Source: Shigella phage ESh19
Strand: one strand, 5' to 3'
Length of the DNA stretch: 64,000 nucleotides
Sequence record: ON528729
Made by a program: the position numbers and the translations under genes
Shown: positions 1 to 64,000 of the stretch, in pieces
Numbering within the stretch: the first letter of the stretch is position 1
Layout: every line of letters starts with the position of its first letter
Notes under the pieces: generated by a model
Database searches by the model: none
Told to the model about the DNA's origin: nothing
Seen by the model: the letters and a program-made list of their open reading frames with translations, nothing else

Positions 1-283
1 AATCTTTCAGGTTTATATCTTGAATTGATTCTAGAAGTATGTCATAATCACTGATTAACTTAAAATCACCTTCTAGAATGTTATCAATCCGATATGTCTC
101 TGCTTTAAATCGAAAGCTCATCTCTAAGCGTTTCAATTGTTCTAAGCTTAAACGCTCTAGAAAGCCACGTACAAGGTTTATTTTTAAATCCCTTGATAGT
201 GCCTTATTAGCTATACTGTGCGCTTGTAAGGCTTTATAGAGCGCCACAATAGAGATAAAAATTGCAGCGTATGTGATTAACAT
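1..283 (-). CDS. hypothetical membrane protein, 5' part only (gene runs off the window start)
   Basis: ATG at 283 on minus strand overlaps the stop of the upstream gene (ATGTTAA); frame open to window edge; hydrophobic N-terminus MLITYAAIFISIVALY; not in ORF track because truncated. Confidence 0.4.
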   Translation of the reverse strand, partial: MLITYAAIFISIVALYKALQAHSIANKALSRDLKINLVRGFLERLSLEQLKRLEMSFRFKAETYRIDNILEGDFKLISDYDILLESIQDINLKD

Positions 284-573
284 TTGTTTTTACCTTTGTG
301 GAATAGTTTACCAGTGTGACTAATTTCATATGAATCAACCATATCTCTAGTAGTCTTAATCGATGACTTATTAGTGTTATCATATATATCAACCTGAAGC
401 AATGGTTTTTTGTATTCTTTGCAAAAGTTCCATACACAAATTATTACTTCTTTTTTGTTAATCTTTCCATGATACCACTCTACGGCTTCAGAAGTACGGC
501 GCATGGATTCAATGAATTGAATATTACTTAATAGCTGGCTTAATTTAGTTCTAACGTTTGCGGCAATAAACAT
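277..573 (-). CDS. hypothetical early protein (98 aa)
   Basis: ORF preceded by conserved cassette ending in GGAGA SD; member of co-oriented small-gene operon. Confidence 0.55.
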   Translation of the reverse strand: MFIAANVRTKLSQLLSNIQFIESMRRTSEAVEWYHGKINKKEVIICVWNFCKEYKKPLLQVDIYDNTNKSSIKTTRDMVDSYEISHTGKLFHKGKNKC

Positions 574-657
574 TTTAGGTTCTCCAGTTTAGGATTGTTT
601 GTAAAGCTCTTTATCTGGGGCTATCTTATCAACTTGATAACCCCATGTAAAGCACTT
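574..657 (-). promoter_or_regulatory. conserved intergenic cassette, copy A (GGGG..CCCC hairpin, TTTACA box, conserved 5'UTR AACAATCCTAAACTGGAGA)
   Basis: near-identical flanks shared with copies at 1171-1262, 1521-1611, 1993-2076; fills whole intergenic gap; SD GGAGA 6-9 nt before ATG. Confidence 0.6.
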
Positions 658-1170
658 TTAGATATTAAAGATATTCATAACAGAATCTTTCAAGGCTTCT
701 AAACGCTCCATTACTTCAGATTCTCCATCGGAGTTCGACACTTCCTCTTCTAATCGTGAATCTAAATCTTCCCCGTCAAGATAGCACCAATCGAAGCCAT
801 AAGCAAGAGAAAAGCTATTTAATACTGTATTACCTTCTTTATCTTCTACCTTTGCAAATAGTACATAGCTATTAGCTTCTAAATCCCTTTGCAATTCATC
901 TTGTAAGCTCTTGTAAGCCTCTATAGATGGATTTTCACGGCCTTGTTTAGCATAATCACTCATCAATTGTGAAAGGCTGTAATGCTGTGGAATTGCATAT
1001 TTGTACCCGTTACGCTCTGGATTTTTAAGTTTGATTGTAACCCCGCCTTTGTGCTCATCGGTAAACTTCCAATTTTCCACACAATGGGATGCTTCACAAG
1101 CATTAACAGCTTCATAGATGATGGTGAATTTTTCTTTCTGAACTTCAAAGGTAGCTTCAACGTATGACAT
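658..1170 (-). CDS. hypothetical early protein (170 aa, acidic C-terminus)
   Basis: ORF with cassette-derived SD upstream; no recognisable motif. Confidence 0.55.
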   Translation of the reverse strand: MSYVEATFEVQKEKFTIIYEAVNACEASHCVENWKFTDEHKGGVTIKLKNPERNGYKYAIPQHYSLSQLMSDYAKQGRENPSIEAYKSLQDELQRDLEANSYVLFAKVEDKEGNTVLNSFSLAYGFDWCYLDGEDLDSRLEEEVSNSDGESEVMERLEALKDSVMNIFNI

Positions 1171-1262
1171 TTTTAGATTCTCCAGTTTAGGACTATTGGT
1201 TAGTAAAGCTCTTTATCTGGGGCTTAAGATACTAGCTTTTAAGCCCCATGTAAAGCACTTTA
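1171..1262 (-). promoter_or_regulatory. conserved intergenic cassette, copy B
   Basis: hairpin GGGGCTTAA-loop-TTAAGCCCC (1220-1248) flanked by CATGGGG and CCCCAGATAAAGAGCTTTAC conserved arms. Confidence 0.6.
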
Positions 1263-1520
1263 TTAGATTAAATTGTCAGTTAATGATAAGTGCATTTTAT
1301 AGCCTTTCTTTGTGTAGACATTAGTTCTACCAATTGCTCTTACACCTTTGAAAAGGTCATAGGAACTACGCTTCAGAGTAAGATGCTTATCACATTTCAC
1401 GCCCCATCTTACAGCAGATTCTTTTCCGTTGTCAACCACTTTACCATTTAGTTTTTTAGCAGTTGCGCGAGCGTCATCACGAGATTTTGCAGATACAATG
1501 ATGTTTTTGATAGTAGCCAT
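1263..1520 (-). CDS. hypothetical early protein (85 aa, basic)
   Basis: ORF between cassette copies. Confidence 0.5.
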   Translation of the reverse strand: MATIKNIIVSAKSRDDARATAKKLNGKVVDNGKESAVRWGVKCDKHLTLKRSSYDLFKGVRAIGRTNVYTKKGYKMHLSLTDNLI

Positions 1521-1611
1521 TTTTGATACTCCAGTTTAGGTTGATTGTTTGTAAAGCTCTTTATCTGGGGCTTATCTTATCTAACTATAAACCCCATGTA
1601 AAGGACTTTAT
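1521..1611 (-). promoter_or_regulatory. conserved intergenic cassette, copy C
   Basis: same conserved arms, divergent hairpin core. Confidence 0.6.
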
Positions 1612-1992
1612 TTAGTTAATTTTGAAAACTGTAACGTAGCCGTCACTACCAATTGTTTGAGATACTCCAGCTTTCTCTACATCATACCCCATTTTATCAA
1701 GATGGTACATTGCATCTTCATACCCATATTTTCCGCCTTGATAGCGTCTTTTTTCGCATCGTATCACAGTTTTACCACGTCCTGCAATAGCATTTATGAT
1801 AGCTTTTTCACCGGATAATGTACCGTCAAGCATAGTAGCTTTGTAGTGGTTAATACGGTTACCATTAACATCATACTTAAAATTGTAAGCGTGAACAACA
1901 ATTATTTTTCCTTTGAAGTTTTCTTTCATAGTTTCCTCTAAGATACTACGAAAGTTTTCTTTGTTGATAAATTTAGGCGCACGATATTTCAT
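1612..1992 (-). CDS. hypothetical early protein (126 aa)
   Basis: ORF; ATG 8 nt downstream of GGAGA of cassette D. Confidence 0.55.
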   Translation of the reverse strand: MKYRAPKFINKENFRSILEETMKENFKGKIIVVHAYNFKYDVNGNRINHYKATMLDGTLSGEKAIINAIAGRGKTVIRCEKRRYQGGKYGYEDAMYHLDKMGYDVEKAGVSQTIGSDGYVTVFKIN

Positions 1993-2076
1993 TTCAGATT
2001 CTCCAGTTTAGGATTGTTGGTAAAGCTCTTTATCTGGGGCTTAAGATACTAGCTTTTAAGCCCCATGTAAAGTACT
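1993..2076 (-). promoter_or_regulatory. conserved intergenic cassette, copy D
   Basis: hairpin GGGGCTTAAAAGCTAGTATCTTAAGCCCC plus conserved arms. Confidence 0.6.
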
Positions 2077-2238
2077 TTATGCAATAATTTTTATAAAATC
2101 TTTCATGGTTATTTTATCGCCATTTGTAAGGGCTACGCAAGCGTTACCCATAGCAGATTTATAGAGATAGAAGACTTTACCAATTTTTGGGTATCCGTCT
2201 AAATCTTTGTACTGTATTACATCGTTTTCTTTAATCAT
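2077..2238 (-). CDS. small hypothetical protein (53 aa; below ORF-track cutoff)
   Basis: hand-translated MIKENDVIQYKDLDGYPKIGKVFYLYKSAMGNACVALTNGDKITMKDFIKIIA; SD AAGAAGG 7 nt upstream; fills gap between 2251-2457 gene and cassette D. Confidence 0.35.
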   Translation of the reverse strand: MIKENDVIQYKDLDGYPKIGKVFYLYKSAMGNACVALTNGDKITMKDFIKIIA

Positions 2239-2250
2239 TGTCAAGCCTTC

Positions 2251-2457
2251 TTAAACGTTGTAATAATAAATTGCTGTATGTCTTGTAAACTGTCTTGTAT
2301 GATTTGTCAAGTAACAATCTGACCTGATTGATGTATCAACATATTCGTCAAAATCCTTTTCTGAAATACGTTGCCAAACATCACAAATTAGCATATAGAA
2401 ACGACGCTTATTTGTTTTGTTGTTGTCAACAATCATTAACTCACGTTGATATAACAT
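2251..2457 (-). CDS. hypothetical early protein (68 aa), first gene of operon
   Basis: ORF; upstream partial cassette (2458-2490) supplies the conserved 5'UTR and SD. Confidence 0.5.
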   Translation of the reverse strand: MLYQRELMIVDNNKTNKRRFYMLICDVWQRISEKDFDEYVDTSIRSDCYLTNHTRQFTRHTAIYYYNV

Positions 2458-2507
2458 TTTAGATTCTCCAGTTTAGGATTGTTGGGATGTTTCCCGTTGA
2501 TGCAAAT

Positions 2508-2535
2508 ACTATAAGACTGGATTTATGAAGTCAAC
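2508..2535 (-). promoter_or_regulatory. candidate sigma70-type promoter of the small-gene operon
   Basis: minus strand GTTGAC(T)-N15/16-TATAGT about 50 nt upstream of ATG at 2457. Confidence 0.4.
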
Positions 2536-2708
2536 AAAATTTTTAAAAATATTTTTGATGTTTCGTGAATAGAACGCACGTATGCGGATACACTAAAACA
2601 GGAATCTAGTCAAGAATTATTTTTGAGTTCTCTACAAATTTTTCTCTTGACTTTTGGGAGGAAGGGGAGTAAGAGGGGATGGTGGGGCTGGCTTCCTACA
2701 GCTACCTA

Positions 2709-2934
2709 CCTGCACAATTCGAAAATGAATTTTCCCTTTGGAGTCCAACTGCATCTGCACAAATTGAAAATGAAAAATCCCTTTGGAGTCTAGACCTGCA
2801 CAAATTTGAAATGAATTTTCCCTTTGGAGTTCAGCTAAAGAAATCTGTCCAGAGTTCTATGCAACTATACCTGCACAAATTTAAAATGAAAAAGCCCTCC
2901 TTACCTGAGATTTTAAACTCAAACTTTGGAGGGC
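2709..2934. repeat. degenerate direct-repeat array (4 copies of ~37 bp unit CCTGCACAAATTnGAAAATGAAnnnnnCCCTTTGGAGT)
   Basis: copies start at 2709, 2754, 2795, 2870; the fourth carries a 25 bp insertion; non-coding (indels break frame). Confidence 0.7.
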
Positions 2935-2935
2935 T
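2893..2935 (-). terminator. possible long-loop terminator after macrodomain gene
   Basis: GCCCTCC...GGAGGGC inverted repeat followed on minus strand by T-run; loop is long (25 nt) so weak. Confidence 0.25.
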
Positions 2936-2960
2936 TGTCTATGTCTATGTAGGTGACTTA

Positions 2961-3755
2961 TTAGTTACGTGCTTCAACATAGTTTACGTTTTCATGTGTG
3001 ATATAATCTTCTGCAAACTCTTCTGTAGTCGAATTGATATACACACTTGCATCATCACCAAACGTTACCGCTCTGTGGTGGTGACCTTGTAACGGGTGGG
3101 TAACTTGAGCGTTACTTCGATTGTACTTCTCAACCGGAGGGTAACTGGTGTGTACCTTGCCATTACGCTTCACCTTGAGGGTAACTTTATCCTTGCCTAC
3201 CACAGCAACACCATCAAAATATTGAGGCTCACTGAAGTTCTCCCAACCAGTAACAGGACTAGTCAACTGACTGTACATCTTATCTTCATAGACATACATA
3301 TATACGTCAACATCTTTCATAGTCTGATTAATAATGGACAGCACAGCCATACTATCAAGACCACCAATCCCTGCACAAATCATAGGAAGCCCAACTTTCT
3401 TAAGTTGGTTGACTTTGCAGTAATTATTCAGACGCTGCAAAGCTGCTTCTAAAGCATTGTACCGTGCATCTTTGCCAGTGATAACCTGAGTATAAAGGTT
3501 AGCAATCCGACCCTGCTTAAAACGTGCTACAGAGATGTTACCAAGCATTAGGTGCTTAGGGTTATGATTTTCACCACCTACTGTAGCATAAACCTCAGCG
3601 TCAGTTTCATAAGCTTTTGGGTAGCGTTTAGCAATTGTTGCTGCGATACCTGAACCCATCAAGTTCATGCAGTTACAACCGTGACCAATGATATCAAACT
3701 TCTTACCATCAAAGTCTTTAAAGATATCACCTTTAATAATTTTTACGATACCCAT
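2961..3755 (-). CDS. macrodomain protein, TARG1/DarG-like ADP-ribose hydrolase fold, with extra C-terminal domain
   Basis: KGDIF..DIIGHGCNCMNLMGSGIAATIAKRY matches TARG1-type macrodomain signature (catalytic Lys in KGD, G-rich phosphate loop); start re-set to ATG 3755 (MGIVKII), since track start 3812 overlaps the upstream gene and lacks an SD. Confidence 0.6.
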   Translation of the reverse strand: MGIVKIIKGDIFKDFDGKKFDIIGHGCNCMNLMGSGIAATIAKRYPKAYETDAEVYATVGGENHNPKHLMLGNISVARFKQGRIANLYTQVITGKDARYNALEAALQRLNNYCKVNQLKKVGLPMICAGIGGLDSMAVLSIINQTMKDVDVYMYVYEDKMYSQLTSPVTGWENFSEPQYFDGVAVVGKDKVTLKVKRNGKVHTSYPPVEKYNRSNAQVTHPLQGHHHRAVTFGDDASVYINSTTEEFAEDYITHENVNYVEARN

Positions 3756-3756
3756 A

Positions 3757-3957
3757 TTAGTAATGCTCCCAACGTTCGTTATCTTCAGAGGGTTTAACTC
3801 GGTTACCTTCATGGTCTACCCATAAAGCACCACAGCCTTCACAGATTACTGGCATTGCTGAACCAGCTTCAAACTCTGCTTTTGTAAAGAGACCTTTTAA
3901 GTCTCCTGTATCTTTTCCAAACATCTCAACAGAACACTTAGTGCAGAAATCAGCCAT
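3757..3957 (-). CDS. small zinc-ribbon protein (66 aa)
   Basis: CxxC ... CxxC pairs (CTKCS, CEGCG). Confidence 0.5.
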   Translation of the reverse strand: MADFCTKCSVEMFGKDTGDLKGLFTKAEFEAGSAMPVICEGCGALWVDHEGNRVKPSEDNERWEHY

Positions 3958-4210
3958 TTGAGATTACCTCTTGTAAGAATACTCTGTCACCGTATCTTTC
4001 CTTAATGAGGGTCTTCCAATATCCGAGTTCCTCTCTTAGATAGCCCCTGTCAATATAGTGACAAAAGTCACCAGCCTTAAAGTGGCTATGTGATAGTACA
4101 GAACCTTTATAGATTCGTGAACCAAATGGCATCACCTCATCCCTTCCAACAAATATAGCCCCTGCTAACACTTGACGTGTAACTTTACTTCTTACCAGAA
4201 TTGCTTTCAT
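3950..4210 (-). CDS. hypothetical protein (86 aa)
   Basis: ORF in operon, short overlap with neighbours. Confidence 0.45.
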   Translation of the reverse strand: MKAILVRSKVTRQVLAGAIFVGRDEVMPFGSRIYKGSVLSHSHFKAGDFCHYIDRGYLREELGYWKTLIKERYGDRVFLQEVISNG

Positions 4211-4511
4211 ACATCACCTTTTCAGTTAGCTCAAACAGGTCAACATGTTCGATGCTTTCAATATGGATACCAACTTTTGCATAGCGTTCTTTAACATTCT
4301 CTGCATTAAGCCATATCAGACACCAATGATTCTCTATGGATTCTTCAAGCTTGTCAACACAATCTTTAAAAGATTTCATATCTCCACGAGTGCCAATGAA
4401 TGCAACAACCCCATAGAGAAACTCTTTACCACTGTGACAGACTTGTGCTGTACCAATTTCTTTTTCACCATCTGAAAAGACGGCTACATAATTCTTACCA
4501 TCTAGTTGCAT
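4185..4511 (-). CDS. hypothetical protein (108 aa)
   Basis: ORF in operon. Confidence 0.45.
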   Translation of the reverse strand: MQLDGKNYVAVFSDGEKEIGTAQVCHSGKEFLYGVVAFIGTRGDMKSFKDCVDKLEESIENHWCLIWLNAENVKERYAKVGIHIESIEHVDLFELTEKVMYESNSGKK

Positions 4512-4513
4512 AA

Positions 4514-4786
4514 TTACTCTCCAATGAAGAACTTAACCCTGCTATTTCTTTTTAGGTCAGTGAAGTTAAAGAAGAAGTCTTTACAGTTAGAGCGGCCTTT
4601 CCTTTTAACCCCACAAAACTTTTGTTGGTATGTCTTCTTCTTAAACTCCAGATTACAGCATGGGCATTTAATCAAATCACCTACCTTGGCATTTGCATTA
4701 AGATAATACCTTGTTAGACAAATGTCCATTCTTTGTTGCAAACCTAAACCAGAGTTCATTAGATTGTTTTGGTGTATAACATACAA
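4514..4786 (-). CDS. hypothetical Cys-rich protein (90 aa)
   Basis: CPCC and C..C motifs; ORF in operon. Confidence 0.45.
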   Translation of the reverse strand: MYVIHQNNLMNSGLGLQQRMDICLTRYYLNANAKVGDLIKCPCCNLEFKKKTYQQKFCGVKRKGRSNCKDFFFNFTDLKRNSRVKFFIGE

Positions 4787-4909
4787 AGGAGATTTTGGAA
4801 AATCCTTTTGTGTATACTCTACAGTTGTTTTAGAGACCTCACCAAGAGGTCTCTAAACTCTGCCTTTAAATCTTGAAGTTCAGCCCAACGGTCTGCATCA
4901 TCTGCACAA

Positions 4910-5071
4910 TCACCCATTTGCAAGAACCTCTTTAATTTGTTGGAGTAAGGCTGCTGAGGATTCTTCCCAGAGTGTTAAACCCTCTATAGAGCCTACACAA
5001 CTTTCTCCAGCTTCATTGTAACGAGAATCACCATACTCTTCAATCAGTTTAAGCAACTTTTGCTTGTCCAT
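4910..5071 (-). CDS. hypothetical protein (53 aa; track ORF 4910-5212 trimmed to internal ATG)
   Basis: ATG 5071 with SD GAGGAA 6 nt upstream, immediately after stop of 5073-5342 gene. Confidence 0.4.
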   Translation of the reverse strand: MDKQKLLKLIEEYGDSRYNEAGESCVGSIEGLTLWEESSAALLQQIKEVLANG

Positions 5072-5072
5072 G

Positions 5073-5342
5073 TTATTTCCTCGTTTTAAGGACTGCATAG
5101 ATTTCTTTAGAATCTTCCCCAAACCATGTGTAGTGATTCTCGTTGATTTCAGGATGGTTGTCAACACGTATTTTGCAATCTCTTCCAACATGTTTAAGTT
5201 GTGCAGAAACACCCTGCATAAAGATGTGACAAGTTACATCATCCATAACCGTTGGCATAATGTCAAATCTCATGTAAGTGTTACTTGGTCTTGGTAACAG
5301 AAGATAACCTTCCACAAAAAATGTTTCATTCTTCTCTGTCAT
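5073..5342 (-). CDS. hypothetical protein (89 aa)
   Basis: ORF, stop/start coupled with o-spanin gene. Confidence 0.45.
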   Translation of the reverse strand: MTEKNETFFVEGYLLLPRPSNTYMRFDIMPTVMDDVTCHIFMQGVSAQLKHVGRDCKIRVDNHPEINENHYTWFGEDSKEIYAVLKTRK

Positions 5343-5608
5343 TGCTGCTTATTCCCTAACAAAATCATATCAATTAAATTGTTTGCCTTAATAGTGCATT
5401 CATAGTAACCATCACGATAAAACTCAAGAGCACTTGCAAGGTCTTCACCTTTAGTGCCTTTAACCTCATATCGTGCTTCTTCTTGAGTGTACTTGTCACT
5501 CTCACTTACTTGGGAGTTTTTGAAGGTACTGTTCACTTTGTTCGTTGAACACCCTGACATAAGGCTCAGTAGCACAATCATTAATAAAGACTGTCTTAGT
5601 TTTTTCAT
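5339..5608 (-). CDS. putative o-spanin (outer-membrane lipoprotein, Rz1-like)
   Basis: lipoprotein signal MKKLRQSLLMIVLLSLMSGC with lipobox; gene starts inside 3' end of i-spanin gene in another frame (overlapped architecture). Confidence 0.5.
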   Translation of the reverse strand: MKKLRQSLLMIVLLSLMSGCSTNKVNSTFKNSQVSESDKYTQEEARYEVKGTKGEDLASALEFYRDGYYECTIKANNLIDMILLGNKQQ

Positions 5609-5849
5609 AGTTCAATACCTCTTTGGTGTGTTTGTTTTTAGCAAGCACATCTTTCAAATCATTTTTGTAATTGGAGCTAAGATTTGATAAACCTTCTTGA
5701 TAAGCATCTTTAGCAACACTAACAAGCTTCTGATTAGTCAACTCTTTCTCGTTAACTTGGCTAGTCTTGTAAGTATAGCCACCCCAAGCACCTACACCTA
5801 ACAAAAACATGATTACAAAAGCTGCTTGACAAAATTCTTTGAATGTCAT
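5502..5849 (-). CDS. putative i-spanin (Rz-like, N-terminal TM + coiled coil)
   Basis: single N-terminal TM (AAFVIMFLLGVGAWGG) followed by charged helical region; overlaps lipoprotein gene; SD GGAGA. Confidence 0.5.
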   Translation of the reverse strand: MTFKEFCQAAFVIMFLLGVGAWGGYTYKTSQVNEKELTNQKLVSVAKDAYQEGLSNLSSNYKNDLKDVLAKNKHTKEVLNYEKTKTVFINDCATEPYVRVFNEQSEQYLQKLPSK

Positions 5850-5868
5850 TTGTCAATCTCCTAGACTA

Positions 5869-5970
5869 TTATAAGATAAAAGGCCAAAAAGCAGGGCAAA
5901 GCATAAGTATGATACCTACCCCTACTATGAGCATTACCAATGATGGTATTATCTTGATAACTTTAATCAT
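5869..5970 (-). CDS. possible small hydrophobic peptide (33 aa)
   Basis: hand-translated MIKVIKIIPSLVMLIVGVGIILMLCPAFWPFIL; ends 19 nt upstream of i-spanin ATG; not in ORF track; sits just after a terminator so expression uncertain. Confidence 0.25.
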   Translation of the reverse strand: MIKVIKIIPSLVMLIVGVGIILMLCPAFWPFIL

Positions 5971-5995
5971 AATATACCCCTTACATAAATGAAAA

Positions 5996-6011
5996 GGCTC
6001 CCGAAGGAGCC
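5996..6011 (-). terminator. rho-independent terminator (GGCTCC-UUCG-GGAGCC + U-run on minus transcript)
   Basis: perfect 6 bp stem, UUCG tetraloop, followed by TTTTCATTT on minus strand. Confidence 0.6.
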
Positions 6012-6023
6012 TCTATAATAACT

Positions 6024-6488
6024 TTAACCAAGAACTTTCGCAAGGACATTTGCTGCCATTGTTGAGGCTTTTGAAGCAGCAGCTACGCCAGCCTTAATGG
6101 TATTGTCCTTAATCGCAGAAACCGTTGCAGTATCTGTGAAGAGGTAAGTGGTAGTTTGAGAACCACTTGTAAAGGAAAGCATAAGAGCAGTTTCCAGATT
6201 GAAAGAACGGTAAGGAGCACCGGATTGTACAATCCCTTTTGCACCTAACTCTGAAGCCATACCCATATCATAGATAGTCATCAGATTTTCTTTATGAGCA
6301 GTAGTTGAACCAACACCCTTAACGTGTTTTGTGACATTCAACATGGCACGATACTCACGAATGTTACCATCAGCTTTCACGTTTACTGCACGAAAGATTT
6401 TACCATCGAAATTACTTTTGATAATCTCACGAACTACCTGTGATTTGTTACCGGAAGCATCGATAGCTACTGTAATAATGTTTTGCAT
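6024..6488 (-). CDS. hypothetical protein (154 aa)
   Basis: ORF with terminator downstream. Confidence 0.5.
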   Translation of the reverse strand: MQNIITVAIDASGNKSQVVREIIKSNFDGKIFRAVNVKADGNIREYRAMLNVTKHVKGVGSTTAHKENLMTIYDMGMASELGAKGIVQSGAPYRSFNLETALMLSFTSGSQTTTYLFTDTATVSAIKDNTIKAGVAAASKASTMAANVLAKVLG

Positions 6489-6499
6489 GGTTTACTCTC

Positions 6500-7195
6500 T
6501 CAGTTTTTAACAAGCATTGTTTTGATGTGTGGTAAGATTCTTTCAACCTTTGCCACGTTCTTCACTGTATCTTCTATAAAGCATACTACATCATAGTAAG
6601 GTAGAATGCAAGACTGAAGCATACGAACTTTTAAACTTTCTGCACTAATCTCATTGTCACCAAATCCACGCATAAACAGTAGGAAATCACTGTCTACATT
6701 CTCATTCAGGAAAAGATGTGTGACAACTCTTTGTGATTCTCCACGAGCAGTTAAGAATCCTATATCAGCATTTCTTGATATACCACACAGGATGTTAAAA
6801 ACATATGTTGGTTTAGCTCTGCGAGAGTCTACCAAGTTAGTATACTGTGAGTAAGTGCCGTCATCTAACAGAGTTGCATTAAGTTTCTTGTCAAAGCTTG
6901 TAAGAACACCATCAATGTCTGCTAAGACCATTTTACGTTTTTCTTCCAAGTTCTTTGCAACCAAGATAAGACTATTACGACCAACATATACAGTTTTACC
7001 TGTTAGCAAATCCTGACAAGGAATCTGTGTCTTTGTTGAGTGGAAGTCTTCAAAGCTACACACAACATCTCTTGCTGTATCTGCAAAGTCAGCTTTAGCA
7101 ATATCTGACCAACTTGCAGAACTGATATCTAAATCAAGTGGCTTGATATCATAAGCATGACACAGAACCATGTCAAATTGTTTTGATTCGCTCAT
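6500..7195 (-). CDS. HAD-superfamily phosphatase-like protein (tentative)
   Basis: MVLADIDGVLT resembles HAD motif I (DxDG[TV]); located mid-protein, N-terminal domain unassigned. Confidence 0.4.
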   Translation of the reverse strand: MSESKQFDMVLCHAYDIKPLDLDISSASWSDIAKADFADTARDVVCSFEDFHSTKTQIPCQDLLTGKTVYVGRNSLILVAKNLEEKRKMVLADIDGVLTSFDKKLNATLLDDGTYSQYTNLVDSRRAKPTYVFNILCGISRNADIGFLTARGESQRVVTHLFLNENVDSDFLLFMRGFGDNEISAESLKVRMLQSCILPYYDVVCFIEDTVKNVAKVERILPHIKTMLVKN

Positions 7196-7721
7196 ATTTT
7201 ACCTTTTTAATGTTTGTTGCAAACTCACATTGAGCCAGCAGTTTCATGTTATTGTACACATCTTGAGAGTATTGTCTAGCCTTTGGAATCTTGTATTTGT
7301 AACCAGCATTATAAGAAGCTAGGACACGCTTCATAGAGTACTTTCCATCTGGGTTACCATGAACCTTAGTCCAGAATAATAGCTCCTTATGAGCCTCTTT
7401 CGCTGAGTAATGGAAGTCGCTTACTAGCTTCTTCTTAGCAACCTTTGGAGATACCTTGTTACGCTTTACAACAGTCTTCAAGTGATTTTGGAAAACACCA
7501 TAATCATGAGTCTTTTTATTTTCTAACATGACACCTAATTGTGACTCTTGTAAGGCTATAGCTGCTAAAGGGATTCCCCAACCTTTTCCCATCTGTCCTT
7601 CGCCATAGTCATATGCTTTTAACATATTAACTTTCTGGCTGATTGTAAGCTCTGGACAGTCAGACGCTGTAGCTAAATGTGCTGTAAAGAATAAGCACAA
7701 ACCTAAAACAAATTTCTTCAT
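7173..7721 (-). CDS. secreted lytic transglycosylase (SLT-domain), probable signal-peptide endolysin
   Basis: signal peptide MKKFVLGLCLFFTAHLATA; SLT motifs AIALQES and SYNAGY; start set to ATG 7721 with AGGAG SD. Confidence 0.6.
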   Translation of the reverse strand: MKKFVLGLCLFFTAHLATASDCPELTISQKVNMLKAYDYGEGQMGKGWGIPLAAIALQESQLGVMLENKKTHDYGVFQNHLKTVVKRNKVSPKVAKKKLVSDFHYSAKEAHKELLFWTKVHGNPDGKYSMKRVLASYNAGYKYKIPKARQYSQDVYNNMKLLAQCEFATNIKKVKYERIKTI

Positions 7722-7788
7722 TTGCACTCCTATTTTGTTAAACATGCAGACAATTATACACTAACCTGCACATTTTTCAAATAAAAAA

Positions 7789-7804
7789 GGCTGCCGAAGC
7801 AGCC
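7789..7804 (-). terminator. rho-independent terminator after rIIB (GGCUGC-UUCG-GCAGCC + U6)
   Basis: stem-loop followed by TTTTTT on minus strand. Confidence 0.6.
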
Positions 7805-7822
7805 CCTTTAGGAATTTACTTA

Positions 7823-8935
7823 TTAGACTTCACGTTTACGCTGAGAAATCAGTTCACCAGCAGTGCCTACAACTACGTGGAGTGCTTCTGAACCATCCCA
7901 CTCTTTGATGATTTCACGGCGACTATTTACAATCGCTGCAACTTCATAACGGGAAGCTCGCATTTTCATGTCGTTGTAGTCAGTTGGTACTGAAACAACA
8001 TCACGAGGATGAACACGAACTTTCAGGATAGTGTCACCAGAGAAGCTAGTTACATAATCCCAAGCACCAACGTGCAGACCCTGAGAGCAGGTTACATGGC
8101 GGTTATTATCAACCATCCAACGTGGCATCTCTACAATGTTACCCAAATCATTTGGAACTTTGCAGGTACGAGAGTCAAACAGTTTACCACCACGAGTTGT
8201 GACTTTCTTCCAACCGATGATATAACCTTCTTCATCAATTTCAACATCGAGGTGTGATACGAAGCCCCAAAGTTGTTCTACAGAATCTTTTGATGGGTTT
8301 TCCATCAGTTTTTCGAAGAATGCAATCAGTCGAACAAAACCATTATCACCTTTCTTCATCATATCCAGAATACGGTCTACCAGAGTTGAGCGCATCTGAA
8401 CAGCACCGTAATACAGGTTGTCGCCTTTGATGGTTACAGCACCCTGAGTGAAGTTCTCAATAGACTTGCGAATGTTCATCAGTTCAAAAGCTTTCTTGTA
8501 CTCACCTGAAACAACAGCCATTACAATATCAGTGTAGTTAGGGTGAGTTGACTCAACAATCTCAGACTCTGCACCGAAAGTCATGATAACAGAATCACCA
8601 GTAATCATGTACTCAATCTGGCTGTTATTCTGCATTGCTTCATGCAGAGCATTTACAGGTTCTGCTTTGACTGCTTCTTTAACAGCTTTTGCAACAGGCT
8701 TCTGCTTAGATACTTTCTTGGTCGCTTTAGCTTTCTTTGCAATATCTTTCAGAGTCTTTGCAGGTTTTGCTTTGGTTTTCCCTGACAGCAGCGTTGCTTC
8801 ATGACGCTCTACAGCACGACCTACCGAACGGGTTGAAGTGTTATACTTCAGAGCGATTGCAGTTTTGGTCAGTTTACCTTCTTTAACCAGTGCATAGATT
8901 TCTGCGTCGATTTGTGCTTTAGTCTTAGTAGTCAT
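7823..8935 (-). CDS. rIIB: rIIB protein
   Basis: C-terminal block CSQGLHVGAWDY..KVRVHPRDVVSVPTDYNDMKMR and central LVDRILDMMKKGDNGF match remembered T4 rIIB; directly downstream of rIIA. Confidence 0.8.
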   Translation of the reverse strand: MTTKTKAQIDAEIYALVKEGKLTKTAIALKYNTSTRSVGRAVERHEATLLSGKTKAKPAKTLKDIAKKAKATKKVSKQKPVAKAVKEAVKAEPVNALHEAMQNNSQIEYMITGDSVIMTFGAESEIVESTHPNYTDIVMAVVSGEYKKAFELMNIRKSIENFTQGAVTIKGDNLYYGAVQMRSTLVDRILDMMKKGDNGFVRLIAFFEKLMENPSKDSVEQLWGFVSHLDVEIDEEGYIIGWKKVTTRGGKLFDSRTCKVPNDLGNIVEMPRWMVDNNRHVTCSQGLHVGAWDYVTSFSGDTILKVRVHPRDVVSVPTDYNDMKMRASRYEVAAIVNSRREIIKEWDGSEALHVVVGTAGELISQRKREV

Positions 8936-8985
8936 TTCAATATCTCTCTTTGTTGTTTAAAATTACTTAGTGGTTCGTATTCTAA

Positions 8986-9001
8986 GGGGCTTTTCAGCCC
9001 C
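8986..9001 (-). other. GNRA-tetraloop hairpin (GGGGCU-GAAA-AGCCCC on minus transcript) between rIIA and rIIB
   Basis: identical 16-mer recurs at 13847-13862; no U-run follows. Confidence 0.5.
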
Positions 9002-9014
9002 TGTCAAACTATTT

Positions 9015-11387
9015 TTATTCCCAACAGTTGGTATCTTCTGGGATGCTCTTAGTGTCAAAACCTAAAAACTTACCAACTTCGACGGGTGATACTTTATTCC
9101 AATCCAGATTAGAAAGCAAGAAGTTTTCTTTACGGCGTTTCTCAAAGTAATCTTTGAACTTGCTTTCAAGACGCTTCTTAGCATTATCCAGTACCTTTCT
9201 TGGCTTACAAGAACCTCTCATATTCCTGCGAATGGTATCAAGAGTGCTGGTGATATCTTTGTAAGCAACTGGTGCAGCAGTGTATGCCAAGCGTCCAAAC
9301 ATTGCTTCTATAGCCTCTTCATTCCCCTCTAAGAAGATAGTCTTCTTAAAGTCTTTACTGTACATGTGGCCTCTGGACTTACGTTTATCAGCAAACATAA
9401 AGTTTCGAGAAATCACATTACAATCAGTGATATCATGATTATTTGTCATGTACTGATATGTCAAGTAACGATGATACTCAATCCAATGAGTGTTATCAAT
9501 AAAATCTTTCAATACTTGTTCATTGACTTCTGTCCAATCTTCAGGAATCTTTTTCCAGTTGGCTTTACGGAAGACATAAACTGACTGTCCAGTTAACTCT
9601 GTCATCAACGTTGCAGCACGTTCTGGTGAACATGAGAAGATTCCACCAATCACTTCATCACTCTGTGCTTTGATATACAGTTGTGGTTCTTCAATCTCGT
9701 CAAAGTTCTCTTTAACCTCTGTATAGCGAATCATGTCGGTATTTGGACATATAAATGCTTTATACAGTTTTACAACACCACGTACAATAGTACGTTTTTC
9801 ATAGTGGTGTTCTTTAGATGACATTGTATGCACACTTAACAGACTTTTGTCAAGCATATGTAAATCTACAAACTCATCAAATTGCTGCTGACTGCTGAAC
9901 AAGAAAGCAATACCATTGTAGCGACGGAAGTTAGAGTCTTCCTGTTCACGGTCACGGCAAGCCCCACGGATAATCTGGTTTTTACCAGTTGTCTTTTCAG
10001 ACCCGTTCTTGTTTCGACGGTCATTGATAAGGAACAAGTAGTTGCTCAACTTATCTTTACTCATCGCTCCAAAGATACTAAACATTGCTGCATCTTGTGA
10101 ATAAGTCGCTGAAGTTGCCCGAATACGGTTCTCCAGACTGCTGTACTTGTAGTATGCTACAGGTTCATACAGATTACCAATATTAGGAACTGGATTACCA
10201 TCTTTATCAAGCCTCAAGTTACCCGCATCATCTTTCAAGAATGACGGAGAACCATCTGCTTCAGTTAACTGACCACGACGAATACCTAACAGTTTTTGTT
10301 CAAGCTTTTTCAAGTTCTGGCCTTGCCATTCCAGAGAATCTTGAACGTGATTAAAGATTTCACGAGCCTCTTTCCTCATGGTATCGTAAGCCTGTGCAGC
10401 ATCAATCAGAGTTGGCTTGTTAGCAATCTCTTTTACCACATCTTCTACGATTGTCTTAGTGATTTTCTTCACAGCTTCAACAATCTTAGTTTTGGTAGTC
10501 TCATTCATCTGCAATGCTTCACGAGATGCAGCAATAGCTACTGAACCAATTGGCATGTAGATGTTAACAAGGTCTACAGCACTACGGAAGAACTGAGGCA
10601 GAATGCTTGTAAACTCTGAACCAAGCAACTCACCCATTTCAACCGGATAAGCAATGTTACCCATGATTACATTGAAATGGACGCTGTTACTATTTGAGCG
10701 CCAGTTCTCTTTGTACTTCATTGCATCATAGACACCATCTTCACGAGAAATGGAAGTCATTGCTTCAAGAATGTCATAGTACTCAACATTACACTCTGGC
10801 TTAACTTTAAAGTACGAGTATACATTGCTCGCTTCTTCATGAAACTTGTTAATACGGTTATCAGATACCGCTACTCGAACAGCTAAACCATTTGGCTCTG
10901 TAGTTGGGTTAGTAGTCAACTTAGTTACTTGAGGGATACCATTCTCAAGGTAAACTGAGTATTTGTTAACTACACCATCAACATAGCTCGATACAGTGAA
11001 TGACTGAGCAATTGCAAATGGTGACTTTGAACCGATACCCATAGCACCAATGTAGTCATTTGAATCGTTCTTTGTGGATTCTCCATAGGTCATGTAAAGT
11101 TTCATAACTTTTTCATGAGTCAGCCCTGTACCAAAGTCACGAACTTCAAAGAATGGTTCAAAACGAGTTGGTAAGTGAACCAAGAAAGGTTTATCAACAT
11201 TACCAGAATCAATGTGAGCATCTACTGCGTTACATGATAACTCACGAATTACAGCACGTTCTTTATATGTGTAAACACCTGAGCTTAGAAGACTGAACAT
11301 TTCAGGTGTCATCTTAATTTGAGCCTGAGAGGTTTCCAGTGTACTTGAGCTTTTAATTACCGTTGCGTGGTCATTTACCATGCGCAT
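9015..11387 (-). CDS. rIIA: rIIA protein (GHKL ATPase-like N-terminal domain)
   Basis: N-terminal RAVIRELSCNAVDAH and DYIGAMGIGSKSPF blocks match remembered T4 rIIA / HATPase N-box and G-boxes. Confidence 0.85.
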   Translation of the reverse strand: MRMVNDHATVIKSSSTLETSQAQIKMTPEMFSLLSSGVYTYKERAVIRELSCNAVDAHIDSGNVDKPFLVHLPTRFEPFFEVRDFGTGLTHEKVMKLYMTYGESTKNDSNDYIGAMGIGSKSPFAIAQSFTVSSYVDGVVNKYSVYLENGIPQVTKLTTNPTTEPNGLAVRVAVSDNRINKFHEEASNVYSYFKVKPECNVEYYDILEAMTSISREDGVYDAMKYKENWRSNSNSVHFNVIMGNIAYPVEMGELLGSEFTSILPQFFRSAVDLVNIYMPIGSVAIAASREALQMNETTKTKIVEAVKKITKTIVEDVVKEIANKPTLIDAAQAYDTMRKEAREIFNHVQDSLEWQGQNLKKLEQKLLGIRRGQLTEADGSPSFLKDDAGNLRLDKDGNPVPNIGNLYEPVAYYKYSSLENRIRATSATYSQDAAMFSIFGAMSKDKLSNYLFLINDRRNKNGSEKTTGKNQIIRGACRDREQEDSNFRRYNGIAFLFSSQQQFDEFVDLHMLDKSLLSVHTMSSKEHHYEKRTIVRGVVKLYKAFICPNTDMIRYTEVKENFDEIEEPQLYIKAQSDEVIGGIFSCSPERAATLMTELTGQSVYVFRKANWKKIPEDWTEVNEQVLKDFIDNTHWIEYHRYLTYQYMTNNHDITDCNVISRNFMFADKRKSRGHMYSKDFKKTIFLEGNEEAIEAMFGRLAYTAAPVAYKDITSTLDTIRRNMRGSCKPRKVLDNAKKRLESKFKDYFEKRRKENFLLSNLDWNKVSPVEVGKFLGFDTKSIPEDTNCWE

Positions 11388-11420
11388 AAGAATATCTCCT
11401 TAGTTGTCGATGTGGCAAAC

Positions 11421-11449
11421 TATATAATTTTATAGATGCCACTGTCAAG
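11421..11449 (-). promoter_or_regulatory. candidate sigma70-type promoter upstream of rIIA overlapping an inverted repeat
   Basis: minus strand TTGACA-N17-TATATA; GTGGCA/TGCCAC inverted repeat (11412-11441) spans spacer and -10. Confidence 0.4.
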
Positions 11450-11629
11450 TTACTTTTTAAATTTCTTTCCAGTTCCATTGCAGTAAGGGCAACAATGTCC
11501 TATACCAACTAACCCAGAACCCTCACACCCATCACAAGGTTCAGTCTCTGAGAAGTACTTGCATAGTAACACTGCAATAGCAACAATACAACCGAGTGAA
11601 AGAACAATTTCTAACCAATAACCTTGCAT
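11450..11629 (-). CDS. small membrane-anchored protein with DnaJ-type zinc-finger repeats (59 aa; below ORF-track cutoff)
   Basis: hand-translated MQGYWLEIVLSLGCIVAIAVLLCKYFSETEPCDGCEGSGLVGIGHCCPYCNGTGKKFKK; two CxxCxGxG repeats; SD GGAGA 6 nt upstream. Confidence 0.35.
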   Translation of the reverse strand: MQGYWLEIVLSLGCIVAIAVLLCKYFSETEPCDGCEGSGLVGIGHCCPYCNGTGKKFKK

Positions 11630-11958
11630 ACCTTGTCTCCTATAGTTCTGAATAGGACAAAACTCCTGTCATGGACAATACTCGAAGATACTGCAAAACT
11701 ATTCTCAAGTATCTTTTTGTTTGGATTGTAAAATTCTTCTTGAAACAAATCAAGAGCTTCTTGATGGTTCTGTGGAAGACCTTTGATATAAACCTTCAAA
11801 GTAACCGTTGTATAAATCTCAGAAGCTAACTCTGATTGTGCTGCTTGAAACAGTTCATTGATAAACTTATGACCATCTTCATGTCGCTTGATGTTTTCCC
11901 AACGTTCTTCAATGATTAAATTAACATTCATCTGTTTAATTTTCATAGTAATCTCCAC
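11611..11958 (-). CDS. hypothetical protein (115 aa)
   Basis: ORF after terminator, SD present. Confidence 0.5.
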   Translation of the reverse strand: MEITMKIKQMNVNLIIEERWENIKRHEDGHKFINELFQAAQSELASEIYTTVTLKVYIKGLPQNHQEALDLFQEEFYNPNKKILENSFAVSSSIVHDRSFVLFRTIGDKVCKVIG

Positions 11959-11968
11959 AAATTAAAAA

Positions 11969-11984
11969 GGCTCCTACGGGAGCC
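11969..11984 (-). terminator. rho-independent terminator after Nampt gene (GGCUCC-CGUA-GGAGCC + U-run)
   Basis: stem-loop followed by TTTTTAATTT on minus strand. Confidence 0.6.
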
Positions 11985-11999
11985 TCTTATCATACTGTT

Positions 12000-13826
12000 T
12001 TAAAGTTGCTTGTCAATAGTATTTCGAACATCACGCAGGTTAACGTAACCATAAGGTTGCGAGTTACTAAATACCAGTTTCAAAGCACTATGACAATTGT
12101 CAATTGCACCTTCAAACTCTGCAAAGCCAAAACCATCTACAGCTACTAGCTTGTCACCATCCCACATAGGGACGACTCCACCAAAAGCAGACTTCTTAAG
12201 ACCACTGTCAGTTTTAGGGTCTTTAGCCAGCATAATTTCTTGACCATCCATCTGTGCAAGAGTTGCTTTAACAGCAAATGCAAATGTGTCACGAGTCAGG
12301 TACTGATAGGTGTATGAGCCTACACCAAACACTACGTTAGAACTTGCAAAACCTTTATCAGCAAGACGTGACAGAATCTCATTAGCCCTTTCCAGAGTGA
12401 TAGAATCACCGTAGATTAGTCCAATGTGCTCATCCAGTACTTTGTACCCTTTGGAGTTAACAGTGCCACCAAAGATGTTATACAGCGTGTGGATAGCTCC
12501 ATCAATTTCTGCTGTTAACATACGCTTCACAGTAAACTGTCCAGTTTTCTGAGCGGTAATCAGGTTGATTGTATCAATATAATCAAAATCTTCATTTTCA
12601 GCAACCATCTCATATCCTTCAGAGATTAACCAAGCAGAGAACCCAAAACCAATATCAGACATTTCACAATTCAAGATTGTGTCATGCAGATGGGTATTAT
12701 CTGGTGCAAGACCTTTCATGTGCTTGTAGAACATTGACTTAGCAGTTTCCCATTCAACGGCTTTGTAACCTGTAACAATGTGAACAGGGTCTCCAGAGTC
12801 TGGACGAATTACCAACTTACCATCACGATTCAGAATTACATTACGTAGCTCTGGCAGAATCTCTGTAACAGTACGCCAGAAGTTGTAAGTATCTGAAACA
12901 ACACTTGCAATACCAGTTGGATATACGTCTACCAGTAAATGCTCAAAGGTTTTAACCTCACCACGCCAACGTTTTGCATCCAGCAAGCTATCAGACCGCA
13001 TGATGTACTGTGAATGAATATCTTCCTCTGACAAGTCTTTCATATTCCATGAAATGTTTGCGCACATCACAGAGTGTTCAGTAGCTGGTACAGAGTTGCC
13101 GATATCACTTACTTCCATAAACTGACCATAAGAACGTTTAGCAGTGTAGACAGCAGGGAAGCTGTCAGTACCTTTAAAGCTTGTCAGGTGTCCTACTGCG
13201 TTAAACGCATCATCTGTGAAGCCAGACATGCCACGCATTGCAAAGTCATGACACTGCCAAGGTAAATGGGAGTCGTTGTCACAGGTTAAATCAGCCCATT
13301 GCTTACAAATACGTTTGTAATGCAGTGCAATAGTTGCAATCGTACAAGCTTTCCAGATTTCAGCAGAGAAAGCATCTTCAAGGTAACCAGCTACCCAATG
13401 GAATCCCTCTACAGTATTTTTGAAGACAATCATCGGGACACGCATAGGGACAATTGTACCTTCCTCTACAGAGTAGACTTCAACAGGTAGGTAACCCAAG
13501 TCATGAAGTTCTTCCCAATGTTGACGACCAATAGTATCTGCACCAAGGACACCATTCATGATTTCCAAGATTTCGTCAATGGCTTCTTTCTTATCACGTT
13601 CAAAGAACGTTGCATTCCAGTGGTCTACCAGATAGTCTTTTACAAAACGCTGAATACCAAAAGCTACAACACCATCAATCTCTAACGGAGAGTTAAACCA
13701 TTTATCTCCACGAGGTGTTAAGTTCAACATAAGATACTGTGTAGCATCTGGATACTGATAGATATGACCCGCTTTATAAGCATCTGCATTAAGACCTGCT
13801 GGTACTGCATAGATTGATTTAGTCAT
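12000..13826 (-). CDS. nadV: nicotinamide phosphoribosyltransferase-family enzyme (Nampt/NadV-like; possibly nicotinamide ADP-ribose transferase)
   Basis: blocks YKAGHIYQYP, HDFAMRG..SFKGTDS, PATEHS, VVSDTYNFW, IRPDSGDP, GVGSYTYQYLTRDT align with eukaryotic/bacterial Nampt; 608 aa, longer than canonical ~490 aa. Confidence 0.8.
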   Translation of the reverse strand: MTKSIYAVPAGLNADAYKAGHIYQYPDATQYLMLNLTPRGDKWFNSPLEIDGVVAFGIQRFVKDYLVDHWNATFFERDKKEAIDEILEIMNGVLGADTIGRQHWEELHDLGYLPVEVYSVEEGTIVPMRVPMIVFKNTVEGFHWVAGYLEDAFSAEIWKACTIATIALHYKRICKQWADLTCDNDSHLPWQCHDFAMRGMSGFTDDAFNAVGHLTSFKGTDSFPAVYTAKRSYGQFMEVSDIGNSVPATEHSVMCANISWNMKDLSEEDIHSQYIMRSDSLLDAKRWRGEVKTFEHLLVDVYPTGIASVVSDTYNFWRTVTEILPELRNVILNRDGKLVIRPDSGDPVHIVTGYKAVEWETAKSMFYKHMKGLAPDNTHLHDTILNCEMSDIGFGFSAWLISEGYEMVAENEDFDYIDTINLITAQKTGQFTVKRMLTAEIDGAIHTLYNIFGGTVNSKGYKVLDEHIGLIYGDSITLERANEILSRLADKGFASSNVVFGVGSYTYQYLTRDTFAFAVKATLAQMDGQEIMLAKDPKTDSGLKKSAFGGVVPMWDGDKLVAVDGFGFAEFEGAIDNCHSALKLVFSNSQPYGYVNLRDVRNTIDKQL

Positions 13827-13846
13827 CTTTTTATCTCTCTCAAAGT

Positions 13847-13862
13847 GGGGCTTTTCAGCCCC
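13847..13862 (-). other. GNRA-tetraloop hairpin between Prs-like and Nampt-like genes (identical to 8986-9001)
   Basis: GGGGCTTTTCAGCCCC exact repeat. Confidence 0.5.
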
Positions 13863-13870
13863 TAAAGTTT

Positions 13871-14770
13871 TTATTCAATATTTGCTACGGTCACTTGTGA
13901 GAAGTGGGAAAGACCACGGTCTTTTTCATCCCCTAGTGAGTTTGTAGTGTAGATATGGTCGATACCATTGTCAAGGAGATTTTCAACACCTTTAGAGAAA
14001 ATCCCATGAGTGACATACAGTTCTACACGTTCTGCTCCAGCTTCACGAAGATACTTTGCAGCCTCGATAAATGTTCGACCACCGTCACAGATATCATCCA
14101 GAATCATGACGGTCTTACCTGTCAAGTCTACATCATCAAGGATTCGCATACCAGTGATTTCACCAGTTTTCAGGTTTCGTACCTTAGCCATTGTAATGTA
14201 AGGTTTCTCAACCTCTTTAGCAGCCTCTTCAGTCTTCTTAGCTGCACCTGCATCTGGAGCCACTAAGTAATCAATGCGTGGGTCACTTGCAAAGTGGACT
14301 GCTGCCTCTTTTTGAGGGAGGTTGTAGAAGCTCTTAAACAAATTCTCTGCAACATTACTGTGAGTATCCAGAGCACATACTGCATCGAACTCCATAGCAT
14401 TTACAAGATTTGCAAAGACTTTAAGTGCTGCTGCATCACCTTTAAACATGTGACGGTCATAGCGAGCATTTGGTAAGAATCCAAAGACAACAGTTTTCAG
14501 GGTTGCTTTCTGAGGAATCAAACGGTCAATTGCTTCTTTAGCCATAGCCAATGCAAAGAGTGTGTCTTTGTCATAACCTTGTACAGTGAATATTACGTTT
14601 TCAATCTTACCAGCAGCATGTTCAGCAAAGTCTACTAAGTCTTCTGAGAAATTACCACCAATCTCCCCAGAAGGGAACTGGATAATGTTGAAGGTCTCTT
14701 GGTGAGTACCTTTGGAATTTGAATTAATCAGGACTCGAATAGTAGTTTTCATAATATCTCTCTCAGTCAA
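13871..14770 (-). CDS. ribose-phosphate pyrophosphokinase-family enzyme (Prs-like; possibly ADP-ribose pyrophosphokinase)
   Basis: PNARYDRH and VMILDDICDGGRTF resemble Prs divalent-cation and PRPP-binding loops; adjacent to Nampt-like gene. Confidence 0.75.
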   Translation of the reverse strand: MTERDIMKTTIRVLINSNSKGTHQETFNIIQFPSGEIGGNFSEDLVDFAEHAAGKIENVIFTVQGYDKDTLFALAMAKEAIDRLIPQKATLKTVVFGFLPNARYDRHMFKGDAAALKVFANLVNAMEFDAVCALDTHSNVAENLFKSFYNLPQKEAAVHFASDPRIDYLVAPDAGAAKKTEEAAKEVEKPYITMAKVRNLKTGEITGMRILDDVDLTGKTVMILDDICDGGRTFIEAAKYLREAGAERVELYVTHGIFSKGVENLLDNGIDHIYTTNSLGDEKDRGLSHFSQVTVANIE

Positions 14771-15041
14771 AAGTTACAAACGTTACAGCCATAGCTGATT
14801 TACATTTCTTTGGGTCTACAATGTGGTAGATAACTGAACAGTTTCCTGTTCCGTCTGGTACTGGTTTTGTCCAAGTACGTTCAATATTTGGTTCTCCAAA
14901 TTCTTTATAGAATCCGTTGGAGTAGTGGTCTATCATCTCAATAGCGAGTGCATCTGGGACGTGACCACGTATCATATACATCTCACTACCATTTCCAGCT
15001 TCGCTAATAAGCTCTTTGATATCCCATTGTTCTCTAGCCAT
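14763..15041 (-). CDS. hypothetical protein (92 aa from ATG 15041)
   Basis: track start is TTG; ATG 15041 has GAGG SD. Confidence 0.4.
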   Translation of the reverse strand: MAREQWDIKELISEAGNGSEMYMIRGHVPDALAIEMIDHYSNGFYKEFGEPNIERTWTKPVPDGTGNCSVIYHIVDPKKCKSAMAVTFVTFD

Positions 15042-15549
15042 GATAAGTTGCCTCATAAACTGTCTCAAGCTTCAACAAGAGTGATATTGCCAGAACTGCA
15101 TATTCCCTGTCAAGCATTGGTGGCATATTATTTTTAAGATATGCTTTCTGTTCTTCCCAAGTCATCTTAGGGGCTTCTGGAAGCTTCTCTCCCTGCTTCT
15201 GGTTATCTTCTTGAGTCTGGATAAACCAGTTAGAGCAATGGTGCTCTCCACCTTTTGTCACGGGCTTATGGTGACCTAACGTGAAAGCTTTCTTTCCAGA
15301 ATATCTACAAAGTTTATTAAGGGTTGCAATGGTGTTCTTGACAACACAATATTCATATAGGTTATCAATAGTGTAGTGAGGGTAATACTGGAACAAGGCA
15401 CTGTCACGGAACTTACCACGGTTCCAAAGCACCATGTGATTAGAATTTGAAGGGTCATACTGATGTGACTCGATGAACTCTTGACGCTCATCAAAATCAA
15501 GACGAAGAACAGACATTGCAGCAGCACGTTTCAGATTTGAATGGTACAT
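15034..15549 (-). CDS. HNH endonuclease-like protein
   Basis: LGHHKPVTKGGEHHCSNW fits HNH core (His-His ... Asn with flanking Cys). Confidence 0.45.
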   Translation of the reverse strand: MYHSNLKRAAAMSVLRLDFDERQEFIESHQYDPSNSNHMVLWNRGKFRDSALFQYYPHYTIDNLYEYCVVKNTIATLNKLCRYSGKKAFTLGHHKPVTKGGEHHCSNWFIQTQEDNQKQGEKLPEAPKMTWEEQKAYLKNNMPPMLDREYAVLAISLLLKLETVYEATYHG

Positions 15550-15568
15550 GATTTCTCCAAAATAAAAA

Positions 15569-15588
15569 GGGAACCTTTTACAGTTCCC
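15569..15588 (-). terminator. rho-independent terminator (GGGAAC-UGUAAAAG-GUUCCC + U-run)
   Basis: stem-loop followed by TTTTTATTTT on minus strand. Confidence 0.55.
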
Positions 15589-15601
15589 TAATCATATACG
15601 T

Positions 15602-15913
15602 TTACTGAGCTATTTTCAAGACTTTTAAGAAACCTTCCTCACCAATTGCATCATAAACGTTTTCAGTTGGCTTGATAAGGTTGTTCAAGCATACAATTTT
15701 CTTACGCTTCTTGTCATAAGTAAGCTTCAGTTGTTTCAACTCTTTGTCATCTTCAGGGTGCTCGTTGTACATCTTCACAGCTTCTTTAAAGCTAATGTAG
15801 CCACCACCTAAAGTAAGGAAACCCGTACCACAATAGTGGGAGTTGTGTTTATCAGCCATAAACTGGCACAGGATAGAAATCTGAATTTTACGAGTGTTAT
15901 AAATCTTTTCCAT
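15602..15913 (-). CDS. hypothetical protein (103 aa)
   Basis: ORF. Confidence 0.45.
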   Translation of the reverse strand: MEKIYNTRKIQISILCQFMADKHNSHYCGTGFLTLGGGYISFKEAVKMYNEHPEDDKELKQLKLTYDKKRKKIVCLNNLIKPTENVYDAIGEEGFLKVLKIAQ

Positions 15914-15924
15914 TTTAGTAATCC

Positions 15925-16182
15925 TTACTTGCTACGTTTACGGTTGCGAGCTTTTTTAGCTGCACGTTTAATTGCTGCTGCACCAGTTTGGCGATGAGCT
16001 TGCTTCTTACCACCTTTACCACGTCCAACATGGATGTAAGGTTGCTGTTCAATCTGGCTTGCAAGAACCTGTGCAACTGCTGAAGCATCTACTCCAACCT
16101 GCTTACCAGTCATTGAAACGATAGCTGCTGCTTTTGCCAGAGCCGCTAAGAAACCTGCTTTCATGTTTGAAAAAATACCCAT
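15925..16182 (-). CDS. hypothetical Ala-rich protein with basic C-terminus (85 aa)
   Basis: ORF; C-terminal KRAAKKARNRKRSK. Confidence 0.45.
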   Translation of the reverse strand: MGIFSNMKAGFLAALAKAAAIVSMTGKQVGVDASAVAQVLASQIEQQPYIHVGRGKGGKKQAHRQTGAAAIKRAAKKARNRKRSK

Positions 16183-16197
16183 TTTAATATCTCTCTT

Positions 16198-16476
16198 TTA
16201 AAGTTTAATACAGAACTGGTCTAGTTCTTCTTTTTCAATACAGACTTGTATGTTTCCGTATCTTACATCAGTGAAAAGCATTAGTCCATCCCCAAGTGTT
16301 GATTTTTCTTCAACTGTGAATGTTACCTGCTTAACAAGTGCAGCTAAAGCCGTTAAGCCATTCTCACCAAATTTTTCTTGAGTATAAACCATCCAAGCAT
16401 CAAGCTTGTTGATGTTATAAATCCACTTACCAGAGTAGCTATTCTGCTCTCCATTGACAGTCGCCTTGCCAGCCAT
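16198..16476 (-). CDS. hypothetical protein (92 aa from ATG 16476)
   Basis: ATG 16476 with GGAGA SD; overlaps 3' end of nrdG by about 38 nt. Confidence 0.4.
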   Translation of the reverse strand: MAGKATVNGEQNSYSGKWIYNINKLDAWMVYTQEKFGENGLTALAALVKQVTFTVEEKSTLGDGLMLFTDVRYGNIQVCIEKEELDQFCIKL

Positions 16477-16930
16477 ATTCTTTTCTCCAAAGTATTTGAT
16501 TGTCAGACCCACGATACGGTTTGTGTGTCGGTTTAGAAGCATCATACTTACCATCTATTACCACGTCAACATATTTCATCACTTCTAAGTGAATTTTTTC
16601 ATGTAGCTGGTAACCTGTCCATAACCAGATAGATTTGTCTGGGTAGATAGACCTAACCTTCTGACAAATCTTTGTAACTTCTTCAACGTTACGGTCATCA
16701 AGTGGTTCTCCACCTAGTATGGAAAGACCGCTTATAGCTTCATCTTCCATGAGTCTTAGAATGCCATAAAGGTTTGCATAAGTAAACTCTTTACCAGCAT
16801 TAAACTTCCAAGATTCCTTGTTAAAGCAACCTTCACAGTGATGTTTGCAGCCAGCTACAAAAAGACTGACACGAGCACCTTCACCGTTTGCTGTATCGAA
16901 TTTTCGTATTTCCATGTAGTTCATTAGCAC
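16439..16930 (-). CDS. nrdG: anaerobic ribonucleotide reductase activating protein (radical SAM)
   Basis: CKHHCEGC radical-SAM cluster motif near N-terminus; size ~160 aa; next to nrdD. Confidence 0.75.
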   Translation of the reverse strand: MLMNYMEIRKFDTANGEGARVSLFVAGCKHHCEGCFNKESWKFNAGKEFTYANLYGILRLMEDEAISGLSILGGEPLDDRNVEEVTKICQKVRSIYPDKSIWLWTGYQLHEKIHLEVMKYVDVVIDGKYDASKPTHKPYRGSDNQILWRKEYGWQGDCQWRAE

Positions 16931-17316
16931 ACCCCAACTTCAAACCTTACATGTTTTGTGACGTACTCTTCACAGTGCTCTTTAATAAATTCCTGAAGCA
17001 GCTCATCTTCCTGAGCACGAGTCATCAAAGCAACATACTTTGGATTCATTGTTTGCTGAATGCTGTAGAAAGACATATCACCAATTTCTGTTCCATATGA
17101 ATCTGACCATGTTCCAGTTACTACTAAGACTTTATCACTCAACTCCGTAGGCAGTCCAATGTCATCATCCTTTGCATCATCAATAACAGAATCAGTTATT
17201 AAAAGAGTACATGCTATGTAAAACTCTGAGTATTTTCTGTGAGTTTTCTCACAAGAGCCACACTCTAAAGCATAGTCTTTAAGCCAGTTCATTTGATTTT
17301 TATTTAATTTAGTCAT
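16924..17316 (-). CDS. hypothetical protein (130 aa)
   Basis: ORF; ATG overlaps stop of upstream small ORF. Confidence 0.45.
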   Translation of the reverse strand: MTKLNKNQMNWLKDYALECGSCEKTHRKYSEFYIACTLLITDSVIDDAKDDDIGLPTELSDKVLVVTGTWSDSYGTEIGDMSFYSIQQTMNPKYVALMTRAQEDELLQEFIKEHCEEYVTKHVRFEVGVC

Positions 17317-17410
17317 TTCTCTTTCCTTTCAATGTATTGTATAAAAGCCCTAACAAGAAACCTAGTAAGACAGAGCCTACTAAAGTGACTAACAAGAATG
17401 TCTTAATCAT
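17309..17410 (-). CDS. possible small single-TM peptide (33 aa)
   Basis: hand-translated MIKTFLLVTLVGSVLLGFLLGLLYNTLKGKRND; ATGA overlap with upstream gene and AATGACTAA overlap with downstream gene (translational coupling on both sides). Confidence 0.35.
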   Translation of the reverse strand: MIKTFLLVTLVGSVLLGFLLGLLYNTLKGKRND

Positions 17411-17757
17411 TCGCCATACCACCATATTGTTTGGTTGTTATCACAAACATACAGATACTCTGTCCCGATTTGCGGGACGATGATTGTAGTGTTGCCTGAG
17501 ATGACTGTCATGTAGTACATGTATTCCCTGCTTTGTGATGTTTGCTGGCAATTGTTTGCATTCATCCAAATTCTTGTTTGATAAGTATCATATACTAGAA
17601 ATCCTATCATAATTGCTAATGCAATTCCAAGGAGCCATAACCAAAATTTAGGCCAAAAGTCATAACTTAGCCTATCTTTGTACTTCATAATACCAAGAGT
17701 AATAAGCAATACTAAGCAAGCCAATGTGCAGACTGTAACATAAACCCATACGTTCAT
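17407..17757 (-). CDS. membrane protein with two predicted TM helices (116 aa)
   Basis: hydrophobic segments VWVYVTVCTLACLVLLITLGIM and FWLWLLGIALAIMIGFLVY. Confidence 0.5.
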   Translation of the reverse strand: MNVWVYVTVCTLACLVLLITLGIMKYKDRLSYDFWPKFWLWLLGIALAIMIGFLVYDTYQTRIWMNANNCQQTSQSREYMYYMTVISGNTTIIVPQIGTEYLYVCDNNQTIWWYGE

Positions 17758-17821
17758 AATTATTGCTCCAATAAAAAAGGTGATGTAAGCCTATCAAGAC
17801 CTACACCACCTTGTCAACTAC

Positions 17822-19963
17822 TTACATAGATTTTCTATCCTGAATCTCAGCAATTTTTGCATCGTTCATTCTGGAAGTACCTTTAATCTTAGTCCAGCCA
17901 AGATAACCACATACACGGTTAATCACAGAGATATCATGTGAGTTACACTTAGGACACAATTCAACATCTGCACTTGGACGGTGACCACAATTCTCACAGA
18001 TTGCCAAGTCAAAGTTAACACCTTGATAGAAACCTTTACCCATACCTCTTGTCACACAAGCCCTGATAGCTTTATGATTCTCTGGGTTAGCAATACGAAT
18101 GTACTGGATATGTCCTCCATTACAAGCATGGAAGAAAGGTTCTTCTAAGTCTTGCTTTTCAAATGGTGTAATATCCGCACCAACATTCATGTGGAAACTG
18201 TTTGTAAAGTATTCTTTATCAGATACACCTTTAACAACTCCAAACATGTTTCTAAACTGCTTCAATTGCGTACCACAAAGGCTCTCAGCAGGTGTACCAT
18301 AGAGGGCATACAAGAAACCATCTTCCTGTTTAAACTGCTCCAGCTTGCCATTCAGGTAGTTTAAAACCTTACTTGCAATATCACCGTCTGACTCATGTAA
18401 TCTTTTACCTTGTGCAAGTACTGTTAACTCATCTAATGCAGTAACACCGAAAGAGGCTGTAAAAGATTTCACAGTATCCCAACCAATCTTGTCAGTTGGC
18501 TTCTTATGGCCTTTATACAAACCACCTTGTGTGAATGCTAGAGGGTTAGAGCTTGCTGGCATATTAGCAATCATCTCATAACGCTTTTTATGAAAGCTTC
18601 TAATCATCTCAAGATACTTGTCAAGTTCTGTCCAGAAGTCTAAACCATTCTCTTCAGAATACTTGTAAATCATTGGCAGATTGAGAGATACTGCACCGAT
18701 ATTTGCTCGCCCTGTGTAGAACTCTTTACCATCTTCATCATAATATGGTGATAAGAAAGCCCTACAACCCATTGGAGAGATGACTGCACCTGAACGCTCA
18801 AAAGCTTCTGCAACAGAACCATGACCAGAAACACTTAAGAAGTCTGGATACATAGCTTTAGAACAGCACTCAATAGCTTTGTCATAAAGAGTTCCCTGCC
18901 AAGGGTCTAACATGTGCCTTGTCTCATCATAAATGTAAACCAGTTTAGGGAATACAACAGGCTTCTTAGACTTGCCTTGACCATTCATTCTCACATCAAG
19001 AATAGTCTTTGCAATCATAAATTGCAAGCGGTTATCTTCACTAGCCATATCTGGTTCGAGTAAACCAAACGTTAAAGTTGTGAATGCAAAATCACCACGG
19101 CTGCAAGGAACTGTATTCAGTTTCATTTCCAGAGATTGGAAGCCTTGGGTTAGCTCAATCTGAAGTTGCTCTTTAGCGTAGTGGTATACTTCTTTACTTG
19201 GGATATTATACTGCTTTGCTTTCTCCAGATGATACTCAAAAGACTTCTTAGCATATGGCACAAGAACCTTGTCAATCTCTGGGATAGTAAACCCACCAAA
19301 TTGCTGTGCAGTTGCTGAGAGTACAACGTCACCAATGACCTGTAAAGCTGAAAGTACAGACTTTGGTTCACAGTATTCGATGCCTGACATTTCAAAACCA
19401 CCTTTCAAGACGCTTCCAATGTCAAACAAGCAACAGTTAATACCACCGAAGATTAAATCTCTCAGGTCATGGATATAAATGAATCCATCTTCAATAGCAC
19501 TTGCTTCTTCTGGTGTCAAGTGATACTGCTTAAAGATTTCTTTTGTCAAATATCCACGGATGATTGAGCCTTTTGTAGAGATTAAGCTACTGTCAAAGTT
19601 AGCATTCTCACGGTCACCTAAGAAGAGTGTGTCTTTAGTTTTCTGGTAAAGTTCATCCCAATTCTGTGCAACCTCTTTACGATAGTTTCTGTAGGTTGAG
19701 TATGACTCATAGATTTCATGGTTTACCTCTGCCAGAGTTCCTTCCACAATACTGTGAACATCATCTACAGAGATGAGCATAGCATTCTGATTAGTTGCTC
19801 TGACAAGCAGTCTCATAAAGGCTGATTCAAGAGCATGGATAACTTCTAGTGGTAACTCTTTGTAGCCGACTCTATTAGCTGACTTGGTAACTGCTTCGAC
19901 GATTTTATTTACATTTGGTTTTTCCAGTGAACCGTCTTTCTTAATAATTTGTACTTTAACCAT
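17822..19963 (-). CDS. nrdD: anaerobic ribonucleoside-triphosphate reductase (class III)
   Basis: C-terminal glycyl-radical motif RVCGYLG and Zn-ribbon CENCGH..CPKC; start re-set to ATG 19963 (MVKVQII) with AGGAG SD, directly after terminator. Confidence 0.85.
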   Translation of the reverse strand: MVKVQIIKKDGSLEKPNVNKIVEAVTKSANRVGYKELPLEVIHALESAFMRLLVRATNQNAMLISVDDVHSIVEGTLAEVNHEIYESYSTYRNYRKEVAQNWDELYQKTKDTLFLGDRENANFDSSLISTKGSIIRGYLTKEIFKQYHLTPEEASAIEDGFIYIHDLRDLIFGGINCCLFDIGSVLKGGFEMSGIEYCEPKSVLSALQVIGDVVLSATAQQFGGFTIPEIDKVLVPYAKKSFEYHLEKAKQYNIPSKEVYHYAKEQLQIELTQGFQSLEMKLNTVPCSRGDFAFTTLTFGLLEPDMASEDNRLQFMIAKTILDVRMNGQGKSKKPVVFPKLVYIYDETRHMLDPWQGTLYDKAIECCSKAMYPDFLSVSGHGSVAEAFERSGAVISPMGCRAFLSPYYDEDGKEFYTGRANIGAVSLNLPMIYKYSEENGLDFWTELDKYLEMIRSFHKKRYEMIANMPASSNPLAFTQGGLYKGHKKPTDKIGWDTVKSFTASFGVTALDELTVLAQGKRLHESDGDIASKVLNYLNGKLEQFKQEDGFLYALYGTPAESLCGTQLKQFRNMFGVVKGVSDKEYFTNSFHMNVGADITPFEKQDLEEPFFHACNGGHIQYIRIANPENHKAIRACVTRGMGKGFYQGVNFDLAICENCGHRPSADVELCPKCNSHDISVINRVCGYLGWTKIKGTSRMNDAKIAEIQDRKSM

Positions 19964-19984
19964 TCTGACTCCTAATGCAAAAAA

Positions 19985-20000
19985 GGTCTCCGAAGAGACC
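19985..20000 (-). terminator. rho-independent terminator (GGUCUC-UUCG-GAGACC + U6)
   Basis: stem-loop followed by TTTTTTGC on minus strand; nrdD SD follows. Confidence 0.6.
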
Positions 20001-20012
20001 CTTATATTAATT

Positions 20013-20213
20013 CTACTTAGAAAACTTTTCAATAAGCTTTTTAAGCTTTCCACTCAAATCATGTTTGATATCTAATATCTCAAAGATAACCCATACTAGC
20101 ATAGCTCCAAATAGAGCACCTTGTTTTAAATCAGTAAACAGGCTAGTAACCATGAATGCCAGAGCAATCATCGGAGCATCTTCAACAAAACCATCCCATA
20201 AACGTTTAAGCAT
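20013..20213 (-). CDS. small membrane protein (66 aa)
   Basis: hydrophobic core MIALAFMVTSLF..LFGAMLVWVIF. Confidence 0.4.
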   Translation of the reverse strand: MLKRLWDGFVEDAPMIALAFMVTSLFTDLKQGALFGAMLVWVIFEILDIKHDLSGKLKKLIEKFSK

Positions 20214-20448
20214 TATTCACCTCTGCCATAAAGTTCTGTAGTGTTCCAACAGGTTTCATTTCATTGTCTTCAACCTTCATAATGAAAGGCATCTGACGAA
20301 CAGGTATCTTTGCAATATCCATCAGGTCACTTAGCTCATAATCTTTCCCAAGCATTCTAACAACATGGTCTAAGCCACGAGCCTGAGCAAAGTTCTTAGC
20401 AGTCACACACTGTGGGCATCCATCTTTTGAGTAAATTACATAAGTCAT
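20206..20448 (-). CDS. glutaredoxin/NrdH-like redoxin
   Basis: CPQC active-site motif near N-terminus, 80 aa, between nrdB and nrdD. Confidence 0.7.
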   Translation of the reverse strand: MTYVIYSKDGCPQCVTAKNFAQARGLDHVVRMLGKDYELSDLMDIAKIPVRQMPFIMKVEDNEMKPVGTLQNFMAEVNNA

Positions 20449-21521
20449 TAAGGAACCTCTAAAAATCCTGAATTTAAATCATCAACAACGGTATTCAAAA
20501 GGTACGCACCATTTTGTTGTTCTTGGTTAGCGTTTTGCTCTTTATCAATTTCCATCTTCTTAATCATATATTTCAAAGGTGGTTCTTTAGGAGCTACGAA
20601 GTCTCTTGGAATACCAAACATATCATACAATGGAGCAGCGTTGTAGTAAACCCATTCGTGAAGAAGTTTTGTATTCAAACCTACAACAGCACGTCCTTCA
20701 GAGAAGATATAATAAGACCATTTCTCTTCACTTTCAACTACTTCATCCAGAATTACTTTAATCTCTGGGAGTACTTGACGGAAAGCTTCTTGCCACTCTT
20801 CATCTTTCAAAGTTTCTTTTAATGCTTCGATATCAATCTTTGTGTGAATGATTTCGTCAAGCATAATTTTCTGTACTGCTTGTGCAATCCCTTGGAATTT
20901 ATCTTGTGCATCAAGTGCAAAGGTACATGCAAAGGATGCCATGAAGGAAATACCCTCAAGTGCTGTTACTGCAAAGAGACCTTTTAAGATTACTTTGTGG
21001 AAGTGTAAAGGGTCTTTCTCCATTAGCTCTTGACGAACATAGCTTAAACGATAGTTAATACCTTCGTCAAGTAATTCTGCCAGTGCTCTGTTCACAGTCT
21101 TCAATCTGTCCTGAACAGCAGCGTTCTGGTTAATCTCATCAAGGATTGTTTCAGGGTTCTTGATACACTGACGAACAATCTCTGAATAAGTTAGTGCATG
21201 AAGGTTCTCAATTTCTGATTGCTTCATGATAGCAGTTGCATAGATATCATCAGAGATGAATGGTGCAAATGCAAAAGCTAAACTCTTAGCAACCTGTGTA
21301 TCTGCTTCCCATTGCCATTTCAGAATCTCAAGCATTACACCAGACATTGATTGAGGGACACTCTCAAAGTCTAAACGTGACTGTTCAAATGGGAACTCAT
21401 CTTCAGACCAGTCTTGAGCTTTCTGCTGCTTATACAGTTCAAAGATTTTTGGATAGTGTTTATTAAGTGAATCAAAAGTCTTACGTTCTTCACCTAAGAA
21501 GATTGGATGTGAATTAATCAT
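20448..21521 (-). CDS. nrdB: ribonucleotide reductase class Ia small subunit
   Basis: di-iron ligand pattern (EGISFMASFA..., DEIIHT) and size 357 aa; adjacent to nrdA. Confidence 0.85.
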   Translation of the reverse strand: MINSHPIFLGEERKTFDSLNKHYPKIFELYKQQKAQDWSEDEFPFEQSRLDFESVPQSMSGVMLEILKWQWEADTQVAKSLAFAFAPFISDDIYATAIMKQSEIENLHALTYSEIVRQCIKNPETILDEINQNAAVQDRLKTVNRALAELLDEGINYRLSYVRQELMEKDPLHFHKVILKGLFAVTALEGISFMASFACTFALDAQDKFQGIAQAVQKIMLDEIIHTKIDIEALKETLKDEEWQEAFRQVLPEIKVILDEVVESEEKWSYYIFSEGRAVVGLNTKLLHEWVYYNAAPLYDMFGIPRDFVAPKEPPLKYMIKKMEIDKEQNANQEQQNGAYLLNTVVDDLNSGFLEVP

Positions 21522-21793
21522 TCTGGTAATTTTCCTGTTCTGAACATATCTCTCGCAGCTTGTCTTGTAAGGACTAGCCAGTTTTCCATATTAAATAACT
21601 CAGGTGCTCTAACATATTCTTTGCCGCCATTAAAGCAGTCAATATATCTCACACATTTCTTCCAAGAATCATCATCCTGCTTTACCATTACCTCTGTACT
21701 GGCAACATAGTAAAGTGTATTTCTTGGCTTATACATCAGATAAACAGATTTACCTTCTGCTTTATTTCTTGCGGATTCTATTAAGTCTATCAT
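21518..21793 (-). CDS. hypothetical protein between nrdA and nrdB (91 aa from ATG 21793)
   Basis: track ORF trimmed to ATG with GGAGA SD; preceded by hairpin GAGGGTC-loop-GACCCTC (21816-21836). Confidence 0.4.
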   Translation of the reverse strand: MIDLIESARNKAEGKSVYLMYKPRNTLYYVASTEVMVKQDDDSWKKCVRYIDCFNGGKEYVRAPELFNMENWLVLTRQAARDMFRTGKLPE

Positions 21794-21848
21794 AGACTCT
21801 CCAAAGTTAATTTTAGAGGGTCTTTTACGACCCTCATAGTTATTGAAA

Positions 21849-24083
21849 CTAAACACCACAACCTTCACAGTAAGCATCTTGTAGTGCTGACTTACCAACA
21901 CCAATACGACTGTTAAGATAATACATGGTTTTCATACCAACTGAGTTAGCATAAATCATGTACTTCAGAGCTTGCTCTAATGATACCTTCTTAGACTTCG
22001 AGTAGTCAACATAGAAATCTGAAGAGATAGCTTGACCAGTGAACTTTTGAACAATTGCATAGCAATCAATCATATCAAATGTGTCAATATCCCAAGCAAT
22101 TTCATAGACATACTTCAACTCTTCGTAGTCTGGTACGATAAACAGTACGTTACCAGTGGCAGACTTTTTAGTTAAGATGAAGTCACGAATAGGGTACAGA
22201 CCGTTTGTTGTGTTAGTTGCCAGAGAAGAACTCTCATTAGGCATGTAAGCCTCTAACACAGAGTTACGGATACCTCCATTTTCTTTGATTCGATGTGACA
22301 GGTCATCCCAATCATAACGAAGTTTTGCATCGTGCTTCTCATCAATTTTCTTGTTAGCAGTCTTTGGTGGAACCCAACCATCAGGGTACTTAGTAAACTG
22401 CATGTACTCTGGTACACCACGCTCTTTTGCGAGTCTTAAAGATGCTTCATGCAAGAAGTAAGAGTGCATCTCAGCCAACTCATGTAGTTTGGTTTTACCT
22501 GCTCTTGATGAGTAATTCACATAGTTCTTCGCAAGGTAGTGAGCCACATTAGTAAGGCCAATACCAACAGAACGACGCTTCTGAACATGGTTACGCATCG
22601 ACGGATACGGATAATCCATAAGGTCAATAACGGAGTCAACCATTGCCAGAGCATAATAAGCAACGTCAGCGTATTCATCTTCTGAGATTCTCCCTGCAAC
22701 CAAACTAGCTAGGAAGCAAAGAGCAACTTCACCATCTTCTTTCTTGGCTGTGTAGCTGTATAGGTCTCGTTCATCTTCAAAACCATGTACTGGCAATACA
22801 ATTTCCATACACAGGTTTGACATTTTCAAAGGCTCTTTGAAAGGTGTATGATAGTTTGCGTTGTTAGTAAAGAACGGGTAAACACGTCCTGTAGCATAAC
22901 GTTGCTGAATAAACAACTTGGCAACTTCACGAGCCTTTACACGTTTATGTTTAACACCTGTATGAACTGCGTGACCTACTGCCATAGCAAATTCATCAGC
23001 ACTTGCTGTGTAGAACATGTCATACAGTCTTGGTGCATCTTTGTAAGAGAATAGCAACCAATCTGTATCGTACTGTACACATTGCCAGAAGTAATCATTT
23101 GCACCAAATGAGTAATCCATTTCATTAATACGCTTTGCAGGAACCGTTGTAGGGTGCTTCAAGCGTAGCAAATCCTCAATCTGTGGGTCTAATGCAGTGA
23201 AGAAGTTATTAGCTGAACCACCACGACTCTTCTGCTTATTAGCCTCTACAGCAGCACGTACAAGCTTATAATAAGGGAGTTTTCCCATATGCTCAATAGT
23301 GTTTTGTCGGATTCCATCACCAATTGTTCTGGTCTCCATCAGCATACCAATACCTGCTTGCTTAGTGGTCATGTCATAAGCTACTTTTGTAGCAATGCCA
23401 AGAGATTCAGCAGTATCATTTGCTTTAATTAGGCAACATGAAGCATAGCCAGATTTTGTAGCTCTCAGACCATTCAGATACGGTGTAGGGGCATTAATCT
23501 TCAGGTCAGATAGATATGTGTAGAGCTTAATAACATCATCTAAACGACGCTGTTTAGGCTGTCTTTCAAAGGCTTTCATAGCCATACCCATGAACATAAA
23601 CTGTGGAGACTCAAACAACTTACCACTTTTAATGTCACGGATTCCATACTTATCACGGAACTGCTTCAGCACTGCATACCCATAAGAGATATCTTTTGAA
23701 TGTACGATGTGACCTTGTAAATAGTCAATCTCTTCAGGTGTGTAATCCATGTGTTCCCAAAGCCCCATCTGCTCCATCTTCATCACAAATGGAAGTAACT
23801 GAGGAACCTTTGTAAATCCACCAAAAGCTTCTTTGTAGATAATGCCAAGAAGTAGCCTCCCAGCCATATCAGAGTACTCTTGAGTTTGCTTATCAATACA
23901 AACGTCAATCATAGCTTGGTGCATTTCTTTTGTTGTACAACCTTCATAGACACGCTTCATAGCTTCCATTACAACTTCTGACCAGATAATTCCTCTCTTG
24001 TCAGCCCATGAAGCCCATTTATTTAAACGTTCTGGTTCGAATGGTACAATTGTACCGTCTGATTTGCGAATAGTGGTAATCAT
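21849..24083 (-). CDS. nrdA: ribonucleotide reductase class Ia large subunit
   Basis: N-terminal ATP-cone, active-site NLCMEIVLP block, 744 aa. Confidence 0.9.
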   Translation of the reverse strand: MITTIRKSDGTIVPFEPERLNKWASWADKRGIIWSEVVMEAMKRVYEGCTTKEMHQAMIDVCIDKQTQEYSDMAGRLLLGIIYKEAFGGFTKVPQLLPFVMKMEQMGLWEHMDYTPEEIDYLQGHIVHSKDISYGYAVLKQFRDKYGIRDIKSGKLFESPQFMFMGMAMKAFERQPKQRRLDDVIKLYTYLSDLKINAPTPYLNGLRATKSGYASCCLIKANDTAESLGIATKVAYDMTTKQAGIGMLMETRTIGDGIRQNTIEHMGKLPYYKLVRAAVEANKQKSRGGSANNFFTALDPQIEDLLRLKHPTTVPAKRINEMDYSFGANDYFWQCVQYDTDWLLFSYKDAPRLYDMFYTASADEFAMAVGHAVHTGVKHKRVKAREVAKLFIQQRYATGRVYPFFTNNANYHTPFKEPLKMSNLCMEIVLPVHGFEDERDLYSYTAKKEDGEVALCFLASLVAGRISEDEYADVAYYALAMVDSVIDLMDYPYPSMRNHVQKRRSVGIGLTNVAHYLAKNYVNYSSRAGKTKLHELAEMHSYFLHEASLRLAKERGVPEYMQFTKYPDGWVPPKTANKKIDEKHDAKLRYDWDDLSHRIKENGGIRNSVLEAYMPNESSSLATNTTNGLYPIRDFILTKKSATGNVLFIVPDYEELKYVYEIAWDIDTFDMIDCYAIVQKFTGQAISSDFYVDYSKSKKVSLEQALKYMIYANSVGMKTMYYLNSRIGVGKSALQDAYCEGCGV

Positions 24084-24108
24084 TATATTAAATCCTACAG
24101 GTGAAAAA

Positions 24109-24126
24109 GGGTCTCCGAAGAGACCC
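24109..24126 (-). terminator. rho-independent terminator (GGGUCUC-UUCG-GAGACCC + U5) upstream of nrdA
   Basis: same stem sequence as 19985-20000. Confidence 0.6.
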
Positions 24127-24134
24127 CTTAGAGA

Positions 24135-24470
24135 TTAAATGCTAAAAATCTTTTTACTTACCCAGAGTTCAACGAACTTCTGTGATACTTTTGTCAGTGA
24201 ACCTTTAGACATTGCATTCATGTACCAGTAACGCATACCATCATCGAATGCCATATCAAGTTTTTCACTAACATCATCTTCAAGTCGTGCAATTGAAAAG
24301 TTACCACGTACTTTGCAGACAACTCGTCCAAATTTGATATCACTGCGACCTTTGCAATCTTCAGTGTACATTACAAAGTCACCATGACGGAGTGTCTCAC
24401 CAAACTTATCAGTGCCTAGTTCTTCACCAGCTTTGATTTCTTCTTTAGTTAACTTTTTAATTTTAGACAT
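24135..24470 (-). CDS. hypothetical protein (111 aa)
   Basis: ORF. Confidence 0.45.
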   Translation of the reverse strand: MSKIKKLTKEEIKAGEELGTDKFGETLRHGDFVMYTEDCKGRSDIKFGRVVCKVRGNFSIARLEDDVSEKLDMAFDDGMRYWYMNAMSKGSLTKVSQKFVELWVSKKIFSI

Positions 24471-24789
24471 GATATCTATCCAAGTTTCGTTTCAAGTAAA
24501 TCCACTGGTCATCTGTGCGCTCTACACCCATGAACAGTGGGGCTACAACAACTTTACCAAAAGTATTTCTGTGCTGGCAAATCTCGTAAGAGTACGGTTT
24601 ATCAATATTTAAGCCATACTTATACAACACTGCTGCTAATACTTGTTCATTATCCAGAATCGTTTCTGGCTTCTCTCCGTACTTGTCTAACAGTGAATCA
24701 TTCATAAACACTGTCATAGAGAGGTTGTAGTTGGAGAAGTGGCTTTTTGCCACCACTTCTTCACCTTTATTAATGTTCTGTGAATCCAT
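24463..24789 (-). CDS. hypothetical protein (108 aa)
   Basis: ORF. Confidence 0.45.
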   Translation of the reverse strand: MDSQNINKGEEVVAKSHFSNYNLSMTVFMNDSLLDKYGEKPETILDNEQVLAAVLYKYGLNIDKPYSYEICQHRNTFGKVVVAPLFMGVERTDDQWIYLKRNLDRYHV

Positions 24790-25525
24790 TATAACCGACT
24801 CCTTTCAACCACTGCTTGAGGTTGATTGCATCATAATTCAATTTCGGATATGAGGTTACATGGAACTTCTCACCATCATAGTACACAATATCCGCAAGCC
24901 ATAATCCATTCTCACGGCAGAAGTCTTTATCTGCTTTTGAAGAGATTGGTTCAACTTTAGAAAAGTTTTTAATGCCAAGACTACCAAGACTTCCAATCAG
25001 TCCTTGGCAGATAACGCATGTGTCAGATGTTACCACAAATAATTCTTTTGCGTCAACTTCTGCAATAAAACTTTCAAGTTGAACTTTTGGAAGATTAGAC
25101 TGTTTCATAATCTTACCATCAGACTTGCGAATAATCGCAAACCACTCTTTACCTTCGATGATTGATTGACGCAGGTAACATTCATCACCAGTACGTTTCT
25201 CAATATCAAACATTCGCTGTAAAGCTTCTTGATAGTCGTCTGTGTATTTGAGGTTGTTGTTTTCACAAACAGCCTTGATAGCACCATCATGGTCATGTTG
25301 TGTCAGGAAAATTAAACCGTCAAGTACATACTGCAAATCAGCTTGAGCATCAAGGGTCTCAACAGGGTCTTTGGATTCTACTGCTGCGACTAACTCTCTA
25401 GCTTCTTCAAGCATACACAGAGATTGACTTTTCAGTGATTCCCAATACTCTGTGCTGTATGGTTCTTTTGGATTATTGCCACAACGTAGATTCCAATTTT
25501 TTACGGATTCTCTGGAATTAAACAT
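24770..25525 (-). CDS. hypothetical protein, N-terminal region MazG-like (tentative)
   Basis: EYWESL...LEEARELVAAVE...DAQADLQYVLDGL resembles all-alpha NTP pyrophosphohydrolase pattern. Confidence 0.4.
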   Translation of the reverse strand: MFNSRESVKNWNLRCGNNPKEPYSTEYWESLKSQSLCMLEEARELVAAVESKDPVETLDAQADLQYVLDGLIFLTQHDHDGAIKAVCENNNLKYTDDYQEALQRMFDIEKRTGDECYLRQSIIEGKEWFAIIRKSDGKIMKQSNLPKVQLESFIAEVDAKELFVVTSDTCVICQGLIGSLGSLGIKNFSKVEPISSKADKDFCRENGLWLADIVYYDGEKFHVTSYPKLNYDAINLKQWLKGVGYNGFTEH

Positions 25526-25755
25526 TAAGCCTCCTTATCTTCAAACAACTTTTGTTGAGACTCAATATAGTCCATTCGTTCTTTGAGTTCAACACGTTTG
25601 CTTAACAGATGTTGAATTTGTGATTCCAGAGCATCCATCTCAGCTTCTGTAGCTGACTTAGCTTTGCTGATAGTTTCCTTCAGTGCTGCTACGCCACTCT
25701 GGATTTTAGAAACATGGTCATTTTTGATTTTATTAAACATTTTAAACTCTCTCAT
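25525..25755 (-). CDS. small coiled-coil protein (76 aa)
   Basis: ORF, heptad-like charged sequence. Confidence 0.4.
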   Translation of the reverse strand: MREFKMFNKIKNDHVSKIQSGVAALKETISKAKSATEAEMDALESQIQHLLSKRVELKERMDYIESQQKLFEDKEA

Positions 25756-26242
25756 TAAGTTTCATGATTTTAGTGATTCTCTTCTCAGCTTCATCATAAG
25801 TCTCTTTTGTAAGAAACTTGATTGCTGCAATGTTCGCATTGTAGAAGAGTCGAAGCTTAGAGTCAATCCTTTTTGTCATGACGTCAAACTTATGTTGTAG
25901 GTTAGCTTCGCCATAAACCAAGCCACCTCGCGTATAGTAAGTCTGGATGATGTAGAAGTCAAACTCTTTTTCACCAAAAGATTCAATATCCTTCTTAATG
26001 TATTCAGAAGATGTTTGATAAGTCATCCAATCACTTTCTTTTGTCACGACTTTACGTCTGGTCTTTCCAGCAACCTTTCTCTTAGTGACGTTATTAAATT
26101 GTTTCTTTCCAATATAATATTGTCCAGTTTTCTTACAGTATACTAAATAGACAAAACCAAAATAGTTAGCGGGGTCAATTTCCCCGCACAGTGAAATCCA
26201 ATGTCCATAAACAGGGCAATTTCCAAATCCTTTAATCTTCAT
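25742..26242 (-). CDS. GIY-YIG-like endonuclease (tentative homing endonuclease)
   Basis: GFVYLVYCKKTGQYYIGKK resembles GIY-(10 aa)-YIG module. Confidence 0.4.
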   Translation of the reverse strand: MKIKGFGNCPVYGHWISLCGEIDPANYFGFVYLVYCKKTGQYYIGKKQFNNVTKRKVAGKTRRKVVTKESDWMTYQTSSEYIKKDIESFGEKEFDFYIIQTYYTRGGLVYGEANLQHKFDVMTKRIDSKLRLFYNANIAAIKFLTKETYDEAEKRITKIMKLNERV

Positions 26243-27272
26243 TCATAACTGGCTCCCAATTGTATTTTTTAAACGTAAAATCATCTTTAGGATTTCGTTC
26301 TTGATAAGCAATCCAGAAGTGCTGCTCCATTAGTTCTAGTGGAGTTCTTGTCACAATCTGACCATCCCACGATTCATAAGTATATGACTCTTTCTTAGCA
26401 TAAAGTTCATAGATTGCGTCTAAGCACTCTTTGTAGGTAGTTTTACCTTCCAGTGCATTCATCACCGCAACTTTACCAGCACCTTTTAAACCGAAGTAGT
26501 TATCTGCATTATCACCTGCTACAGCTTGATAGCAGAGGAATTTAAAACCTACCCCGACTGTCTTCTTAGCTTTCGGTTTAGATTTGATAGGGCAATCCCA
26601 AATCTCACCAACGTTATTATCTGCAATGAAAATTAATGGAGATTTCTCGTAAGTCATATCAATACAGTAAGTTCCTTCAGCTTGACGAAGGTCTTTATCA
26701 ATACTCATCAGAGCAGCTTTTTTACCCATCTTCTCAGCTTTTGCAATAACGATAGAGTCTGCTTCGAAGCCCCCCTTTAGGAGCTTAAACTCTGGTCGTG
26801 ACAGAAGATACTCACGACAAGCAACTAGGTGTGTAGGTGTTACAGCTTCTTTTCTGTTACCTTGGTATTGGTGTTCAAGACCTTTGATATCCTTGTGTTT
26901 GTGAACACCTTTCTCAGTAAGGTAACCCATCCATTTGCGTTCTTTACCAACGACTTTCAACCACTCCTGAAGAACTTGCTGTGTAGCCATAATTGCTTCA
27001 GCTTCACTCTTAGCTTCTTTCCAAGTCTGTCTTTCCCATTCATCTTCATCAAAGTCAAGTCCTAACTCTTCAGTTAAAACTCTTTGGTCAGACAACCATT
27101 GTGCTGCCAGTTTTGCACTATCAAAAGCGTCGGATTCTTCAGCAGTGATTTTATTCACATACTTGTACTTTGCTTTTTCAACTACACAAGCACCTTTGTA
27201 AGCAATGCTATCAGAGTCAATAAAGACGTGTGTAACGCTCTCTGGGAGCTTTGTTAAGGTGTATTGTTCCAT
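26232..27272 (-). CDS. 5'-3' exonuclease / flap endonuclease (RNase H-like)
   Basis: THVFIDSDSIAYKGA and FEADS..SIDKDLRQ blocks match remembered T4 RNase H / FEN motifs; start set to ATG 27272 with GGAGAG SD. Confidence 0.65.
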   Translation of the reverse strand: MEQYTLTKLPESVTHVFIDSDSIAYKGACVVEKAKYKYVNKITAEESDAFDSAKLAAQWLSDQRVLTEELGLDFDEDEWERQTWKEAKSEAEAIMATQQVLQEWLKVVGKERKWMGYLTEKGVHKHKDIKGLEHQYQGNRKEAVTPTHLVACREYLLSRPEFKLLKGGFEADSIVIAKAEKMGKKAALMSIDKDLRQAEGTYCIDMTYEKSPLIFIADNNVGEIWDCPIKSKPKAKKTVGVGFKFLCYQAVAGDNADNYFGLKGAGKVAVMNALEGKTTYKECLDAIYELYAKKESYTYESWDGQIVTRTPLELMEQHFWIAYQERNPKDDFTFKKYNWEPVMNED

Positions 27273-27334
27273 TGTACTCTCCATACGAAAAAGCCCCATA
27301 CGTCTGTACAGGGCTTTGTAGTAGTTACTGACTA

Positions 27335-28195
27335 TTACTCGTCGTCAGTTTCGAAATCATCTTCGTCGTCATCATCTGGGTTTGGTAGGTCGTCATCATC
27401 GTCATCACCACCTTTACCTTCATCACCAGAATCTTTTGCATCTTCTTCAGTGATTTCACCGTTATCTTCAACACCCGCAAGGCCAAGCATTGCCAGTTCA
27501 TCTTCATCCAGTTCGGTTTCAGTAGCACCACCAGTACCACCAGTGTAAGGAACCAGAGTATCAATGATGAATTGTTCCTGAATTGGCTTGGTCAGAACGT
27601 TACCTTCAAAAGTGTAGAAGTGAGTCGCCAGAATCACACTACCAAATGAACCGTTACCGACTGCAATATCTGGATGAATTACATCGTAAGTCTTGTCATC
27701 ATCATGTTTGTCAGATTTTGCTGCCTTGATTTTCTTCATAGGCTGCTTAACTGCAACACGTTTACCGTTGATTTCTTCAACCAGCATTACAGGGAAACTC
27801 TGTTTTGCTGACCAAACAGCACCATCTTTGTATGCTGCTGAACGGCTAACCTTCAGGATGTGATAGGTTTCAGCTTCGAATGGAGGCTCACAACCAAACT
27901 TCTCTTCGAAGTCATCTGCATCAACAGCCTCTGTAGTAACTTTATCCCAACCTTCAGGATTCTTCTTAGTCTTGGTGAACTCTTTAAAGAGCTTGTTACC
28001 ATCTTTTGCCAGAATTGAAACGCTGTAGTTACAATCTTTGCCCGGAAAATGCTTATCCACAGATTTACCCTTTTGAGGGCGTGGAATAGTGTTCAGGTAA
28101 TAGAACCAAACATCTTTCAGCAGGTAACGCAGAGTCTCACGTTCTTGACCATTGTACTTCTCTACCGGAGCTTTCATTTTAACAACTTTAGACAT
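27335..28195 (-). CDS. putative ssDNA-binding protein with acidic C-terminal tail
   Basis: C-terminus DDDDDDLPNPDDDDEDDFETDDE; located beside primase-helicase; fold not verifiable. Confidence 0.4.
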   Translation of the reverse strand: MSKVVKMKAPVEKYNGQERETLRYLLKDVWFYYLNTIPRPQKGKSVDKHFPGKDCNYSVSILAKDGNKLFKEFTKTKKNPEGWDKVTTEAVDADDFEEKFGCEPPFEAETYHILKVSRSAAYKDGAVWSAKQSFPVMLVEEINGKRVAVKQPMKKIKAAKSDKHDDDKTYDVIHPDIAVGNGSFGSVILATHFYTFEGNVLTKPIQEQFIIDTLVPYTGGTGGATETELDEDELAMLGLAGVEDNGEITEEDAKDSGDEGKGGDDDDDDLPNPDDDDEDDFETDDE

Positions 28196-28280
28196 TTTAA
28201 TACCTCTTTCTCAAATTAACTTTTAACTCAACTATCAAGGAGTACAATCTTACAGACTTCGTACTCCCTTGTCAAATACT

Positions 28281-28418
28281 TTAAGCAGATTTCTTAGCTG
28301 CTTTACGAGCCGTCTTACCTGTACGTACCCGCTTCTGTACATAGTGTTCAGCAGATTTACCAGCAGTTGCTTTCATGGAATCGCCAAATACTTTCTCGAA
28401 TGCTTTAGAATGTTTCAT
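28281..28418 (-). CDS. possible small basic protein (45 aa; below ORF-track cutoff)
   Basis: hand-translated MKHSKAFEKVFGDSMKATAGKSAEHYVQKRVRTGKTARKAAKKSA; SD GGAGA; ATGA overlap with upstream stop. Confidence 0.3.
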   Translation of the reverse strand: MKHSKAFEKVFGDSMKATAGKSAEHYVQKRVRTGKTARKAAKKSA

Positions 28419-28696
28419 GAATCTCTCCGATATATTTCATATTCAAAATGTTTATTAGTCAAGGTAAAGATGTAAACTGTGGACAAATTATCAATTGCTA
28501 ATGCAAACATCTCAACATTGTCTTTTGATATATGTTCAAACTTTACTTTATGTCCCTTGTTGATGAGTACTTTACCGAACTGTTCTATCTTAGTCAAGCA
28601 CTCATTTACAAATTTTTCTCTACTTTCTTCTGAATAGAAGGGTTCAAAACCCTCCTTCAGATAACTATCAATCAGTTTCGAACGGACAGTCATCAT
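28415..28696 (-). CDS. hypothetical protein (93 aa)
   Basis: ORF overlapping 3' end of primase-helicase. Confidence 0.45.
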   Translation of the reverse strand: MMTVRSKLIDSYLKEGFEPFYSEESREKFVNECLTKIEQFGKVLINKGHKVKFEHISKDNVEMFALAIDNLSTVYIFTLTNKHFEYEIYRRDS

Positions 28697-30659
28697 TATC
28701 CTCGTTAATCACAGGTGGAATGGTAGAACTTTCACGTTGCTCTTGTGTGTAAATCTCTCCAGATTCACGGTCAAAATCAACATCTTCATAGTGTGGCATA
28801 GAGTCATCGTAATGGTCTTCAGCCTCACCAATACCAAACTGCTGACGAATATTCTCTGCTGCACCATCAATATCAACACCACATCCAGCAGCCTTTACAA
28901 GACGACCTGTATCTGGATTATACCAAGTGTGACCAGCAATACCAGTTGATTTACCATGACGACGACATTTCGTTAACTTGATTTTTGTCAAGTTCTTTTT
29001 AACAGGGTCTGGGTCAACCTTGTTACGCATAAGCAAAATGTTGTTCATGGAAATCTGGAAGTATGCACCAGAACCCTTGATATCTTCTTCAGAAATATCA
29101 CCACCTTCAGAGTTGGCCTTTTGACCACCTGCACTCTTACGAACGTGACACACGTTTACCTGAGCATACTGGTAACGCTTACAGCGACGAAGTAACTCAG
29201 ACAGAACTTCCTCTTCATCTGTATCAGAGCGTGACAGCGCCAATGTAATAGGGTCAAGGATGATAATCTTACAATCAAGACTGTTAACCAGATAGTCAAC
29301 AAACTCCAGCAGGTTATCTTGGTCAATTGCCCCTTGGTGGTCTACGATGTGAATACGACGACCTTTTGACAACTCAGCATGTGCAACCTTAATCTCATCC
29401 CAATTACGCTCATCGTAAGGAATCTCTGAAATCTGCTTACTAAGATGGATTGCACAGAGCATTTCCATAAGTTCTTCGTAAGTATCTTCTACAGGAATTA
29501 CACCGATGTTGTACTCAGTATCTTTCCATGCTTTGTAAATCATCTCACGAGTATATGCAGATTTACCTACAGATGAAGGTGCAGCAAGGGTTGTAATCTC
29601 ACCTAAACCATACCCGCCATAAGTCAGCTTATTCAAATCCCCGAAAGAATCTGGGAAAGGAATTAAAGGAATCTGACCACGATTCTTCATAGCATCGAAA
29701 CCATCTGCAAAGTTCTTGATACCAGCAGGGCAGTAACGAGGTGCATTGTAGATTCGTTGTTTAAATCCTTCTAAGACTGTATCTTTGTCTTTGAAGAACT
29801 TAGTCCACCACTCACTAAGGTCTTTAATACCTTCAGGATACTGGAACAGTCTTACTTTCTCAATAGGTAAGATACCAGCAGCTTCCTTAGTTGCTTTAGC
29901 CCCTGCTTCATCATTATCAAAGCATAGGTAAATCTCATCAAAGGAAGTAATATACTGATAGTTCTCTTTGATAGACTTAACATTAGCACCAGATGGTACA
30001 GAAACGTGGCAGTAATTCTTACGTCTAGACTTATCTTTAATTGCTAAAGAAGTCATGTAGATTGCTGTAGCACATTCCATCTCACCTTCCCAGATGAAAA
30101 GACGGTTACCACCTTCTGGAGCAATCCATGAACCGAACATAGCCAGTTCACCTTTAATATCTCCGACACCACCAGAAAAGTCTTTCAACTTCCCACGTAA
30201 GTGCTCTTTGTGATAGTCATCTGGATATTTGTGACGAACACGATAACCTACATGTTGCAACTTACCATCTTCATCTTTTTTGTATGTTGGATAGAAATGT
30301 GCATCAATGTCGCCATTATCGTCAATATCAACTTTAATACCAAGACGCTCAAGGACTTTTGCAGGAATCTTCCTGTCTTTTAAATCCATTGCTTCTAGGT
30401 TTTCTTTCACATCATCCAAATCCATACCACGAAATGTACGGTTTTTATTCTCTGAACCTGAAGTATGAGTACTCACAATCTGCCCTTTATCAAAATCCCA
30501 CTCTGGAAAACCTTTTCCACAACTGAAACATGTCATTGAATATGAACCGTCATCATGACGATATATAGAACCTGCATCTGAAGATAAACATTGAGGGCGT
30601 GGACATGCACAGTGACCTACAAATGTTCCAGCATCTTTCAGTTTTCTCTGTTTAGCCAT
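28668..30659 (-). CDS. DNA primase-helicase (zinc-binding domain, TOPRIM, SF4 helicase)
   Basis: N-terminal Cys4 zinc ribbon; TOPRIM E (IWEGEMECA) and DxD (DNDEAG); Walker A AAPSSVGKSAYT. Confidence 0.85.
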   Translation of the reverse strand: MAKQRKLKDAGTFVGHCACPRPQCLSSDAGSIYRHDDGSYSMTCFSCGKGFPEWDFDKGQIVSTHTSGSENKNRTFRGMDLDDVKENLEAMDLKDRKIPAKVLERLGIKVDIDDNGDIDAHFYPTYKKDEDGKLQHVGYRVRHKYPDDYHKEHLRGKLKDFSGGVGDIKGELAMFGSWIAPEGGNRLFIWEGEMECATAIYMTSLAIKDKSRRKNYCHVSVPSGANVKSIKENYQYITSFDEIYLCFDNDEAGAKATKEAAGILPIEKVRLFQYPEGIKDLSEWWTKFFKDKDTVLEGFKQRIYNAPRYCPAGIKNFADGFDAMKNRGQIPLIPFPDSFGDLNKLTYGGYGLGEITTLAAPSSVGKSAYTREMIYKAWKDTEYNIGVIPVEDTYEELMEMLCAIHLSKQISEIPYDERNWDEIKVAHAELSKGRRIHIVDHQGAIDQDNLLEFVDYLVNSLDCKIIILDPITLALSRSDTDEEEVLSELLRRCKRYQYAQVNVCHVRKSAGGQKANSEGGDISEEDIKGSGAYFQISMNNILLMRNKVDPDPVKKNLTKIKLTKCRRHGKSTGIAGHTWYNPDTGRLVKAAGCGVDIDGAAENIRQQFGIGEAEDHYDDSMPHYEDVDFDRESGEIYTQEQRESSTIPPVINEDNDDCPFETD

Positions 30660-30852
30660 TCACACCTCTTCGTTGTAGTTCTGCCTTAAGACCGTTTTCA
30701 ATCTTATCAAGCTCATGGATTTCTTCTGCAATCTCTTTCCTTCTTGAAGCGACCCTTTCAAGTCGCTCCATCATAACTTCTTTGGAAAGAGATGAGAGTT
30801 CCACTGTACGGTGGTCAATTACTTTAAAGTTATTCTCTCTCATCTTCAACAC
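30652..30852 (-). CDS. hypothetical protein (66 aa)
   Basis: ORF. Confidence 0.4.
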   Translation of the reverse strand: MLKMRENNFKVIDHRTVELSSLSKEVMMERLERVASRRKEIAEEIHELDKIENGLKAELQRRGVNG

Positions 30853-30855
30853 CTT

Positions 30856-31596
30856 TTATAGATTGATAATGGTTTTAAGTTTACTCTCTAACTCTTCCAT
30901 CGTTCCGTTATTCTGGATAATATCACGGGAGAAGTTAGTGGAGATACCACGTTCAGAGCTATGGGAAGCCACCTGAATAGCATCTTTTCTTGTAATCTCA
31001 ATTATCTGGCTATCATAGCTTTGAAGGAACTCAGCTTCAATATCAAATCTTAAATCACATACCAGTGCAATACCTATGTGACTTTTCTTAACGCAATCAC
31101 CATAGAATTTTTCAATACGTTCTGCCAAATCTGTAATCCAGAAACGCTCTCCAAGAATTTTACGGATAACCTCACTACCCCAGACTTGCTGTATTTGTCT
31201 TGAGGAAATCATATATTCATTTTTCAAACCAAGCTTTGTAAGCAATGTTGGCTTACCAACTTTCTTTAACTCTTTGATAAGTCTGTCTGTGATTTCCCCA
31301 CAAAGTTTTGCATCATCTTGTATACCCTTGCTTTTCATGTTTATATTGAAAGCCCATGCCACACGAGAGTTAAGGTTGTCAAAATCTAAGCTAAACTTTT
31401 TAGGCGTTTCTTTCGTATCACCATATAGGTCGTGCCAGTTTAAGTCAAAGATAAACCCAGCAGTTGCTTTTAAGTTATCGGCAAACGCAAACACTTTAAC
31501 AGTGTATCCAGCCTCATTCAATAGATTTTTTACAATGCTGCAAGACGTATCCTTTCCAGAACGAGCTTTTCCAGTAAATGCAATAACACTTTTCAT
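30856..31596 (-). CDS. deoxynucleoside monophosphate kinase (T4 gp1-like)
   Basis: P-loop FTGKARSGKDT and C-terminal GTMEELESKLKTIINL match remembered T4 dNMP kinase; start set to ATG 31596 (track start is TTG). Confidence 0.7.
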   Translation of the reverse strand: MKSVIAFTGKARSGKDTSCSIVKNLLNEAGYTVKVFAFADNLKATAGFIFDLNWHDLYGDTKETPKKFSLDFDNLNSRVAWAFNINMKSKGIQDDAKLCGEITDRLIKELKKVGKPTLLTKLGLKNEYMISSRQIQQVWGSEVIRKILGERFWITDLAERIEKFYGDCVKKSHIGIALVCDLRFDIEAEFLQSYDSQIIEITRKDAIQVASHSSERGISTNFSRDIIQNNGTMEELESKLKTIINL

Positions 31597-31653
31597 ATCG
31601 TTCACTCCATAATAAAAAGCCCCCAATTAAGGAGGCTGAAGGGTATGCCACAA

Positions 31654-32448
31654 TTATTGTAGTTGAGAACCAGTGAGTTCACGCTCAGACATTGCTTCTA
31701 GCTGCTGAACAAACTCTTCACCGAAGTTGATTGCAATCTTGGTGCTAAGGACTGCTGCACCAGTTTGGCTAAATACATCCCCTAGTGCTGCTGTATGAGC
31801 ACCTTGTGAAATGCTCTCTACAAAGCTTGGGTCAGACTCTAACATTTTTGACACTTCAAGTAAAGCATGAATACCCATGATACTAAAGATAGCGTTTAAC
31901 AGTGAAGTTACCTTAACCTGAATAGGGTCTAAAGAGAGACCATTAGTAATCTCTGACAGCTTATTCATTGTCTCATCAGCGTACTGAATTGCCTTGTCAG
32001 AGACTTCATCAAAGCCCCAATCCAGTTTTGCATAACGTGGTGACTTATCATTCATACGCTTCTCTAGCGATGCCATTACAGCAGCAACTGGTGTACAAAT
32101 ACCTTTCAGAAGGTCTTCATCACTCATGTTATCAAGCTCTTTAATACCCTTCTCAGTAATCTGGATGTATCCACCTGAATACATTTCATCAAAGATGTAT
32201 GTTGCAAAGGCATCAACACCAATGAGGATGGTTTTCAGAGCATCAGTCTTATTAGCCAGCAGGTATTCAACCTCTTTACGGAAATCTTCGTCATTCTCTA
32301 CAGCGTTTTCTACAACACGCAGAGATTCAGGGATAAATTTTCCTGACAGTGAGTTGCTACGCATAATGATAGCAAGAGTCTCAACAGTGTTCAGCATGAA
32401 TGCTTCGTCAATACCTTTTTCTTCCAGAATCTCATTTACAGTTTTCAT
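31654..32448 (-). CDS. hypothetical protein (264 aa)
   Basis: ORF. Confidence 0.5.
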   Translation of the reverse strand: MKTVNEILEEKGIDEAFMLNTVETLAIIMRSNSLSGKFIPESLRVVENAVENDEDFRKEVEYLLANKTDALKTILIGVDAFATYIFDEMYSGGYIQITEKGIKELDNMSDEDLLKGICTPVAAVMASLEKRMNDKSPRYAKLDWGFDEVSDKAIQYADETMNKLSEITNGLSLDPIQVKVTSLLNAIFSIMGIHALLEVSKMLESDPSFVESISQGAHTAALGDVFSQTGAAVLSTKIAINFGEEFVQQLEAMSERELTGSQLQ

Positions 32449-32872
32449 CTTTAATCTCTCTCATTTTGTTAATAGTAAGTCGTGATAATCTTAAGCTTTC
32501 TTGTGAAGAGAAGTCAAGTCCTTTTTCAGACCGTGGGAAGTAATTTCTGTCCCAAGTATTCTCTGCATCCTGAAGCAGTTGGGATAGACTATCTAAGTCC
32601 GTTCCATTTTGCAACTTATTTTTTAAGGTATCTATCAAAAAGATTGTGTCTTTCGCTTTACGTCTTTCTGAAGATATCTCTTTCATGTGCTCAAATACCG
32701 AGCACTTTAAACCTTCGTCATATCCACTTGATAGTTCTATCTCATGCTGAACATCAACCATTCGACGATGTTGATAAGCATACTCCTTCTGAGCCTCAAT
32801 GTAAAGTGCTTCAACTTTTTCTAAAGCTTGGACAAGGTTATTGATATCTGGGTGAACGTACATCCTCTGCAT
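32432..32872 (-). CDS. hypothetical protein (146 aa)
   Basis: first gene of minus operon facing divergent region. Confidence 0.5.
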   Translation of the reverse strand: MQRMYVHPDINNLVQALEKVEALYIEAQKEYAYQHRRMVDVQHEIELSSGYDEGLKCSVFEHMKEISSERRKAKDTIFLIDTLKNKLQNGTDLDSLSQLLQDAENTWDRNYFPRSEKGLDFSSQESLRLSRLTINKMREIKDENCK

Positions 32873-33131
32873 GATTGCCTCTGTTAAGTATCTATAAAGA
32901 TTTTAATCTCTTATCTTTATGTATGTTATACATATAACTTTAAAGATTTTTAAAAGCTATTAAAAATCTTTTAAGACTTTTAAAGAAACTGTATAGTTAA
33001 TCTATAAAGGGAGTCTATTAAGATAAAACCCACTTCGAAAAGACTAACACCTTGTCAAGTAGTTTGTCAACTTGCTTTTTGAAGAAAATTGCTGTAGGGT
33101 ATTATCCAGAATGATTTGAGAGGGAGTAAAA
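32873..33131. promoter_or_regulatory. AT-rich divergent intergenic control region
   Basis: between divergent operons; repeated TWTAAAGA boxes, palindrome GTTATA-CA-TATAAC (32925-32938), tandem TTGTCAA (33051-33070), TTTGAA-N16-TATTAT upstream of DNA polymerase. Confidence 0.45.
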
Positions 33132-35831
33132 ATGGACAATGTAGATTTCGAAAAATTACATTTGGTTGGTGATACAGAAACTGATGGGTTGCTCCTTGAG
33201 TTTACAAAAGCACACGTAATGGCTTTCGCAGACTATAAAGATGACAGTGATGAACCTGCTGTGTGGGTTTTCACTGATGAGCCTATTCTTGGTCACAAGT
33301 ACACAAAATACATCAAAGGTGGTCTGCGTGAAGGTGTTGAGTTTGCACTGAAAGCTAAACGTCTTTGCATACATAATGGTTTAGGTTATGACTGGTGGGT
33401 GTTTAATCACATTGCACCTGACCTGTGGAACTTTGAGAATCCTAAGTGCAAGCCTTGGAGTGACTTCTTTCAGGATTCACTTATCCAATCTCGCGTACAG
33501 TGGATGGATAGACCTACACCAAAAGGTTACAAAGGTGCTCATGGTTTGGCTGCATGGGGTGCTCGTGTTGGTGTTCGTAAACCAGAGATTGAAGAGTGGG
33601 GTGTCTGGAATGCAGAGATTCTTACTCGTGTTGTAGAAGATATTAAGATTAACGCCAAAACTAAACGTGCTCTTGATAATGAGTACCTCAAGCTTAAGAA
33701 GTGTGGTGTTGACACTTATGAAACCTACATGCGAGCTAAAGAAACATCTTTCTGGATGAGTCAGCAAGCTATCAACGGTTGGAAAGCTGATGTAGAACTT
33801 ATGCAGTTCCACGTTAAAGAGCTTGACAAGTTAACTAATGAGTTGGCTGCTGAGGTTGAACCACACCTTCCACCAACTATTAAGACAAAAGGTAAAGTCA
33901 CAGGTGAAGAATTTGCCAAGTCTTGGAATGAGTATGTAGATACATTTGGTCACGTTGACGGTTTAAAAAGGATTACCAAGTACCCTAAGACAAAGTATCG
34001 TGAACAGATGCGTGAAGGTGAGTTGAAGCAGTACCCTATCAAGCCATATGGTAAGCCAACCACAAAGATTTTTAATGTTGAGAAACGCAACTGCTACACT
34101 CCAACTAACACGGTCACAAAAGAAGAGTACCCTGAAGGTTTTGTAGCAATGAAAGATGCTCGTGCAGTTTGTAATGAACTGAATGAGAAGATTGGCAAGA
34201 AGTGTAAAGATTGGAAGCCAGTTAAGACTGTGAAAACTGTGAAGTACTACAACGTTCACGTTGTTAATCACTTTGAGTTAGAGTCTAGTCGCTACACTGG
34301 TTTGATTGATGCACCATTCACACCAATTGAGTTTGAAGTTTCACGAATGACTCAGGTAGCTGTGGTGAAGGATTACTTAAAATCCGTTGGCTGGATTCCT
34401 GATGATTGGAACTATAAAAAAGATTCTGACGGTCGTCCTATCAAGGTTTGCAGGTTCAAAGACAACAAAAAGATGATTCGCAAACATCCTAAGTGGGATG
34501 AGATGGTTGAACGTTGTGGGTTGAACTATATTGAGCATGAAGGTGTCTACTACATCGAGCATAACTGGTCTGTTAAGAAGTACACAGATGTGCTTGAGCC
34601 TTGCTTGATTAGGACTTCACCAAAGCTTACAGAATCTTCTTATGATACAATCGAAGGTGAGCTTGGACAGAAGATTGCGAAGTACTATACTTTGATGCAC
34701 CGACGCAGGACTATCGAGAACTCAAAGGATGATGAGAAAGGTTGGCTGAACCAGATTCGTCCAGATGGTCGTTTGAGTGCAGGTGCAATGGTGTTTGGTA
34801 CTTCTACTGGACGTATGACTCAGTATGGTATTGTGAACGTACCTTCTGGTGCTGCTGTGTACGGTGAGCCAATGAGGGCAGTGTGGATTTGTGAAGAGGG
34901 AACCAACGTAGTATCTGTTGATATGAACTCTGCACAGCTTGTACTACTCTGTAACTTCATGGGTGATAAAGATTTCACCAAAGCGGTAACAGAGGGTAAA
35001 GAAGAGATTGAGTTTGTTCGTCAAGAGGATGGAAGATACTACTGTAAACACTTTGACCAGTATCTGAATCCAGAGATTGACAAGTATCTGCGTTACGACT
35101 CTGAAAACGATTTGTACGTAGTTTACTCAGGGACTGATGCTCATACCCTGAACAGTATCTACTTCAGCCTTAATGATGAGCAAGATATCTTGACTTGTCG
35201 TGCTACTCAGGATGAGAATCTTCTTCATGAGATTAGCAAGGGACGTAAGAAAGCTAAGAATGGTATCTATGCCCTGTTGTTCGGTGCAGGTGATGAGAAG
35301 TTTGCTAAAACAATTAAAGCAGCAACTACTCAGGAAGGTGCATTGACTAAGCAGACTTACTTTGTGCGTTTACCGAAGATTAAGAAACTGTTAGACAACT
35401 TGGAAGCTGATTTCAAAGCAACTAAGAAAGCACTTGAAGAGGTGTTTGGTAAGACTGCTGCAATAGCTAAAGGTGGATTTGTTCAGGTTGCTGGGGCGTG
35501 GTTGTGGTGTAAATCTCCACACAAACTCTTGAACTATCTGTTGATGGGTTCAGAAGCACAAGTTCAGAATGAAGCAATCAACCTTGCTTGTCGTCGTATG
35601 ATTGATGAAGGTTTGATGAAACTAAATGGTCGTAAGCCAGCTATCGGTGCTCGTTTACTTTGTGCTTACCACGACGAAACAAGCTGGGAATGCCCAGAAA
35701 GCATGACAGCAGAAGTTAAGGCAGTAACTGACTGGTATTATGGTCAAGCTTCTAAAAACTTGGGACTGAAGAAGGATACTTTGGTAACGGGTACTGGTAA
35801 GGTTGGTAAATCGTGGCTTGAAGTCCACTAA
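33132..35831 (+). CDS. DNA polymerase, family A, with 3'-5' exonuclease domain
   Basis: Exo I DTETDG near N-terminus; Pol A motif C LLCAYHDETSWE; 899 aa; SD GAGGGAG. Confidence 0.85.
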   Translation: MDNVDFEKLHLVGDTETDGLLLEFTKAHVMAFADYKDDSDEPAVWVFTDEPILGHKYTKYIKGGLREGVEFALKAKRLCIHNGLGYDWWVFNHIAPDLWNFENPKCKPWSDFFQDSLIQSRVQWMDRPTPKGYKGAHGLAAWGARVGVRKPEIEEWGVWNAEILTRVVEDIKINAKTKRALDNEYLKLKKCGVDTYETYMRAKETSFWMSQQAINGWKADVELMQFHVKELDKLTNELAAEVEPHLPPTIKTKGKVTGEEFAKSWNEYVDTFGHVDGLKRITKYPKTKYREQMREGELKQYPIKPYGKPTTKIFNVEKRNCYTPTNTVTKEEYPEGFVAMKDARAVCNELNEKIGKKCKDWKPVKTVKTVKYYNVHVVNHFELESSRYTGLIDAPFTPIEFEVSRMTQVAVVKDYLKSVGWIPDDWNYKKDSDGRPIKVCRFKDNKKMIRKHPKWDEMVERCGLNYIEHEGVYYIEHNWSVKKYTDVLEPCLIRTSPKLTESSYDTIEGELGQKIAKYYTLMHRRRTIENSKDDEKGWLNQIRPDGRLSAGAMVFGTSTGRMTQYGIVNVPSGAAVYGEPMRAVWICEEGTNVVSVDMNSAQLVLLCNFMGDKDFTKAVTEGKEEIEFVRQEDGRYYCKHFDQYLNPEIDKYLRYDSENDLYVVYSGTDAHTLNSIYFSLNDEQDILTCRATQDENLLHEISKGRKKAKNGIYALLFGAGDEKFAKTIKAATTQEGALTKQTYFVRLPKIKKLLDNLEADFKATKKALEEVFGKTAAIAKGGFVQVAGAWLWCKSPHKLLNYLLMGSEAQVQNEAINLACRRMIDEGLMKLNGRKPAIGARLLCAYHDETSWECPESMTAEVKAVTDWYYGQASKNLGLKKDTLVTGTGKVGKSWLEVH

Positions 35832-35892
35832 TAGTGTTGACAAGGTGCTCATGGAAGAGTACCTTATACTATATATTATATAGGAGACTTGT

Positions 35893-36093
35893 ATGACTAT
35901 TTCAGAAATTGAAGTTCAACTGCAATGTGCTGGATATTCTCAAAGTGAGATTGAGGCTATGTGCATCATCATTTGCAGTAGCCATAAGCACCTCAAGCTT
36001 TCTAATGAAAATCTTAGCAAGGTTGATATTTTTATTGCTGGAGGTAAGATTATCAAGGATAAGACAGGATACCTTAAAGGTGAACGTCTATGA
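35893..36093 (+). CDS. hypothetical protein (66 aa)
   Basis: ORF with AGGAGA SD. Confidence 0.45.
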   Translation: MTISEIEVQLQCAGYSQSEIEAMCIIICSSHKHLKLSNENLSKVDIFIAGGKIIKDKTGYLKGERL

Positions 36094-36299
36094 GCCATCG
36101 TGGAAGAACTCATCTCGCTATGATGCAAGGTGCTTCAAAAGAGACTATCAAGAATCGGAAGAAAACTCTTTTTGACAGAATGAATAGACTCATTGATAAT
36201 GCGAGCCTACCTAACTCTGAAAAGGTTTTCTTGAAAGGGAATCTGAAGAGTATTGCACAGGAACTTATTGACATTGAATTTTGGAGACACCAAAAATGA
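36090..36299 (+). CDS. hypothetical protein (69 aa)
   Basis: ORF, ATGA-coupled. Confidence 0.45.
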   Translation: MSHRGRTHLAMMQGASKETIKNRKKTLFDRMNRLIDNASLPNSEKVFLKGNLKSIAQELIDIEFWRHQK

Positions 36300-36547
36300 G
36301 CAATAAAGAGCAAGAAGCTTTAGCAATCTTCAAGAGCGAAGACAAATCAATAGCTTTTGTCTCAGAGGCTTGGTGCAGGGATTTGGGGTATGATTGGTAT
36401 ATCTTCTTATGCGCTAAGAAAGATGTTAAACCAGTTGATGAAACCCGATTCAAAGAACTGTATACTATCTGCCAAGAGGGTTATGAAGAACATTACGAAG
36501 GTTCTTTGAATCCTGTAAATTCAAAAGCTTCAGATTTATTTTATTGA
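36296..36547 (+). CDS. hypothetical protein (83 aa from ATG 36296)
   Basis: ATGA overlap with upstream stop. Confidence 0.4.
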   Translation: MSNKEQEALAIFKSEDKSIAFVSEAWCRDLGYDWYIFLCAKKDVKPVDETRFKELYTICQEGYEEHYEGSLNPVNSKASDLFY

Positions 36548-36557
36548 GAGGTTTAAA

Positions 36558-36803
36558 ATGTTAAAATTATTGATACCAGCTTTAGCAGTCCTACTGGTTG
36601 GGTGTAACCCTTCTTATGAGAATAAGGATGCTTCTTACAGACTTCCTCCAGAAATGCAAGACTGCAAGATTTATAAGCTTAATGGTGATGCCATTAGCAG
36701 GGATGTTATTGTAGTTCGCTGCCCAAATTCTCAGACGACAACTTCTTACAAGTATGGGAAGAATAGTCAGTCACACGCCACAGTTTTTGATGAGGGATAT
36801 TGA
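36558..36803 (+). CDS. putative lipoprotein (81 aa)
   Basis: signal MLKLLIPALAVLLVGC with lipobox. Confidence 0.5.
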   Translation: MLKLLIPALAVLLVGCNPSYENKDASYRLPPEMQDCKIYKLNGDAISRDVIVVRCPNSQTTTSYKYGKNSQSHATVFDEGY

Positions 36804-36804
36804 T

Positions 36805-37011
36805 ATGCAGGTTCTGGTAAACTTTATCTATAAGTATGAAAACATCTTCAGCACTATGACTGTAGCTCAACGCAATCCAGTTATTCCCCGAGAAGGGGAG
36901 ACTGTTGAGATTAATGATTGGAACTACAGAGTTGAAGAGGTCAAGCATAAACTTAAAGATGGTTATGACCACCAAGTTGTAAATGTGTATTTAAAAGGTA
37001 AGTGGCAATGA
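36805..37011 (+). CDS. hypothetical protein (68 aa from ATG 36805)
   Basis: SD GAGGGA 7 nt upstream. Confidence 0.4.
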   Translation: MQVLVNFIYKYENIFSTMTVAQRNPVIPREGETVEINDWNYRVEEVKHKLKDGYDHQVVNVYLKGKWQ

Positions 37012-37250
37012 GTAGAGAAGACCAGTTAATTGATATGCAAAATGACAAAAATGAGGCAATATCCATAATCCCAATATTGTGGGGGCATGACTGCACATAT
37101 GGTAACTATCTGTGTGTTTGTGAAGACCGAAACATTGAACCCGTAAGCCGTGATGAGTATCAAAAACACTTAAAGGCTCTTGACAATTACTTCACAGATA
37201 ATAAATGCTCTCAGATTTCAAGTGAGGTCTTGCATGAAGATTTTTATTAA
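37008..37250 (+). CDS. hypothetical protein (80 aa from ATG 37008)
   Basis: ATGA overlap with upstream stop; track start is GTG. Confidence 0.4.
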   Translation: MSREDQLIDMQNDKNEAISIIPILWGHDCTYGNYLCVCEDRNIEPVSRDEYQKHLKALDNYFTDNKCSQISSEVLHEDFY

Positions 37251-37331
37251 AGTTATTGATGAAGATTTTGGAGGGTGCTCTTGGCACTCATTTTTCACAA
37301 AAGGTTGTCTAGCTTGTGAGGCACGTAATAA

Positions 37332-38432
37332 ATGACAATTCTGTACAAACAAAACAAAGATGGTTCTTTCAACGTCTGGTCATGTGTTGCTGTAGGTGAT
37401 AAAGTCGTCACAACTTATGGTAAAGAAAATGGCAAGATGATGTTTGAAGAGTACACAGCAGAACCTAAGAACATCGGTAAAAAGAATGAGCGTAATGCTG
37501 AACAGCAAGCTCTCTTTGAAGTTGCTGCTAAGTACAAGAAGCAGGTTGACCGTAAAGGATATGCTTACACAAAATCTGAAGCAGAGAATGTTGAGAAGGT
37601 TGGTGTACAGCTTGCTCAGGATGCTTCCAAGATAAGTCACAAGAAGTATCTGGTATTCCCTGCCGATGCTCAACCTAAACTTGATGGTGTTCGTTGCAGG
37701 ATTTCAAGAGATGCTGACTCAGAAAGTTTTACGGCATATTCTCGTGAGAACACGGTATACAACATTCCTGTAGAGTTGATTCCTGATGTTCTTCTTATGC
37801 TGAAACTGCACAAAGATGTTGAGGATTTCGACGGGGAGATTTATGCTCATGGTTGGGACTTGGAAGATATTGTATCTATGATTAAGAATGCTGACAATCC
37901 AGACCGTCACCTTCTTAAATTCTACTGGTATGATATCTGTGACAAGACTAAATCTTGGCCTGAGCGTCGTGAAGTTATTGATAATTCACCAATCGTTGAA
38001 CTCGGTGATGCTTGCAGGGTTGTACCTGTTCAGACAATCCGTGTTAACTCTTGGGAAGAATTTGATAATGCTCATGACAACTGGGTTAAACTCAAGTTTG
38101 AAGGGGCAATGTATCGGTCAATCTCACCAGATTCGTTCTATGAGTGTGGTCATCGCTCTTACTTCCTGATTAAGCACAAGAAGATGCACACACAGGAATT
38201 TAAAGTAACTGGTGTAAAGACTGATAAACGTGGTCATGGTAAGTTCGTTGTAGAGACTCTTCCTAACGTCTTTGTAGATGTTTCATGGAAAACTACACAC
38301 GAGAAGAAAAAGTATCTTGCTGAACATCCTGAAGAGTTTATCGGGAAGCCTTTAACGGTTCAGTTCCAGAAGATGACTCGTAAGGGTTCTTTACAGTTCC
38401 CTGTTGGGCTAGTAATTCGAGATTATGAATAG
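37332..38432 (+). CDS. ATP-dependent DNA ligase
   Basis: adenylation motif I PKLDGVRCR (KxDG); 366 aa. Confidence 0.8.
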   Translation: MTILYKQNKDGSFNVWSCVAVGDKVVTTYGKENGKMMFEEYTAEPKNIGKKNERNAEQQALFEVAAKYKKQVDRKGYAYTKSEAENVEKVGVQLAQDASKISHKKYLVFPADAQPKLDGVRCRISRDADSESFTAYSRENTVYNIPVELIPDVLLMLKLHKDVEDFDGEIYAHGWDLEDIVSMIKNADNPDRHLLKFYWYDICDKTKSWPERREVIDNSPIVELGDACRVVPVQTIRVNSWEEFDNAHDNWVKLKFEGAMYRSISPDSFYECGHRSYFLIKHKKMHTQEFKVTGVKTDKRGHGKFVVETLPNVFVDVSWKTTHEKKKYLAEHPEEFIGKPLTVQFQKMTRKGSLQFPVGLVIRDYE

Positions 38433-38440
38433 AGGTTAGT

Positions 38441-38590
38441 ATGTTTAGCACAATTATCCTGTTTGTTTTTGTTGTTTTATCATTATCTTACTTCATAAGT
38501 AAACTTTTAAGCATAACATACAAAGCAGCCTTAGCCCTTACTCTGTTGTCATTTGCAGTAAATGCAGCAGTTAGAATGTATTTAGTATAA
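38441..38590 (+). CDS. possible small membrane protein (49 aa; below ORF-track cutoff)
   Basis: hand-translated MFSTIILFVFVVLSLSYFISKLLSITYKAALALTLLSFAVNAAVRMYLV; SD GAGG 6 nt upstream. Confidence 0.3.
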   Translation: MFSTIILFVFVVLSLSYFISKLLSITYKAALALTLLSFAVNAAVRMYLV

Positions 38591-38595
38591 AATTG

Positions 38596-38656
38596 TTGAC
38601 ATGAGTAACCTGACGGGTATACTACCTATATAGAAAATTATATAGGAACCCGTCAG
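38596..38656 (+). promoter_or_regulatory. sigma70-type promoter with nested inverted repeats (operator-like)
   Basis: TTGACA(38596-38601)-N16-TATACT(38618-38623); outer IR CTGACGGGT/ACCCGTCAG (38610-38618, 38648-38656), inner palindrome CCTATATA/TATATAGG. Confidence 0.5.
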
Positions 38657-38673
38657 AAACCTCGGAGGTGTTT

Positions 38674-39054
38674 ATGAAAAAGTTACTTGTTGGTGTCATT
38701 GCTATTGGTATGAGTTTTAGTGCAGCAGCTATGAAGATGCCTGAAGCAAACTTTAATGGTGTTGCTTTAGAATCTTGTAAGATTGTACAGAAAATCGCTT
38801 CAAATGCTGGAGAGTTGACTAAACCGTTGTCTGCTCAGACTGTTCAAGAAATGACTGATAAGATGGTTGACTACAACTACCATTTTATGGGAGATTACTA
38901 TGACAGATTAGCAGATGAGATGGTCACTCAGAACGTTGACCTTCTTGATAGCAAAGGTATTGAGACTGTAGAAGATGTGAAAGACAACTTTATGCGTGAG
39001 TCTTTCAAAGGTGTTCAATACTTTATTGAAAATCGTCACTGCATGGGTTTATAA
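38674..39054 (+). CDS. secreted protein of unknown function (126 aa)
   Basis: signal peptide MKKLLVGVIAIGMSFSAAA; start at ATG 38674 after GGAGG (track start is GTG). Confidence 0.55.
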   Translation: MKKLLVGVIAIGMSFSAAAMKMPEANFNGVALESCKIVQKIASNAGELTKPLSAQTVQEMTDKMVDYNYHFMGDYYDRLADEMVTQNVDLLDSKGIETVEDVKDNFMRESFKGVQYFIENRHCMGL

Positions 39055-39056
39055 TC

Positions 39057-39260
39057 ATGAAGAAGAACATCTGTAGAACAGACTATGGTGAAGTGGTCGA
39101 TGATGACGGAGTAGTTATTTACAGAGTTTGGGCTAATGATTTTGCAACCGTTGTAGAGTCTTTAGATAACTACATCAATGGGACTCGTGAAAACGTCAGA
39201 GCAACTAATCTTGATTCGTTAATAGACACTTCTCGAAAACGGAGAAAGAAAGATGAATGA
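39057..39260 (+). CDS. hypothetical protein (67 aa)
   Basis: ORF. Confidence 0.4.
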   Translation: MKKNICRTDYGEVVDDDGVVIYRVWANDFATVVESLDNYINGTRENVRATNLDSLIDTSRKRRKKDE

Positions 39261-39552
39261 AGTCTTTGACCCATATGCACCTCAAGATTCTTGGGAGGCT
39301 GATAGAGAGGCTGAAATGGAGAGTTATGTCTGTCCAATGGATATAGAAGAGATGAAAGACTTTGTATCTTTCAGATTCTCTAAAGAGATTGAGAAGCTAA
39401 AACTTTCTCAGGCTCAAGTAGCAACTGTTTGTGAAATCTCACAGAGTCGTGTGTCAAATATCATTAACGACCCTCAAAAGATTTCTTTAGAGTACATGCT
39501 TAATGCTTGTACAAAACTTGGTGTAAATTTTAACTTAAGGCTGGCAGATTAA
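39253..39552 (+). CDS. putative HTH DNA-binding protein (99 aa)
   Basis: LSQAQVATVCEISQSRVSNIIN resembles XRE-type helix-turn-helix. Confidence 0.4.
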   Translation: MNEVFDPYAPQDSWEADREAEMESYVCPMDIEEMKDFVSFRFSKEIEKLKLSQAQVATVCEISQSRVSNIINDPQKISLEYMLNACTKLGVNFNLRLAD

Positions 39553-39553
39553 T

Positions 39554-39913
39554 ATGAAACGTGAAAATGCAATCTTTAACGATAACTTTGCAATTGGCTT
39601 CTATGGTAAACCAACTCCAGCAGAGAAACTTTATGGTAATGCAATTCTGGAGACCTTGAAAGAGGTTTACACAACTGGTGGTATGAAGCATACTGAAGCA
39701 AACCGTGTAAGAGGTTATATGGCAATTGGCTCTGCAATCTCTAACATCAAACTTGAAACTACAAGTGCTAAAAAGGTGCGAGACCACTTCATCAAAGAGT
39801 TGTCAGAGAACCTAGATGGTGTTGAAGTCAAGGCTGTCTGGTTAGATGTTGATGGTCACAACTACACAACTTTTGTGTTTAAAAATGAGGATATCAAATG
39901 TCTCTTCCCTTAA
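39554..39913 (+). CDS. hypothetical protein (119 aa)
   Basis: ORF. Confidence 0.45.
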   Translation: MKRENAIFNDNFAIGFYGKPTPAEKLYGNAILETLKEVYTTGGMKHTEANRVRGYMAIGSAISNIKLETTSAKKVRDHFIKELSENLDGVEVKAVWLDVDGHNYTTFVFKNEDIKCLFP

Positions 39914-40401
39914 AACTTGATTTATACTTTGGTTACAGTGTATTACAGGGTAGCATACTTTCACTACCAAAGTCAGATTACCGTTGTGATTTAGGTTCTG
40001 TGAAACGTGCATCACACTTCAATAACAACATTTTAGGCTTGCAGACACTTCACAGGTGGCTTGAGGAAGATGGACGGTTGAATGAGTATCTTCACCAACT
40101 CGAACTAGCCAAAGAAGAAGGTCATATGGGCTATGAGATGCTTCCACATCTTTACAAACCTGTAAGCCCAAATGAGATTCGTTGGAATGAGCAAGCTGTT
40201 GAGAGCTATAATAAATTTAATATAACTATTGGCTCCAGAGCTTGGAAGGAGTATATGAAACTCCGTGAAATCATCATACAGACTATTGGAAAGCGTGTAG
40301 CAAAAGGTCTTGTTTATGATGAAAAGGTTGACTGGAATACACAAAAGTGTATAAAATTCTTCAAGTACGATAATGACAAGGATACTTTTGTAGAGGTTTA
40401 A
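39898..40401 (+). CDS. hypothetical protein (167 aa)
   Basis: ORF with GAGGA SD. Confidence 0.45.
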   Translation: MSLPLKLDLYFGYSVLQGSILSLPKSDYRCDLGSVKRASHFNNNILGLQTLHRWLEEDGRLNEYLHQLELAKEEGHMGYEMLPHLYKPVSPNEIRWNEQAVESYNKFNITIGSRAWKEYMKLREIIIQTIGKRVAKGLVYDEKVDWNTQKCIKFFKYDNDKDTFVEV

Positions 40402-40402
40402 C

Positions 40403-40918
40403 ATGAAAATTGGAATTACCCTTTGCCAGCCTGAAGCAGAGTTCTTGAAATCAATGTTGTCTGAGCATATGAAAGCTACAAATCATACTGAGAAGGCATT
40501 CTTGATTGATACCAACTATGATGCAGGAACTATTGAGTTCATCGATGAAGACACTGCTGACTCTCTGTGTGTTCTCCCTGCTCATCTGTTCACTCCAGAA
40601 TTACGTGATAGTCGCTCTATTGAAGTTAATATGGAGCCAAGTATTGAACTGTACTCAGATACACAGTATCCAAGAAGTTTTAAAGCATTGCTAAACATCT
40701 TCATAGCTGATATTGTAGAAATTGTTAAACAAACTGAAGGTGGTCATGTAGTGACTGCTGAGTACGAACAAGGTACTATTAAGTTGACAGGTGATTTTGG
40801 TTCTATGAGTTTCTTAGACTTTGTTCCAAAACACTTCGAAGATTTCTTGTCAAGTGAAGTTGATGACCTTGACTTCATACTCAAATTTGAACGCACTTTT
40901 AAGGTAAACAAAAAATGA
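40403..40918 (+). CDS. hypothetical acidic protein (171 aa)
   Basis: ORF with AGAGG SD. Confidence 0.45.
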   Translation: MKIGITLCQPEAEFLKSMLSEHMKATNHTEKAFLIDTNYDAGTIEFIDEDTADSLCVLPAHLFTPELRDSRSIEVNMEPSIELYSDTQYPRSFKALLNIFIADIVEIVKQTEGGHVVTAEYEQGTIKLTGDFGSMSFLDFVPKHFEDFLSSEVDDLDFILKFERTFKVNKK

Positions 40919-41187
40919 AAATCTTAAGCGGAGTATCACAGTGTTACATGAATGATGGTGAGCCAGTTAAATGCTGCCATTGTGGAGGTGAGAACTTCCA
41001 AGGTGAAGTTTCAGAGATTGTCTCTGGCAATATCGCTGAAGAGTACACCCGTTGCTGTGGATGTGGAAAGATTTTATCTTTTTGGGCTTATGGAAGTTAT
41101 GAACCACAACCTCACCTTATTTACCATCCAAACAGGATTGTGAAGCGTGTTCTGAATTGGTTCATTATCAAAGGATTTACAAAATGA
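40915..41187 (+). CDS. zinc-ribbon protein (90 aa)
   Basis: CCHCGG ... CCGCGK. Confidence 0.45.
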   Translation: MKILSGVSQCYMNDGEPVKCCHCGGENFQGEVSEIVSGNIAEEYTRCCGCGKILSFWAYGSYEPQPHLIYHPNRIVKRVLNWFIIKGFTK

Positions 41188-41729
41188 TTAAGTTAATTTT
41201 TGCAAGTGGTATTAACGGGGAGTTTGGCACAGCTACTGGAATGCCTTGGCCTCGTAATAAACAAGATATGGCAGAGTTTAAGAAGCAGACTATTAACCAG
41301 TTAGTCTTGATGGGTAGCGAAACTTGGAAGACTCTTGGGAGCAAGCCTTTGCCAAACCGTGATAATATTGTCTTGACAAACTCTCTTGACTTTTATGGTC
41401 TGGATTTTAAAGATGACTCTCATTGTAAAGCAAGAGTTAAGCCTGAAGCTTTTGGGGCTTTCCTGAAGTATATTGATAGTTCTATTGATGAAGATGTTTT
41501 AGTAATCGGTGGAGCCAATATCTTAATCTCAGCTTTGCCGTATGCTGACGTAGTTTTCCACAGTGTTATTAAGGAAGTTACTGAAGAGGCTACTGTCAAG
41601 CTACCTTATGAGGGTTTCTTCCAGTACTTGTATGACACAGAGTTATTTGCTAAAGTACAGTCCAAACCTTCAGAAGATAAGTCTGTGGTTTTTGATACCT
41701 ATGTTCCACAAGTAAGAGGACGTTTCTAA
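41184..41729 (+). CDS. dihydrofolate reductase
   Basis: GMPWP, LVLMGSETWKTLG, PNRDNIVLT, VIGGANIL; start set to ATG 41184 (ATGA overlap). Confidence 0.8.
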   Translation: MIKLIFASGINGEFGTATGMPWPRNKQDMAEFKKQTINQLVLMGSETWKTLGSKPLPNRDNIVLTNSLDFYGLDFKDDSHCKARVKPEAFGAFLKYIDSSIDEDVLVIGGANILISALPYADVVFHSVIKEVTEEATVKLPYEGFFQYLYDTELFAKVQSKPSEDKSVVFDTYVPQVRGRF

Positions 41730-41730
41730 T

Positions 41731-42630
41731 ATGTCACAAGCAGATGTAAGCTACAAAGCTATTTTAAACCACGTTTTATCAGTTGGTGAGTTGCGTAATA
41801 CCCGAACTGGCTCAGTGATTTCAACATTTGCTCCACCTGAGTTTCGTTTTGATATGCGTAGTGGATTTCCATTAATCACCTCAAAACAAACATTTATGCG
41901 TCAAGTTCTCGGTGAAGCATTATGGTTTATGAACGGAGAAAATCAACTAGGGCATTTGCGTTACAGAACTTGGGGAGAGAACGACGGAGAGCGTTGGACT
42001 ATCTGGACAGATGATTTTAAACGTTGGTTGAAAACAACCTATGCTACAGAGAATGATTGGCTGGAGGACGCTGGAGGAAGAATCTACGGAGTCCAATGGA
42101 GAGCCTACGAAGGTCATGGTGGCGTTGTTGTAGACCAGTTGAGTAATCTTGTAGAGAAGATGAGAAAGTCTCCTACAGACCGTTACATGCTCGTTAACGC
42201 ATGGAATGCAGCAGATATCTCAAGTAACTCTATGGCATTAGCACCTTGTCATGTACTTTTTCAGATTTATATCTCGAACACTAATGAGGTTGATTTGAAA
42301 TGGTATCAGCGCTCTTGTGATACATTCTTAGGGTTACCGTTTAACATTGCTTCCTATGCCTTTATCTTGGAAGTGTTGTGTAAACTGACGGGATATACAC
42401 CGCGATATCTGATAGGGACTTACGGTGATACTCAAATCTATCAGAACCATATGTCGCAGGTTTTTCAGCTTCTTGGCAATGAAGAGTTTCCAGCACCTAA
42501 GTTTGAAATTCATCAAGATTTGAAGTCTCTTGAAGACTTGAGACATATGACAGCAGATGACTTCCTAGGTGGGTTGAAAGGGTATAAACATGCTGGTAAG
42601 ATTGAAGCTCCCTTGTCAGTAGGTAAGTAG
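41731..42630 (+). CDS. thyA: thymidylate synthase
   Basis: LAPCHVLFQIY, YQRSCDTFLGLPFNIASYA active-site blocks. Confidence 0.9.
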   Translation: MSQADVSYKAILNHVLSVGELRNTRTGSVISTFAPPEFRFDMRSGFPLITSKQTFMRQVLGEALWFMNGENQLGHLRYRTWGENDGERWTIWTDDFKRWLKTTYATENDWLEDAGGRIYGVQWRAYEGHGGVVVDQLSNLVEKMRKSPTDRYMLVNAWNAADISSNSMALAPCHVLFQIYISNTNEVDLKWYQRSCDTFLGLPFNIASYAFILEVLCKLTGYTPRYLIGTYGDTQIYQNHMSQVFQLLGNEEFPAPKFEIHQDLKSLEDLRHMTADDFLGGLKGYKHAGKIEAPLSVGK

Positions 42631-42641
42631 ATACAAAAAAA

Positions 42642-42661
42642 GGCTCCTTTTTACGGGAGCC
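42642..42661. terminator. bidirectional terminator at convergence of plus and minus operons
   Basis: GGCTCC-TTTTTAC-GGGAGCC flanked by A7 upstream and T-rich downstream. Confidence 0.6.
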
Positions 42662-42667
42662 TTAGCA

Positions 42668-43042
42668 TTATTTCTTTTTAGCATTCTGTGTATTTTGTTC
42701 GGTAATTGCTTGTAAAGCTGATACAGACTGTGCTAAGTTGTTCACACTATCTGAGAATTTATCAAGGGTTTTGGTCAACTTAGCGTTCTCCCCTTTAACG
42801 TTCTCTAACTGCACTTTCTGGTTTTCCATCCCTAACTGAAGGAGTTTCATATCAGACTGTAAATCACGAATAGCTGAATAGTTACCTTTTGAGTAACCAT
42901 CCAACTGTTGTAACTTTGTGTTGATAGAAACTTCTTGCTTTCCATCAGAGACCTGCATCGTAGTGTACATACCAATTACACTGAAAATACCTACAACGAT
43001 TGCACCAATATTATTCTTAAAAGCATCTTCAAGCCACTTCAT
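42668..43042 (-). CDS. membrane protein, N-terminal TM + coiled coil (124 aa)
   Basis: TM IGAIVVGIFSVIGMYTT then heptad-rich region. Confidence 0.5.
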   Translation of the reverse strand: MKWLEDAFKNNIGAIVVGIFSVIGMYTTMQVSDGKQEVSINTKLQQLDGYSKGNYSAIRDLQSDMKLLQLGMENQKVQLENVKGENAKLTKTLDKFSDSVNNLAQSVSALQAITEQNTQNAKKK

Positions 43043-43236
43043 TATTTCTCACCTTTAAAAGCCTTTTCCAAGGTATCTACAAATTCATCATCAATAGGTG
43101 TATCTGTTTTACTCGCAAGGTATCTTGCAAGCTTAAAGAACACTTTTTCAATCATGTATTCACTGAGAAGAGAAAAAAGAAGCTTCCAAAAGAATGCCCC
43201 AAGGTTTTTCATGAAGATTGCTAGAATGGTTGGCAT
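43042..43236 (-). CDS. small membrane-associated protein (64 aa)
   Basis: hydrophobic N-terminus ILAIFMKNLGAFFWKLLFSLL. Confidence 0.45.
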   Translation of the reverse strand: MPTILAIFMKNLGAFFWKLLFSLLSEYMIEKVFFKLARYLASKTDTPIDDEFVDTLEKAFKGEK

Positions 43237-43322
43237 TTAATCACCTTACTTCTTGAGCCAAGATGGTGAGAATACCTACTAAGAAATATTAACACCATCT
43301 TGACAGTTAGTCAACAAGGTAA

Positions 43323-45698
43323 TTATGCAGTTCTTACCCAAGCCATTAATTTAATGTAAGTGTTAAGAACACTGAATGCTGCACCAGAACCAGTTGCACC
43401 AGTGTTACCACTGAATGTGTGGTTGTGAGCACCAATACCTACACCGTGACCGTGAGCACCTACCCAACTTGTTCTCCCTGTCCAAGTTCTGGAAGCATAG
43501 AAGTTAACTGGCGCACCATAAGTGAAGTGAGAACCTGTCCAGCTATGCCCACCTTGGCTACCACTCATTGCAAAAGCACCGTCTGCAACGTAGAACGAGT
43601 TATTATCACTTCTAAACCATCCAAAGTTACCAGAGATTTCCATATTACCTCTGTCATGGTCGTGAGCACCTTGAGCGTCTGTGTACTTAGTGCCATAATC
43701 AAATGTACTTGTTGTTCCAGAGAAGCTATGAGTGTGCGCAGGAATATGACCAACACTTAGAGCCACCGTATCAGAACCACCAAGACCTTTCACATCGGAA
43801 CCATTTGCAGAACCAATTCTAATAGTTCTGTTTGCACCCTCTGTCAAGTAAGTCCAAGTAGTGCCTGGGAAAGCTGTATTTGGGTTGACATTAGAAGCAA
43901 AGAACGTCACAATACCAACTGGATACACTTTTTTAAGGTCTGTAGCATCAGTTACAGCGGAAGCAATACGTTGGTCTACTTCAGCCTTGGTGTAAGCACC
44001 AAGTTCAGAGGGTGTAGGTTTGTCTTGGTCTGTGTAGATTTTAGCCCAAACCTCTTCAAAACCAAATCCATCCCTTGCTGTTCTATAATAGATTCCAGTA
44101 TTCTTGTAGTTAAATTTAAACTGTGCAGTCGGTGTAGATGCACCAACTCCAAGGTACATTTGGTAAACTAAGTGAGTAGACCCACCAGTTGAATTTGTAA
44201 CACTGTACAAACCTGTTTTTGAATTCCAAGCAATACCTGTTGCATCACCAACTTCTGTTCCCGTTCCAGATACACCAGACAACATATATCTTGAGTTTGA
44301 AGCAGATTGTGTGTAGTATCTTGAGTCAAAGTTTGACCAATCGCTTGGTCTTACTTGTCCAACAATATTCACATGTGTATTCACATCTAAATCAGTACCA
44401 ATATTGATTGCCTTTCCTGTTACATCATTGTTAAGTACCACATTGTTTTGACCAGCATCACCAATACCCAACCACCATCTCCTGCTCCCATTAGCATTAT
44501 GTGCAGACATGTAGATTCCAGAGTCTTGTACTGTTGCCTGTAGTCTAAAAGGATTGTCGCTGTCAGTATTGATAGTCTGTGGACTAGTAAAAACGTTTGC
44601 AGCATTAGTTCTTGCAAGAACATTCGTTAAAGAGCTTGGAACGTATCTTGTATCAAAGTTTGCAAAGTCACTTGGTTTTACCTGACCAGTTACATTGATA
44701 GCTTTATTAAATGAAAACTCTGTAGCAATTTTCAAGTTAACATTTGTCATCTGATTTGCTAAAACAATCTCAGACTGCGTACCATCTGGTTGACCTACAT
44801 ACCAAGTTCCTGTCCCAGCACTGTTATAACCACGCATAAATAATGCAGCATTCTCTGTAACCGCTCTTAAGTTAAGTGCATTACTATCTGCAATAACATA
44901 AGTCTTACCATTGAAGTTGTTAACCCCAACAAAGTTATTACTTGCATTAAGTTTTGCAAATCTCTGGTCAGCAGCAGTCTGTGTAAAGAATCTTGCATCA
45001 AGGTTATTCCAGTTATTAGGCTGAACCTGTCCATTGATTTCAAAATTCTTATCAACACTAACAGAGTTTGTGCCAAGAGTCAACGTAGCACCCTTACTAT
45101 TAACTAATGTAACATCAGTACCAGAAGTCAAGTTACCAACTGTGAATCTCAAAGCATTATTTGAATCCCTTGCTTCAATATATGCTCCACCATCTGGTAA
45201 GATACTTTTAAGTGTTAAACCAACACCGTTGATATTAATGATTTGTCTTGCCAAGAAGGTATTTTCAGTTTCCTTCATAGCGTATCTTGCATCATTTTCA
45301 GTATTAGTTCTCATACCTAATTCATTAGGAGATGGTTTATTAAGTGTGTGATAAACTGTTGCAGACCTTGTGGCATCATTTACAGTTAATCTTAAAGCAC
45401 TTGCATTAATTCTAAAGGTCTTGGCAGTGTCACCGAGAATAACCTCAGAAGAACCTGTTGGGTCTAATAAGTCTTTTCCACCGTATCTTAATTTGACGAT
45501 GCCAAGATTCCCTGTCATATCCCCACCAGTTAGTTGTAAGAATCTTTCTAGTTTGAAAGAGGCAAGGAAATTTGCATAGGTCATTTTACGGTCTTCATCA
45601 CCTAGCATATCAGACCTTTTGATAATTCTTAGGTGAAGTAAATCTTCTGAGCGAACTGTATCAATACTGTTTAGCTCACTTAGCTTATATTCAGCCAT
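43323..45698 (-). CDS. tail fibre protein (long), His-rich C-terminal domain
   Basis: GGDMTG fibre motif, three internal ~35 aa repeats (VQPNNWNNLDARF / VKPSDFANFDTRY / VRPSDWSNFDSRY), C-terminal HxH repeats ending AWVRTA. Confidence 0.7.
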   Translation of the reverse strand: MAEYKLSELNSIDTVRSEDLLHLRIIKRSDMLGDEDRKMTYANFLASFKLERFLQLTGGDMTGNLGIVKLRYGGKDLLDPTGSSEVILGDTAKTFRINASALRLTVNDATRSATVYHTLNKPSPNELGMRTNTENDARYAMKETENTFLARQIININGVGLTLKSILPDGGAYIEARDSNNALRFTVGNLTSGTDVTLVNSKGATLTLGTNSVSVDKNFEINGQVQPNNWNNLDARFFTQTAADQRFAKLNASNNFVGVNNFNGKTYVIADSNALNLRAVTENAALFMRGYNSAGTGTWYVGQPDGTQSEIVLANQMTNVNLKIATEFSFNKAINVTGQVKPSDFANFDTRYVPSSLTNVLARTNAANVFTSPQTINTDSDNPFRLQATVQDSGIYMSAHNANGSRRWWLGIGDAGQNNVVLNNDVTGKAINIGTDLDVNTHVNIVGQVRPSDWSNFDSRYYTQSASNSRYMLSGVSGTGTEVGDATGIAWNSKTGLYSVTNSTGGSTHLVYQMYLGVGASTPTAQFKFNYKNTGIYYRTARDGFGFEEVWAKIYTDQDKPTPSELGAYTKAEVDQRIASAVTDATDLKKVYPVGIVTFFASNVNPNTAFPGTTWTYLTEGANRTIRIGSANGSDVKGLGGSDTVALSVGHIPAHTHSFSGTTSTFDYGTKYTDAQGAHDHDRGNMEISGNFGWFRSDNNSFYVADGAFAMSGSQGGHSWTGSHFTYGAPVNFYASRTWTGRTSWVGAHGHGVGIGAHNHTFSGNTGATGSGAAFSVLNTYIKLMAWVRTA

Positions 45699-45706
45699 TT
45701 ATAAAT

Positions 45707-45722
45707 CCTCTTTCTAGGGGCT
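45707..45722 (-). other. hairpin GGGGCU-loop-AGCCCC between fibre genes
   Basis: GGGGCTGTGTAGCCCC; same stem as 8986/13847 hairpins. Confidence 0.4.
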
Positions 45723-45743
45723 GTGTAGCCCCTTATAAAATAA

Positions 45744-46919
45744 TTACGCAGTTCTCTTCCAAACATATACAACATAAGAAGGTTGCTCAATATTAAATGC
45801 TTGTCCAGCACCAAATGCACCAGTTGTACCTGAGTGAGTGTGCTCAGAAGATTGAACTGTCACAGTACCTGAGTGTCCATGTGAACCAATTGCAACGCTG
45901 TGTCCATGTGCTCCAATATACACACTGTGAGAGTGGTTACCACCAACTGAAGAGTTAACGTTGAAGGTATGTGTGTGAACCCCATCAAAGTCTGTATATG
46001 ACGCATTACCAACACCTGCATCAGCCGTTGCCGTAATAGCGTTTACACCACCCCTGTCGGAACCCCTCAATGGAATCCTGTGGCTGTGACTACCAGCACT
46101 GCTTACAGAACCATTAACGTTATGAGCGTGGCTTCCAGAGTCGTTTGTGGCCTTAGAACCATAATCAAAACTTGATGTGCTCTTAGTCCCATAGTCAAAG
46201 CTAGAAATTACTACTGTTGCATTATGGGAGTGTCCACCACCAGTTAGTAATACAGAGTGTGTGTGACTTGGAATGTTATTTTGTGTAAGTGTTACAGTAG
46301 CAGAACCAAATACTGATTCTACAGGTCTTGTATCTGTGTCATAACCAACAAGAGACCTTCCTTTAGAAACTAACTCCCAAGTACCACCACAAAGTAAATA
46401 TGTAGATGGGTTTGCAGGGTTAACTGACAAATGAATAGTACCAATTGGATAGCTATTCTGGATAGCTCTGTATAAAGCATTCACAGCTTTTGCAGTAGCG
46501 TACTTATCAGCATCTTCAGAGTAAGAGTTTGAGTATGTCCAGTTTTGAATATTAGACAAACCTACTTGAATCTTGTTAGTGTTGTGAGGGTTATTCTTGT
46601 CATTAATGTGATTTTGAATAAGGGCATTAACTTCATCACTTGATAGAATATTAAGGTTCTGTCTAGCCTCTTCAACACTAACCACGTCTGACAAGTTATT
46701 AGCAGCCACTAATTGGAGTGCGTTAACAACATTACCAAGTTCTACGTGAACCTTTGTAACACCGTGTGGGTTATTTCTTAAAGATGCGTGTGGAGCAAGT
46801 AATTGCTCAAGTGTGCATCGTTTATCCTCAATACCTTGCTTCAGGTGAAAGATATCACTTAAATCAATCGGTAATGAGGCTTGAGGCAATGCACTAATTT
46901 GAATTTCACCGACTGCCAT
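45744..46919 (-). CDS. tail fibre protein (short), paralogous C-terminal His-rich domain
   Basis: C-terminal HSH/HTH/HGH repeats and ending VWKRTA shared with 43323-45698 product. Confidence 0.7.
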   Translation of the reverse strand: MAVGEIQISALPQASLPIDLSDIFHLKQGIEDKRCTLEQLLAPHASLRNNPHGVTKVHVELGNVVNALQLVAANNLSDVVSVEEARQNLNILSSDEVNALIQNHINDKNNPHNTNKIQVGLSNIQNWTYSNSYSEDADKYATAKAVNALYRAIQNSYPIGTIHLSVNPANPSTYLLCGGTWELVSKGRSLVGYDTDTRPVESVFGSATVTLTQNNIPSHTHSVLLTGGGHSHNATVVISSFDYGTKSTSSFDYGSKATNDSGSHAHNVNGSVSSAGSHSHRIPLRGSDRGGVNAITATADAGVGNASYTDFDGVHTHTFNVNSSVGGNHSHSVYIGAHGHSVAIGSHGHSGTVTVQSSEHTHSGTTGAFGAGQAFNIEQPSYVVYVWKRTA

Positions 46920-46921
46920 TA

Positions 46922-47221
46922 TTAGCTCCCTTTATATTCGTATGTGTAAAGGTTAGTCGTGCTGGTGTGTGCAGTTCCTGTTACTGTGTCAATTAATTCC
47001 CAACCATTGGAAACTAAATCAGGTTGCTCCGTAGCAAATGAACGAACCTCTCCAACCGTACCATTTACTTTGTTAAGCAAATAGTTGATAATATAGTTAA
47101 ACCACTGACGACCCATAGGTTCACCCCTTAATAGGCCAGTGGCTTGAATTTCTGGAGGTGGTAAAACTTTAAGCTGGTTACCATCAGCATCAACTGTATC
47201 TGTAGACCATGAAAGAGACAT
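46922..47221 (-). CDS. hypothetical tail protein (99 aa)
   Basis: ORF between baseplate and fibre genes. Confidence 0.45.
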
Positions 47222-48078
47222 TATGAACTTCCTTCTTGTTGAGATTTATCTTTTCTGCCTTTGACGATTTGGGCGACTTCTGCCATAATCCCATAATCAC
47301 CACCTGCTACTGTTTCTTTACCAGCAATGAAATAGTCGTTGCTATTGTTTGTTTTGCTGACTTTTAAATAATCTTTACTGGTACTTCCACCAGTTTTATC
47401 CACTCTTACATAACCATCTCTTACACCTGCATCTGCAAAACTACCTAATTTGTTTGCTTCTAGAGAGCCACCTGTGTTATTCGTAATAAGACCCTTGTTA
47501 GTGTTTGTTACAAACCAGTTATTGTTCTCATCAGTGATTGCCAGAGATGAATCAGCAACCTCTACAGGAGTCCAAGCAGTACCATTTAAGGTAACATCTC
47601 TAAGGATAACTGCCGAACCAATAGTTGTTGCAGCAATCTTAGAAAGTGTGTATGCTGTATCTAACACGTTATTACGAGTGTTTACACGGACAACGATTCC
47701 ACCAGTCATTGGTGTAATGTGCTCAAAAATCTGACTGAATGATGCGTTGTAAAGGGTCATAACAGCCCTTTGTAAGAAGTTTGGTGTGGTGTCAGAACGT
47801 CTTAAGAAAATTTGAATGTAGAGGATAGCTCTGTAAGTGTCATCATCAGCACCAATAGGTCTAGGGACTTTAATCAAAGCCCCAATGTTATCAAGTTGTG
47901 TGCCAACACCTACACGAATATTTCTTTCAGTATATAACTGGTTACTGATATCCTCTAATAATTGTAACTCATCTGTGATAGATTTCAATAGACTTGTGTA
48001 AATAAACTTATCTTTGAATTGAGTTACAGTTCTTTCGTCCAATGTTTTCTCATAAAAGTTTTCAATCTTTTTAAACAT
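47221..48078 (-). CDS. baseplate protein (P2 gpI-like by synteny)
   Basis: follows J-like gene; start set to ATG 48078 with AAGGAG SD. Confidence 0.45.
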
Positions 48079-48080
48079 TG

Positions 48081-49550
48081 TTACTCCTTGGTAATTGTAT
48101 ACTGTGAGCTTTCCCAAACAGTGTACTGGTCACCATCAATAGTGATTCTTGAAGTTGTGTACTGCCCCTCAGCAGGTGGAATTGCTTGGTTATTTGAAAG
48201 TGCAACCTTAATCTCGTTAATCTCGATACCTTGAATCACATCATAGATATGTCCATAGATTCTGTTAGGGATTACATCGTTACCAACTTTCAACGTTCTA
48301 CCATAGGCATTAATACCTTGAACAATTCTGTCATGAATATCCTGTTCAGGGATGTTAAGAGTTTCTTCATCGTAAAGAGAGTAAGTAACCTTGACAAAAA
48401 CATATTTAGGCATTGGTCTGCTAAAGTAAACATCATGAGGGAGAGAACCTAAGTCATATGCAGTCCCAAAGATTGAACCATATGGGCGAATACCAGCAGG
48501 TTTCGTGTCCCAGATTGCCTGTGCAATATTATCATTCTGACCACCAACTACAACAATCTTAAAAGACTTCGGAGGAAGACCATCAGCGTTTGTTGTCTCA
48601 GTATCATTTTCTACACCAGAAGCATCAGACACACCTTGCACTCTCTTGACAGCAGCTACAATAGCATCCAGAGTACCTACACCAGTAACAGCCAGAGATT
48701 CTAAGTAACGCTGTCTCAGTTCTGTGTCAGTTTCCTCATCACGACCTGTTGTCAAGTCATATCTGTTGAAAACACTATCAAGACCATCTACAGTTGTTTC
48801 AATCTCAATCAAGGTTCCTGCAAGAGTCTGGATAGCTCCAGTTTCATCTGCTACAACGTCACTGATTGAAGTAATCTTTGTAAATGTTAAGAATGTCGTT
48901 GCAGTAACAACCATAGGGTTAGTTCTGGCAATGATATCTCCAGTGTCTTTATAGATTCTTAGAACTGAGCCATCATTAATAACTTCAGCCTTTGCAATAA
49001 TACCACCATTGATAGCATCTGCAAGTTTCTGTAGCAATGTTGTAATGGTATCAGAGCTAGTCGGATGATATGAATACTCAATGTTGTCAATGATAATAAC
49101 ATAGTTTGCATCTGTTCGTAAAGAGTTAACTTCTAAGTTTGCCTCTACACAGTAAGATGGAGTCAGCGTGAAAGTTGACACAGGGTAAAAGATATTACCT
49201 GCTGTGCTTCTTAACCTTGTAGTGGCTGGTACAGGAGCACCAGAATTACCAGTGAACTCAGCTTGACCTCTTGTAGCCTGTGCCACATATCTGTATACAG
49301 CGTTCAAAGCTGTTACATCATCTAAACTGAATCCTTCAGCTTTGTCAATAGTACCACCGTCATAGATTTCTGACAAGATTTCATGAACGTCTGCAAGACC
49401 TCGGCAAACAGAAGCTAAGAATAACCCAAGTTCGCTATCTTCAGAAACATCAAGGTTTGGTGAGATATCTCTATACAGACTTGCTTTAACATCATCCAAG
49501 ATTTCTTGATATCTTTTTGTTTGTAAACCTGTAGTTGTTAATCCAGCCAT
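48081..49550 (-). CDS. baseplate J-like protein
   Basis: [10 protein letters not shown] block typical of baseplate J family; 489 aa. Confidence 0.55.
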
Positions 49551-49965
49551 TAAATGTTTACCTCTGTATTAATTTCAACATCGTCAGCAGTTGTCGTTGC
49601 ATTAAATCTTACTGACACTTTTCTCATTGCATTATCCATTGTTGAAGAGTAGTTGTAGATGTTTGTTACATCTCTCGTTTCAACAAGGTAACCTTTCATA
49701 TAATTATCAAAAATAGAGGTCTTCTGCTTGAACTTAGCAAGCTGTAAATAAGGGAATCCAGCAGATGTATTAAAGAATACCTCTCCAGCCCTTAGAAGAC
49801 ACCTAATATGTAATCTTTGAGCTACCTGAGTAGCTTTATCGTCTTCTGGGATAATTCTAATCTGATTACCCGTAATTTTTAAATCTCCGTGAGCAACGTA
49901 TACAGAATCATTTCCTAATTTAGCTACGTAGTCACCACCAAGATTAATTGCAAAATCTGTTTTCA

Positions 49966-49966
<1 letters not shown>
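49550..49966 (-). CDS. baseplate wedge protein (gp25/gpW-like by size and synteny)
   Basis: 138 aa directly upstream of J-like gene. Confidence 0.45.
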
Positions 49967-52727
<2,761 letters not shown>

Positions 52728-52728
<1 letters not shown>

Positions 52729-54965
52729 TATTCATCCTCTGGGTAGCTAGAGTTTAACAGAATATCTTCCTGACTCTTATCAGTGATATCCACCATCTTA
52801 GTAGCAATCTGCTTACCATCCAGATTAAAGGAAACGTTAAGCGTCTGCTTAGTTTGCAATGGTAGTCCAGAGGGAGTCATCATCATAGGTGTCTGGTTAA
52901 ACTTGTTTGCAAAGTTATTTAGAGACTCAGACAGGTTGTTCATGATAATATCCCAATTTGACAAACCATTATCAACCCTCTGAATATTTCCAGAAGTGTC
53001 TGTGGTATATTGTGCAAACTGAAGTTGTCCATTCTGGTCAAAGAACATTGGACGTTTTGGATTAGTGATTCCTGAGATAGCTTCATTGAAAGGATTAGGT
53101 GTGTTAACCTCGTTAAATCTCTTTCCAGCATTCTTGTCAACTGAACCAGATAACATTAATGCAGAACCACCTACACCAAGAGCCATTCTGGTTGCTGATA
53201 CACCAGCCGTTGTAGCTGCTGTTTCTGCTGCTGTAGTTAACCCAAACTTCTGTGCAATCTTAGCTAAGATACCTTCTTCAAAAATACTCTTGACAAATGC
53301 TACAGTACCACCAAAGATTTTAGCAACTTTTGTAATAGCTGCAATTGAAACACCGATAGCGGTGAACGTAGCAACTAACTCAGCAGAGTCCTTGATTAGT
53401 TTCTGTTGACTAGCATCTAATTCCTTGAAATAACCCATTGAGGTGTAGTACAATGAAGAAATGCGGTACATGATATCTGTCACGAAATCTAGGAGGTTAC
53501 TAGCACCTTTTAAGAGGTAACCAATACCTGTACCAAGTGCTTCAGATGTACCAAGGGAACCTTGCAAGAACATTGCAACTGAGTTAGAGAGTTGTGAAAT
53601 ACCTTCGCTAGAGTTGTTAAACAAAGCTACAAGGGTGTTATCCCACATTGCCTTTGCTTGACCCATAGAGGTAGCTGTCTGCTTAGAAACTGCATTCATA
53701 CCACCTGCTGCTTCAACAAGCTCTCTCATTTTTTCTGAGACTTTTGGTAGAACGTCTTTTGCAAGAAGCTGACCATCTTTCATCATCTTGTCAAGTTCTT
53801 GTGGAGTTTTACCAATAGCATCAGCAAATAACTGAACAGCACCTGCCAAACGGTCACCTAACTGTCCACGAAGTTCTTCAGCCTGAATCTTACCTTTAGA
53901 TGCCATTTGCTGGAAAGCAACCATGATACCTTTCAAGTCTTCATCAGAAGCACCACGAATACGTGAGAACATAGCAGCATTCTTATAGAACTCTTGAGTT
54001 CCTTTAAAACCTAACTCTGGTTGAGCACCAGCAGCGAAGTTTGAGTACTGCTTCATAGTGTCTGTGTAGTTCTGACCAATCTGGTGAGAGAACGTAGCAG
54101 CGAACATTCTAGCTTGCTGTGTATCCCCTCCAAAGATAGCTGTTGAGGCTAACTGTGCAGACTGTCTCTTTACACCTGCATCAATAGTCTTCTGAGCTAA
54201 TTCCAGCATAGCATACGCTGAAACAAAACCACCTACAAGCTGTCTTAGTGAAGAGTTTGCTCTGTCTTGTAACCAAGCTGACTCTCTGACTGCCTTAAGT
54301 CTAGCATTTTCTGCAATAACCCAACGTTTGGTAGTGTCAATGAGTTTCTTGACTTCCATCTCATACTCACCAACTTTACCACTACCTTTGTACTTATTAT
54401 AGATTCCTTGTAAGCTTCCTCTGAAGGAAGTAGCCATTTGGTTACCTTGTCCACCAATTGTTTCAAGACGACGAGTCAAACCAGAGTAGAAGTTGTTATT
54501 AAACATTCTTTCCATTTGTCTTTGAGCAATATCAGGTCTAACTCTAGGTGAACCACCACCTCCAACCGGAGGGATAGTATTACCACGGCCTCTACCAACT
54601 CCACCACGAACATTAACTTTACCTTCAACATTCATAGCTTGTCTTAGAGCCTTATTAATCTCTTTGGCTGTTTTCTTACCCTGTGTTTCTAATCTACGAA
54701 GTGATTTTACACCTTGTGAATCTAAATTCATAGCATTGTTTAGGGATTTATTGATTCTGCCTGAAGCAGTCTGAGCGTTTTTTACAAGTCTGTTTAGAGC
54801 GTCTTGTGAACTTCTATTAGGCTTCACATCAAAGGCTTTATTGATATTGCGTTCAATACGTTGAGCAGACTGCATAGCCATTTTCTCAACTCTTTGCAAA
54901 CCCTTAATAACCTTTTCACTGAATCCAAGTTCAACAATAAAACTATCAACTGTATATTGTGCCAT
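52728..54965 (-). CDS. tail tape measure protein
   Basis: 745 aa, Gly/Ala-rich hydrophobic segments, preceded by chaperone pair. Confidence 0.7.
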
Positions 54966-55192
54966 TAAATTTTACCTGCTTTTCTGAGTTCGTTGTAAGC
55001 CATTTCTTCTTTATATGACTTCTGGATTTCTAAATATTGACGTAGAGATAATAAATCAACGAAGGTCATATCAAAAAGTTGGTTGAGTGTTTCTTTACAC
55101 CCATCCATACCATAAATAGCAAGCACAAATTTCATCTCATCTGCTTCATCATAAGTTGCCTTTACAGCCCCGTCAGTCAGCGGGGTCTGCAT
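54965..55192 (-). CDS. tail assembly chaperone, frameshift extension ORF
   Basis: -1 frame relative to 55201-55602 ORF; frame open upstream across slippery heptamer. Confidence 0.5.
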   Translation of the reverse strand: MQTPLTDGAVKATYDEADEMKFVLAIYGMDGCKETLNQLFDMTFVDLLSLRQYLEIQKSYKEEMAYNELRKAGKI

Positions 55193-55200
55193 AGAATAAC

Positions 55201-55602
55201 TTAAGCTTCCTGTTGAGAAGTTAGGCTTTTGAAAATGCTTGCCTCGAAAAAACTTCCGAAGTTTGCCTCCAAAGCAAAAGCTAAAAAGTCAATAAATTCA
55301 CCGTAGTTCGCTTGGAAGTAACTATCAATTTTCAGTGGGAAGTCATTAACTGTTGCCCCCTGAAATAGTGTCTCTGCCATTGCATCAATATCCAGTTCAT
55401 CAACCTTTTCAAAGCAAGCTTCTACAAGCTCTTTAAAGGGAACTTTCACCTCTCCATCTTTTGAGGTTAGTCCAGAGAACATCTGTGCAAATGCTGGTAC
55501 AACTGCTTTACCAAGCTTCATAGAGATACGGATACCATCTCTAGCTCCAAGAAGAATAATAGTTACCTTCTTGCCATTAATCATTTTAGTTTCAGTTTTC
55601 AT
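55201..55602 (-). CDS. tail assembly chaperone
   Basis: 133 aa immediately upstream of tape measure; contains T_TTT_TTC slippery site near 3' end. Confidence 0.55.
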   Translation of the reverse strand: MKTETKMINGKKVTIILLGARDGIRISMKLGKAVVPAFAQMFSGLTSKDGEVKVPFKELVEACFEKVDELDIDAMAETLFQGATVNDFPLKIDSYFQANYGEFIDFLAFALEANFGSFFEASIFKSLTSQQEA

Positions 55603-55639
55603 TGTGATTCCTTAAAAGTTCTGGTATAAAAACACAAAA

Positions 55640-55665
55640 GGGGAAGACCTTTTACAGTCTCCCCC
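55640..55665 (-). terminator. rho-independent terminator after tail tube gene
   Basis: GGGGGAGAC-UGUAAAAG-GUCUUCCCC + U-run on minus transcript. Confidence 0.5.
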
Positions 55666-55678
55666 TTATTAGGATTTG

Positions 55679-56125
55679 TTAAACGCTTGACGCAGGGATT
55701 GTTGAAGCGTAGTCTAACTTCTCACAACCGAAAATCCAAGTTTTAGAGTTCTGGTAACGTCCAAGTTCAATCTGTGGAAGCTCTTGCAACCAAGCATTGA
55801 TACCTGTAGCCAGTACTGAACCGGATGGGTCATAAATTACGAAGTTAGATGAAATGTCTTCTTCAAGTTCCATGTCATCTTGTTTAGCTTGAATTGCAGA
55901 AAGCATCTGGTTAGATAGAGAAGTCTGCATTAGCTCAATCTCAATCGTACCTGTCTTGTCTGCATTTCTTGTCAGAGCTACTTGACCACCTGCACCTACA
56001 ACTGGCGTAACAAGTGGAGAAGTTCTCTGAAGACGCAAGAATGAGTCTGGTGCAAAACCTTCAATGGCAATGCCATTCCAGCTACAAACTACATCTTTAG
56101 GGGAATATTGCTGATACATAGCCAT
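55679..56125 (-). CDS. tail tube protein (by synteny)
   Basis: 148 aa between sheath and chaperones. Confidence 0.45.
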   Translation of the reverse strand: MAMYQQYSPKDVVCSWNGIAIEGFAPDSFLRLQRTSPLVTPVVGAGGQVALTRNADKTGTIEIELMQTSLSNQMLSAIQAKQDDMELEEDISSNFVIYDPSGSVLATGINAWLQELPQIELGRYQNSKTWIFGCEKLDYASTIPASSV

Positions 56126-56139
56126 TCCTAATTACTCCT

Positions 56140-57492
56140 TTATTCGTAAGCCACTGTGCCTTTCAAGTCAACATCCAAGATAGCCCCTGCAAGAATACCG
56201 TGGAAGGTAACGTCTTTCAGGATACGTGCTTTCTTATCTGCCAATGCAACTTGTGAGGCTTTAGGAACAGTAACGGTGTAAGTTGACAAAAAGTTTCTGT
56301 TAACTGCTCGCTGAAGAGATGTTTCAATGACCTGACGAATACGGGTAATACCAGTATCATCATAAGTAATCTTACCACCCTTCTGATTAATTAGCAAGTC
56401 TCTCAGAGATGTTTTCAAATCAGATTCAAGCCAATCAACACCACGTACAATGTCAATCCATTCACCACCAGAAGTGATACCTCTGCGCACTACAGGAACC
56501 CCACCATCGAGGTCAATGAAGTTACAGCTACGAGTGTCTAAAGCTGACTTCTGAATGCTTGTCAGTGGTCTCTGGTTAGCGGGTTGTAGAGATGCTGCAA
56601 CACCAGTTAATTGAGCGTTACCCCAAGCAATTGAACCTGCATCGTATGGAGCGCCATATGCGATGTAAGCCATTTCTGGGTAGTCATACTCGGCTGTGTG
56701 ATGCCACAAGCAAACTGTACGAGTGTACTTGCTCTTAGCTAACTGTGCCGGAACATCTGTTGCAGAGGTCAAATCAGTGCCTTGCAGAGCCTTAACATCA
56801 GCATTAGCTGTGAAGAAAATCTTCTTACGAGCCTGAATCTCTGAAGCCATTGCCAAGACAAACTGTTGAGTTCTGTCTTCTGCTGAGATGAAGTACCAAT
56901 CTGTTGAATATGTTTCAATGGATGCCAGAGCAGCAGAAGCCGTGTCAGCAGTTGTTGCTGCAATAGATGTTGTAGGTGTAATAGACGTTACTTTTACGAA
57001 GTCATTATCACCAGCTTTAGTAATAATCATCGTCGCAGAAGCACCAGTACCTGTTACACTAACATTAACACCATCTTTAATTGTTGGGCTTGCTTCAATC
57101 TGTGATTTAAACTCATTCAAGACAATAAGTGCTGTGTCGCTTTCTTTTGCAGTGTACTGGAATGGCTGAGAAACACCACCACCAATAGCAACTGTCAATG
57201 AATATTCACTTCCTTCAGCCACTGTGTCGGGAATAGAAACAGTATATTGCATAGTTCTTCTACCAATATACAGTTGAGTTACTTTTGGAGTTTGGCTCCA
57301 TAGCTGTTTTGCAGCTTTATACGCAGCAGTACTTTCATCAAAGTCTTCAGCTACTTCTGTTAATGAAGTGTAACCACGGATTCTTTCTTCAAAGTTATCT
57401 GTTGAAGCAAGGAATAATGGTAAACCAAAACCTTCTCTTGTAGTTCCTGCTGTGTTCAATGTAATATCTACATTAACAATTGGATTCCACAT
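56140..57492 (-). CDS. tail sheath protein
   Basis: 450 aa, Ala/Thr-rich, positioned upstream of tube in contractile-tail order. Confidence 0.55.
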   Translation of the reverse strand: MWNPIVNVDITLNTAGTTREGFGLPLFLASTDNFEERIRGYTSLTEVAEDFDESTAAYKAAKQLWSQTPKVTQLYIGRRTMQYTVSIPDTVAEGSEYSLTVAIGGGVSQPFQYTAKESDTALIVLNEFKSQIEASPTIKDGVNVSVTGTGASATMIITKAGDNDFVKVTSITPTTSIAATTADTASAALASIETYSTDWYFISAEDRTQQFVLAMASEIQARKKIFFTANADVKALQGTDLTSATDVPAQLAKSKYTRTVCLWHHTAEYDYPEMAYIAYGAPYDAGSIAWGNAQLTGVAASLQPANQRPLTSIQKSALDTRSCNFIDLDGGVPVVRRGITSGGEWIDIVRGVDWLESDLKTSLRDLLINQKGGKITYDDTGITRIRQVIETSLQRAVNRNFLSTYTVTVPKASQVALADKKARILKDVTFHGILAGAILDVDLKGTVAYE

Positions 57493-58092
57493 TTATTTTA
57501 CCCCTTTGGAGTCTACATCTAGATGGATAGTATATTCTGGTGGCTCCTGTCCTTCCTCGTAAACCAATTCACCATCCACAATGATGCGCTCAATAATACT
57601 CCCACGCTCATCTTTTAATACTGAATTTTTTACAAGGGTTACAACAAGAGGTGCAGAATTTTCAAAATCTGTGTTGAGATAAGTATAATCATTTGGGATA
57701 GCCCCTGTATCAAGTACTGAAGCACCTGTCATGTCAGCTAGATAATCTCTTGTAGTACTCATCTCTAATCTTTGTTTTAGCTCAAGCATAATACTGTGAG
57801 CACCTTTACCATTTACAGTAATAAGTACAGGAATCTGAAAAGCAATTCTATAACAAACTACATCATCTTCCACGAACTTATCAAGAACCCAACCATAAGG
57901 TGTGGTAGCATCTTGACAGTATACTGTAATAAAAGGCTGGTCTGGTTTTAGACCTTTATCATTGGAATTATCTGAAGGGTAAGCCCTAATAACGTTTGGT
58001 CTGTTATTCTTGTCTCTCGCTAAACGGTGACCAATAACATCAACCAAAACTCGGACAATACCTTTCTCAAGTTCTGCTGTTTCTAACTGCAT
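57493..58092 (-). CDS. hypothetical head-tail joining protein (199 aa)
   Basis: ORF, synteny. Confidence 0.4.
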   Translation of the reverse strand: MQLETAELEKGIVRVLVDVIGHRLARDKNNRPNVIRAYPSDNSNDKGLKPDQPFITVYCQDATTPYGWVLDKFVEDDVVCYRIAFQIPVLITVNGKGAHSIMLELKQRLEMSTTRDYLADMTGASVLDTGAIPNDYTYLNTDFENSAPLVVTLVKNSVLKDERGSIIERIIVDGELVYEEGQEPPEYTIHLDVDSKGVK

Positions 58093-58468
58093 TCATCTTA
58101 TTCCTTCTAATAATGATATACTCATAATGGGATGTGTGAGCTAATTGTTCAGACCAATCCATTGTCATAAAGACTTCGTATTCGTGTCCCTTAATCATGA
58201 CAATATCAGCTTCAGTCCAATCAACATCATCAGACGTTCTTAACTCAGCTACAGTGAAAAGGATTCTTGTATCTGTCAGTCTGATACCTTCAGGTAAAAC
58301 AATCTGTGTACCATTCTTTACAGAACCCTTAATATAAGGTTGAATATTACCTTTACAGTTAATTGATACAATATCCTGTGAAGCTACCCAATCACCATCT
58401 TCATTGTAATAACCATCTTCAGATACCTTTCTTTTAACTACAAAGCTGTGTCTATTTAAGAGTCTCAT
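58067..58468 (-). CDS. hypothetical head-tail joining protein (133 aa)
   Basis: ORF, synteny. Confidence 0.4.
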   Translation of the reverse strand: MRLLNRHSFVVKRKVSEDGYYNEDGDWVASQDIVSINCKGNIQPYIKGSVKNGTQIVLPEGIRLTDTRILFTVAELRTSDDVDWTEADIVMIKGHEYEVFMTMDWSEQLAHTSHYEYIIIRRNKMNAVRNSRT

Positions 58469-58947
58469 TTTTTAATACCTTTCTTAGTAGAGATTTTATA
58501 AGCAAGGTTATCTCGTAAATCTCCAGTTTCCACAAGAGGGGCATTGAAGCCTTTCTTTTTAACTGTAGATGGAGCGTTAGGAGGCAATATAGCCGTATTA
58601 CCAAAACCTCTTTTAATTGCTTTCTGAGCACTCTTTGCAAATGCTTCTAAAGTATCTGAGGGGTCAGTATTAAGACTGTTTAATTGCTTATAGAGATTCT
58701 TCTTAGTCTGCTCTAACAAGGTCTGTCTGTGTAACATCATAGTAATTTCAAACAACCTACGATATACTTTACCTGAAGCTGCTGGTACACCAATAACTTC
58801 ATGCAAGTACATTAAAGCAGAGTAAGAAAAACCAGAGCTATGTTGACCTTGTTCCTGAAAATACCCAACTTGAGCATTAGCCGTATGCAAGTTCTTCATA
58901 GCCCCGACTAATTTAGCTCTAGCGGGGTGAATAACCCTTTTAACCAT
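58465..58947 (-). CDS. hypothetical head-tail joining protein (160 aa)
   Basis: ORF, synteny. Confidence 0.4.
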   Translation of the reverse strand: MVKRVIHPARAKLVGAMKNLHTANAQVGYFQEQGQHSSGFSYSALMYLHEVIGVPAASGKVYRRLFEITMMLHRQTLLEQTKKNLYKQLNSLNTDPSDTLEAFAKSAQKAIKRGFGNTAILPPNAPSTVKKKGFNAPLVETGDLRDNLAYKISTKKGIKK

Positions 58948-59396
58948 TATTCATCTCGCTCGATAATAAATACACCATTGACACGTTCACAGTAATCTCT
59001 ACCGTAGTATCTAACAGCATCGCCATATTCAGTATATTTCTTGACAGAGCAAGGATTTTGACGACGCATGTCAATATCACACTGGTTAATACCACCCGCA
59101 TAAGGGAGGCCACTAACAGAGCTTTTAACTAGGTCGTCATAGACAGCTTTCAGAGATTTGAATCTGGAAGAGTTTCGTAAATAAACACCACCAACTTTCT
59201 CATCTCCCATCTTGGCTACTTGAAAGAGTAAATATTTAAGAGCTTTGATGGCTGCTTTCTTTTCATCCTTTCCAGATTCTTGGTAGAACCACTCTAGAAC
59301 CGATTGGTCAATGAGGATTTCATTGTTGTCAGTATCGGTGCAGAGGATTCGAACTCTATCAAGAGGGTTATTAGCGGGGTCGCCTGTATAACACAT
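58947..59396 (-). CDS. hypothetical head completion protein (149 aa)
   Basis: ORF, synteny. Confidence 0.4.
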   Translation of the reverse strand: MCYTGDPANNPLDRVRILCTDTDNNEILIDQSVLEWFYQESGKDEKKAAIKALKYLLFQVAKMGDEKVGGVYLRNSSRFKSLKAVYDDLVKSSVSGLPYAGGINQCDIDMRRQNPCSVKKYTEYGDAVRYYGRDYCERVNGVFIIERDE

Positions 59397-59418
59397 TTAT
59401 AACCCTCCTTTCAAGTTA

Positions 59419-60522
59419 TTACTCAGCGTCTGAACGAACGTCAACAAGCAGTTGAGGACGTGTGCAGTATGGCAGCATGTAAGAGTGGGCTTCGAAGTCA
59501 ATACCTTCGTCACGGTCTTTCTCATATTCGAACACATACAGTTCCTGACCCAGAGTGTTTGCATAACCCATCTTAGGACATGGAGCGTAAGCAACTTCGA
59601 AGATGTTGTTAGCTTCACCCAACATTGCTACGTTAGGGAATGCGTGACCTACACCAACATTAGTGTCAGATACACCGTCAATGCTAACCAGCGTATGAGT
59701 CTTACCACGCTTGTCTTTGAACTTACCGTTGTACTGTACGAATACAACACCACCGTAGTAGAAGCGGTTCATGTGAGCCTGAACACCATCAGTACCACCA
59801 GTTCTTAGAGAACCAGTAATCTGTTGCCAAGCCAGCGGAGTCTGCTGTGCAAGGTATGCGTCACGAATCTTAGGATGCTTGATAAGCTTGCTGAAGAAAG
59901 TTCTGTCAACAACGATGTGAATTTCTTCACCGTTAATTACAGTACCTGTCTTAGCTTCATCTTCCATGTGCATACGCAGGTCTTCAATGTGCGCATCGAT
60001 ATCAGAGTTCGGGTTGTCCAAGTCGAAGTAGATAGTCTTCTTAGTTACATCAAACTGCTTGTACAGGTCTGCGTACAGAACACCGTTAGCGTCGATAACT
60101 TTACCCTTCAGAGCTTGCATAAACAAGAACTCACGAGTAATATCAAACTTGGTACGAATCTTCATCAGCTTCTTAGCACGTACAACTGCTTCAGTAGTCA
60201 GTTCATTTGCAGTGCCTGGCTGACGAACACCCTGAATCTCATCAGGAGTGATGCTTTCAACTTCCTTGAAGTACATCATCGGGAAGCTAATCTGACGAAC
60301 ACGCTCAGGAGCGCTAGTCTCAGCTTTACGGCTGGTACGGTCTACCGCATCCAGTAAGCTGATATCCCAATCAGTCAAGTCCATCAGGAAAGTAGTCTGT
60401 GTTTGTGGAGCAGAACGGAACAGTCCCAGACCAGAGATATATCCGTAAGTATTTGGAATAGACTGGACTTCACCAGTTAAGTCAGCAAGGAAAAATCTGC
60501 TTTTTTCAGAATTAGTCAACAT
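59419..60522 (-). CDS. major capsid protein (lambda gpE-like)
   Basis: 367 aa; C-terminal ...YMLPYCTRPQLLVDVRSD resembles lambda E tail (..LMLLADPDEFVSV); follows decoration and protease genes. Confidence 0.7.
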   Translation of the reverse strand: MLTNSEKSRFFLADLTGEVQSIPNTYGYISGLGLFRSAPQTQTTFLMDLTDWDISLLDAVDRTSRKAETSAPERVRQISFPMMYFKEVESITPDEIQGVRQPGTANELTTEAVVRAKKLMKIRTKFDITREFLFMQALKGKVIDANGVLYADLYKQFDVTKKTIYFDLDNPNSDIDAHIEDLRMHMEDEAKTGTVINGEEIHIVVDRTFFSKLIKHPKIRDAYLAQQTPLAWQQITGSLRTGGTDGVQAHMNRFYYGGVVFVQYNGKFKDKRGKTHTLVSIDGVSDTNVGVGHAFPNVAMLGEANNIFEVAYAPCPKMGYANTLGQELYVFEYEKDRDEGIDFEAHSYMLPYCTRPQLLVDVRSDAE

Positions 60523-60553
60523 TGTAAAATTCTCCAGAATGTCTTATTATTAA

Positions 60554-60931
60554 TTACAGGCCAGTTGGGACGAAATCAATACCTTTCGCCTTAAGAGCAG
60601 ACTTGACAGCAGCAGCATCAACACTATCTGCCAGAGTTAGCATGTCTTTCAGTTCAGCGTCACGGTAAATACCAACAACTTTTAACTGACCGTGGTAAGA
60701 CAGTTGTAGGTCTGCGTAGAAGTTAACGATACATACAGAATCTGCCTGAGCTTCTTCACCTGCTGCAACTTTAGTACCATCAGCTTTCAGAACTTCACCT
60801 ACACGATACTCAGTGCTGGCTACTGGAGCGTACTCTTTACGAGAGTGACCAGTTGGTGTAATCTGTTCCCAAAGGATGATATCGTTCAGAGGTTCTCTGT
60901 TACCTAATTTAGTAAAACCTTGATATGCCAT
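60554..60931 (-). CDS. head decoration protein (gpD-like by synteny)
   Basis: 125 aa between protease/scaffold and capsid genes. Confidence 0.45.
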   Translation of the reverse strand: MAYQGFTKLGNREPLNDIILWEQITPTGHSRKEYAPVASTEYRVGEVLKADGTKVAAGEEAQADSVCIVNFYADLQLSYHGQLKVVGIYRDAELKDMLTLADSVDAAAVKSALKAKGIDFVPTGL

Positions 60932-60943
60932 TATTTGTGTTCC

Positions 60944-62290
60944 TTATTTGATAAGAGTTTTCAAAGCATTCTGGAGAGCCAGTTTGCGTTGGTCAGCGTT
61001 AGCATTAGCATTTGCTTCTGGAGCGGTGTCTTTACCGTCATCCACTTCTGCTTCGCCGTCATTGCCAAGTTCTTCCATAGCGTTTGAGTGTTCCAGAACA
61101 GCACCAGCAGTTTCTTTCAGCTTAGTGATTTCAGAATCCTTCTCAGACATGGCAGAAGCGTGGGACGCGATAGTTTCATTAAGTTTCTGGTTAGCACCTT
61201 CCATAGCATTCATAAACAGAACACTCAGAGGGTTGTCAAGACCAGCACCTAAAATAGCTGTTGCAGCTTCTTTTGCATCAAACCCAAAAGTTTCAGCAGA
61301 TGCAGAAATCTTACCAGTTAAATCTGTAAGAACTGCTTCCTGTTCCTTAGCTTTCATTTGAGCAACCTGAAGACGCAGAGCTTCTAGTTCTTGCTTTTCT
61401 TGTTCAGTCATTTCTTCACCTGAATTGTTTGTGTTTAAACTTACAGGAGCTTCTTCAGAACCTTGTAAGTAATTTAAGAAATCATCTTGAGACATGATAG
61501 AGTTAATTAAACCAAGTTCAAGAGCTTCCTGAGCAGAATAAACATTCGCCTCAGTATTCTTTACAGCTTCTTCAGAGATATTACGTGAGTCTGCAACAAA
61601 ACTAGTAAAAGTCTTGTAAGTGTCATCAATTCTCTTTTGAAGTCTATTCTTGCTTTCTTCTGATAATGCTTGGAATGGGGAACCCATACCTTTAAATTCA
61701 CCAGCTTTAATAACGTTAATAGTTACGCCATTCTTTTCAAATGCTTTAGTTAATTCTTGGTGAACCATAATCACACCAATTGAACCAACATCTGCATCTG
61801 GTGATGCAATAATTTCTTCAGCGGAAGATGCAAGAGCATATGCAGCAGAGCAAGCAAACTCATCTACATAAGCAATAATTTTCTTTTGGCCTCTTGAAGC
61901 CATGATGTGTCGTGCCAACTCAAAACAACCTGACGCTTCACCACCACCTGAATCAACGTGCAGCACGATAGTCTTAATAGACTCATCTGCTAGGGCTTCG
62001 TCAAAGCCTCTGCGTAAACCTTCATAAGAACTTAGTCCACCAGTACACATTGCATCCATGAAGGTCATACGATGTGTTAGGCCACCCATAATAGGGATAA
62101 TAGCAATATCATCTTTAACTTTTAAAAGACTTCTTGCCTCACCTTTTGGTTTATCAAAGTTTACTGCTGCTTGTACCTCACCTAACAAGCGGTTATTAAC
62201 ATAAGTCGCTGCTGAGTGGGCTAATGATTCTGTAGCTAGTAAAGGTTGGTTGAATAATCTGTCAGCAAGTCTGAAGATATTCGAACTCAT
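60944..62290 (-). CDS. prohead protease (S49/ClpP-like) fused to scaffold-like coiled-coil domain
   Basis: DSGGGEASG and DEFACSAAYALASSA blocks of S49 peptidases; C-terminal half Glu/Ala/Lys-rich coiled coil. Confidence 0.7.
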   Translation of the reverse strand: MSSNIFRLADRLFNQPLLATESLAHSAATYVNNRLLGEVQAAVNFDKPKGEARSLLKVKDDIAIIPIMGGLTHRMTFMDAMCTGGLSSYEGLRRGFDEALADESIKTIVLHVDSGGGEASGCFELARHIMASRGQKKIIAYVDEFACSAAYALASSAEEIIASPDADVGSIGVIMVHQELTKAFEKNGVTINVIKAGEFKGMGSPFQALSEESKNRLQKRIDDTYKTFTSFVADSRNISEEAVKNTEANVYSAQEALELGLINSIMSQDDFLNYLQGSEEAPVSLNTNNSGEEMTEQEKQELEALRLQVAQMKAKEQEAVLTDLTGKISASAETFGFDAKEAATAILGAGLDNPLSVLFMNAMEGANQKLNETIASHASAMSEKDSEITKLKETAGAVLEHSNAMEELGNDGEAEVDDGKDTAPEANANANADQRKLALQNALKTLIK

Positions 62291-62301
62291 TTTTACTCAC
62301 C

Positions 62302-62634
62302 CTATTTATTTAAGTCAATGGATACTGAAGAGATAACATAAATTCCTTCTTCAGCAAAGAACTGAGGGCTACTTAGAGCACCTGTTGCCACGCACTTAGA
62401 GTTGTCATCCCATAAACTAAAATGAGAAACTGTAGCAGAAGCTGGAACAGTAATATTAACTGTGTCTTCTGAGGCAATTAATCCATTATTAGGTTCTGAG
62501 AAGAAGATAGCCACTGGCTGAGTAACCTTGTTTGCTGTAGGGTCTGCCGTTGGGTCTACATTGTGTAATACAATAGTTGTCGGGGTTAGTGTGGCTAGGA
62601 TTTTATTCTTACCATCAATCGTTAATGTTCCCAT
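62302..62634 (-). CDS. hypothetical head protein (110 aa)
   Basis: ORF. Confidence 0.4.
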   Translation of the reverse strand: MGTLTIDGKNKILATLTPTTIVLHNVDPTADPTANKVTQPVAIFFSEPNNGLIASEDTVNITVPASATVSHFSLWDDNSKCVATGALSSPQFFAEEGIYVISSVSIDLNK

Positions 62635-63134
62635 TAATTAAACCTTACTTTTTGTTTAAGGATTGTTGAATGGTTACCAGATTCATCTACCACATTTACA
62701 ATCATATCATAAACTTTACCTTTGACAAGTACTTTGTAATCATTTTGTGAAAAAATGTACTCAAGTCTGTTAGACTCTTTGTTTACTGTCATTGGAGATT
62801 GAAATGCTGTATCAATGGTAATGAACGCAGCTTCAACACTATTAACGTTAACACGTTTATTCTCACAGTTATATAACTTTACACCCAAAAGGCATGAACT
62901 GTCAAATGGAATTTTAACAATTTCGTTACAATTGTTTGAAATAAACTGTTTTCCGCTCATTGGAGCATCAAGTAACCTGCAAATAGTGAAAACGTCAGAG
63001 GTTCCACCATCACTAACATACCCTGAAAGGCTGACCCTTGAGCCAGCCTCTACAGTTAATTCATCAGTGATAATTAAGACACCTCTATAAGAATGCACTC
63101 GCGTAGCATTGGAAATAGAGATAACTTCTGCCAT
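62634..63134 (-). CDS. hypothetical head protein (166 aa)
   Basis: ORF. Confidence 0.4.
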   Translation of the reverse strand: MAEVISISNATRVHSYRGVLIITDELTVEAGSRVSLSGYVSDGGTSDVFTICRLLDAPMSGKQFISNNCNEIVKIPFDSSCLLGVKLYNCENKRVNVNSVEAAFITIDTAFQSPMTVNKESNRLEYIFSQNDYKVLVKGKVYDMIVNVVDESGNHSTILKQKVRFN

Positions 63135-64000
63135 TATTTGTTTGCCTTATTAGCTGTGCTTGGGTCTTTAGCTGAAGGAGTTTTAGCAGTCCCTTCTCCA
63201 GCAGTTTGATAACCATCACCAGAACGACTTTGAGTGTTTGGGGATAGTTTCTCAGATACTGGTTTAGACTCATCAGCAGGTTCAAGGTCAAGATATTCTC
63301 TAAGCTTGTCAGACAATGGCTTATCAACTTCCAGAGCACCAACTGCAACTGTCTTCTGAATGAATGATGCAATAGCTTCAAGGTCTGGTGTCTCAATATC
63401 ATCATACACAATTTCTACGTGTTCTTCATCATCCCACATATTTAGTGCATAAGTCTGAGCAACCAAATCACGGTTAATTACATTCTTCACTTGCTTCAGA
63501 AGAATATCAACTGACATTGCCAGTAAGCTTGTCTTAGAATCTGCCAGAGAGAATGAACCATATTTTGACTGTCCCATAGCAAGAACATCAGACATAAACG
63601 CCATCATAATTTGCTTAGAGTATCTATCAATGATAGAACCTGTATCATAAGCTTTAGCACCCTGTCGAGAAACTAATGAGAACTCAAAGATATCTTCTTT
63701 AGTTTCTGGGTCGATAAATCTAGGCCAAATTAAACCTGCTCTGTCATTAGCAATTAAATCATTTACTACTTCTTGGCAGTATTTAACAAAAGCTTTCTTT
63801 TCAGGCTCTGCATCTTCACCTAAGTAATCAGGTGGAAGACCAATCTTTGGCATACCTACTAAGTCTCTGGAAACACCAACTGCTTCAAACTCTTCAATTT
63901 GAACTTTGTATTTCCAAGGAACATAAGCATTAAGTAATGGTGAACGTCCCTCTGGGTTACCGTATTCATCGTCATACTTGAACAATAAGAATTTACTTCT
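63134..64000 (-). CDS. portal protein, C-terminal part (gene runs off window end)
   Basis: frame open to window edge (track start is a TTG); position upstream of protease and capsid; Lys/Ala-rich C-terminus. Confidence 0.45.
   Translation of the reverse strand, partial: RSKFLLFKYDDEYGNPEGRSPLLNAYVPWKYKVQIEEFEAVGVSRDLVGMPKIGLPPDYLGEDAEPEKKAFVKYCQEVVNDLIANDRAGLIWPRFIDPETKEDIFEFSLVSRQGAKAYDTGSIIDRYSKQIMMAFMSDVLAMGQSKYGSFSLADSKTSLLAMSVDILLKQVKNVINRDLVAQTYALNMWDDEEHVEIVYDDIETPDLEAIASFIQKTVAVGALEVDKPLSDKLREYLDLEPADESKPVSEKLSPNTQSRSGDGYQTAGEGTAKTPSAKDPSTANKANK

Follow-up and report, generated by a model that had tools for sequence, protein, structure and literature searches.

Five short GC-rich hairpins on the minus strand of the window (the whole 64,000-nucleotide stretch of DNA that was analysed) probably act as intrinsic, factor-independent terminators or attenuators for the host RNA polymerase, and would end short early/middle transcription units; judging from the sequence, we give this reading a probability of about 0.8. 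As stated, it is already known and contains nothing new, and the finding is ordinary because the 2010 genome paper of Felix O1 already gave the counterparts of the hairpins as terminators. What the analysis adds is modest and architectural, namely an overlap of promoter and terminator: most of the five terminators seem to be fused to a putative restart promoter (Table 1).

The window is that of a Mooglevirus, a Felix O1-like myophage, and is 96–97% identical to Citrobacter phage KMM4 and Shigella phages Sf13-19. Felix O1-like phages serve in Salmonella typing and in biocontrol. Every gene at 4–27 kb is encoded on the minus strand, the same strand as the five hairpins. Reading of the minus strand and an independent hairpin scan of the window agreed on the five positions given in an earlier note on this DNA, and sites 4 and 5 have the common GGUCUC stem that it claimed. 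The note counted at least six minus-strand terminators; the five that it listed were confirmed, and the count of six has no match in that list. All five hairpins are on the strand that is transcribed and come after a coding region, 8–18 nt past a stop codon. The next ATG is found 19–43 nt beyond each hairpin (19–25 nt at sites 1 and 3–5, 43 nt at site 2), with a Shine–Dalgarno sequence in between.

Table 1. Positions of the putative terminators, promoter-like sites and reading frames in the window (folding energies in kcal/mol; stem-loop cores in brackets).
Feature	Position	Strand	Sequence and remarks
Terminator, site 1	5988–6014	-	AGA-GGCUCC-UUCG-GGAGCC-UUUUCAUU (6011–5996); -14.8, z -3.9; orthologue of Felix O1 t5
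ORF of 154 aa	6024–6488	-	Stop codon 12 nt ahead of site 1
Sigma70-like promoter, site 1	6015–6043	-	TTGCGA-17-TATTAT; -10 ends 3 nt ahead of stem
Terminator, site 2, after rIIB	7783–7809	-	AAAGG-GGCUGC-UUCG-GCAGCC-UUUUUU (7804–7789, then UUUUUUAU); -15.6, z -4.6; orthologue of Felix O1 t2
Promoter-like site, site 2	7753–7780	-	TTGAAA-16-TATAAT, 11/12; begins 8 nt past hairpin, ahead of lysin-like gene 7173–7745
Terminator, site 3, after nadV	11964–11988	-	AAGA-GGCUCC-CGUA-GGAGCC-UUUUU (11984–11969, then UUUUUAAU); -14.8, z -4.9
Promoter-like site, site 3	11989–12016	-	TTGACA-16-TATGAT, 11/12; in last codons of nadV; -10 ends 4 nt ahead of stem
Terminator, site 4, before nrdD	19979–20003	-	AAG-GGUCUC-UUCG-GAGACC-UUUUUU (20000–19985, then UUUUUUGC); -12.3, z -3.9; orthologue of Felix O1 t116; annotated terminator in XTG1
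Promoter-like site, site 4 (weaker)	20004–20032	-	TTGAAA-17-TAATAT, 9/12; -10 ends 3 nt ahead of stem
Terminator, site 5, before nrdA	24104–24129	-	AAG-GGGUCUC-UUCG-GAGACCC-UUUUU (24126–24109, then UUUUUCAC); -15.6, z -4.2; orthologue of Felix O1 t111
Promoter and terminator, 15588	15564–15619	-	TTGAAA-17-TATGAT, 2-nt gap, GGGAACU-GUAAAA-GGUUCCC-UUUUU; orthologue of Felix O1 t124
Long terminator, 17810, after nrdD	17773–17817	-	Stem of 14–16 bp, UGAU loop, U6
Hydrophobic ORF, 33 aa	5868–5970	-	Within the 121-nt insertion 5866–5986

The stems of the five hairpins have 6–7 bp, 4–5 of them G–C pairs, and 4-nt loops, within the limits set for an intrinsic terminator (a G+C-rich stem of about 5–14 bp and a loop of 3–8 nt). 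An A-tract lies upstream of every stem, and a run of four to six U residues follows directly at all five sites, inside the 0–2 nt allowed between stem and U-tract. The loop is UUCG, of the UNCG type, at four of five sites (CGUA at site 3), and the closing pair is C–G in each case, as in C(UNCG)G loops. Folding energies predicted for the RNAs lie between -12.3 and -15.6 kcal/mol (z-scores between -3.9 and -4.9). Chance origin was ruled out by dinucleotide shuffling. With a threshold of 6 bp, the minus strand has four perfect UUCG hairpins, each followed by a U tail; even when stems of 5 bp were admitted, 200 shuffles produced 0.17 UUCG hairpins on average and never more than 3. The sole such hairpin of the plus strand, 5 bp long at 25833, has no U tail. 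A scan of the whole window against Rfam 15 returned no family at the gathering threshold. The hairpin scan also detected about eight more terminator-like hairpins with other loops on the minus strand (15588, 17810, 27314, 31636, 42661, 52503, 53364 and 55665). Bidirectional termination was rejected, the opposite strand being without a usable U-tail, with 42661 as a possible exception.

In the proposed mechanism, the very stable C(UUCG)G tetraloop would nucleate a 6–7 bp GC stem in the nascent RNA, lengthened by two to five A–U or G–U pairs between the A-tract and the U tail. The hairpin would form while the polymerase stands on the weak rU–dA hybrid of the U4–6 tract, leading to transcript release, and at the 3′ end it might then also shield the upstream mRNA from 3′ exonucleases. 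Since the stems are short and the U-tracts have only 4–6 U, termination efficiency may be modest. Our literature searches found no RNA 3′-end or 5′-end, transcriptome or TSS/Term-seq study of the Ounavirinae (Felix O1-like) phages.

Hairpins occur at the same intergenic spots in Mooglevirus, Suspvirus, Felixounavirus, Kolesnikvirus and in Hafnia phage Zyzzx. In this small sample of four genera and Zyzzx, structure was conserved over sequence: the spots keep a hairpin even where its sequence is wholly different, those of Zyzzx being unrelated. At site 5 the stem GGGUCUC is replaced by GAGCCUC or GGACUC, with two pairs changed on both sides and 96.7% of cells paired. The covariation statistics are weak because there are few distinct sequences per site (31 of 500 shuffles reached the observed score). 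Changes from U–A to a U–G wobble at site 2 and in the 17810 stem leave pairing functional in the sense RNA only. The reading of these hairpins as terminators, made in the earlier note, is thus supported by every sequence feature sought, by subfamily-wide conservation and by orthologues published or annotated as rho-independent terminators.

The same note took CGUA for a second loop type, which comparison with the relatives did not bear out. The site-3 loop is CGUA in the window and in Sf16 and UACG in all other relatives, so by sequence comparison CGUA is an exact 4-nt inversion of the ancestral UACG loop. Copying from the 42661 hairpin, which has the same stem and the loop CGUAAAAA, was rejected as less parsimonious. 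This is a clean natural case of a hairpin-mediated sequence flip, and it shows that a UNCG loop is no absolute requirement. The site-2 loop of XTG1 is UCCG.

Promoters were called from hexamer matches alone. Conserved sigma70-like promoters at consensus level overlap five of the seven terminators at 5–25 kb (sites 1, 3, 4, 15588 and 17810); the sixth, site 2, has a promoter just downstream, and for the seventh, before nrdA, hexamer matching found no promoter-like site nearby. At four of the 13 hairpins in the window, a promoter-like site scoring 9/12 or better ends 2–4 nt before the stem, for which the random-position probability is 0.016. Relatives retain the -35 and -10 hexamers although the spacers between them have diverged. 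The TTGCnA/TAnnAT positions at site 1 are kept in seven genomes, and at site 3 both hexamers are kept in eight genomes of three genera with a varying spacer. The footprint TTGnAA/TAnnAT of the 15588 element, which has the layout of sites 1, 3 and 4 but a non-UUCG loop, is invariant in nine genomes of four genera. The site-4 promoter is kept in Mooglevirus and Suspvirus and degraded in Felixounavirus. At 17810 an invariant TTGACA stands directly 5′ of the hairpin and TAGGCT follows 18 nt on, within the loop and 3′ arm.

With the -10 ending 2–4 nt before the stem (sites 1, 3, 4 and 15588) or lying within the loop and 3′ arm (17810), transcription would be predicted to start inside the hairpin. 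Transcripts from a promoter that starts in the 5′ arm would therefore not contain the complete terminator, and the second idea of the earlier note, a 5′ structure that stabilises the message after processing, does not seem to be needed. Transcription from sites 1, 3 and 4 might begin at the first G of the stem or the next one, leaving a 5′-terminal hairpin of 5–6 bp. As just about 20–25 nt with a Shine–Dalgarno sequence lie past the U-tract, the downstream genes would be served by an overlapping promoter, a downstream promoter or read-through. The promoter just past the hairpin could serve the gene behind site 2, and partial read-through may serve nrdA.

Two hairpins do stand immediately upstream of nrd start codons, ending 21 nt before the ATG of nrdD (19963) and 25 nt before that of nrdA (24083), and these intervals hold the Shine–Dalgarno sequence alone, with no room for a promoter. 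The insulation from upstream transcription proposed for both genes is plausible for nrdD only: a terminator is joined there by a sigma70-like promoter ahead of the stem (TTGAAA-17-TAATAT, 3 nt away), so the gene could be insulated and restarted at once. For nrdA the want of a promoter-like site means that read-through is needed and that the site-5 terminator cannot be tight. Published RT-PCR timing in Felix O1 agrees with restart at nrdD and read-through into nrdA: ORF111 and nrdA both peak at 25 min, nrdD, at 60 min, is timed differently from the genes ahead of it, and the timing class changes across t2, t5 and t116 but not across t111. An alternative fold sequestering the Shine–Dalgarno sequence at site 5 was dismissed, as it gained only 0.6 kcal/mol and was not present in relatives.

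We tentatively extend these observations to a broader proposal, to which we give somewhat less than even odds. The early/middle spacers of the Ounavirinae would be compact stop-and-restart modules, in which upstream transcripts are ended and a sigma70 promoter, placed so that transcription starts inside the hairpin, makes the terminator invisible to the promoter's own transcripts; the hairpins would also be preferred junctions for the gain and loss of small genes and be homogenised within genomes.

The hairpins might instead serve chiefly in mRNA stability or processing, as 3′ exonuclease barriers or as 5′ caps after an RNase E cut in the AU-rich spacer, with little termination and one long polycistronic transcript. 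Their place just ahead of the Shine–Dalgarno sequence, at the short distances from the next ATG given above, would suit such a role, as would the single timing class of ORF111 and nrdA across t111 and the autonomy and very high stability ascribed to C(UUCG)G hairpins in the mRNA of T4. However, a pure stabiliser needs neither the U4–6 run after every stem nor the A-tract before it, and the Felix O1 timing classes differ across t2, t5 and t116. The two roles are also not exclusive, a terminator hairpin stabilising the released 3′ end as well, and we consider it unlikely that stability is the main function. Less probable still is a stem-specific role as binding sites for a phage-encoded factor, an antiterminator or nuclease, timing nrd and other middle genes. 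Stem reuse within a genome goes well beyond the needs of stability, and such a factor might account for how transcription passes these terminators; yet no candidate factor was identified, stems vary between sites and genera while loop and shape are kept, Zyzzx has unrelated hairpins at the same spots, and according to a review no proteins bind the UUCG loop. We regard this as hardly credible.

A DNA-level role, in which the hairpins are chiefly short homologous linkers for recombination that shuffles gene cassettes and their near-identity results from exchange, seems very unlikely, if less so than the binding factor. Compared with close relatives, three insertion or replacement junctions (5866–5986, the Shine–Dalgarno/ATG region of site 3, and 17668–17758) start within about 10–40 nt downstream of a hairpin, and at least one other variable segment (16233–16438) is not beside one. 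Sf17, KMM4, XTG1 and TP15 lack the insertion 5866–5986, which begins 9 nt past the site-1 hairpin. Kolesnikviruses carry an identical 16-mer, GGACTCTTCGGAGTCC, at seven sites together with two variant copies, the site-3 23-mer is present twice in some IMG/VR genomes, and the like role proposed for cassettes of T4-like phages (see below) sets a precedent. Nevertheless, copies share just about 16–25 nt with unalignable flanks, which is very short for homologous recombination, and site-specific stems are kept at orthologous sites across three genera, so that homogenisation must be slow or absent in this lineage. Selection on RNA is suggested by the G–U wobble changes and by hairpin orientation, which strictly follows the direction of transcription. 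Direct-repeat search connected the hairpins of sites 2, 4 and 5 only, and alignment of paralogous sites, with a mean column identity of 62%, is limited to the hairpin and the -35 TTG. A mobile-element (REP/MITE-like) or extended-repeat reading was discarded, paralogous flanks being unrelated and positions orthologous across genera.

UUCG-capped intrinsic terminators are textbook elements. The loop is said to have been found over-represented in E. coli terminators by d'Aubenton Carafa and co-workers in 1990; our searches for literature support for UUCG enrichment in terminators gave tangential papers only. The closest known system is that of Felix O1: Table 2 of its genome paper (Whichard et al. 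2010, PMC3185647) gives as rho-independent terminators t2, t5, t111, t116, t124, t104, t79/80 and t64, and two orthologues are annotated as terminators in the XTG1 record (KT184316). Positions are orthologous after rIIB, after a gp048-like gene, before nrdA and before nrdD, with identical or near-identical sequences (ggctgcttcggcggcc, ggctccttcgggagcc, ggtctcttcggagacc); the stem of t111 differs from that of site 5 by two compensatory pairs. In contrast, the window belongs to another genus, its site-3 loop is inverted, and the Felix O1 table omits site 3 although the hairpin is present in that phage. How transcription proceeds past the terminators was left open in that paper (PMC3185647). Stop-and-restart modules, if true, would answer this question, and the overlapping promoters, if real, would explain expression of genes 20–25 nt behind a terminator in Felix O1-like phages; the modules would also supply synthetic biology with terminator/promoter/RBS parts that are very compact, at about 55 nt.

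The intercistronic C(UUCG)G hairpins of T4 mRNA (Tuerk et al. 1988), as far as they are summarised in PMC4371310, similarly combine a UUCG loop closed by C–G, a short GC stem, an intergenic position in a large virulent coliphage and unusual stability. They come from an unrelated phage family, whereas each copy here has the full A-tract/stem/U-tract context. The promoter-early stem-loop (PeSL) cassettes of the T4-like phages RB49/phi1, PST and nt-1 (Arbiol et al. 2010, PMC2839356; Comeau et al. 2014, PMC4122927) join a sigma70-like promoter, a terminator stem-loop, a Shine–Dalgarno sequence and an ATG in one intergenic element, an arrangement predicted at five of our seven terminators. A separate repeat family at 564–2485 of the window looks more like true PeSLs. 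In both systems the stem-loop overlaps the promoter, would end upstream transcripts and is not fully within the promoter's own transcript. Gene insertions and deletions between close relatives lie beside PeSLs, and three junctions of this kind start near hairpins here. PeSL copies, however, are alike over about 100 bp, while here only the hairpin of about 25 nt is shared, and their stem-loop usually covers the -10 or lies between it and the -35 rather than beginning, as mostly here, 2–4 nt after the -10. Finally, the genes beside PeSLs are orphans in hyperplastic regions, whereas those beside the elements described here are conserved metabolic genes (nadV, nrdD, rIIB).

Between 5 and 25 kb, the window showed 96–97% identity in megablast to Citrobacter phage BSwM KMM4 and Shigella phages Sf13–Sf19 (Mooglevirus, Ounavirinae) and about 80% identity to Suspvirus and Felixounavirus phages, including Salmonella phage Felix O1. 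All genes between 4 and 27 kb are on the minus strand and were named by transfer of the Sf17 annotation. Strand reading and a hairpin scan recovered all five minus-strand hairpins of the earlier note (sites 1–5) at the very coordinates given there, including the GGUCUC/GAGACC stem common to sites 4 and 5 and the placement directly upstream of nrdD and nrdA (stem-to-ATG gaps of 21 and 25 nt). The note had counted at least six such terminators; the five listed are present, and a sixth is absent from its own list.

Genes (in minus-strand order, highest coordinates first), hairpins and promoter-like sites (hexamer matches out of 12)
Feature	Coordinates	Strand	Description
nrdA	21849-24083	minus	Sf17 annotation
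nrdB, then glutaredoxin		minus	Sf17 annotation; after nrdA
nrdD	17822-19963	minus	Sf17 annotation; after glutaredoxin
nrdG, then PRPP synthetase		minus	Sf17 annotation; after nrdD
nadV	12000-13826	minus	Sf17 annotation; after PRPP synthetase
rIIA	9015-11387	minus	Sf17 annotation
rIIB	7823-8935	minus	Sf17 annotation
Lysin-like gene, polynucleotide kinase, spanins		minus	Sf17 annotation; after rIIB, in that order
Site 1	6011-5996	minus	GGCUCC-UUCG-GGAGCC, tail UUUUCAUU
Site 2	7804-7789	minus	GGCUGC-UUCG-GCAGCC, tail UUUUUUAU
Site 3	11984-11969	minus	GGCUCC-CGUA-GGAGCC, tail UUUUUAAU
Site 4	20000-19985	minus	GGUCUC-UUCG-GAGACC, tail UUUUUUGC
Site 5	24126-24109	minus	GGGUCUC-UUCG-GAGACCC, tail UUUUUCAC
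Site 1 promoter-like		minus	TTGCGA-17-TATTAT, 9/12
Site 3 promoter-like		minus	TTGACA-16-TATGAT, 11/12
Site 4 promoter-like		minus	TTGAAA-17-TAATAT, 9/12
15588 promoter-like		minus	TTGAAA-17-TATGAT, 10/12
16-mer hairpins, Erwinia phage Roscha1 (L004)	3746-22169
16-mer hairpins, Salmonella phage SE5 (L006)	13746-32170

Before each of the five stems lies an A-rich run able to pair with the U tail and lengthen the stem; the predicted RNA folds reached -12.3 to -15.6 kcal/mol (z of -3.9 to -4.9 versus shuffles). The minus strand of the window has four perfect UUCG hairpins with stems of 6 bp or more; dinucleotide shuffles gave a mean of 0.17, counted from 5 bp upward, and the only plus-strand UUCG hairpin had 5 bp and lacked a U tail. 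About eight more terminator-like minus-strand hairpins with other loops were found, named here by coordinate (15588, 17810, 27314, 31636, 42661, 52503, 53364 and 55665). The hairpins of sites 1–5 lie 8–18 nt after a stop codon, and the next ATG follows 19–25 nt past the stem end (43 nt at site 2), the gap being filled by the U-tract and a GGAG-type Shine-Dalgarno (SD) sequence. Judged by these sequence features and by the comparison with relatives, the assignment of sites 1–5 as terminators is well supported; a role as 5' stabilisers after processing is putative and not needed.

When the homologous region from ten relatives was scanned in this way, Mooglevirus, Suspvirus and Felixounavirus all had a hairpin at the orthologous intergenic spots, and the stem specific to each site was usually retained. 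The site 5 stem is GAGCCUC-UUCG-GAGGCUC in Felixounavirus versus GGGUCUC-UUCG-GAGACCC in the window, and GGACUC-UUCG-GAGUCC in Kolesnikvirus. Two pairs of this alignment changed on both sides, with 96.7% of cells paired; sliding the partner columns lowered this to 30–73%, and the shuffle control was weak (31/500, only three distinct sequences). Site 2 and the long stem of 17810 differ from the relatives by U-A to U-G or G-U to A-U changes, which keep pairing in the sense RNA only. Hafnia phage Zyzzx carries unrelated hairpins after rIIB and before nrdD, none with a UUCG loop, and at this distance position is conserved, not sequence.

The terminator reading of sites 1–5 is already in the literature. 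The finding as stated was known because the orthologues of sites 2, 1, 5 and 4 are in Table 2 of the Felix O1 genome paper, a list of rho-independent terminators, as t2 (ggctgcttcggcggcc), t5 (ggctccttcgggagcc), t111 (gagcctcttcggaggctc) and t116 (ggtctcttcggagacc), respectively (PMC3185647), because the XTG1 GenBank record annotates rho-independent terminators at the site 1 and site 4 orthologues, and because the UUCG tetraloop was first noticed in T4 mRNA (PMC4371310). The Felix O1 terminators t124, t104, t79/80 and t64 correspond to 15588, 27314, 42661 and 55665, respectively (PMC3185647), and another Felix O1-like genome paper gives 20 predicted terminators. The t79/t80 pair is listed for both strands (PMC3185647); its window orthologue (42642-42661) combines the GGCUCC/GGAGCC stem of sites 1 and 3 with an 8-nt loop, CGUAAAAA.

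How genes past the terminators are transcribed was left open by the Felix O1 authors (PMC3185647). The 19–25 nt past the U-tract offer no room for a sigma70 promoter. When minus-strand promoter-like sites were scored by hexamer matches, 4 of the 13 window hairpins had one with its -10 ending 2–4 nt 5' of the stem. The probability of such a neighbour at a random position is 0.016, and our own binomial estimate for at least 4/13 by chance is about 5e-5. The putative promoter hexamers show the pattern of phylogenetic footprints. Nine genomes of four genera have invariant TTG.AA and TA..AT columns at 15588, while the spacer and upstream codons diverge (TTGCAA-17-TAGTAT in Roscha1); at site 3, eight genomes retain TTGACA and TAT(G/T)AT, and the bases from the stop codon to the -10 vary. 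Site 1 conserves TTGC.A and TA..AT, and the site 4 promoter-like sequence is kept in Mooglevirus and Suspvirus and degraded in Felixounavirus. Directly 5' of the 17810 stem, TTGACA (17811-17817) is invariant against the orthologues in seven homologous regions (L001/L002/L003/L007/L008/L009/L010), the rest of the spacer from the nrdD stop to the hairpin being variable; TAGGCT lies 18 nt past it, within the loop and 3' arm, so that this candidate promoter would have the terminator embedded in it. At site 2 the order is the classical one, TTGAAA-16-TATAAT beginning 8 nt past the hairpin, and hexamer scoring of the minus strand found no promoter-like site adjacent to site 5 (nrdA). Past site 2, the promoter spacer (7762-7785) contains a motif, TGTGCAGGT, that also occurs in four tandem minus-strand repeats of about 41–45 nt (ACTCCAAAGGGAAAATTCATTTCAAATTTGTGCAGGT; 2701-2898). 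The repeats are located in a non-coding stretch of about 500 bp, closely following the orthologue of the long t13 hairpin of Felix O1, and could represent stacked promoters or iterons bound by a protein.

Transcription usually starts about 7 nt past the -10, which would put initiation within the 5' arm of the hairpin, at 15588 on an A five bases into this arm, and at 17810 in the 3' arm. Transcripts from the overlapping promoters would then contain no complete terminator, and those arriving from upstream would meet it. We infer from the consensus matches that the overlapping promoter and terminator may form a stop-and-restart module. At sites 1, 3 and 4, however, transcription could instead begin on one of the first two Gs, with a 5'-terminal hairpin left in the transcript. 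Insulation of downstream genes, which the earlier note proposed for nrdD and nrdA, would at most sites depend on overlapping restart promoters as well, and nrdA is probably not insulated. In Felix O1, RT-PCR peak-time classes shift across three terminators, t2 (from 10 min for ORF2 to 25 min for ORF3), t5 (from 10 min for ORF5 to 25 min for ORF6) and t116 (from 25 min for ORF115 to 60 min for nrdD), but not across t111 (25 min for ORF111 as for nrdA) or t124. These classes fit a leaky site 5, with the other sites as unit boundaries.

Stem similarity among the sites is partly forced: G-rich sequence after the A-tract, a C-G pair closing UUCG and C-rich sequence before the U-tract leave about three free pairs. 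Across the genera of the Moogle/Susp/Felixouna lineage, each site retains a stem of its own. In Roscha1 and SE5, both Kolesnikviruses, an identical 16-mer (GGACTCTTCGGAGTCC) serves as terminator hairpin at seven sites over about 25 kb, besides one 7-bp variant and one copy with a UUAAUU loop, a much higher uniformity than in the genus of the window. Seven identical copies exceed what convergence predicts and suggest that copies arose by duplication or by short-patch conversion, or that one optimal sequence was selected for. The loop of site 3 is UACG (UNCG class) in all relatives examined save Shigella phage Sf16. The window's CGUA (11973-11980; compare L001 10005-10012 and L009) is the exact reverse complement of UACG. 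Sf16 alone shares it, being 100% identical over 101 nt around the site, and twelve other Moogleviruses differ at exactly four bases (96.0%), which in KMM4, the one sequence read among them, are the four loop positions. In IMG/VR, the UACG version had 24 exact copies and the CGUA version none. A single inversion of the loop between inverted-repeat arms would explain this better than four substitutions and points to a hairpin-mediated event. The inversion removes the UNCG tetraloop at a cost of about 1.8 kcal/mol, so the special tetraloop is helpful but dispensable.

Comparison of the window with relatives by blastn revealed three junctions close to hairpins. An insertion of 121 nt (5866-5986), unique to the window versus Sf17, KMM4, XTG1 and TP15, starts 9 nt past the site 1 hairpin. 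It codes for a hydrophobic peptide of 33 aa, MIKVIKIIPSLVMLIVGVGIILMLCPAFWPFIL (5970-5868), which has a ribosome-binding site of its own and lies shortly before the i-spanin gene; SUSP2 has a different insertion at this position. Sf17 and TP15 carry additional genes in the SD/ATG region right after site 3, and a replaced segment (17668-17758) starts about 20 nt past the 17810 hairpin. Within the nrdG-nrdD block, both this segment and 16233-16438, a variable segment with no adjoining hairpin, are hot spots where gene content varies: all relatives compared have in their place an unrelated sequence that differs in length. The junctions are suggestive of an association between hairpins and insertion or replacement, in which the sites resemble the PeSL (promoter-early stem-loop) cassettes of T4-like phages (PMC2839356, PMC4122927). 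PeSL copies, however, share about 100 bp as a defining trait (PMC2839356, PMC4122927), a similarity the window hairpin sites lack. Elsewhere on the minus strand (564-2485), four or five intergenic cassette copies of about 100 nt separate small early ORFs, each with TTTACA, a hairpin GGGGCUUAA...UUAAGCCCC holding TATCTT, and conserved CTAAACTGGAGAATCTAAAATG, the stem-loop lying between and over the promoter boxes. By this arrangement, these cassettes look more like a true PeSL than the UUCG sites do.

Follow-up and report, generated by a model that had tools for sequence, protein, structure and literature searches.

Why should the same 16-nt hairpin stand in the spacers of two unrelated gene pairs of one phage, and what would it do there? 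In the 64,000-nt stretch of DNA analysed here (the window), the 16-mer GGGGCTTTTCAGCCCC occurs exactly twice, at 8986-9001 between rIIA and rIIB (copy 1) and at 13847-13862 between Prs, the gene for ribose-phosphate pyrophosphokinase, and Nampt (copy 2). In 100 dinucleotide-preserving shuffles no match was obtained, i.e. the number expected by chance is 0, and the window contains no further copy, even at up to two mismatches. The original prediction of an identical element in these two gene pairs is thus exact at both coordinates. A search of the window for the more general pattern GGGGCT-N3-14-AGCCCC yielded three matches, compared to 0 expected. The third match, GGGGCTGTGTAGCCCC, is located between two tail-fibre genes at 45717-45732 (copy 3); a stem had been proposed there at 45707-45722, which exists but lies 10 nt away from that position. 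All three loci belong to minus-strand operons, and the minus strand is the sense strand in each case. The window comes from a Felix O1-like, Mooglevirus-like myovirus of the Ounavirinae. Its nearest relatives are members of Mooglevirus, with 96-98% identity to Citrobacter phage BSwM KMM4 and Shigella phages Sf13-Sf19.

On the sense strand, copies 1 and 2 fold as GGGGCU-GAAA-AGCCCC, as had been proposed, and copy 3 folds as AGGGGCU-ACAC-AGCCCCU. At each copy the hairpin is the dominant local structure, with about -11 to -13 kcal/mol. An A-U closing pair widens copy 1 to 8985-9002, and an extra pair widens copy 3 to 45716-45733. The spacers have lengths of 79 nt (copy 1; rIIA stop 9015, rIIB ATG 8935), 44 nt (copy 2; Prs stop 13871, Nampt ATG 13826) and 45 nt (copy 3; tail-fibre genes at 45744 and about 45698), and all three hairpins begin 8-13 nt past the upstream stop codon. 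A ribosome halted at this stop codon would cover the 5' arm, and whether the hairpin forms could thus be coupled to translation of the upstream gene. In total, eight loci of the window carry a G4...C4 hairpin, and all of them are found in the non-coding ~7%, as judged by a crude gene call with a coding share of 93%. The first 8 nt after the stem contain 3, 3 and 1 U for copies 1, 2 and 3, compared to 5-7 of 8 at the canonical terminators of the window, in agreement with the earlier observation that no U-run follows the stem. Tails with 1-3 U in 8 nt make poor intrinsic terminators for E. coli RNA polymerase. A scan of the whole window against Rfam gave no match at the gathering score.

The surroundings of copy 1 show a feature that had been overlooked. 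A promoter scan detected a predicted sigma-70-type promoter of rIIB at 8979-9007 (minus strand), consisting of the -35 box TTGACA (9007-9002), a 17-nt spacer (9001-8985) and the -10 box TAGAAT (8984-8979). TTGACA-N17-TAGAAT matches the sigma-70 consensus in 11 of 12 positions, and copy 1 occupies 16 of the 17 spacer positions. The sense-strand sequence between rIIA and rIIB is TAA-AAATAGT-TTGACA-GGGGCTGAAAAGCCCCT-TAGAAT-...-ATG. The start site of this promoter would be near 8972, ~7 nt after 8979. Because copy 1 lies inside the promoter spacer, RNA begun there would lack the hairpin, and only read-through RNA from rIIA would form it.

The rIIB site was compared in about 40 relatives (28 viral-contig and 13 metagenome sequences), which cover Mooglevirus, Suspvirus and Felixounavirus, plus a lineage with 64% rIIB identity. 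The -35 box, both stem arms and the -10 box, which is either TAGAAT or TAAAAT, are almost invariant; the loop, the remaining spacer and the 5' leader differ among the same sequences. Variants that weaken the sense-strand stem are two cases of AACCCC and one metagenome case of GGGGAT. The latter occurs in the metagenome contig OIWQ01002648.1 (L123; 99% rIIB identity), where one stem pair is broken and the promoter boxes are kept. In the Felixounavirus AYO145A, the orthologous site is annotated as a promoter (NC_028825, 2298-2327). The exact promoter/hairpin composite is found in IMG/VR once per genome, at the orthologous locus only and in Felix O1-sized contigs only.

At copy 2, which begins 8 nt past the Prs stop codon and ends 20 nt before the ATG of Nampt, no promoter boxes were found. 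Copy 3 is flanked by the degenerate boxes TTTATA and TAGAAA. Across genomes, a -35-like hexamer directly precedes both copies (CTTTA or TTTATA at copy 2, TTTATA or TTTACA at copy 3). A usable -10 box is absent at copies 2 and 3, which thus fit a promoter/hairpin composite only partially. The next gene follows 20-25 nt downstream of these copies with no promoter between, so that any termination must be partial. Relatives keep both copies at the orthologous positions, with an unchanged stem and a freely varying loop. The tails of the Felixounavirus orthologues contain U4 (AUUUUG at copy 2, UUUUAAG at copy 3), compared to ACUUUG and UAGAAAG in the window, and in AYO145A (NC_028825) both orthologues are annotated as rho-independent terminators by means of WebGeSTer (copy 2, 84904-84924; copy 3, 52226-52245). 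The original statement that the hairpin is not a terminator is correct in that no U-tract follows these hairpins in the window, but it is too strong in view of these orthologues.

Copy 2 is dispensable. In 6 of 28 relatives a gene for an HNH homing endonuclease is found in its place, and in Erwinia phage phiEa104 it is missing, the Prs and Nampt genes being 13 nt apart. The HNH gene between Prs and Nampt codes for 163 aa in phiSUSP1 (L031, 985-1500), is also present in L033, L035-L037 and L039, and is an exact swap for the copy-2 spacer. A gene conversion between copies 1 and 2 was considered as well and is unsupported: the upstream sequence GAATAAAAA shared by the two copies is not conserved in Sf13.

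Related stems had also been proposed for the cassettes of the early operon, and they are indeed present there. Four early cassettes were located on the minus strand, at 574-657 (hairpin 617-644, -10 box TAAGAT), 1171-1262 (hairpin 1219-1247, GGGGCUUAA...UUAAGCCCC), 1521-1611 (hairpin 1567-1595) and 1993-2076 (hairpin 2036-2064). All four have the same order of elements, namely a stop codon, AAAGTGC, TTTACA, T, a GGGG(C/U)U...AAGCCCC hairpin, the conserved leader AACAATCCTAAACTGGAGAA and an ATG. The boxes are TTTACA-17-TAAGAT or TTTACA-17-TATCTT, and the hairpin encloses the -10 box. The cassettes are ~90 nt long and lie between small early genes, and a direct repeat, AAAG(T/A)GCTTTAC, flanks the hairpin. 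Sf13 contains more than 10 such cassettes at 28-35 kb (28.2-35.4 kb), which are 80-93% alike. In the early region, the window and Sf13 are collinear; no cassette-bounded indel was found between the two, and the extra BLAST pieces are cross-matches between cassettes. In the annotation of phage Mordin, a 14-nt piece of the cassette bears the label repeat_region and no assigned function. Read in the minus-strand sense, the divergent intergenic region ~2458-2700, where the early operon begins, contains two strong promoter-like sites (TTGACT..., TTGACTTCATAAATCCAGTCTTATAGTAT) and the stretch CCAGCCCCACCATCCCCTCTTACTCCCCTTCCTCCC, which is unusually C-rich for a genome with 39% G+C.

Hairpins are associated with most of the strong intergenic promoters of the window, whose spacer or -10 box lies within an inverted repeat. 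Examples on the minus strand are TTGACA-18-TATAGT at 11419-11448, with the spacer and the -10 box within the inverted repeat GUGGCA...UGCCAC, and TTGACA-17-TAAGAT at 28247-28275, with the -10 box enclosed by the inverted repeat AAGGGAGUAC...GUACUCCUU; a further strong promoter with its spacer or -10 box in an inverted repeat is found at 7753-7780. Strong intergenic promoters fold better than intragenic look-alikes (-9.8 vs -5.2 kcal/mol, p=0.015; Mann-Whitney, n=7 intergenic and 41 intragenic). A different layout is present at 11965-12016 (minus strand), where the promoter TTGACA-16-TATGAT (12016-11989) is directly followed by a U-run terminator hairpin (11988-11965), and this layout is kept in 28 of 28 relatives. 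RNA begun at such a -10 box would start within the 5' arm and escape termination, and read-through RNA would terminate. Promoter-like -10 boxes 1-3 nt upstream of a U-run terminator hairpin were observed at 12016-11965, 15619-15568 and 20032-19982 (minus strand). A separate hairpin, AAGGCTCC-N8-GGAGCCTT at 42640-42663, lies between the convergent genes for thymidylate synthase (plus strand) and holin (minus strand), has T/A runs on both sides, and is probably a bidirectional terminator.

Is it the sequence of the stem or its structure that is maintained? Within Mooglevirus, Suspvirus, Felixounavirus and the L135 lineage, no compensated change of the stem was found, and selection on sequence and selection on structure are consequently inseparable in these lineages. 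In these genomes, the canonical terminators that follow rIIB and Nampt show the same invariance in their stems. Invariance as a sign of sequence-specific recognition was discarded on this ground, as it does not discriminate. At greater distance, the hairpin structure survives sequence change. The rIIA/rIIB junction of phiEa104 contains GGGCUG-GAAA-CAGCCC, with three pairs changed on both sides; L029 possesses a different stem of 8-9 bp, which overlaps its -10 box; and L040 and L042 retain a bulged stem in a shifted register. Moreover, in five variants of site 3, C-to-U changes lead to G.U pairs, which form on the sense strand only. With regard to RNA processing in phiEa104, the protein P104_00070 (L062, 4761-5273) is annotated as 'predicted T4 endoribonuclease RegB'. 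A link to a RegB-type endoribonuclease was rejected, since the Pfam match of this protein is to an SLT transglycosylase domain and not to RegB; window proteins near rIIB gave no Pfam match.

The loop behaves differently from the stem. Site 1 shows four loop forms, and sites 2 and 3 show ten or more; among the forms are UUGA, UCAA, UAAA, UGAA and UUAU, and GNRA loops are confined to the Mooglevirus and Suspvirus clade, L135 and phiEa104. The loop varies freely, often as its own reverse complement, so that the GNRA loop named in the original description is not the selected feature and was rejected as the key property of the element. Pairs of reverse-complement loops in close relatives with fixed stems and flanks are TTGA/TCAA, TAAA/TTTA, TTCA/TGAA, TTAT/ATAA and TGAT/ATCA; the pair TACG/CGTA was seen at the Nampt terminator. 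These pairs were collected at window positions 8990-8997, 13851-13858, 45721-45728 and 11975-11978 and at the orthologous positions in L001-L090. The reverse-complement loops suggest frequent loop inversion at perfect inverted repeats, via template switching or cruciform recombination.

Taken together, we consider it most plausible, with a probability of roughly 0.6, that the 16-mer forms the stem-loop within a family of composite promoter/hairpin signals, which would attenuate the upstream RNA or protect 3' ends. The layout of this family would be a G-run...C-run hairpin set against sigma-70 boxes in a short spacer after a stop codon. At copy 1, the hairpin may damp or end the transcription of rIIA or cap the 3' end of the rIIA RNA, and the promoter would then restart transcription for rIIB. 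Copies 2 and 3 may act as leaky intrinsic terminators or pause sites, or as barriers to 3'-exonucleases, just upstream of the ribosome-binding site of the next gene; expression of the downstream gene would thereby be lowered or uncoupled relative to that of the upstream gene. For these two copies, leaky termination or pausing is favoured as judged from their sequences, and protection against 3'-exonucleases is a rival that is not mutually exclusive with it. The analysis shows the anatomy of the sequence, its non-random placement and conservation, the retention of the structure when the sequence changes, and the family to which it belongs; promoter activity, as well as attenuation or 3'-end protection, is what we infer from sequence. 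The original proposal of a repeatedly used RNA element stands in that the copies are placed non-randomly between cistrons and that attenuation or stability at the RNA level is still the best reading, but it missed that copy 1 lies in the spacer of a conserved, predicted promoter.

Several other explanations have to be weighed against this composite signal. The hairpin could be purely post-transcriptional and without effect on RNA polymerase, blocking 3'-to-5' exonucleases and stabilising the mRNAs of rIIA, Prs and the first tail-fibre gene. Endonucleolytic cleavage in the AU-rich spacer might come first, or the hairpin itself might be cleaved. This explanation overlaps with the preferred one and differs from it only in the attenuation component. 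It would account for a stable hairpin that lacks a U-run in the window genome and always stands 8-13 nt past a stop codon, and for a structure that is retained in diverged relatives; however, the U4 tails of the Felixounavirus orthologues are typical of weak terminators, and a match to an Rfam family is lacking, which leaves it rather unlikely. The version in which RNase III is the nuclease, as originally suggested, is implausible. Cleavage by RNase III requires double-stranded RNA of about 20 bp, or roughly two turns of the helix, and a stem of 6-7 bp without extension rules out such a site. The hairpins might alternatively be read on the other strand, as terminators of antisense (plus-strand) transcription, for which the complement of the A-rich post-stop sequence would provide the U-rich tract. 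A plus-strand scan indeed flags 13847-13862 followed by TAAAGTTTTT as terminator-like, but copies 1 and 3 have only a distant U-run or none, neither genes nor strong promoters of the plus strand are found nearby, and the G.U variants favour the sense strand, so that an antisense terminator is extremely improbable.

A role at the DNA level is conceivable too. With half-sites separated by about one turn of the helix, the palindrome AGGGGCT-N4-AGCCCCT might be an operator for a dimeric phage or host protein; bound between -35 and -10 at copy 1, this protein would turn the rIIB promoter off. The half-sites are invariant around four free central base pairs at three unlinked loci and in all Mooglevirus, Suspvirus and Felixounavirus genomes, and relatives encode a Cro/CI-type HTH protein. 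Yet Kolesnikvirus and L029 retain the hairpin but not the sequence, the G.U variants preserve the RNA structure and break the DNA palindrome, the G4/C4 stems of the early cassettes with their loops of ~20 nt misfit a fixed geometry, there is no promoter to regulate at copies 2 and 3, and canonical terminator stems are just as invariant. Hence, we regard an operator as very improbable. Nearly as improbable is an origin of the copies from a mobile or recombinogenic promoter/stem-loop cassette that has decayed and now does little at copies 2 and 3; it would have spread by recombination as proposed for the PeSL cassettes discussed below and would persist mainly since a perfect palindrome is hard to lose. 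The -35-like hexamer directly before every copy (TTTACA, TTTATA or CTTTA), the clade-specific occurrence of copy 2 with a homing-endonuclease gene in its place in some relatives, and the loop flips, which show activity of the palindromes at the DNA level, speak for such an origin. Against it, cassette-bounded indels are lacking between the window and Sf13, and the strict conservation of the stems at three loci, where adjacent spacer bases change, argues for purifying selection. It is also improbable, if somewhat less so, that the invariant GGGGCU/AGCCCC stem beside the -35-like hexamer is the recognition site of a phage-encoded RNA- or DNA-binding factor. Three core loci that are not linked to one another show this pairing of stem and hexamer, as do the early cassettes of all Mooglevirus, Suspvirus and Felixounavirus genomes. 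Candidates for such a factor would be an antiterminator or a temporal switch, which would choose between stop and passage of transcription at these sites; if true, the stem would represent a regulatory code that spans the genome, in phages with an unexplained temporal control.

Five candidate promoters are listed in the genome paper of Felix O1, and the rIIB site is not among them; according to the same paper, neither the read-through of the many terminators nor temporal control is understood (PMC3185647). The papers searched contained neither transcript maps of Felix O1-like phages nor descriptions of promoter/stem-loop composites in Ounavirinae. The fusion of most promoters of this group to hairpins offers a concrete, testable map of transcription units in Felix O1-like phages, which takes in the rIIB promoter as well as the promoter-less copies at Prs-Nampt and at the tail-fibre genes. 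Copies 2 and 3 resemble leaky terminators or stability elements placed between cistrons. The hairpin is real and conserved, yet it is an ordinary kind of phage regulatory signal.

How does this signal compare with known systems? Like intrinsic terminators and attenuators within operons, the copies form a GC-rich hairpin of 6-7 bp right after a stop codon, and the AYO145A orthologues of copies 2 and 3 are annotated accordingly. They differ in that the U-rich tract of a canonical terminator is absent in the window genome (1-3 U in 8 nt) and is represented by 4 U only in the Felixounavirus orthologues of copies 2 and 3, and in that the downstream gene follows 20-50 nt later and lacks its own promoter at copies 2 and 3. 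Short, very stable intercistronic hairpins that can shield upstream RNA from 3' exonucleases are a second point of comparison. REP elements are 3' stem-loop barriers to decay in polycistronic mRNAs, and Tuerk et al. in 1988 reportedly described stable C(UUCG)G tetraloop hairpins in intercistronic regions of T4. In contrast to the T4 hairpins, the loop of the window hairpins is not conserved, which means that no special tetraloop is required.

The closest resemblance is to the PeSL (promoter-early stem-loop) cassettes of the T4-like phages RB49, phi1, PST and nt-1 (Arbiol et al. 2010, PMC2839356; Comeau et al. 2014, PMC4122927). The stem-loop of RB49 and phi1 is mostly located between -35 and -10 or over the -10 box; a stem-loop lowered the expression of a downstream lacZ to nearly the same extent as a strong terminator, and very high expression was obtained from a cassette (PMC2839356; PMC4122927). 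Shared features are an AT-rich stretch with the stop codon, a -35 box similar to that of sigma-70 promoters, a G-run...C-run stem-loop between the boxes or over the -10 box, a Shine-Dalgarno sequence and an ATG, as well as the presence of many copies among small early genes of unknown function and the proposed role, which is to attenuate upstream transcription and then to restart it. When the elements are compared individually, boxes ~17 bp apart in an intergenic spacer are found at copy 1 and in the early cassettes but not at copies 2 and 3. The stem-loop lies in the spacer at copy 1, and the cassette hairpins enclose the -10 box. The AT-rich upstream stop, the downstream Shine-Dalgarno sequence and start codon, and the many early copies are all present. 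In contrast to PeSL-bearing phages, the window phage belongs to the Ounavirinae, has a genome of about 88 kb and is not T4-like. The sequences are not homologous, the three short hairpins are located in conserved core operons instead of hyperplastic regions, and copies 2 and 3 lack a -10 box. By analogy, the best-supported assignment of the window composites is nevertheless to signals of the PeSL type. No new mechanism is revealed, but the design of the promoter/stem-loop cassette would thus extend beyond the T4-like phages.

What the first reader, a model, noticed from the sequence alone, without database searches (positions are those of the whole stretch)
11412..11629. Unannotated membrane-anchored DnaJ-type zinc-finger miniprotein with promoter/operator upstream of rIIA
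A 59 aa ORF missed by the 60 aa cutoff encodes an N-terminal TM helix followed by two CxxCxGxG repeats (CDGCEGSG, CPYCNGTG), the DnaJ zinc-finger signature, with a GGAGA SD. Immediately downstream on the transcript is a TTGACA-N17-TATATA promoter for rIIA, embedded in a GTGGCA/TGCCAC inverted repeat.
Basis: seen in the sequence. Interest (0 to 1): 0.45.

Follow-up and report, generated by a model that had tools for sequence, protein, structure and literature searches.

The report
Membrane zinc-knuckle miniprotein upstream of rIIA
This is a real, conserved 59-residue phage gene for a membrane-anchored protein with one DnaJ/anti-TRAP-type zinc knuckle, sitting just before rIIA; it is already catalogued in related phages with no known function, and the "operator" after it is better read as a promoter-plus-hairpin cassette of a kind known from T4-like phages.

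Summary
The window is a Mooglevirus (Ounavirinae, Felix O1 relatives). The ORF at 11450-11629 (-) is real. It is under purifying selection (dN/dS 0.03-0.29) and matches PHROG 3931 over its full length (E 3e-32). It lies immediately upstream of rIIA in every Ounavirinae lineage examined.

It is not unannotated. Relatives list it as "hypothetical protein", "membrane protein" or "dnaJ: chaperone protein". It is Felix O1 gp131, named a holin candidate in 2010. Its SUSP1 orthologue scored "Not Fit" in a CRISPRi-ART screen.

The protein has an N-terminal transmembrane helix and two CxxCxGxG motifs, which can form only one Zn(Cys)4 centre. The best fold match is anti-TRAP (rmsd 0.8-1.2 Å over 30 residues). 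It fails the Pfam/NCBIfam thresholds for DnaJ and anti-TRAP.

The hexamers persist across lineages whose spacers differ, and Felixounavirus has lost the element.

The inverted repeat is part of a 31-nt hairpin (-13.3 kcal/mol, z -5.9) with two compensatory pairs. Seven such promoter-hairpin cassettes occur in the window, with the PeSL layout of T4-like phages. An operator is possible but less likely.

Function is unknown. My best guess is a membrane-tethered protein-binding module linked to rII.

The parts
11636..11640 (-). Shine-Dalgarno GGAGA of the miniprotein gene, 6 nt before the ATG; it lies inside the 3' end of the upstream gene
   Evidence: sequence
11450..11629 (-). Miniprotein CDS, 59 aa plus stop (PHROG 3931; orthologue of Felix O1 gp131 and SUSP1 agp080)
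   Evidence: dN/dS 0.03-0.29
11552..11620 (-). Codons 4-26: the single transmembrane helix. YWxExxLSLG and LLCKY are invariant within the Felix/Moogle/Susp lineages.
   Evidence: helix 4-28; KD 2.53
11468..11536 (-). Codons 32-54: CxxCxGxG-x7-CxxCxGxG, predicted to form a single Zn(Cys)4 knuckle. C32, C35, C47, C50, G37, G39, P48, G52 and G54 are invariant across genera.
11443..11448 (-). -35 hexamer TTGACA of the rIIA promoter, 1 nt after the stop codon
11419..11424 (-). -10 hexamer TATAGT (18-nt spacer); the alternative is TATATA at 11421-11426 (16-nt spacer)
   Evidence: TATAGT at N18 is kept in ESh21, L012 and L043
11412..11442 (-). 31-nt stem-loop filling the spacer and covering the -10: GTGGCA-T-CTATA-AAATTA-TATAG-TT-TGCCAC
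   Evidence: 2 compensatory pairs, 2 G-U changes, 100% of cells paired
11396..11401 (-). Shine-Dalgarno AAGGAG of rIIA
9015..11387 (-). rIIA (790 aa), the invariable downstream neighbour
11611..11946 (-). Upstream 111-aa gene (PHROG 4262, unknown function). Its last 19 nt overlap the start of the miniprotein gene, so translational coupling is likely. The true start is ATG 11946, not GTG 11958.
11965..12016 (-). Upstream promoter/terminator cassette. TTGACA-N16-TATGAT is followed at once by a 10-bp GC-rich hairpin and a T-run. This is the likely promoter for the 111-aa gene and the miniprotein gene.

Best explanation
The ORF is a conserved accessory gene of Ounavirinae phages (PHROG 3931).

Protein. 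It encodes a bitopic inner-membrane protein. A 4-residue N-terminus probably faces the periplasm. One TM helix follows. About 35 C-terminal residues in the cytoplasm fold into a single Zn(Cys)4 knuckle of the DnaJ/anti-TRAP type. I propose it is a membrane-tethered protein-binding module. It is made together with RIIA/RIIB and acts in, or alongside, that membrane-associated anti-exclusion module. It is dispensable in laboratory hosts.

Expression. The gene is probably transcribed from the promoter at 12016-11989. It is probably translated by coupling to the 111-aa gene that overlaps it by 19 nt.

Intergenic element. The 63 nt behind the gene are a composite promoter/stem-loop cassette of the PeSL type. 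The cassette gives rIIA its own sigma70 promoter. Its hairpin exists only in read-through RNA from upstream, because initiation at this promoter would start 3' of the hairpin. The hairpin would therefore attenuate, insulate or process upstream transcripts.

Status of each step.
- Shown: coding status, conservation, synteny, helix plus zinc-knuckle architecture, conserved promoter hexamers, conserved hairpin, repeated cassette layout.
- Inferred: N-out/C-in topology, zinc binding, translational coupling, activity of the promoter and the hairpin.
- Speculative: the rII-linked partner or function.
For: Gene.
- dN/dS is 0.03-0.29.
- The PHROG 3931 match is full-length, E 3e-32.
- 257 phage records carry at least 80% of the ORF.
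- Orthologues with the same architecture occur in Kolesnikvirus phiEa21-4 gp117, Pectobacterium phage Arno18 orf147 and Yersinia phage P778 ORF109. They match PHROG 3931 at E 2.5e-18 to 5e-10.

Synteny.
- In every locus read, the gene is the immediate 5' neighbour of rIIA, with gaps of 17-67 nt.
- Its other neighbours vary. The 111-aa gene is absent in Arno18 and P778.

Architecture.
- AF2 gives a helix over residues 4-28 plus a knuckle, pLDDT 75.
- The best Foldseek hits are anti-TRAP 2bx9/3ld0: rmsd 0.8-1.2 Å over 30 residues, 33% identity, probability 0.99. DnaJA2, BSD2 and the DnaJ cysteine-rich domain (CRD) follow.
- The profile hits the DnaJ CRD 1exk at E 6.7e-5.
- Only the four Cys, the Gly residues and P48 are invariant across genera.

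Dispensability.
- SUSP1 agp080 scored 'Not Fit' while rIIA scored 'Semi-Fit' (PMC11879866, supplementary file 16).
- Frameshifted alleles exist in isolated phages.

rII biology.
- Ounavirinae rIIA/B counter RexAB (SUSP1; PMC11879866).
- They also counter QatABCD (Bas63; bioRxiv 10.1101/2024.10.10.617714).

Cassette.
- TTGACA with N17-18 and a TAnnnT hexamer is kept in lineages with unrelated spacers: WIN, ESh21, L012, L014/L041, L039 and phiEa21-4.
- The hairpin has z -5.9, with 2 compensatory pairs and 2 G-U changes on the sense strand.
- Unrelated hairpins sit at the same place in L012 and L014/L041.
- 7 of 15 TTGACA+TAnnnT sites in the window fold at or below -12.7 kcal/mol. The background 5th percentile is -12.1.
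- All seven lie in short gaps, with the stop codon 1-7 nt before the -35 (at the 12016 cassette the -35 overlaps the end of the upstream gene) and the next ATG 56-80 nt after it.
Against: - There is no experimental evidence for expression, zinc binding, topology or any partner.
- The charge distribution does not settle the topology. The 15 residues after the helix carry a net charge of -3 in this phage.
- Synteny with rIIA could reflect shared descent in one subfamily rather than shared function.
- Analogous miniproteins elsewhere (P0084, P0087) sit in small-gene arrays without rIIA.
- The hairpin has no U-tract, so it is not a canonical intrinsic terminator.
- L039 keeps the promoter without a hairpin.
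- Felixounavirus, Arno18 and P778 lack the promoter altogether. The cassette is therefore not essential to the module.
- The covariation rests on only four distinct sequences. The shuffle control reached the observed value in 16 of 500 trials.
Confidence: 0.5

Rival explanations
1. The miniprotein is the missing holin (or an antiholin or lysis regulator) of Ounavirinae. On this reading it is a small single-TMD protein with a charged C-terminus that controls membrane permeabilisation.
For: - Felix O1 has no identified holin, and gp131 (this family) was listed among five candidates (PMC3185647).
- The holin was still unidentified in 2025 (PMC11879866, supplement 1).
- The protein has one strong TMD and a KKFKK tail.
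- It sits next to rIIA, which is annotated as a 'lysis inhibitor'.
Against: - The gene lies in the nucleotide-metabolism/rII operon, far from the endolysin.
- Its Felix O1 neighbours (ORFs 129, 130 and 1) peak at 25 min, not in the late class.
- The C-terminal tail is acidic in phiEa21-4 (GEDD), so the basic tail is not conserved.
- A conserved zinc knuckle is, to my knowledge, not a holin feature.
- SUSP1 agp080 scored 'Not Fit'. This is weak evidence, because that screen missed lysis genes generally.
- Frameshifted alleles occur in viable isolates.
Confidence: 0.1
2. The inverted repeat is a protein operator. A dimeric regulator, for example the phage HTH_3 protein encoded at 39253-39552 (+), would bind the CTATA...TATAG palindrome over the -10 and repress rIIA transcription.
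For: - CTATA-N(0-10)-TATAG occurs three times in the window against 0.67 expected (0 of 100 shuffles reach 3). Each copy lies beside a TTGACA promoter, and the exact 9-mer ATTATATAG is shared by all three.
- The inner palindrome is the best conserved part of the element across lineages.
- The phage encodes an XRE-type HTH protein (HTH_3, E 2.8e-8).
- Terminator palindromes can double as transcription-factor sites (bioRxiv 10.64898/2026.08.19.745784, section list).
Against: - Half-site spacing differs between the three sites (15, 16 and 20 bp). In L012 the palindrome is a 10-bp stem with a 4-nt loop.
- The palindrome's position relative to the -10 differs: inside the spacer here, downstream of the -10 at the other two sites.
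- The outer stem changes by compensatory substitutions, and the inner stem by G-U-compatible changes on the sense strand only. Both fit base pairing better than protein recognition.
- TATAG(T/G) is simply the usual -10 in these phages (Felix O1 P41 and P45).
- Hairpins of unrelated sequence overlap four other promoters.
Confidence: 0.2
3. The miniprotein acts on a host target independently of rII. The knuckle would bind a membrane-proximal host protein such as FtsH (as plant FIP does) or the DnaK/DnaJ system, modulating host proteolysis or chaperoning during infection.
For: - Arabidopsis FIP has the same layout (membrane anchor plus two CXXCXGXG repeats, no J domain) and binds FtsH5 (PMC5915565).
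- Anti-TRAP, the best fold match, is a pure protein-binding inhibitor.
- Related TM+knuckle miniproteins occur in other phage small-gene arrays without rIIA.
Against:
- The tight, subfamily-wide adjacency to rIIA is left unexplained.
- There are no interaction data.
Confidence: 0.2
4. The topology is the reverse (N-in/C-out). The CxxC pairs would then sit in the periplasm as disulfides or a thiol-disulfide oxidoreductase, as proposed for some plant DnaJ-like zinc-finger proteins.
For: - The flank after the helix is net negative (-3 to -4) in Mooglevirus, P0011 and P0012.
- From my own knowledge, untested here: isolated DnaJ-type fingers can show disulfide-isomerase activity in vitro.
Against: - The N-terminus has no Lys or Arg and carries a conserved Glu7, unlike a signal anchor.
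- In most lineages examined a basic residue follows the helix (K24 in Felix O1/Mooglevirus, R in SUSP1 and L012, AKY in phiEa21-4); P0011 has Ser and L036 has Asn at this position.
- The CxxCxGxG geometry matches zinc sites, and zinc sites need a reducing compartment.
Confidence: 0.08

Closest known systems
PHROG 3931 / Felix O1 gp131 (NP_945023, 'hypothetical membrane protein') / SUSP1 agp080
   Same: Same family. The HMM match is full-length (E 3e-32). The position before rIIA is the same. A protein 100% identical is encoded in Citrobacter phage BSwM KMM2.
   Different: Nothing structural differs. Felixounavirus members lack His45 and lack the promoter/hairpin behind the gene.
Anti-TRAP (RtpA) of Bacillus (PDB 2bx9, 3ld0)
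   Same: Both are about 53-59 aa and have two CxxCxGxG motifs 6-7 residues apart forming one Zn(Cys)4 centre. This is the best structural match (rmsd 0.8-1.2 Å over 30 residues, 33% identity). Neither has a J domain.
   Different: Anti-TRAP is soluble and oligomerises through a C-terminal helix. This protein has an N-terminal TM helix and no C-terminal helix. Its scores against the sequence models are far below threshold (Pfam 9.6 bits against 32; NCBIfam 12.7 against 65).
DnaJ cysteine-rich domain (Pfam PF00684; PDB 1exk)
   Same: It carries the CxxCxGxG signature. The profile hits 1exk at E 6.7e-5 and DNAJA3 at 4e-4. Some Erwinia phage records already call the orthologue 'dnaJ: chaperone protein'.
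   Different: It has two motifs rather than four, so one zinc centre rather than two. It has no J domain, G/F region or C-terminal substrate domains. The Pfam score is 15.6 bits against a cut-off of 32.7.
Arabidopsis FIP (FtsH5-interacting protein) and other membrane-anchored DnaJ-like zinc-finger proteins
   Same: It shares the membrane anchor followed by a C4 finger with two CXXCXGXG repeats, without a J domain (PMC5915565).
   Different: FIP is eukaryotic, lies in the thylakoid, has a transit peptide and is longer. Homology was not tested here. Only the architecture is shared.
PeSL (promoter-early stem-loop) cassettes of T4-like phages RB49/phi1, PST and nt-1
   Same: The order is stop codon, sigma70-like promoter, a stem-loop between the boxes or over the -10 (with G-T pairs), SD, ATG. 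There are many copies per genome, in front of small early genes. They coincide with indel junctions (PMC2839356, PMC4122927).
   Different: The host phage belongs to Ounavirinae, not to the T4-like phages. The stems are not the G-run/C-run type. Terminator activity and recombination between copies have not been shown. The hairpin studied here lacks a U-tract.

Membership tests
PHROG 3931 | Significant full-length match to the family HMM | tested here: met
   E 3e-32, residues 1-59 on profile positions 1-59 of 59
DnaJ central cysteine-rich domain (PF00684) | Score at or above the Pfam gathering threshold | tested here: not met
   15.6 bits against 32.7; E 0.019
DnaJ central cysteine-rich domain (PF00684) | Four CxxCxGxG repeats forming two zinc centres | tested here: not met
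   Only two repeats (C32-G39 and C47-G54), so only one centre is possible
DnaJ central cysteine-rich domain (PF00684) | CxxCxGxG signature with conserved Cys and Gly | tested here: met
   C32, C35, G37, G39, C47, C50, G52 and G54 are invariant across nine sequences from different genera. The profile hits 1exk at E 6.7e-5.
DnaJ/Hsp40 chaperone | J domain with HPD motif | tested here: not met
   The protein is 59 aa. Residues 1-28 form a TM helix, and there is no J-domain hit.
Anti-TRAP (PF15777 / NF058604 RtpA) | Score above the curated thresholds | tested here: not met
   Pfam 9.6 bits against 32; NCBIfam 12.7 bits against 65
Anti-TRAP (PF15777 / NF058604 RtpA) | Single zinc knuckle fold built from two adjacent CxxCxGxG motifs | tested here: met
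   Foldseek against 2bx9/3ld0/3lcz: rmsd 0.8-1.2 Å over 30 residues, probability 0.97-0.99, but E about 0.2-0.5. The model pLDDT is 75.
Anti-TRAP (PF15777 / NF058604 RtpA) | C-terminal helix for trimer/dodecamer assembly; binding to TRAP | tested here: not met
   No C-terminal helix is present; the protein ends 5 residues after the knuckle. TRAP binding cannot be tested here.
Holin | Small protein with at least one TMD and a charged C-terminus | tested here: inconclusive
   The TMD is present. The tail is basic here (KKFKK) but acidic in phiEa21-4 (GEDD).
Holin | Late expression, or linkage to the endolysin | tested here: not met
   The gene lies between nadV and rIIA. Felix O1 ORFs 129, 130 and 1 peak at 25 min, not in the 60-min class; ORF131 itself was not assayed.
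Holin | Triggers endolysin-dependent lysis | not testable with these tools
   The only available data are that SUSP1 agp080 scored 'Not Fit' in CRISPRi-ART.
Sigma70-type promoter | -35 and -10 hexamers at 16-18 nt | tested here: met
   TTGACA-N18-TATAGT, an 11/12 match
Sigma70-type promoter | Hexamers conserved while the spacer diverges | tested here: met
   WIN, ESh21 and L012 have TATAGT at N18. L014/L041 and L039 have TAAAGT at N17. phiEa21-4 has TAGAAT at N18. All keep TTGACA.
Sigma70-type promoter | Mapped transcription start | not testable with these tools
   No transcript 5'-end data were found for any Ounavirinae phage.
PeSL promoter/stem-loop cassette | Order: stop codon, sigma70 promoter, overlapping stem-loop, SD, ATG | tested here: met
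   compared with the description in PMC2839356
PeSL promoter/stem-loop cassette | Multiple copies of the same layout in the genome | tested here: met
   Seven cassettes in 64 kb, at 9007-, 11448-, 12016-, 17817-, 28275-, 35837+ and 38596+. About 0.75 would be expected at the 5% background rate (my own arithmetic).
PeSL promoter/stem-loop cassette | Cassettes coincide with indel or shuffling junctions | tested here: inconclusive
   The element is present or absent between genera by a 34-nt difference. Homology to Moogle breaks exactly at the -35 of the 38596 cassette. Only these two cases were examined.
PeSL promoter/stem-loop cassette | The stem-loop terminates or attenuates upstream transcription | not testable with these tools
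   There is no U-tract after this hairpin, and no Term-seq data exist.
Repressor operator | Palindrome recurring at several promoters with fixed half-site spacing | tested here: not met
   The palindrome recurs at three promoters, but the spacing is 15, 16 or 20 bp and its position relative to the -10 differs.

The most novel reading that the evidence does not exclude
The miniprotein is a dedicated third component of the Ounavirinae rII module. As a membrane-tethered zinc knuckle it would recruit, stabilise or regulate RIIA/RIIB at the inner membrane, or would itself neutralise a membrane-acting defence of the RexAB/QatABCD type. That would explain why it is the only neighbour of rIIA kept in every lineage. 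A variant of this reading is that it is the long-sought Ounavirinae holin or antiholin.
Probability: 0.15. Interest if true: 0.6.

Novelty: already known. Interest (0 to 1): 0.27.

Why it matters
As it stands the finding is ordinary. It is a catalogued hypothetical gene with a recognisable zinc motif, followed by a host-type promoter. Three points give it modest value.

1. rIIA/rIIB remain mechanistically unexplained after about 70 years. Ounavirinae rII genes have recently been shown to counter RexAB and QatABCD. A small membrane protein that is the one invariant neighbour of rIIA across the whole subfamily is a cheap candidate partner to test.

2. The holin of Felix O1-like phages is still unidentified, and this family was on the original candidate list.

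3. Promoter/stem-loop cassettes of the PeSL type have, as far as I could find, been described only in T4-like phages. Their presence in an Ounavirinae genome would extend that regulatory and recombination device to another myovirus lineage.

Tried and rejected
- Distant homologues. A word-indexed profile search found only Ounavirinae clusters. The exhaustive profile search added only analogous TM+knuckle miniproteins and generic multi-repeat CxxCxGxG proteins. A metagenome scan added two loci.
- T4 rIIA.1, which occupies the same position in T4, is an unrelated soluble helical protein. No tblastn hit to RB49 was found at E <= 1, despite the old GenBank note on phiEa21-4 gp117.
- Rfam found nothing near threshold in 11300-12100. 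PADLOC gave no hit for the miniprotein. NCBIfam gave only sub-threshold DnaJ and RtpA hits.
- The upstream 111-aa protein (PHROG 4262). AF2 gave pLDDT 62, and Foldseek against the PDB gave nothing significant (best E 0.15; an IF3-C-like beta-alpha-beta fold at TM about 0.45). No function could be drawn from it. A PADLOC SduA hit at E 0.0097 was judged to be noise.
- Intrinsic terminator reading of the hairpin: rejected as a canonical case because no T-run follows it.
- The positive-inside rule did not decide the topology.
- No transcript-end mapping for any Ounavirinae phage was found in the literature. The main text of the PhageMaP Bas63 paper does not mention the orthologue.
- The covariation count is based on only four distinct sequences and is suggestive, not decisive.
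Full report
WHERE THE WINDOW COMES FROM. An 801-base stretch around the finding is 99% identical to Citrobacter phages BSwM KMM4 and KMM2. It is 93-98% identical to Shigella phages Sf13-Sf19 and to Citrobacter phages Michonne and Moogle. The window is therefore a Mooglevirus, subfamily Ounavirinae, which contains the relatives of Salmonella phage Felix O1. On the minus strand the local gene order is ribose-phosphate pyrophosphokinase, nicotinamide phosphoribosyltransferase (nadV), a 111-aa gene, the 59-aa ORF, rIIA and rIIB.

THE OBSERVATION.
- The SD GGAGA is at 11640-11636, the ATG at 11629 and the stop TAA at 11452-11450.
- The product has a hydrophobic stretch at residues 5-23 (Kyte-Doolittle mean 2.53). 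It carries the motifs CDGCEGSG and CPYCNGTG.
- TTGACA lies at 11448-11443, GTGGCA at 11442-11437 and TGCCAC at 11417-11412.
- The rIIA SD is at 11401-11396 and the rIIA ATG at 11387.

Two details need correcting. First, TATATA is 16 nt from TTGACA, not 17. The best -10 is TATAGT at 18 nt, an 11/12 match. Second, the inverted repeat is part of a longer two-tier hairpin, GTGGCA-T-CTATA-AAATTA-TATAG-TT-TGCCAC. As RNA it folds at -13.3 kcal/mol, against -3.0 +/- 1.8 for shuffles, z -5.9.

IS THE ORF A GENE? Yes.
- tblastn finds it in 305 phage records, 257 of which carry at least 80% of its length.
- Thirteen pairwise comparisons give dN/dS of 0.03-0.29 at dS of 0.2-1.5.
- It matches PHROG 3931 over its whole length at E 3e-32.
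- Its start overlaps the last 19 nt of the upstream 111-aa gene in all Felix, Moogle and Susp lineages. This suggests translational coupling.

It is not unannotated.
- KPS64 gp2 is called 'membrane protein' and Mijalis 001 'putative cytoplasmic membrane protein'. Felix O1 ORF131 is 'hypothetical membrane protein'.
- Several Erwinia phage records call the orthologue 'dnaJ: chaperone protein'.
- A few records do miss it, for example vB_SflM_004.
- The Felix O1 genome paper lists gp131 among five possible holins (PMC3185647).
- In the genome-wide CRISPRi-ART screen of SUSP1, agp080 (this gene) scored 'Not Fit' at 1.05. The adjacent rIIA scored 'Semi-Fit' at 1.83 (PMC11879866, supplementary file 16).
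- A few isolates carry frameshifted copies. Either the gene is dispensable or these are homopolymer sequencing errors.

HOW FAR THE FAMILY REACHES. Profile searches of 5.8 billion and 1.8 billion proteins returned full-length relatives only from Ounavirinae-like phages.
- Reading the region before rIIA in Erwinia phage phiEa21-4 (Kolesnikvirus) revealed gp117. It is 54 aa, has the same architecture and matches PHROG 3931 at E 2.5e-18.
- Pectobacterium phage Arno18 orf147 and Yersinia phage P778 ORF109 are further members.
- Across nine sequences from different genera, only the initiator Met, the four motif cysteines, four glycines and Pro48 are invariant.
- The extra cysteines C23 and C46 are lineage-specific.
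- Within Felix, Moogle and Susp phages the periplasm-proximal half of the helix (YWxExxLSLG) is also invariant. The helix may therefore be more than an anchor.
- In every locus the gene is the immediate 5' neighbour of rIIA, at 17-67 nt. The genes on its other side vary: the 111-aa gene is absent in Arno18 and P778, and an extra 71-aa DUF7279 gene is present in some lineages.
- Analogous miniproteins (P0084, P0087) occur in small-gene arrays of other, unidentified phages without rIIA.

WHAT THE PROTEIN LOOKS LIKE. AlphaFold2 with a shallow alignment gives a helix over residues 4-28 followed by a small beta-knuckle, mean pLDDT 75.
- The best Foldseek matches in the PDB are Bacillus anti-TRAP (2bx9, 3ld0, 3lcz). 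The rmsd is 0.8-1.2 Å over 30 residues, identity 33% and probability 0.97-0.99, although E is only 0.2-0.5 because the domain is so small. DnaJA2, BSD2 and the DnaJ cysteine-rich domain follow.
- A profile of the family hits the DnaJ cysteine-rich domain 1exk at E 6.7e-5 and DNAJA3 at 4e-4.
- The curated models are not satisfied. PF00684 gives 15.6 bits against a cut-off of 32.7. Anti-TRAP gives 9.6 against 32 in Pfam and 12.7 against 65 in NCBIfam.
- With two motifs instead of four, the protein can form only one Zn(Cys)4 centre, as anti-TRAP does. There is no J domain.

So it works like a DnaJ/anti-TRAP zinc knuckle, but it is not a member of either family. The nearest architectural analogue I found is Arabidopsis FIP. 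FIP has a membrane anchor followed by two CXXCXGXG repeats and binds the FtsH5 protease (PMC5915565).

Topology is inferred, not shown. The four N-terminal residues carry no Lys or Arg. Glu7 is conserved within the Felix O1, Mooglevirus and Suspvirus lineages. A basic residue follows the helix in most lineages examined; P0011 (Ser) and L036 (Asn) are exceptions. A zinc site needs the reducing cytoplasm. All of this favours N-out/C-in. However, the flank after the helix is net negative in this phage, so the reverse orientation is not excluded.

THE INTERGENIC ELEMENT. I compared 16 distinct versions of the gap between the miniprotein gene and rIIA, plus phiEa21-4, Arno18 and P778.
- TTGACA followed at 17-18 nt by a TAnnnT hexamer is kept in lineages whose spacers are unrelated. 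WIN, ESh21, Silverhawkium and L012 have TATAGT. L014/L041 and L039 have TAAAGT. phiEa21-4 has TAGAAT, with TTGACA overlapping the stop codon.
- This is good comparative evidence for a functional host-type promoter for rIIA.
- Felixounavirus has only a 28-nt gap that begins with the relic TTTAACAG. It lacks the 34 nt that vB_SflM_004 still has, so it most simply lost the -10 and hairpin by deletion. Arno18 and P778 have no promoter either.
- rIIA is therefore co-transcribed with the miniprotein gene in several lineages and has an additional promoter of its own in others.

THE HAIRPIN.
- Among four distinct alignable versions, all 40 cells pair. Two outer-stem pairs change on both sides (U-A to A-U and C-G to U-A). 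Two inner-stem pairs change to G-U on the sense strand. The sample is small, and 16 of 500 shuffles reach the observed score.
- L012 and L014/L041 carry hairpins of different sequence at the same place: a 10-bp stem, and a 9-bp stem with the -10 in its loop. phiEa21-4 has an inverted repeat over the -35 plus a second GC hairpin. L039 has no hairpin.
- No T-run follows the hairpin, and no Rfam family matches it.
- A transcript started at this promoter would begin at about the 3' arm. The hairpin therefore exists only in read-through RNA from upstream.

THE SAME DESIGN RECURS IN THE WINDOW. Of 15 sites with TTGACA plus a TAnnnT hexamer at 16-18 nt, seven fold at or below -12.7 kcal/mol over the 48 nt from the -35 onward. 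The background 5th percentile is -12.1. All seven lie in short gaps. The stop codon of the upstream gene is 1-7 nt before the -35 (or the -35 overlaps the end of that gene, as at 12016). The next ATG is 56-80 nt after the -35.
- One cassette sits between rIIA and rIIB: TTGACA-GGGGCTGAAAAGCCCC-T-TAGAAT at 9007.
- Another sits in front of the 111-aa gene: a promoter followed directly by a terminator hairpin at 12016-11965.

This is the published anatomy of PeSLs, the promoter-early stem-loop cassettes of T4-like phages. [quoted passage not shown] They act as attenuators of upstream transcription and mark recombination junctions (PMC2839356, PMC4122927). In keeping with this, homology between this window and phage Moogle breaks exactly at the -35 of the 38596 cassette and resumes at the next start codon. 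A recent preprint reports that overlapping promoters and terminators are widespread in bacteria (bioRxiv 10.64898/2026.08.19.745784).

THE OPERATOR READING cannot be excluded.
- In its favour: the inner palindrome CTATA...TATAG occurs three times in the window against 0.67 expected, each time at a TTGACA promoter. The phage also encodes an XRE-type HTH protein at 39253-39552.
- Against it: the half-site spacing (15, 16 and 20 bp) and the position relative to the -10 differ between sites. TATAG(T/G) is simply the common -10 of these phages (Felix O1 P41 and P45). The compensatory and G-U changes fit base pairing better than protein recognition.

MECHANISM, AND HOW SURE I AM.
- Coding status, family membership and synteny: about 0.9.
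- One TM helix plus one zinc knuckle: about 0.85.
- A functional sigma70 promoter for rIIA: about 0.75.
- A PeSL-type hairpin rather than an operator: about 0.6.
- N-out/C-in topology: about 0.7.
- A protein-binding role tied to the rII module: about 0.25. This rests only on the invariant adjacency, the membrane location shared with RIIA/B, and the protein-binding nature of the closest folds.

Ounavirinae rIIA/B have been shown to counter RexAB and QatABCD (PMC11879866; bioRxiv 10.1101/2024.10.10.617714). This gives a direct assay for the miniprotein. The rivals are a host-directed binder of FtsH or DnaK, the unidentified Ounavirinae holin or antiholin, and a periplasmic thiol-active domain.

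VERDICT. It is an already catalogued, uncharacterised family whose DnaJ-like motif has been noticed by other annotators. The promoter is an ordinary host-type promoter embedded in a known kind of composite cassette. Interest is low to modest.

Noticed in passing
window 9007-, 12016-, 17817-, 28275-, 35837+, 38596+ (position of the first base of each TTGACA): Six further sigma70-like promoters carry an overlapping strong hairpin (-12.7 to -23.3 kcal/mol). All lie in short gaps with the layout stop, -35, stem-loop, -10, SD, ATG. This PeSL-like cassette family does not seem to have been described for Ounavirinae.
   Followed up: partly
window 11420-11435, 35869-35883, 38626-38645: There are three CTATA-N-TATAG palindromes sharing the exact 9-mer ATTATATAG, each next to a TTGACA promoter (3 observed against 0.67 expected). 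This could be a shared regulator site or only the family's preferred -10 plus its complement.
   Followed up: partly
window 39253-39552 (+): A 99-aa ORF has an XRE-type helix-turn-helix (Pfam HTH_3, E 2.8e-8). It is the third gene after the 38596 promoter cassette and is a candidate phage transcription regulator.
   Followed up: no
window 38596-38664 compared with L055 (Citrobacter phage Moogle) 1658-2055: Homology between the two phages stops exactly at the -35 TTGACA and resumes at the next gene start. Moogle has about 400 nt of different sequence there, rich in GGT(N)GGT-like short repeats. This looks like modular exchange at a promoter cassette.
   Followed up: partly
L004, L007 and other Felixounavirus loci, gap between the miniprotein gene and rIIA: Felixounavirus has a 28-nt gap that begins with TTTAACAG, a relic of the -35. 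It lacks the 34 nt carrying the -10 and hairpin that vB_SflM_004 (L005) still has. This is an apparent lineage-specific deletion of the rIIA promoter.
   Followed up: yes
proteins P0006-P0010 (phiWec177, NJ12, GE_vB_B3 and metagenomic contigs): Several copies of the miniprotein gene are frameshifted at different points around codons 22-40, one of them at the A-run encoding HKK. They are either sequencing errors or natural loss-of-function alleles.
   Followed up: no
window 11946-11958 (-): The mechanical ORF list starts the upstream gene at GTG 11958 (115 aa). That GTG is part of the SD (GTGGAGA). All annotated relatives start at ATG 11946 (111 aa).
   Followed up: yes
window 11611-11946 (-): The 111-aa PHROG 4262 protein has no recognisable family. 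Its AF2 model is of low confidence (pLDDT 62) with a beta-alpha-beta-alpha-beta topology. It gave only a weak PADLOC SduA/DUF4263 hit (E 0.0097). The gene is absent from Arno18 and P778.
   Followed up: partly
window 11965-12016 (-): The promoter TTGACA-N16-TATGAT overlaps the end of nadV and is followed directly by a terminator hairpin. A transcript started there would begin inside the 5' arm and so escape termination, while read-through from nadV would stop.
   Followed up: partly
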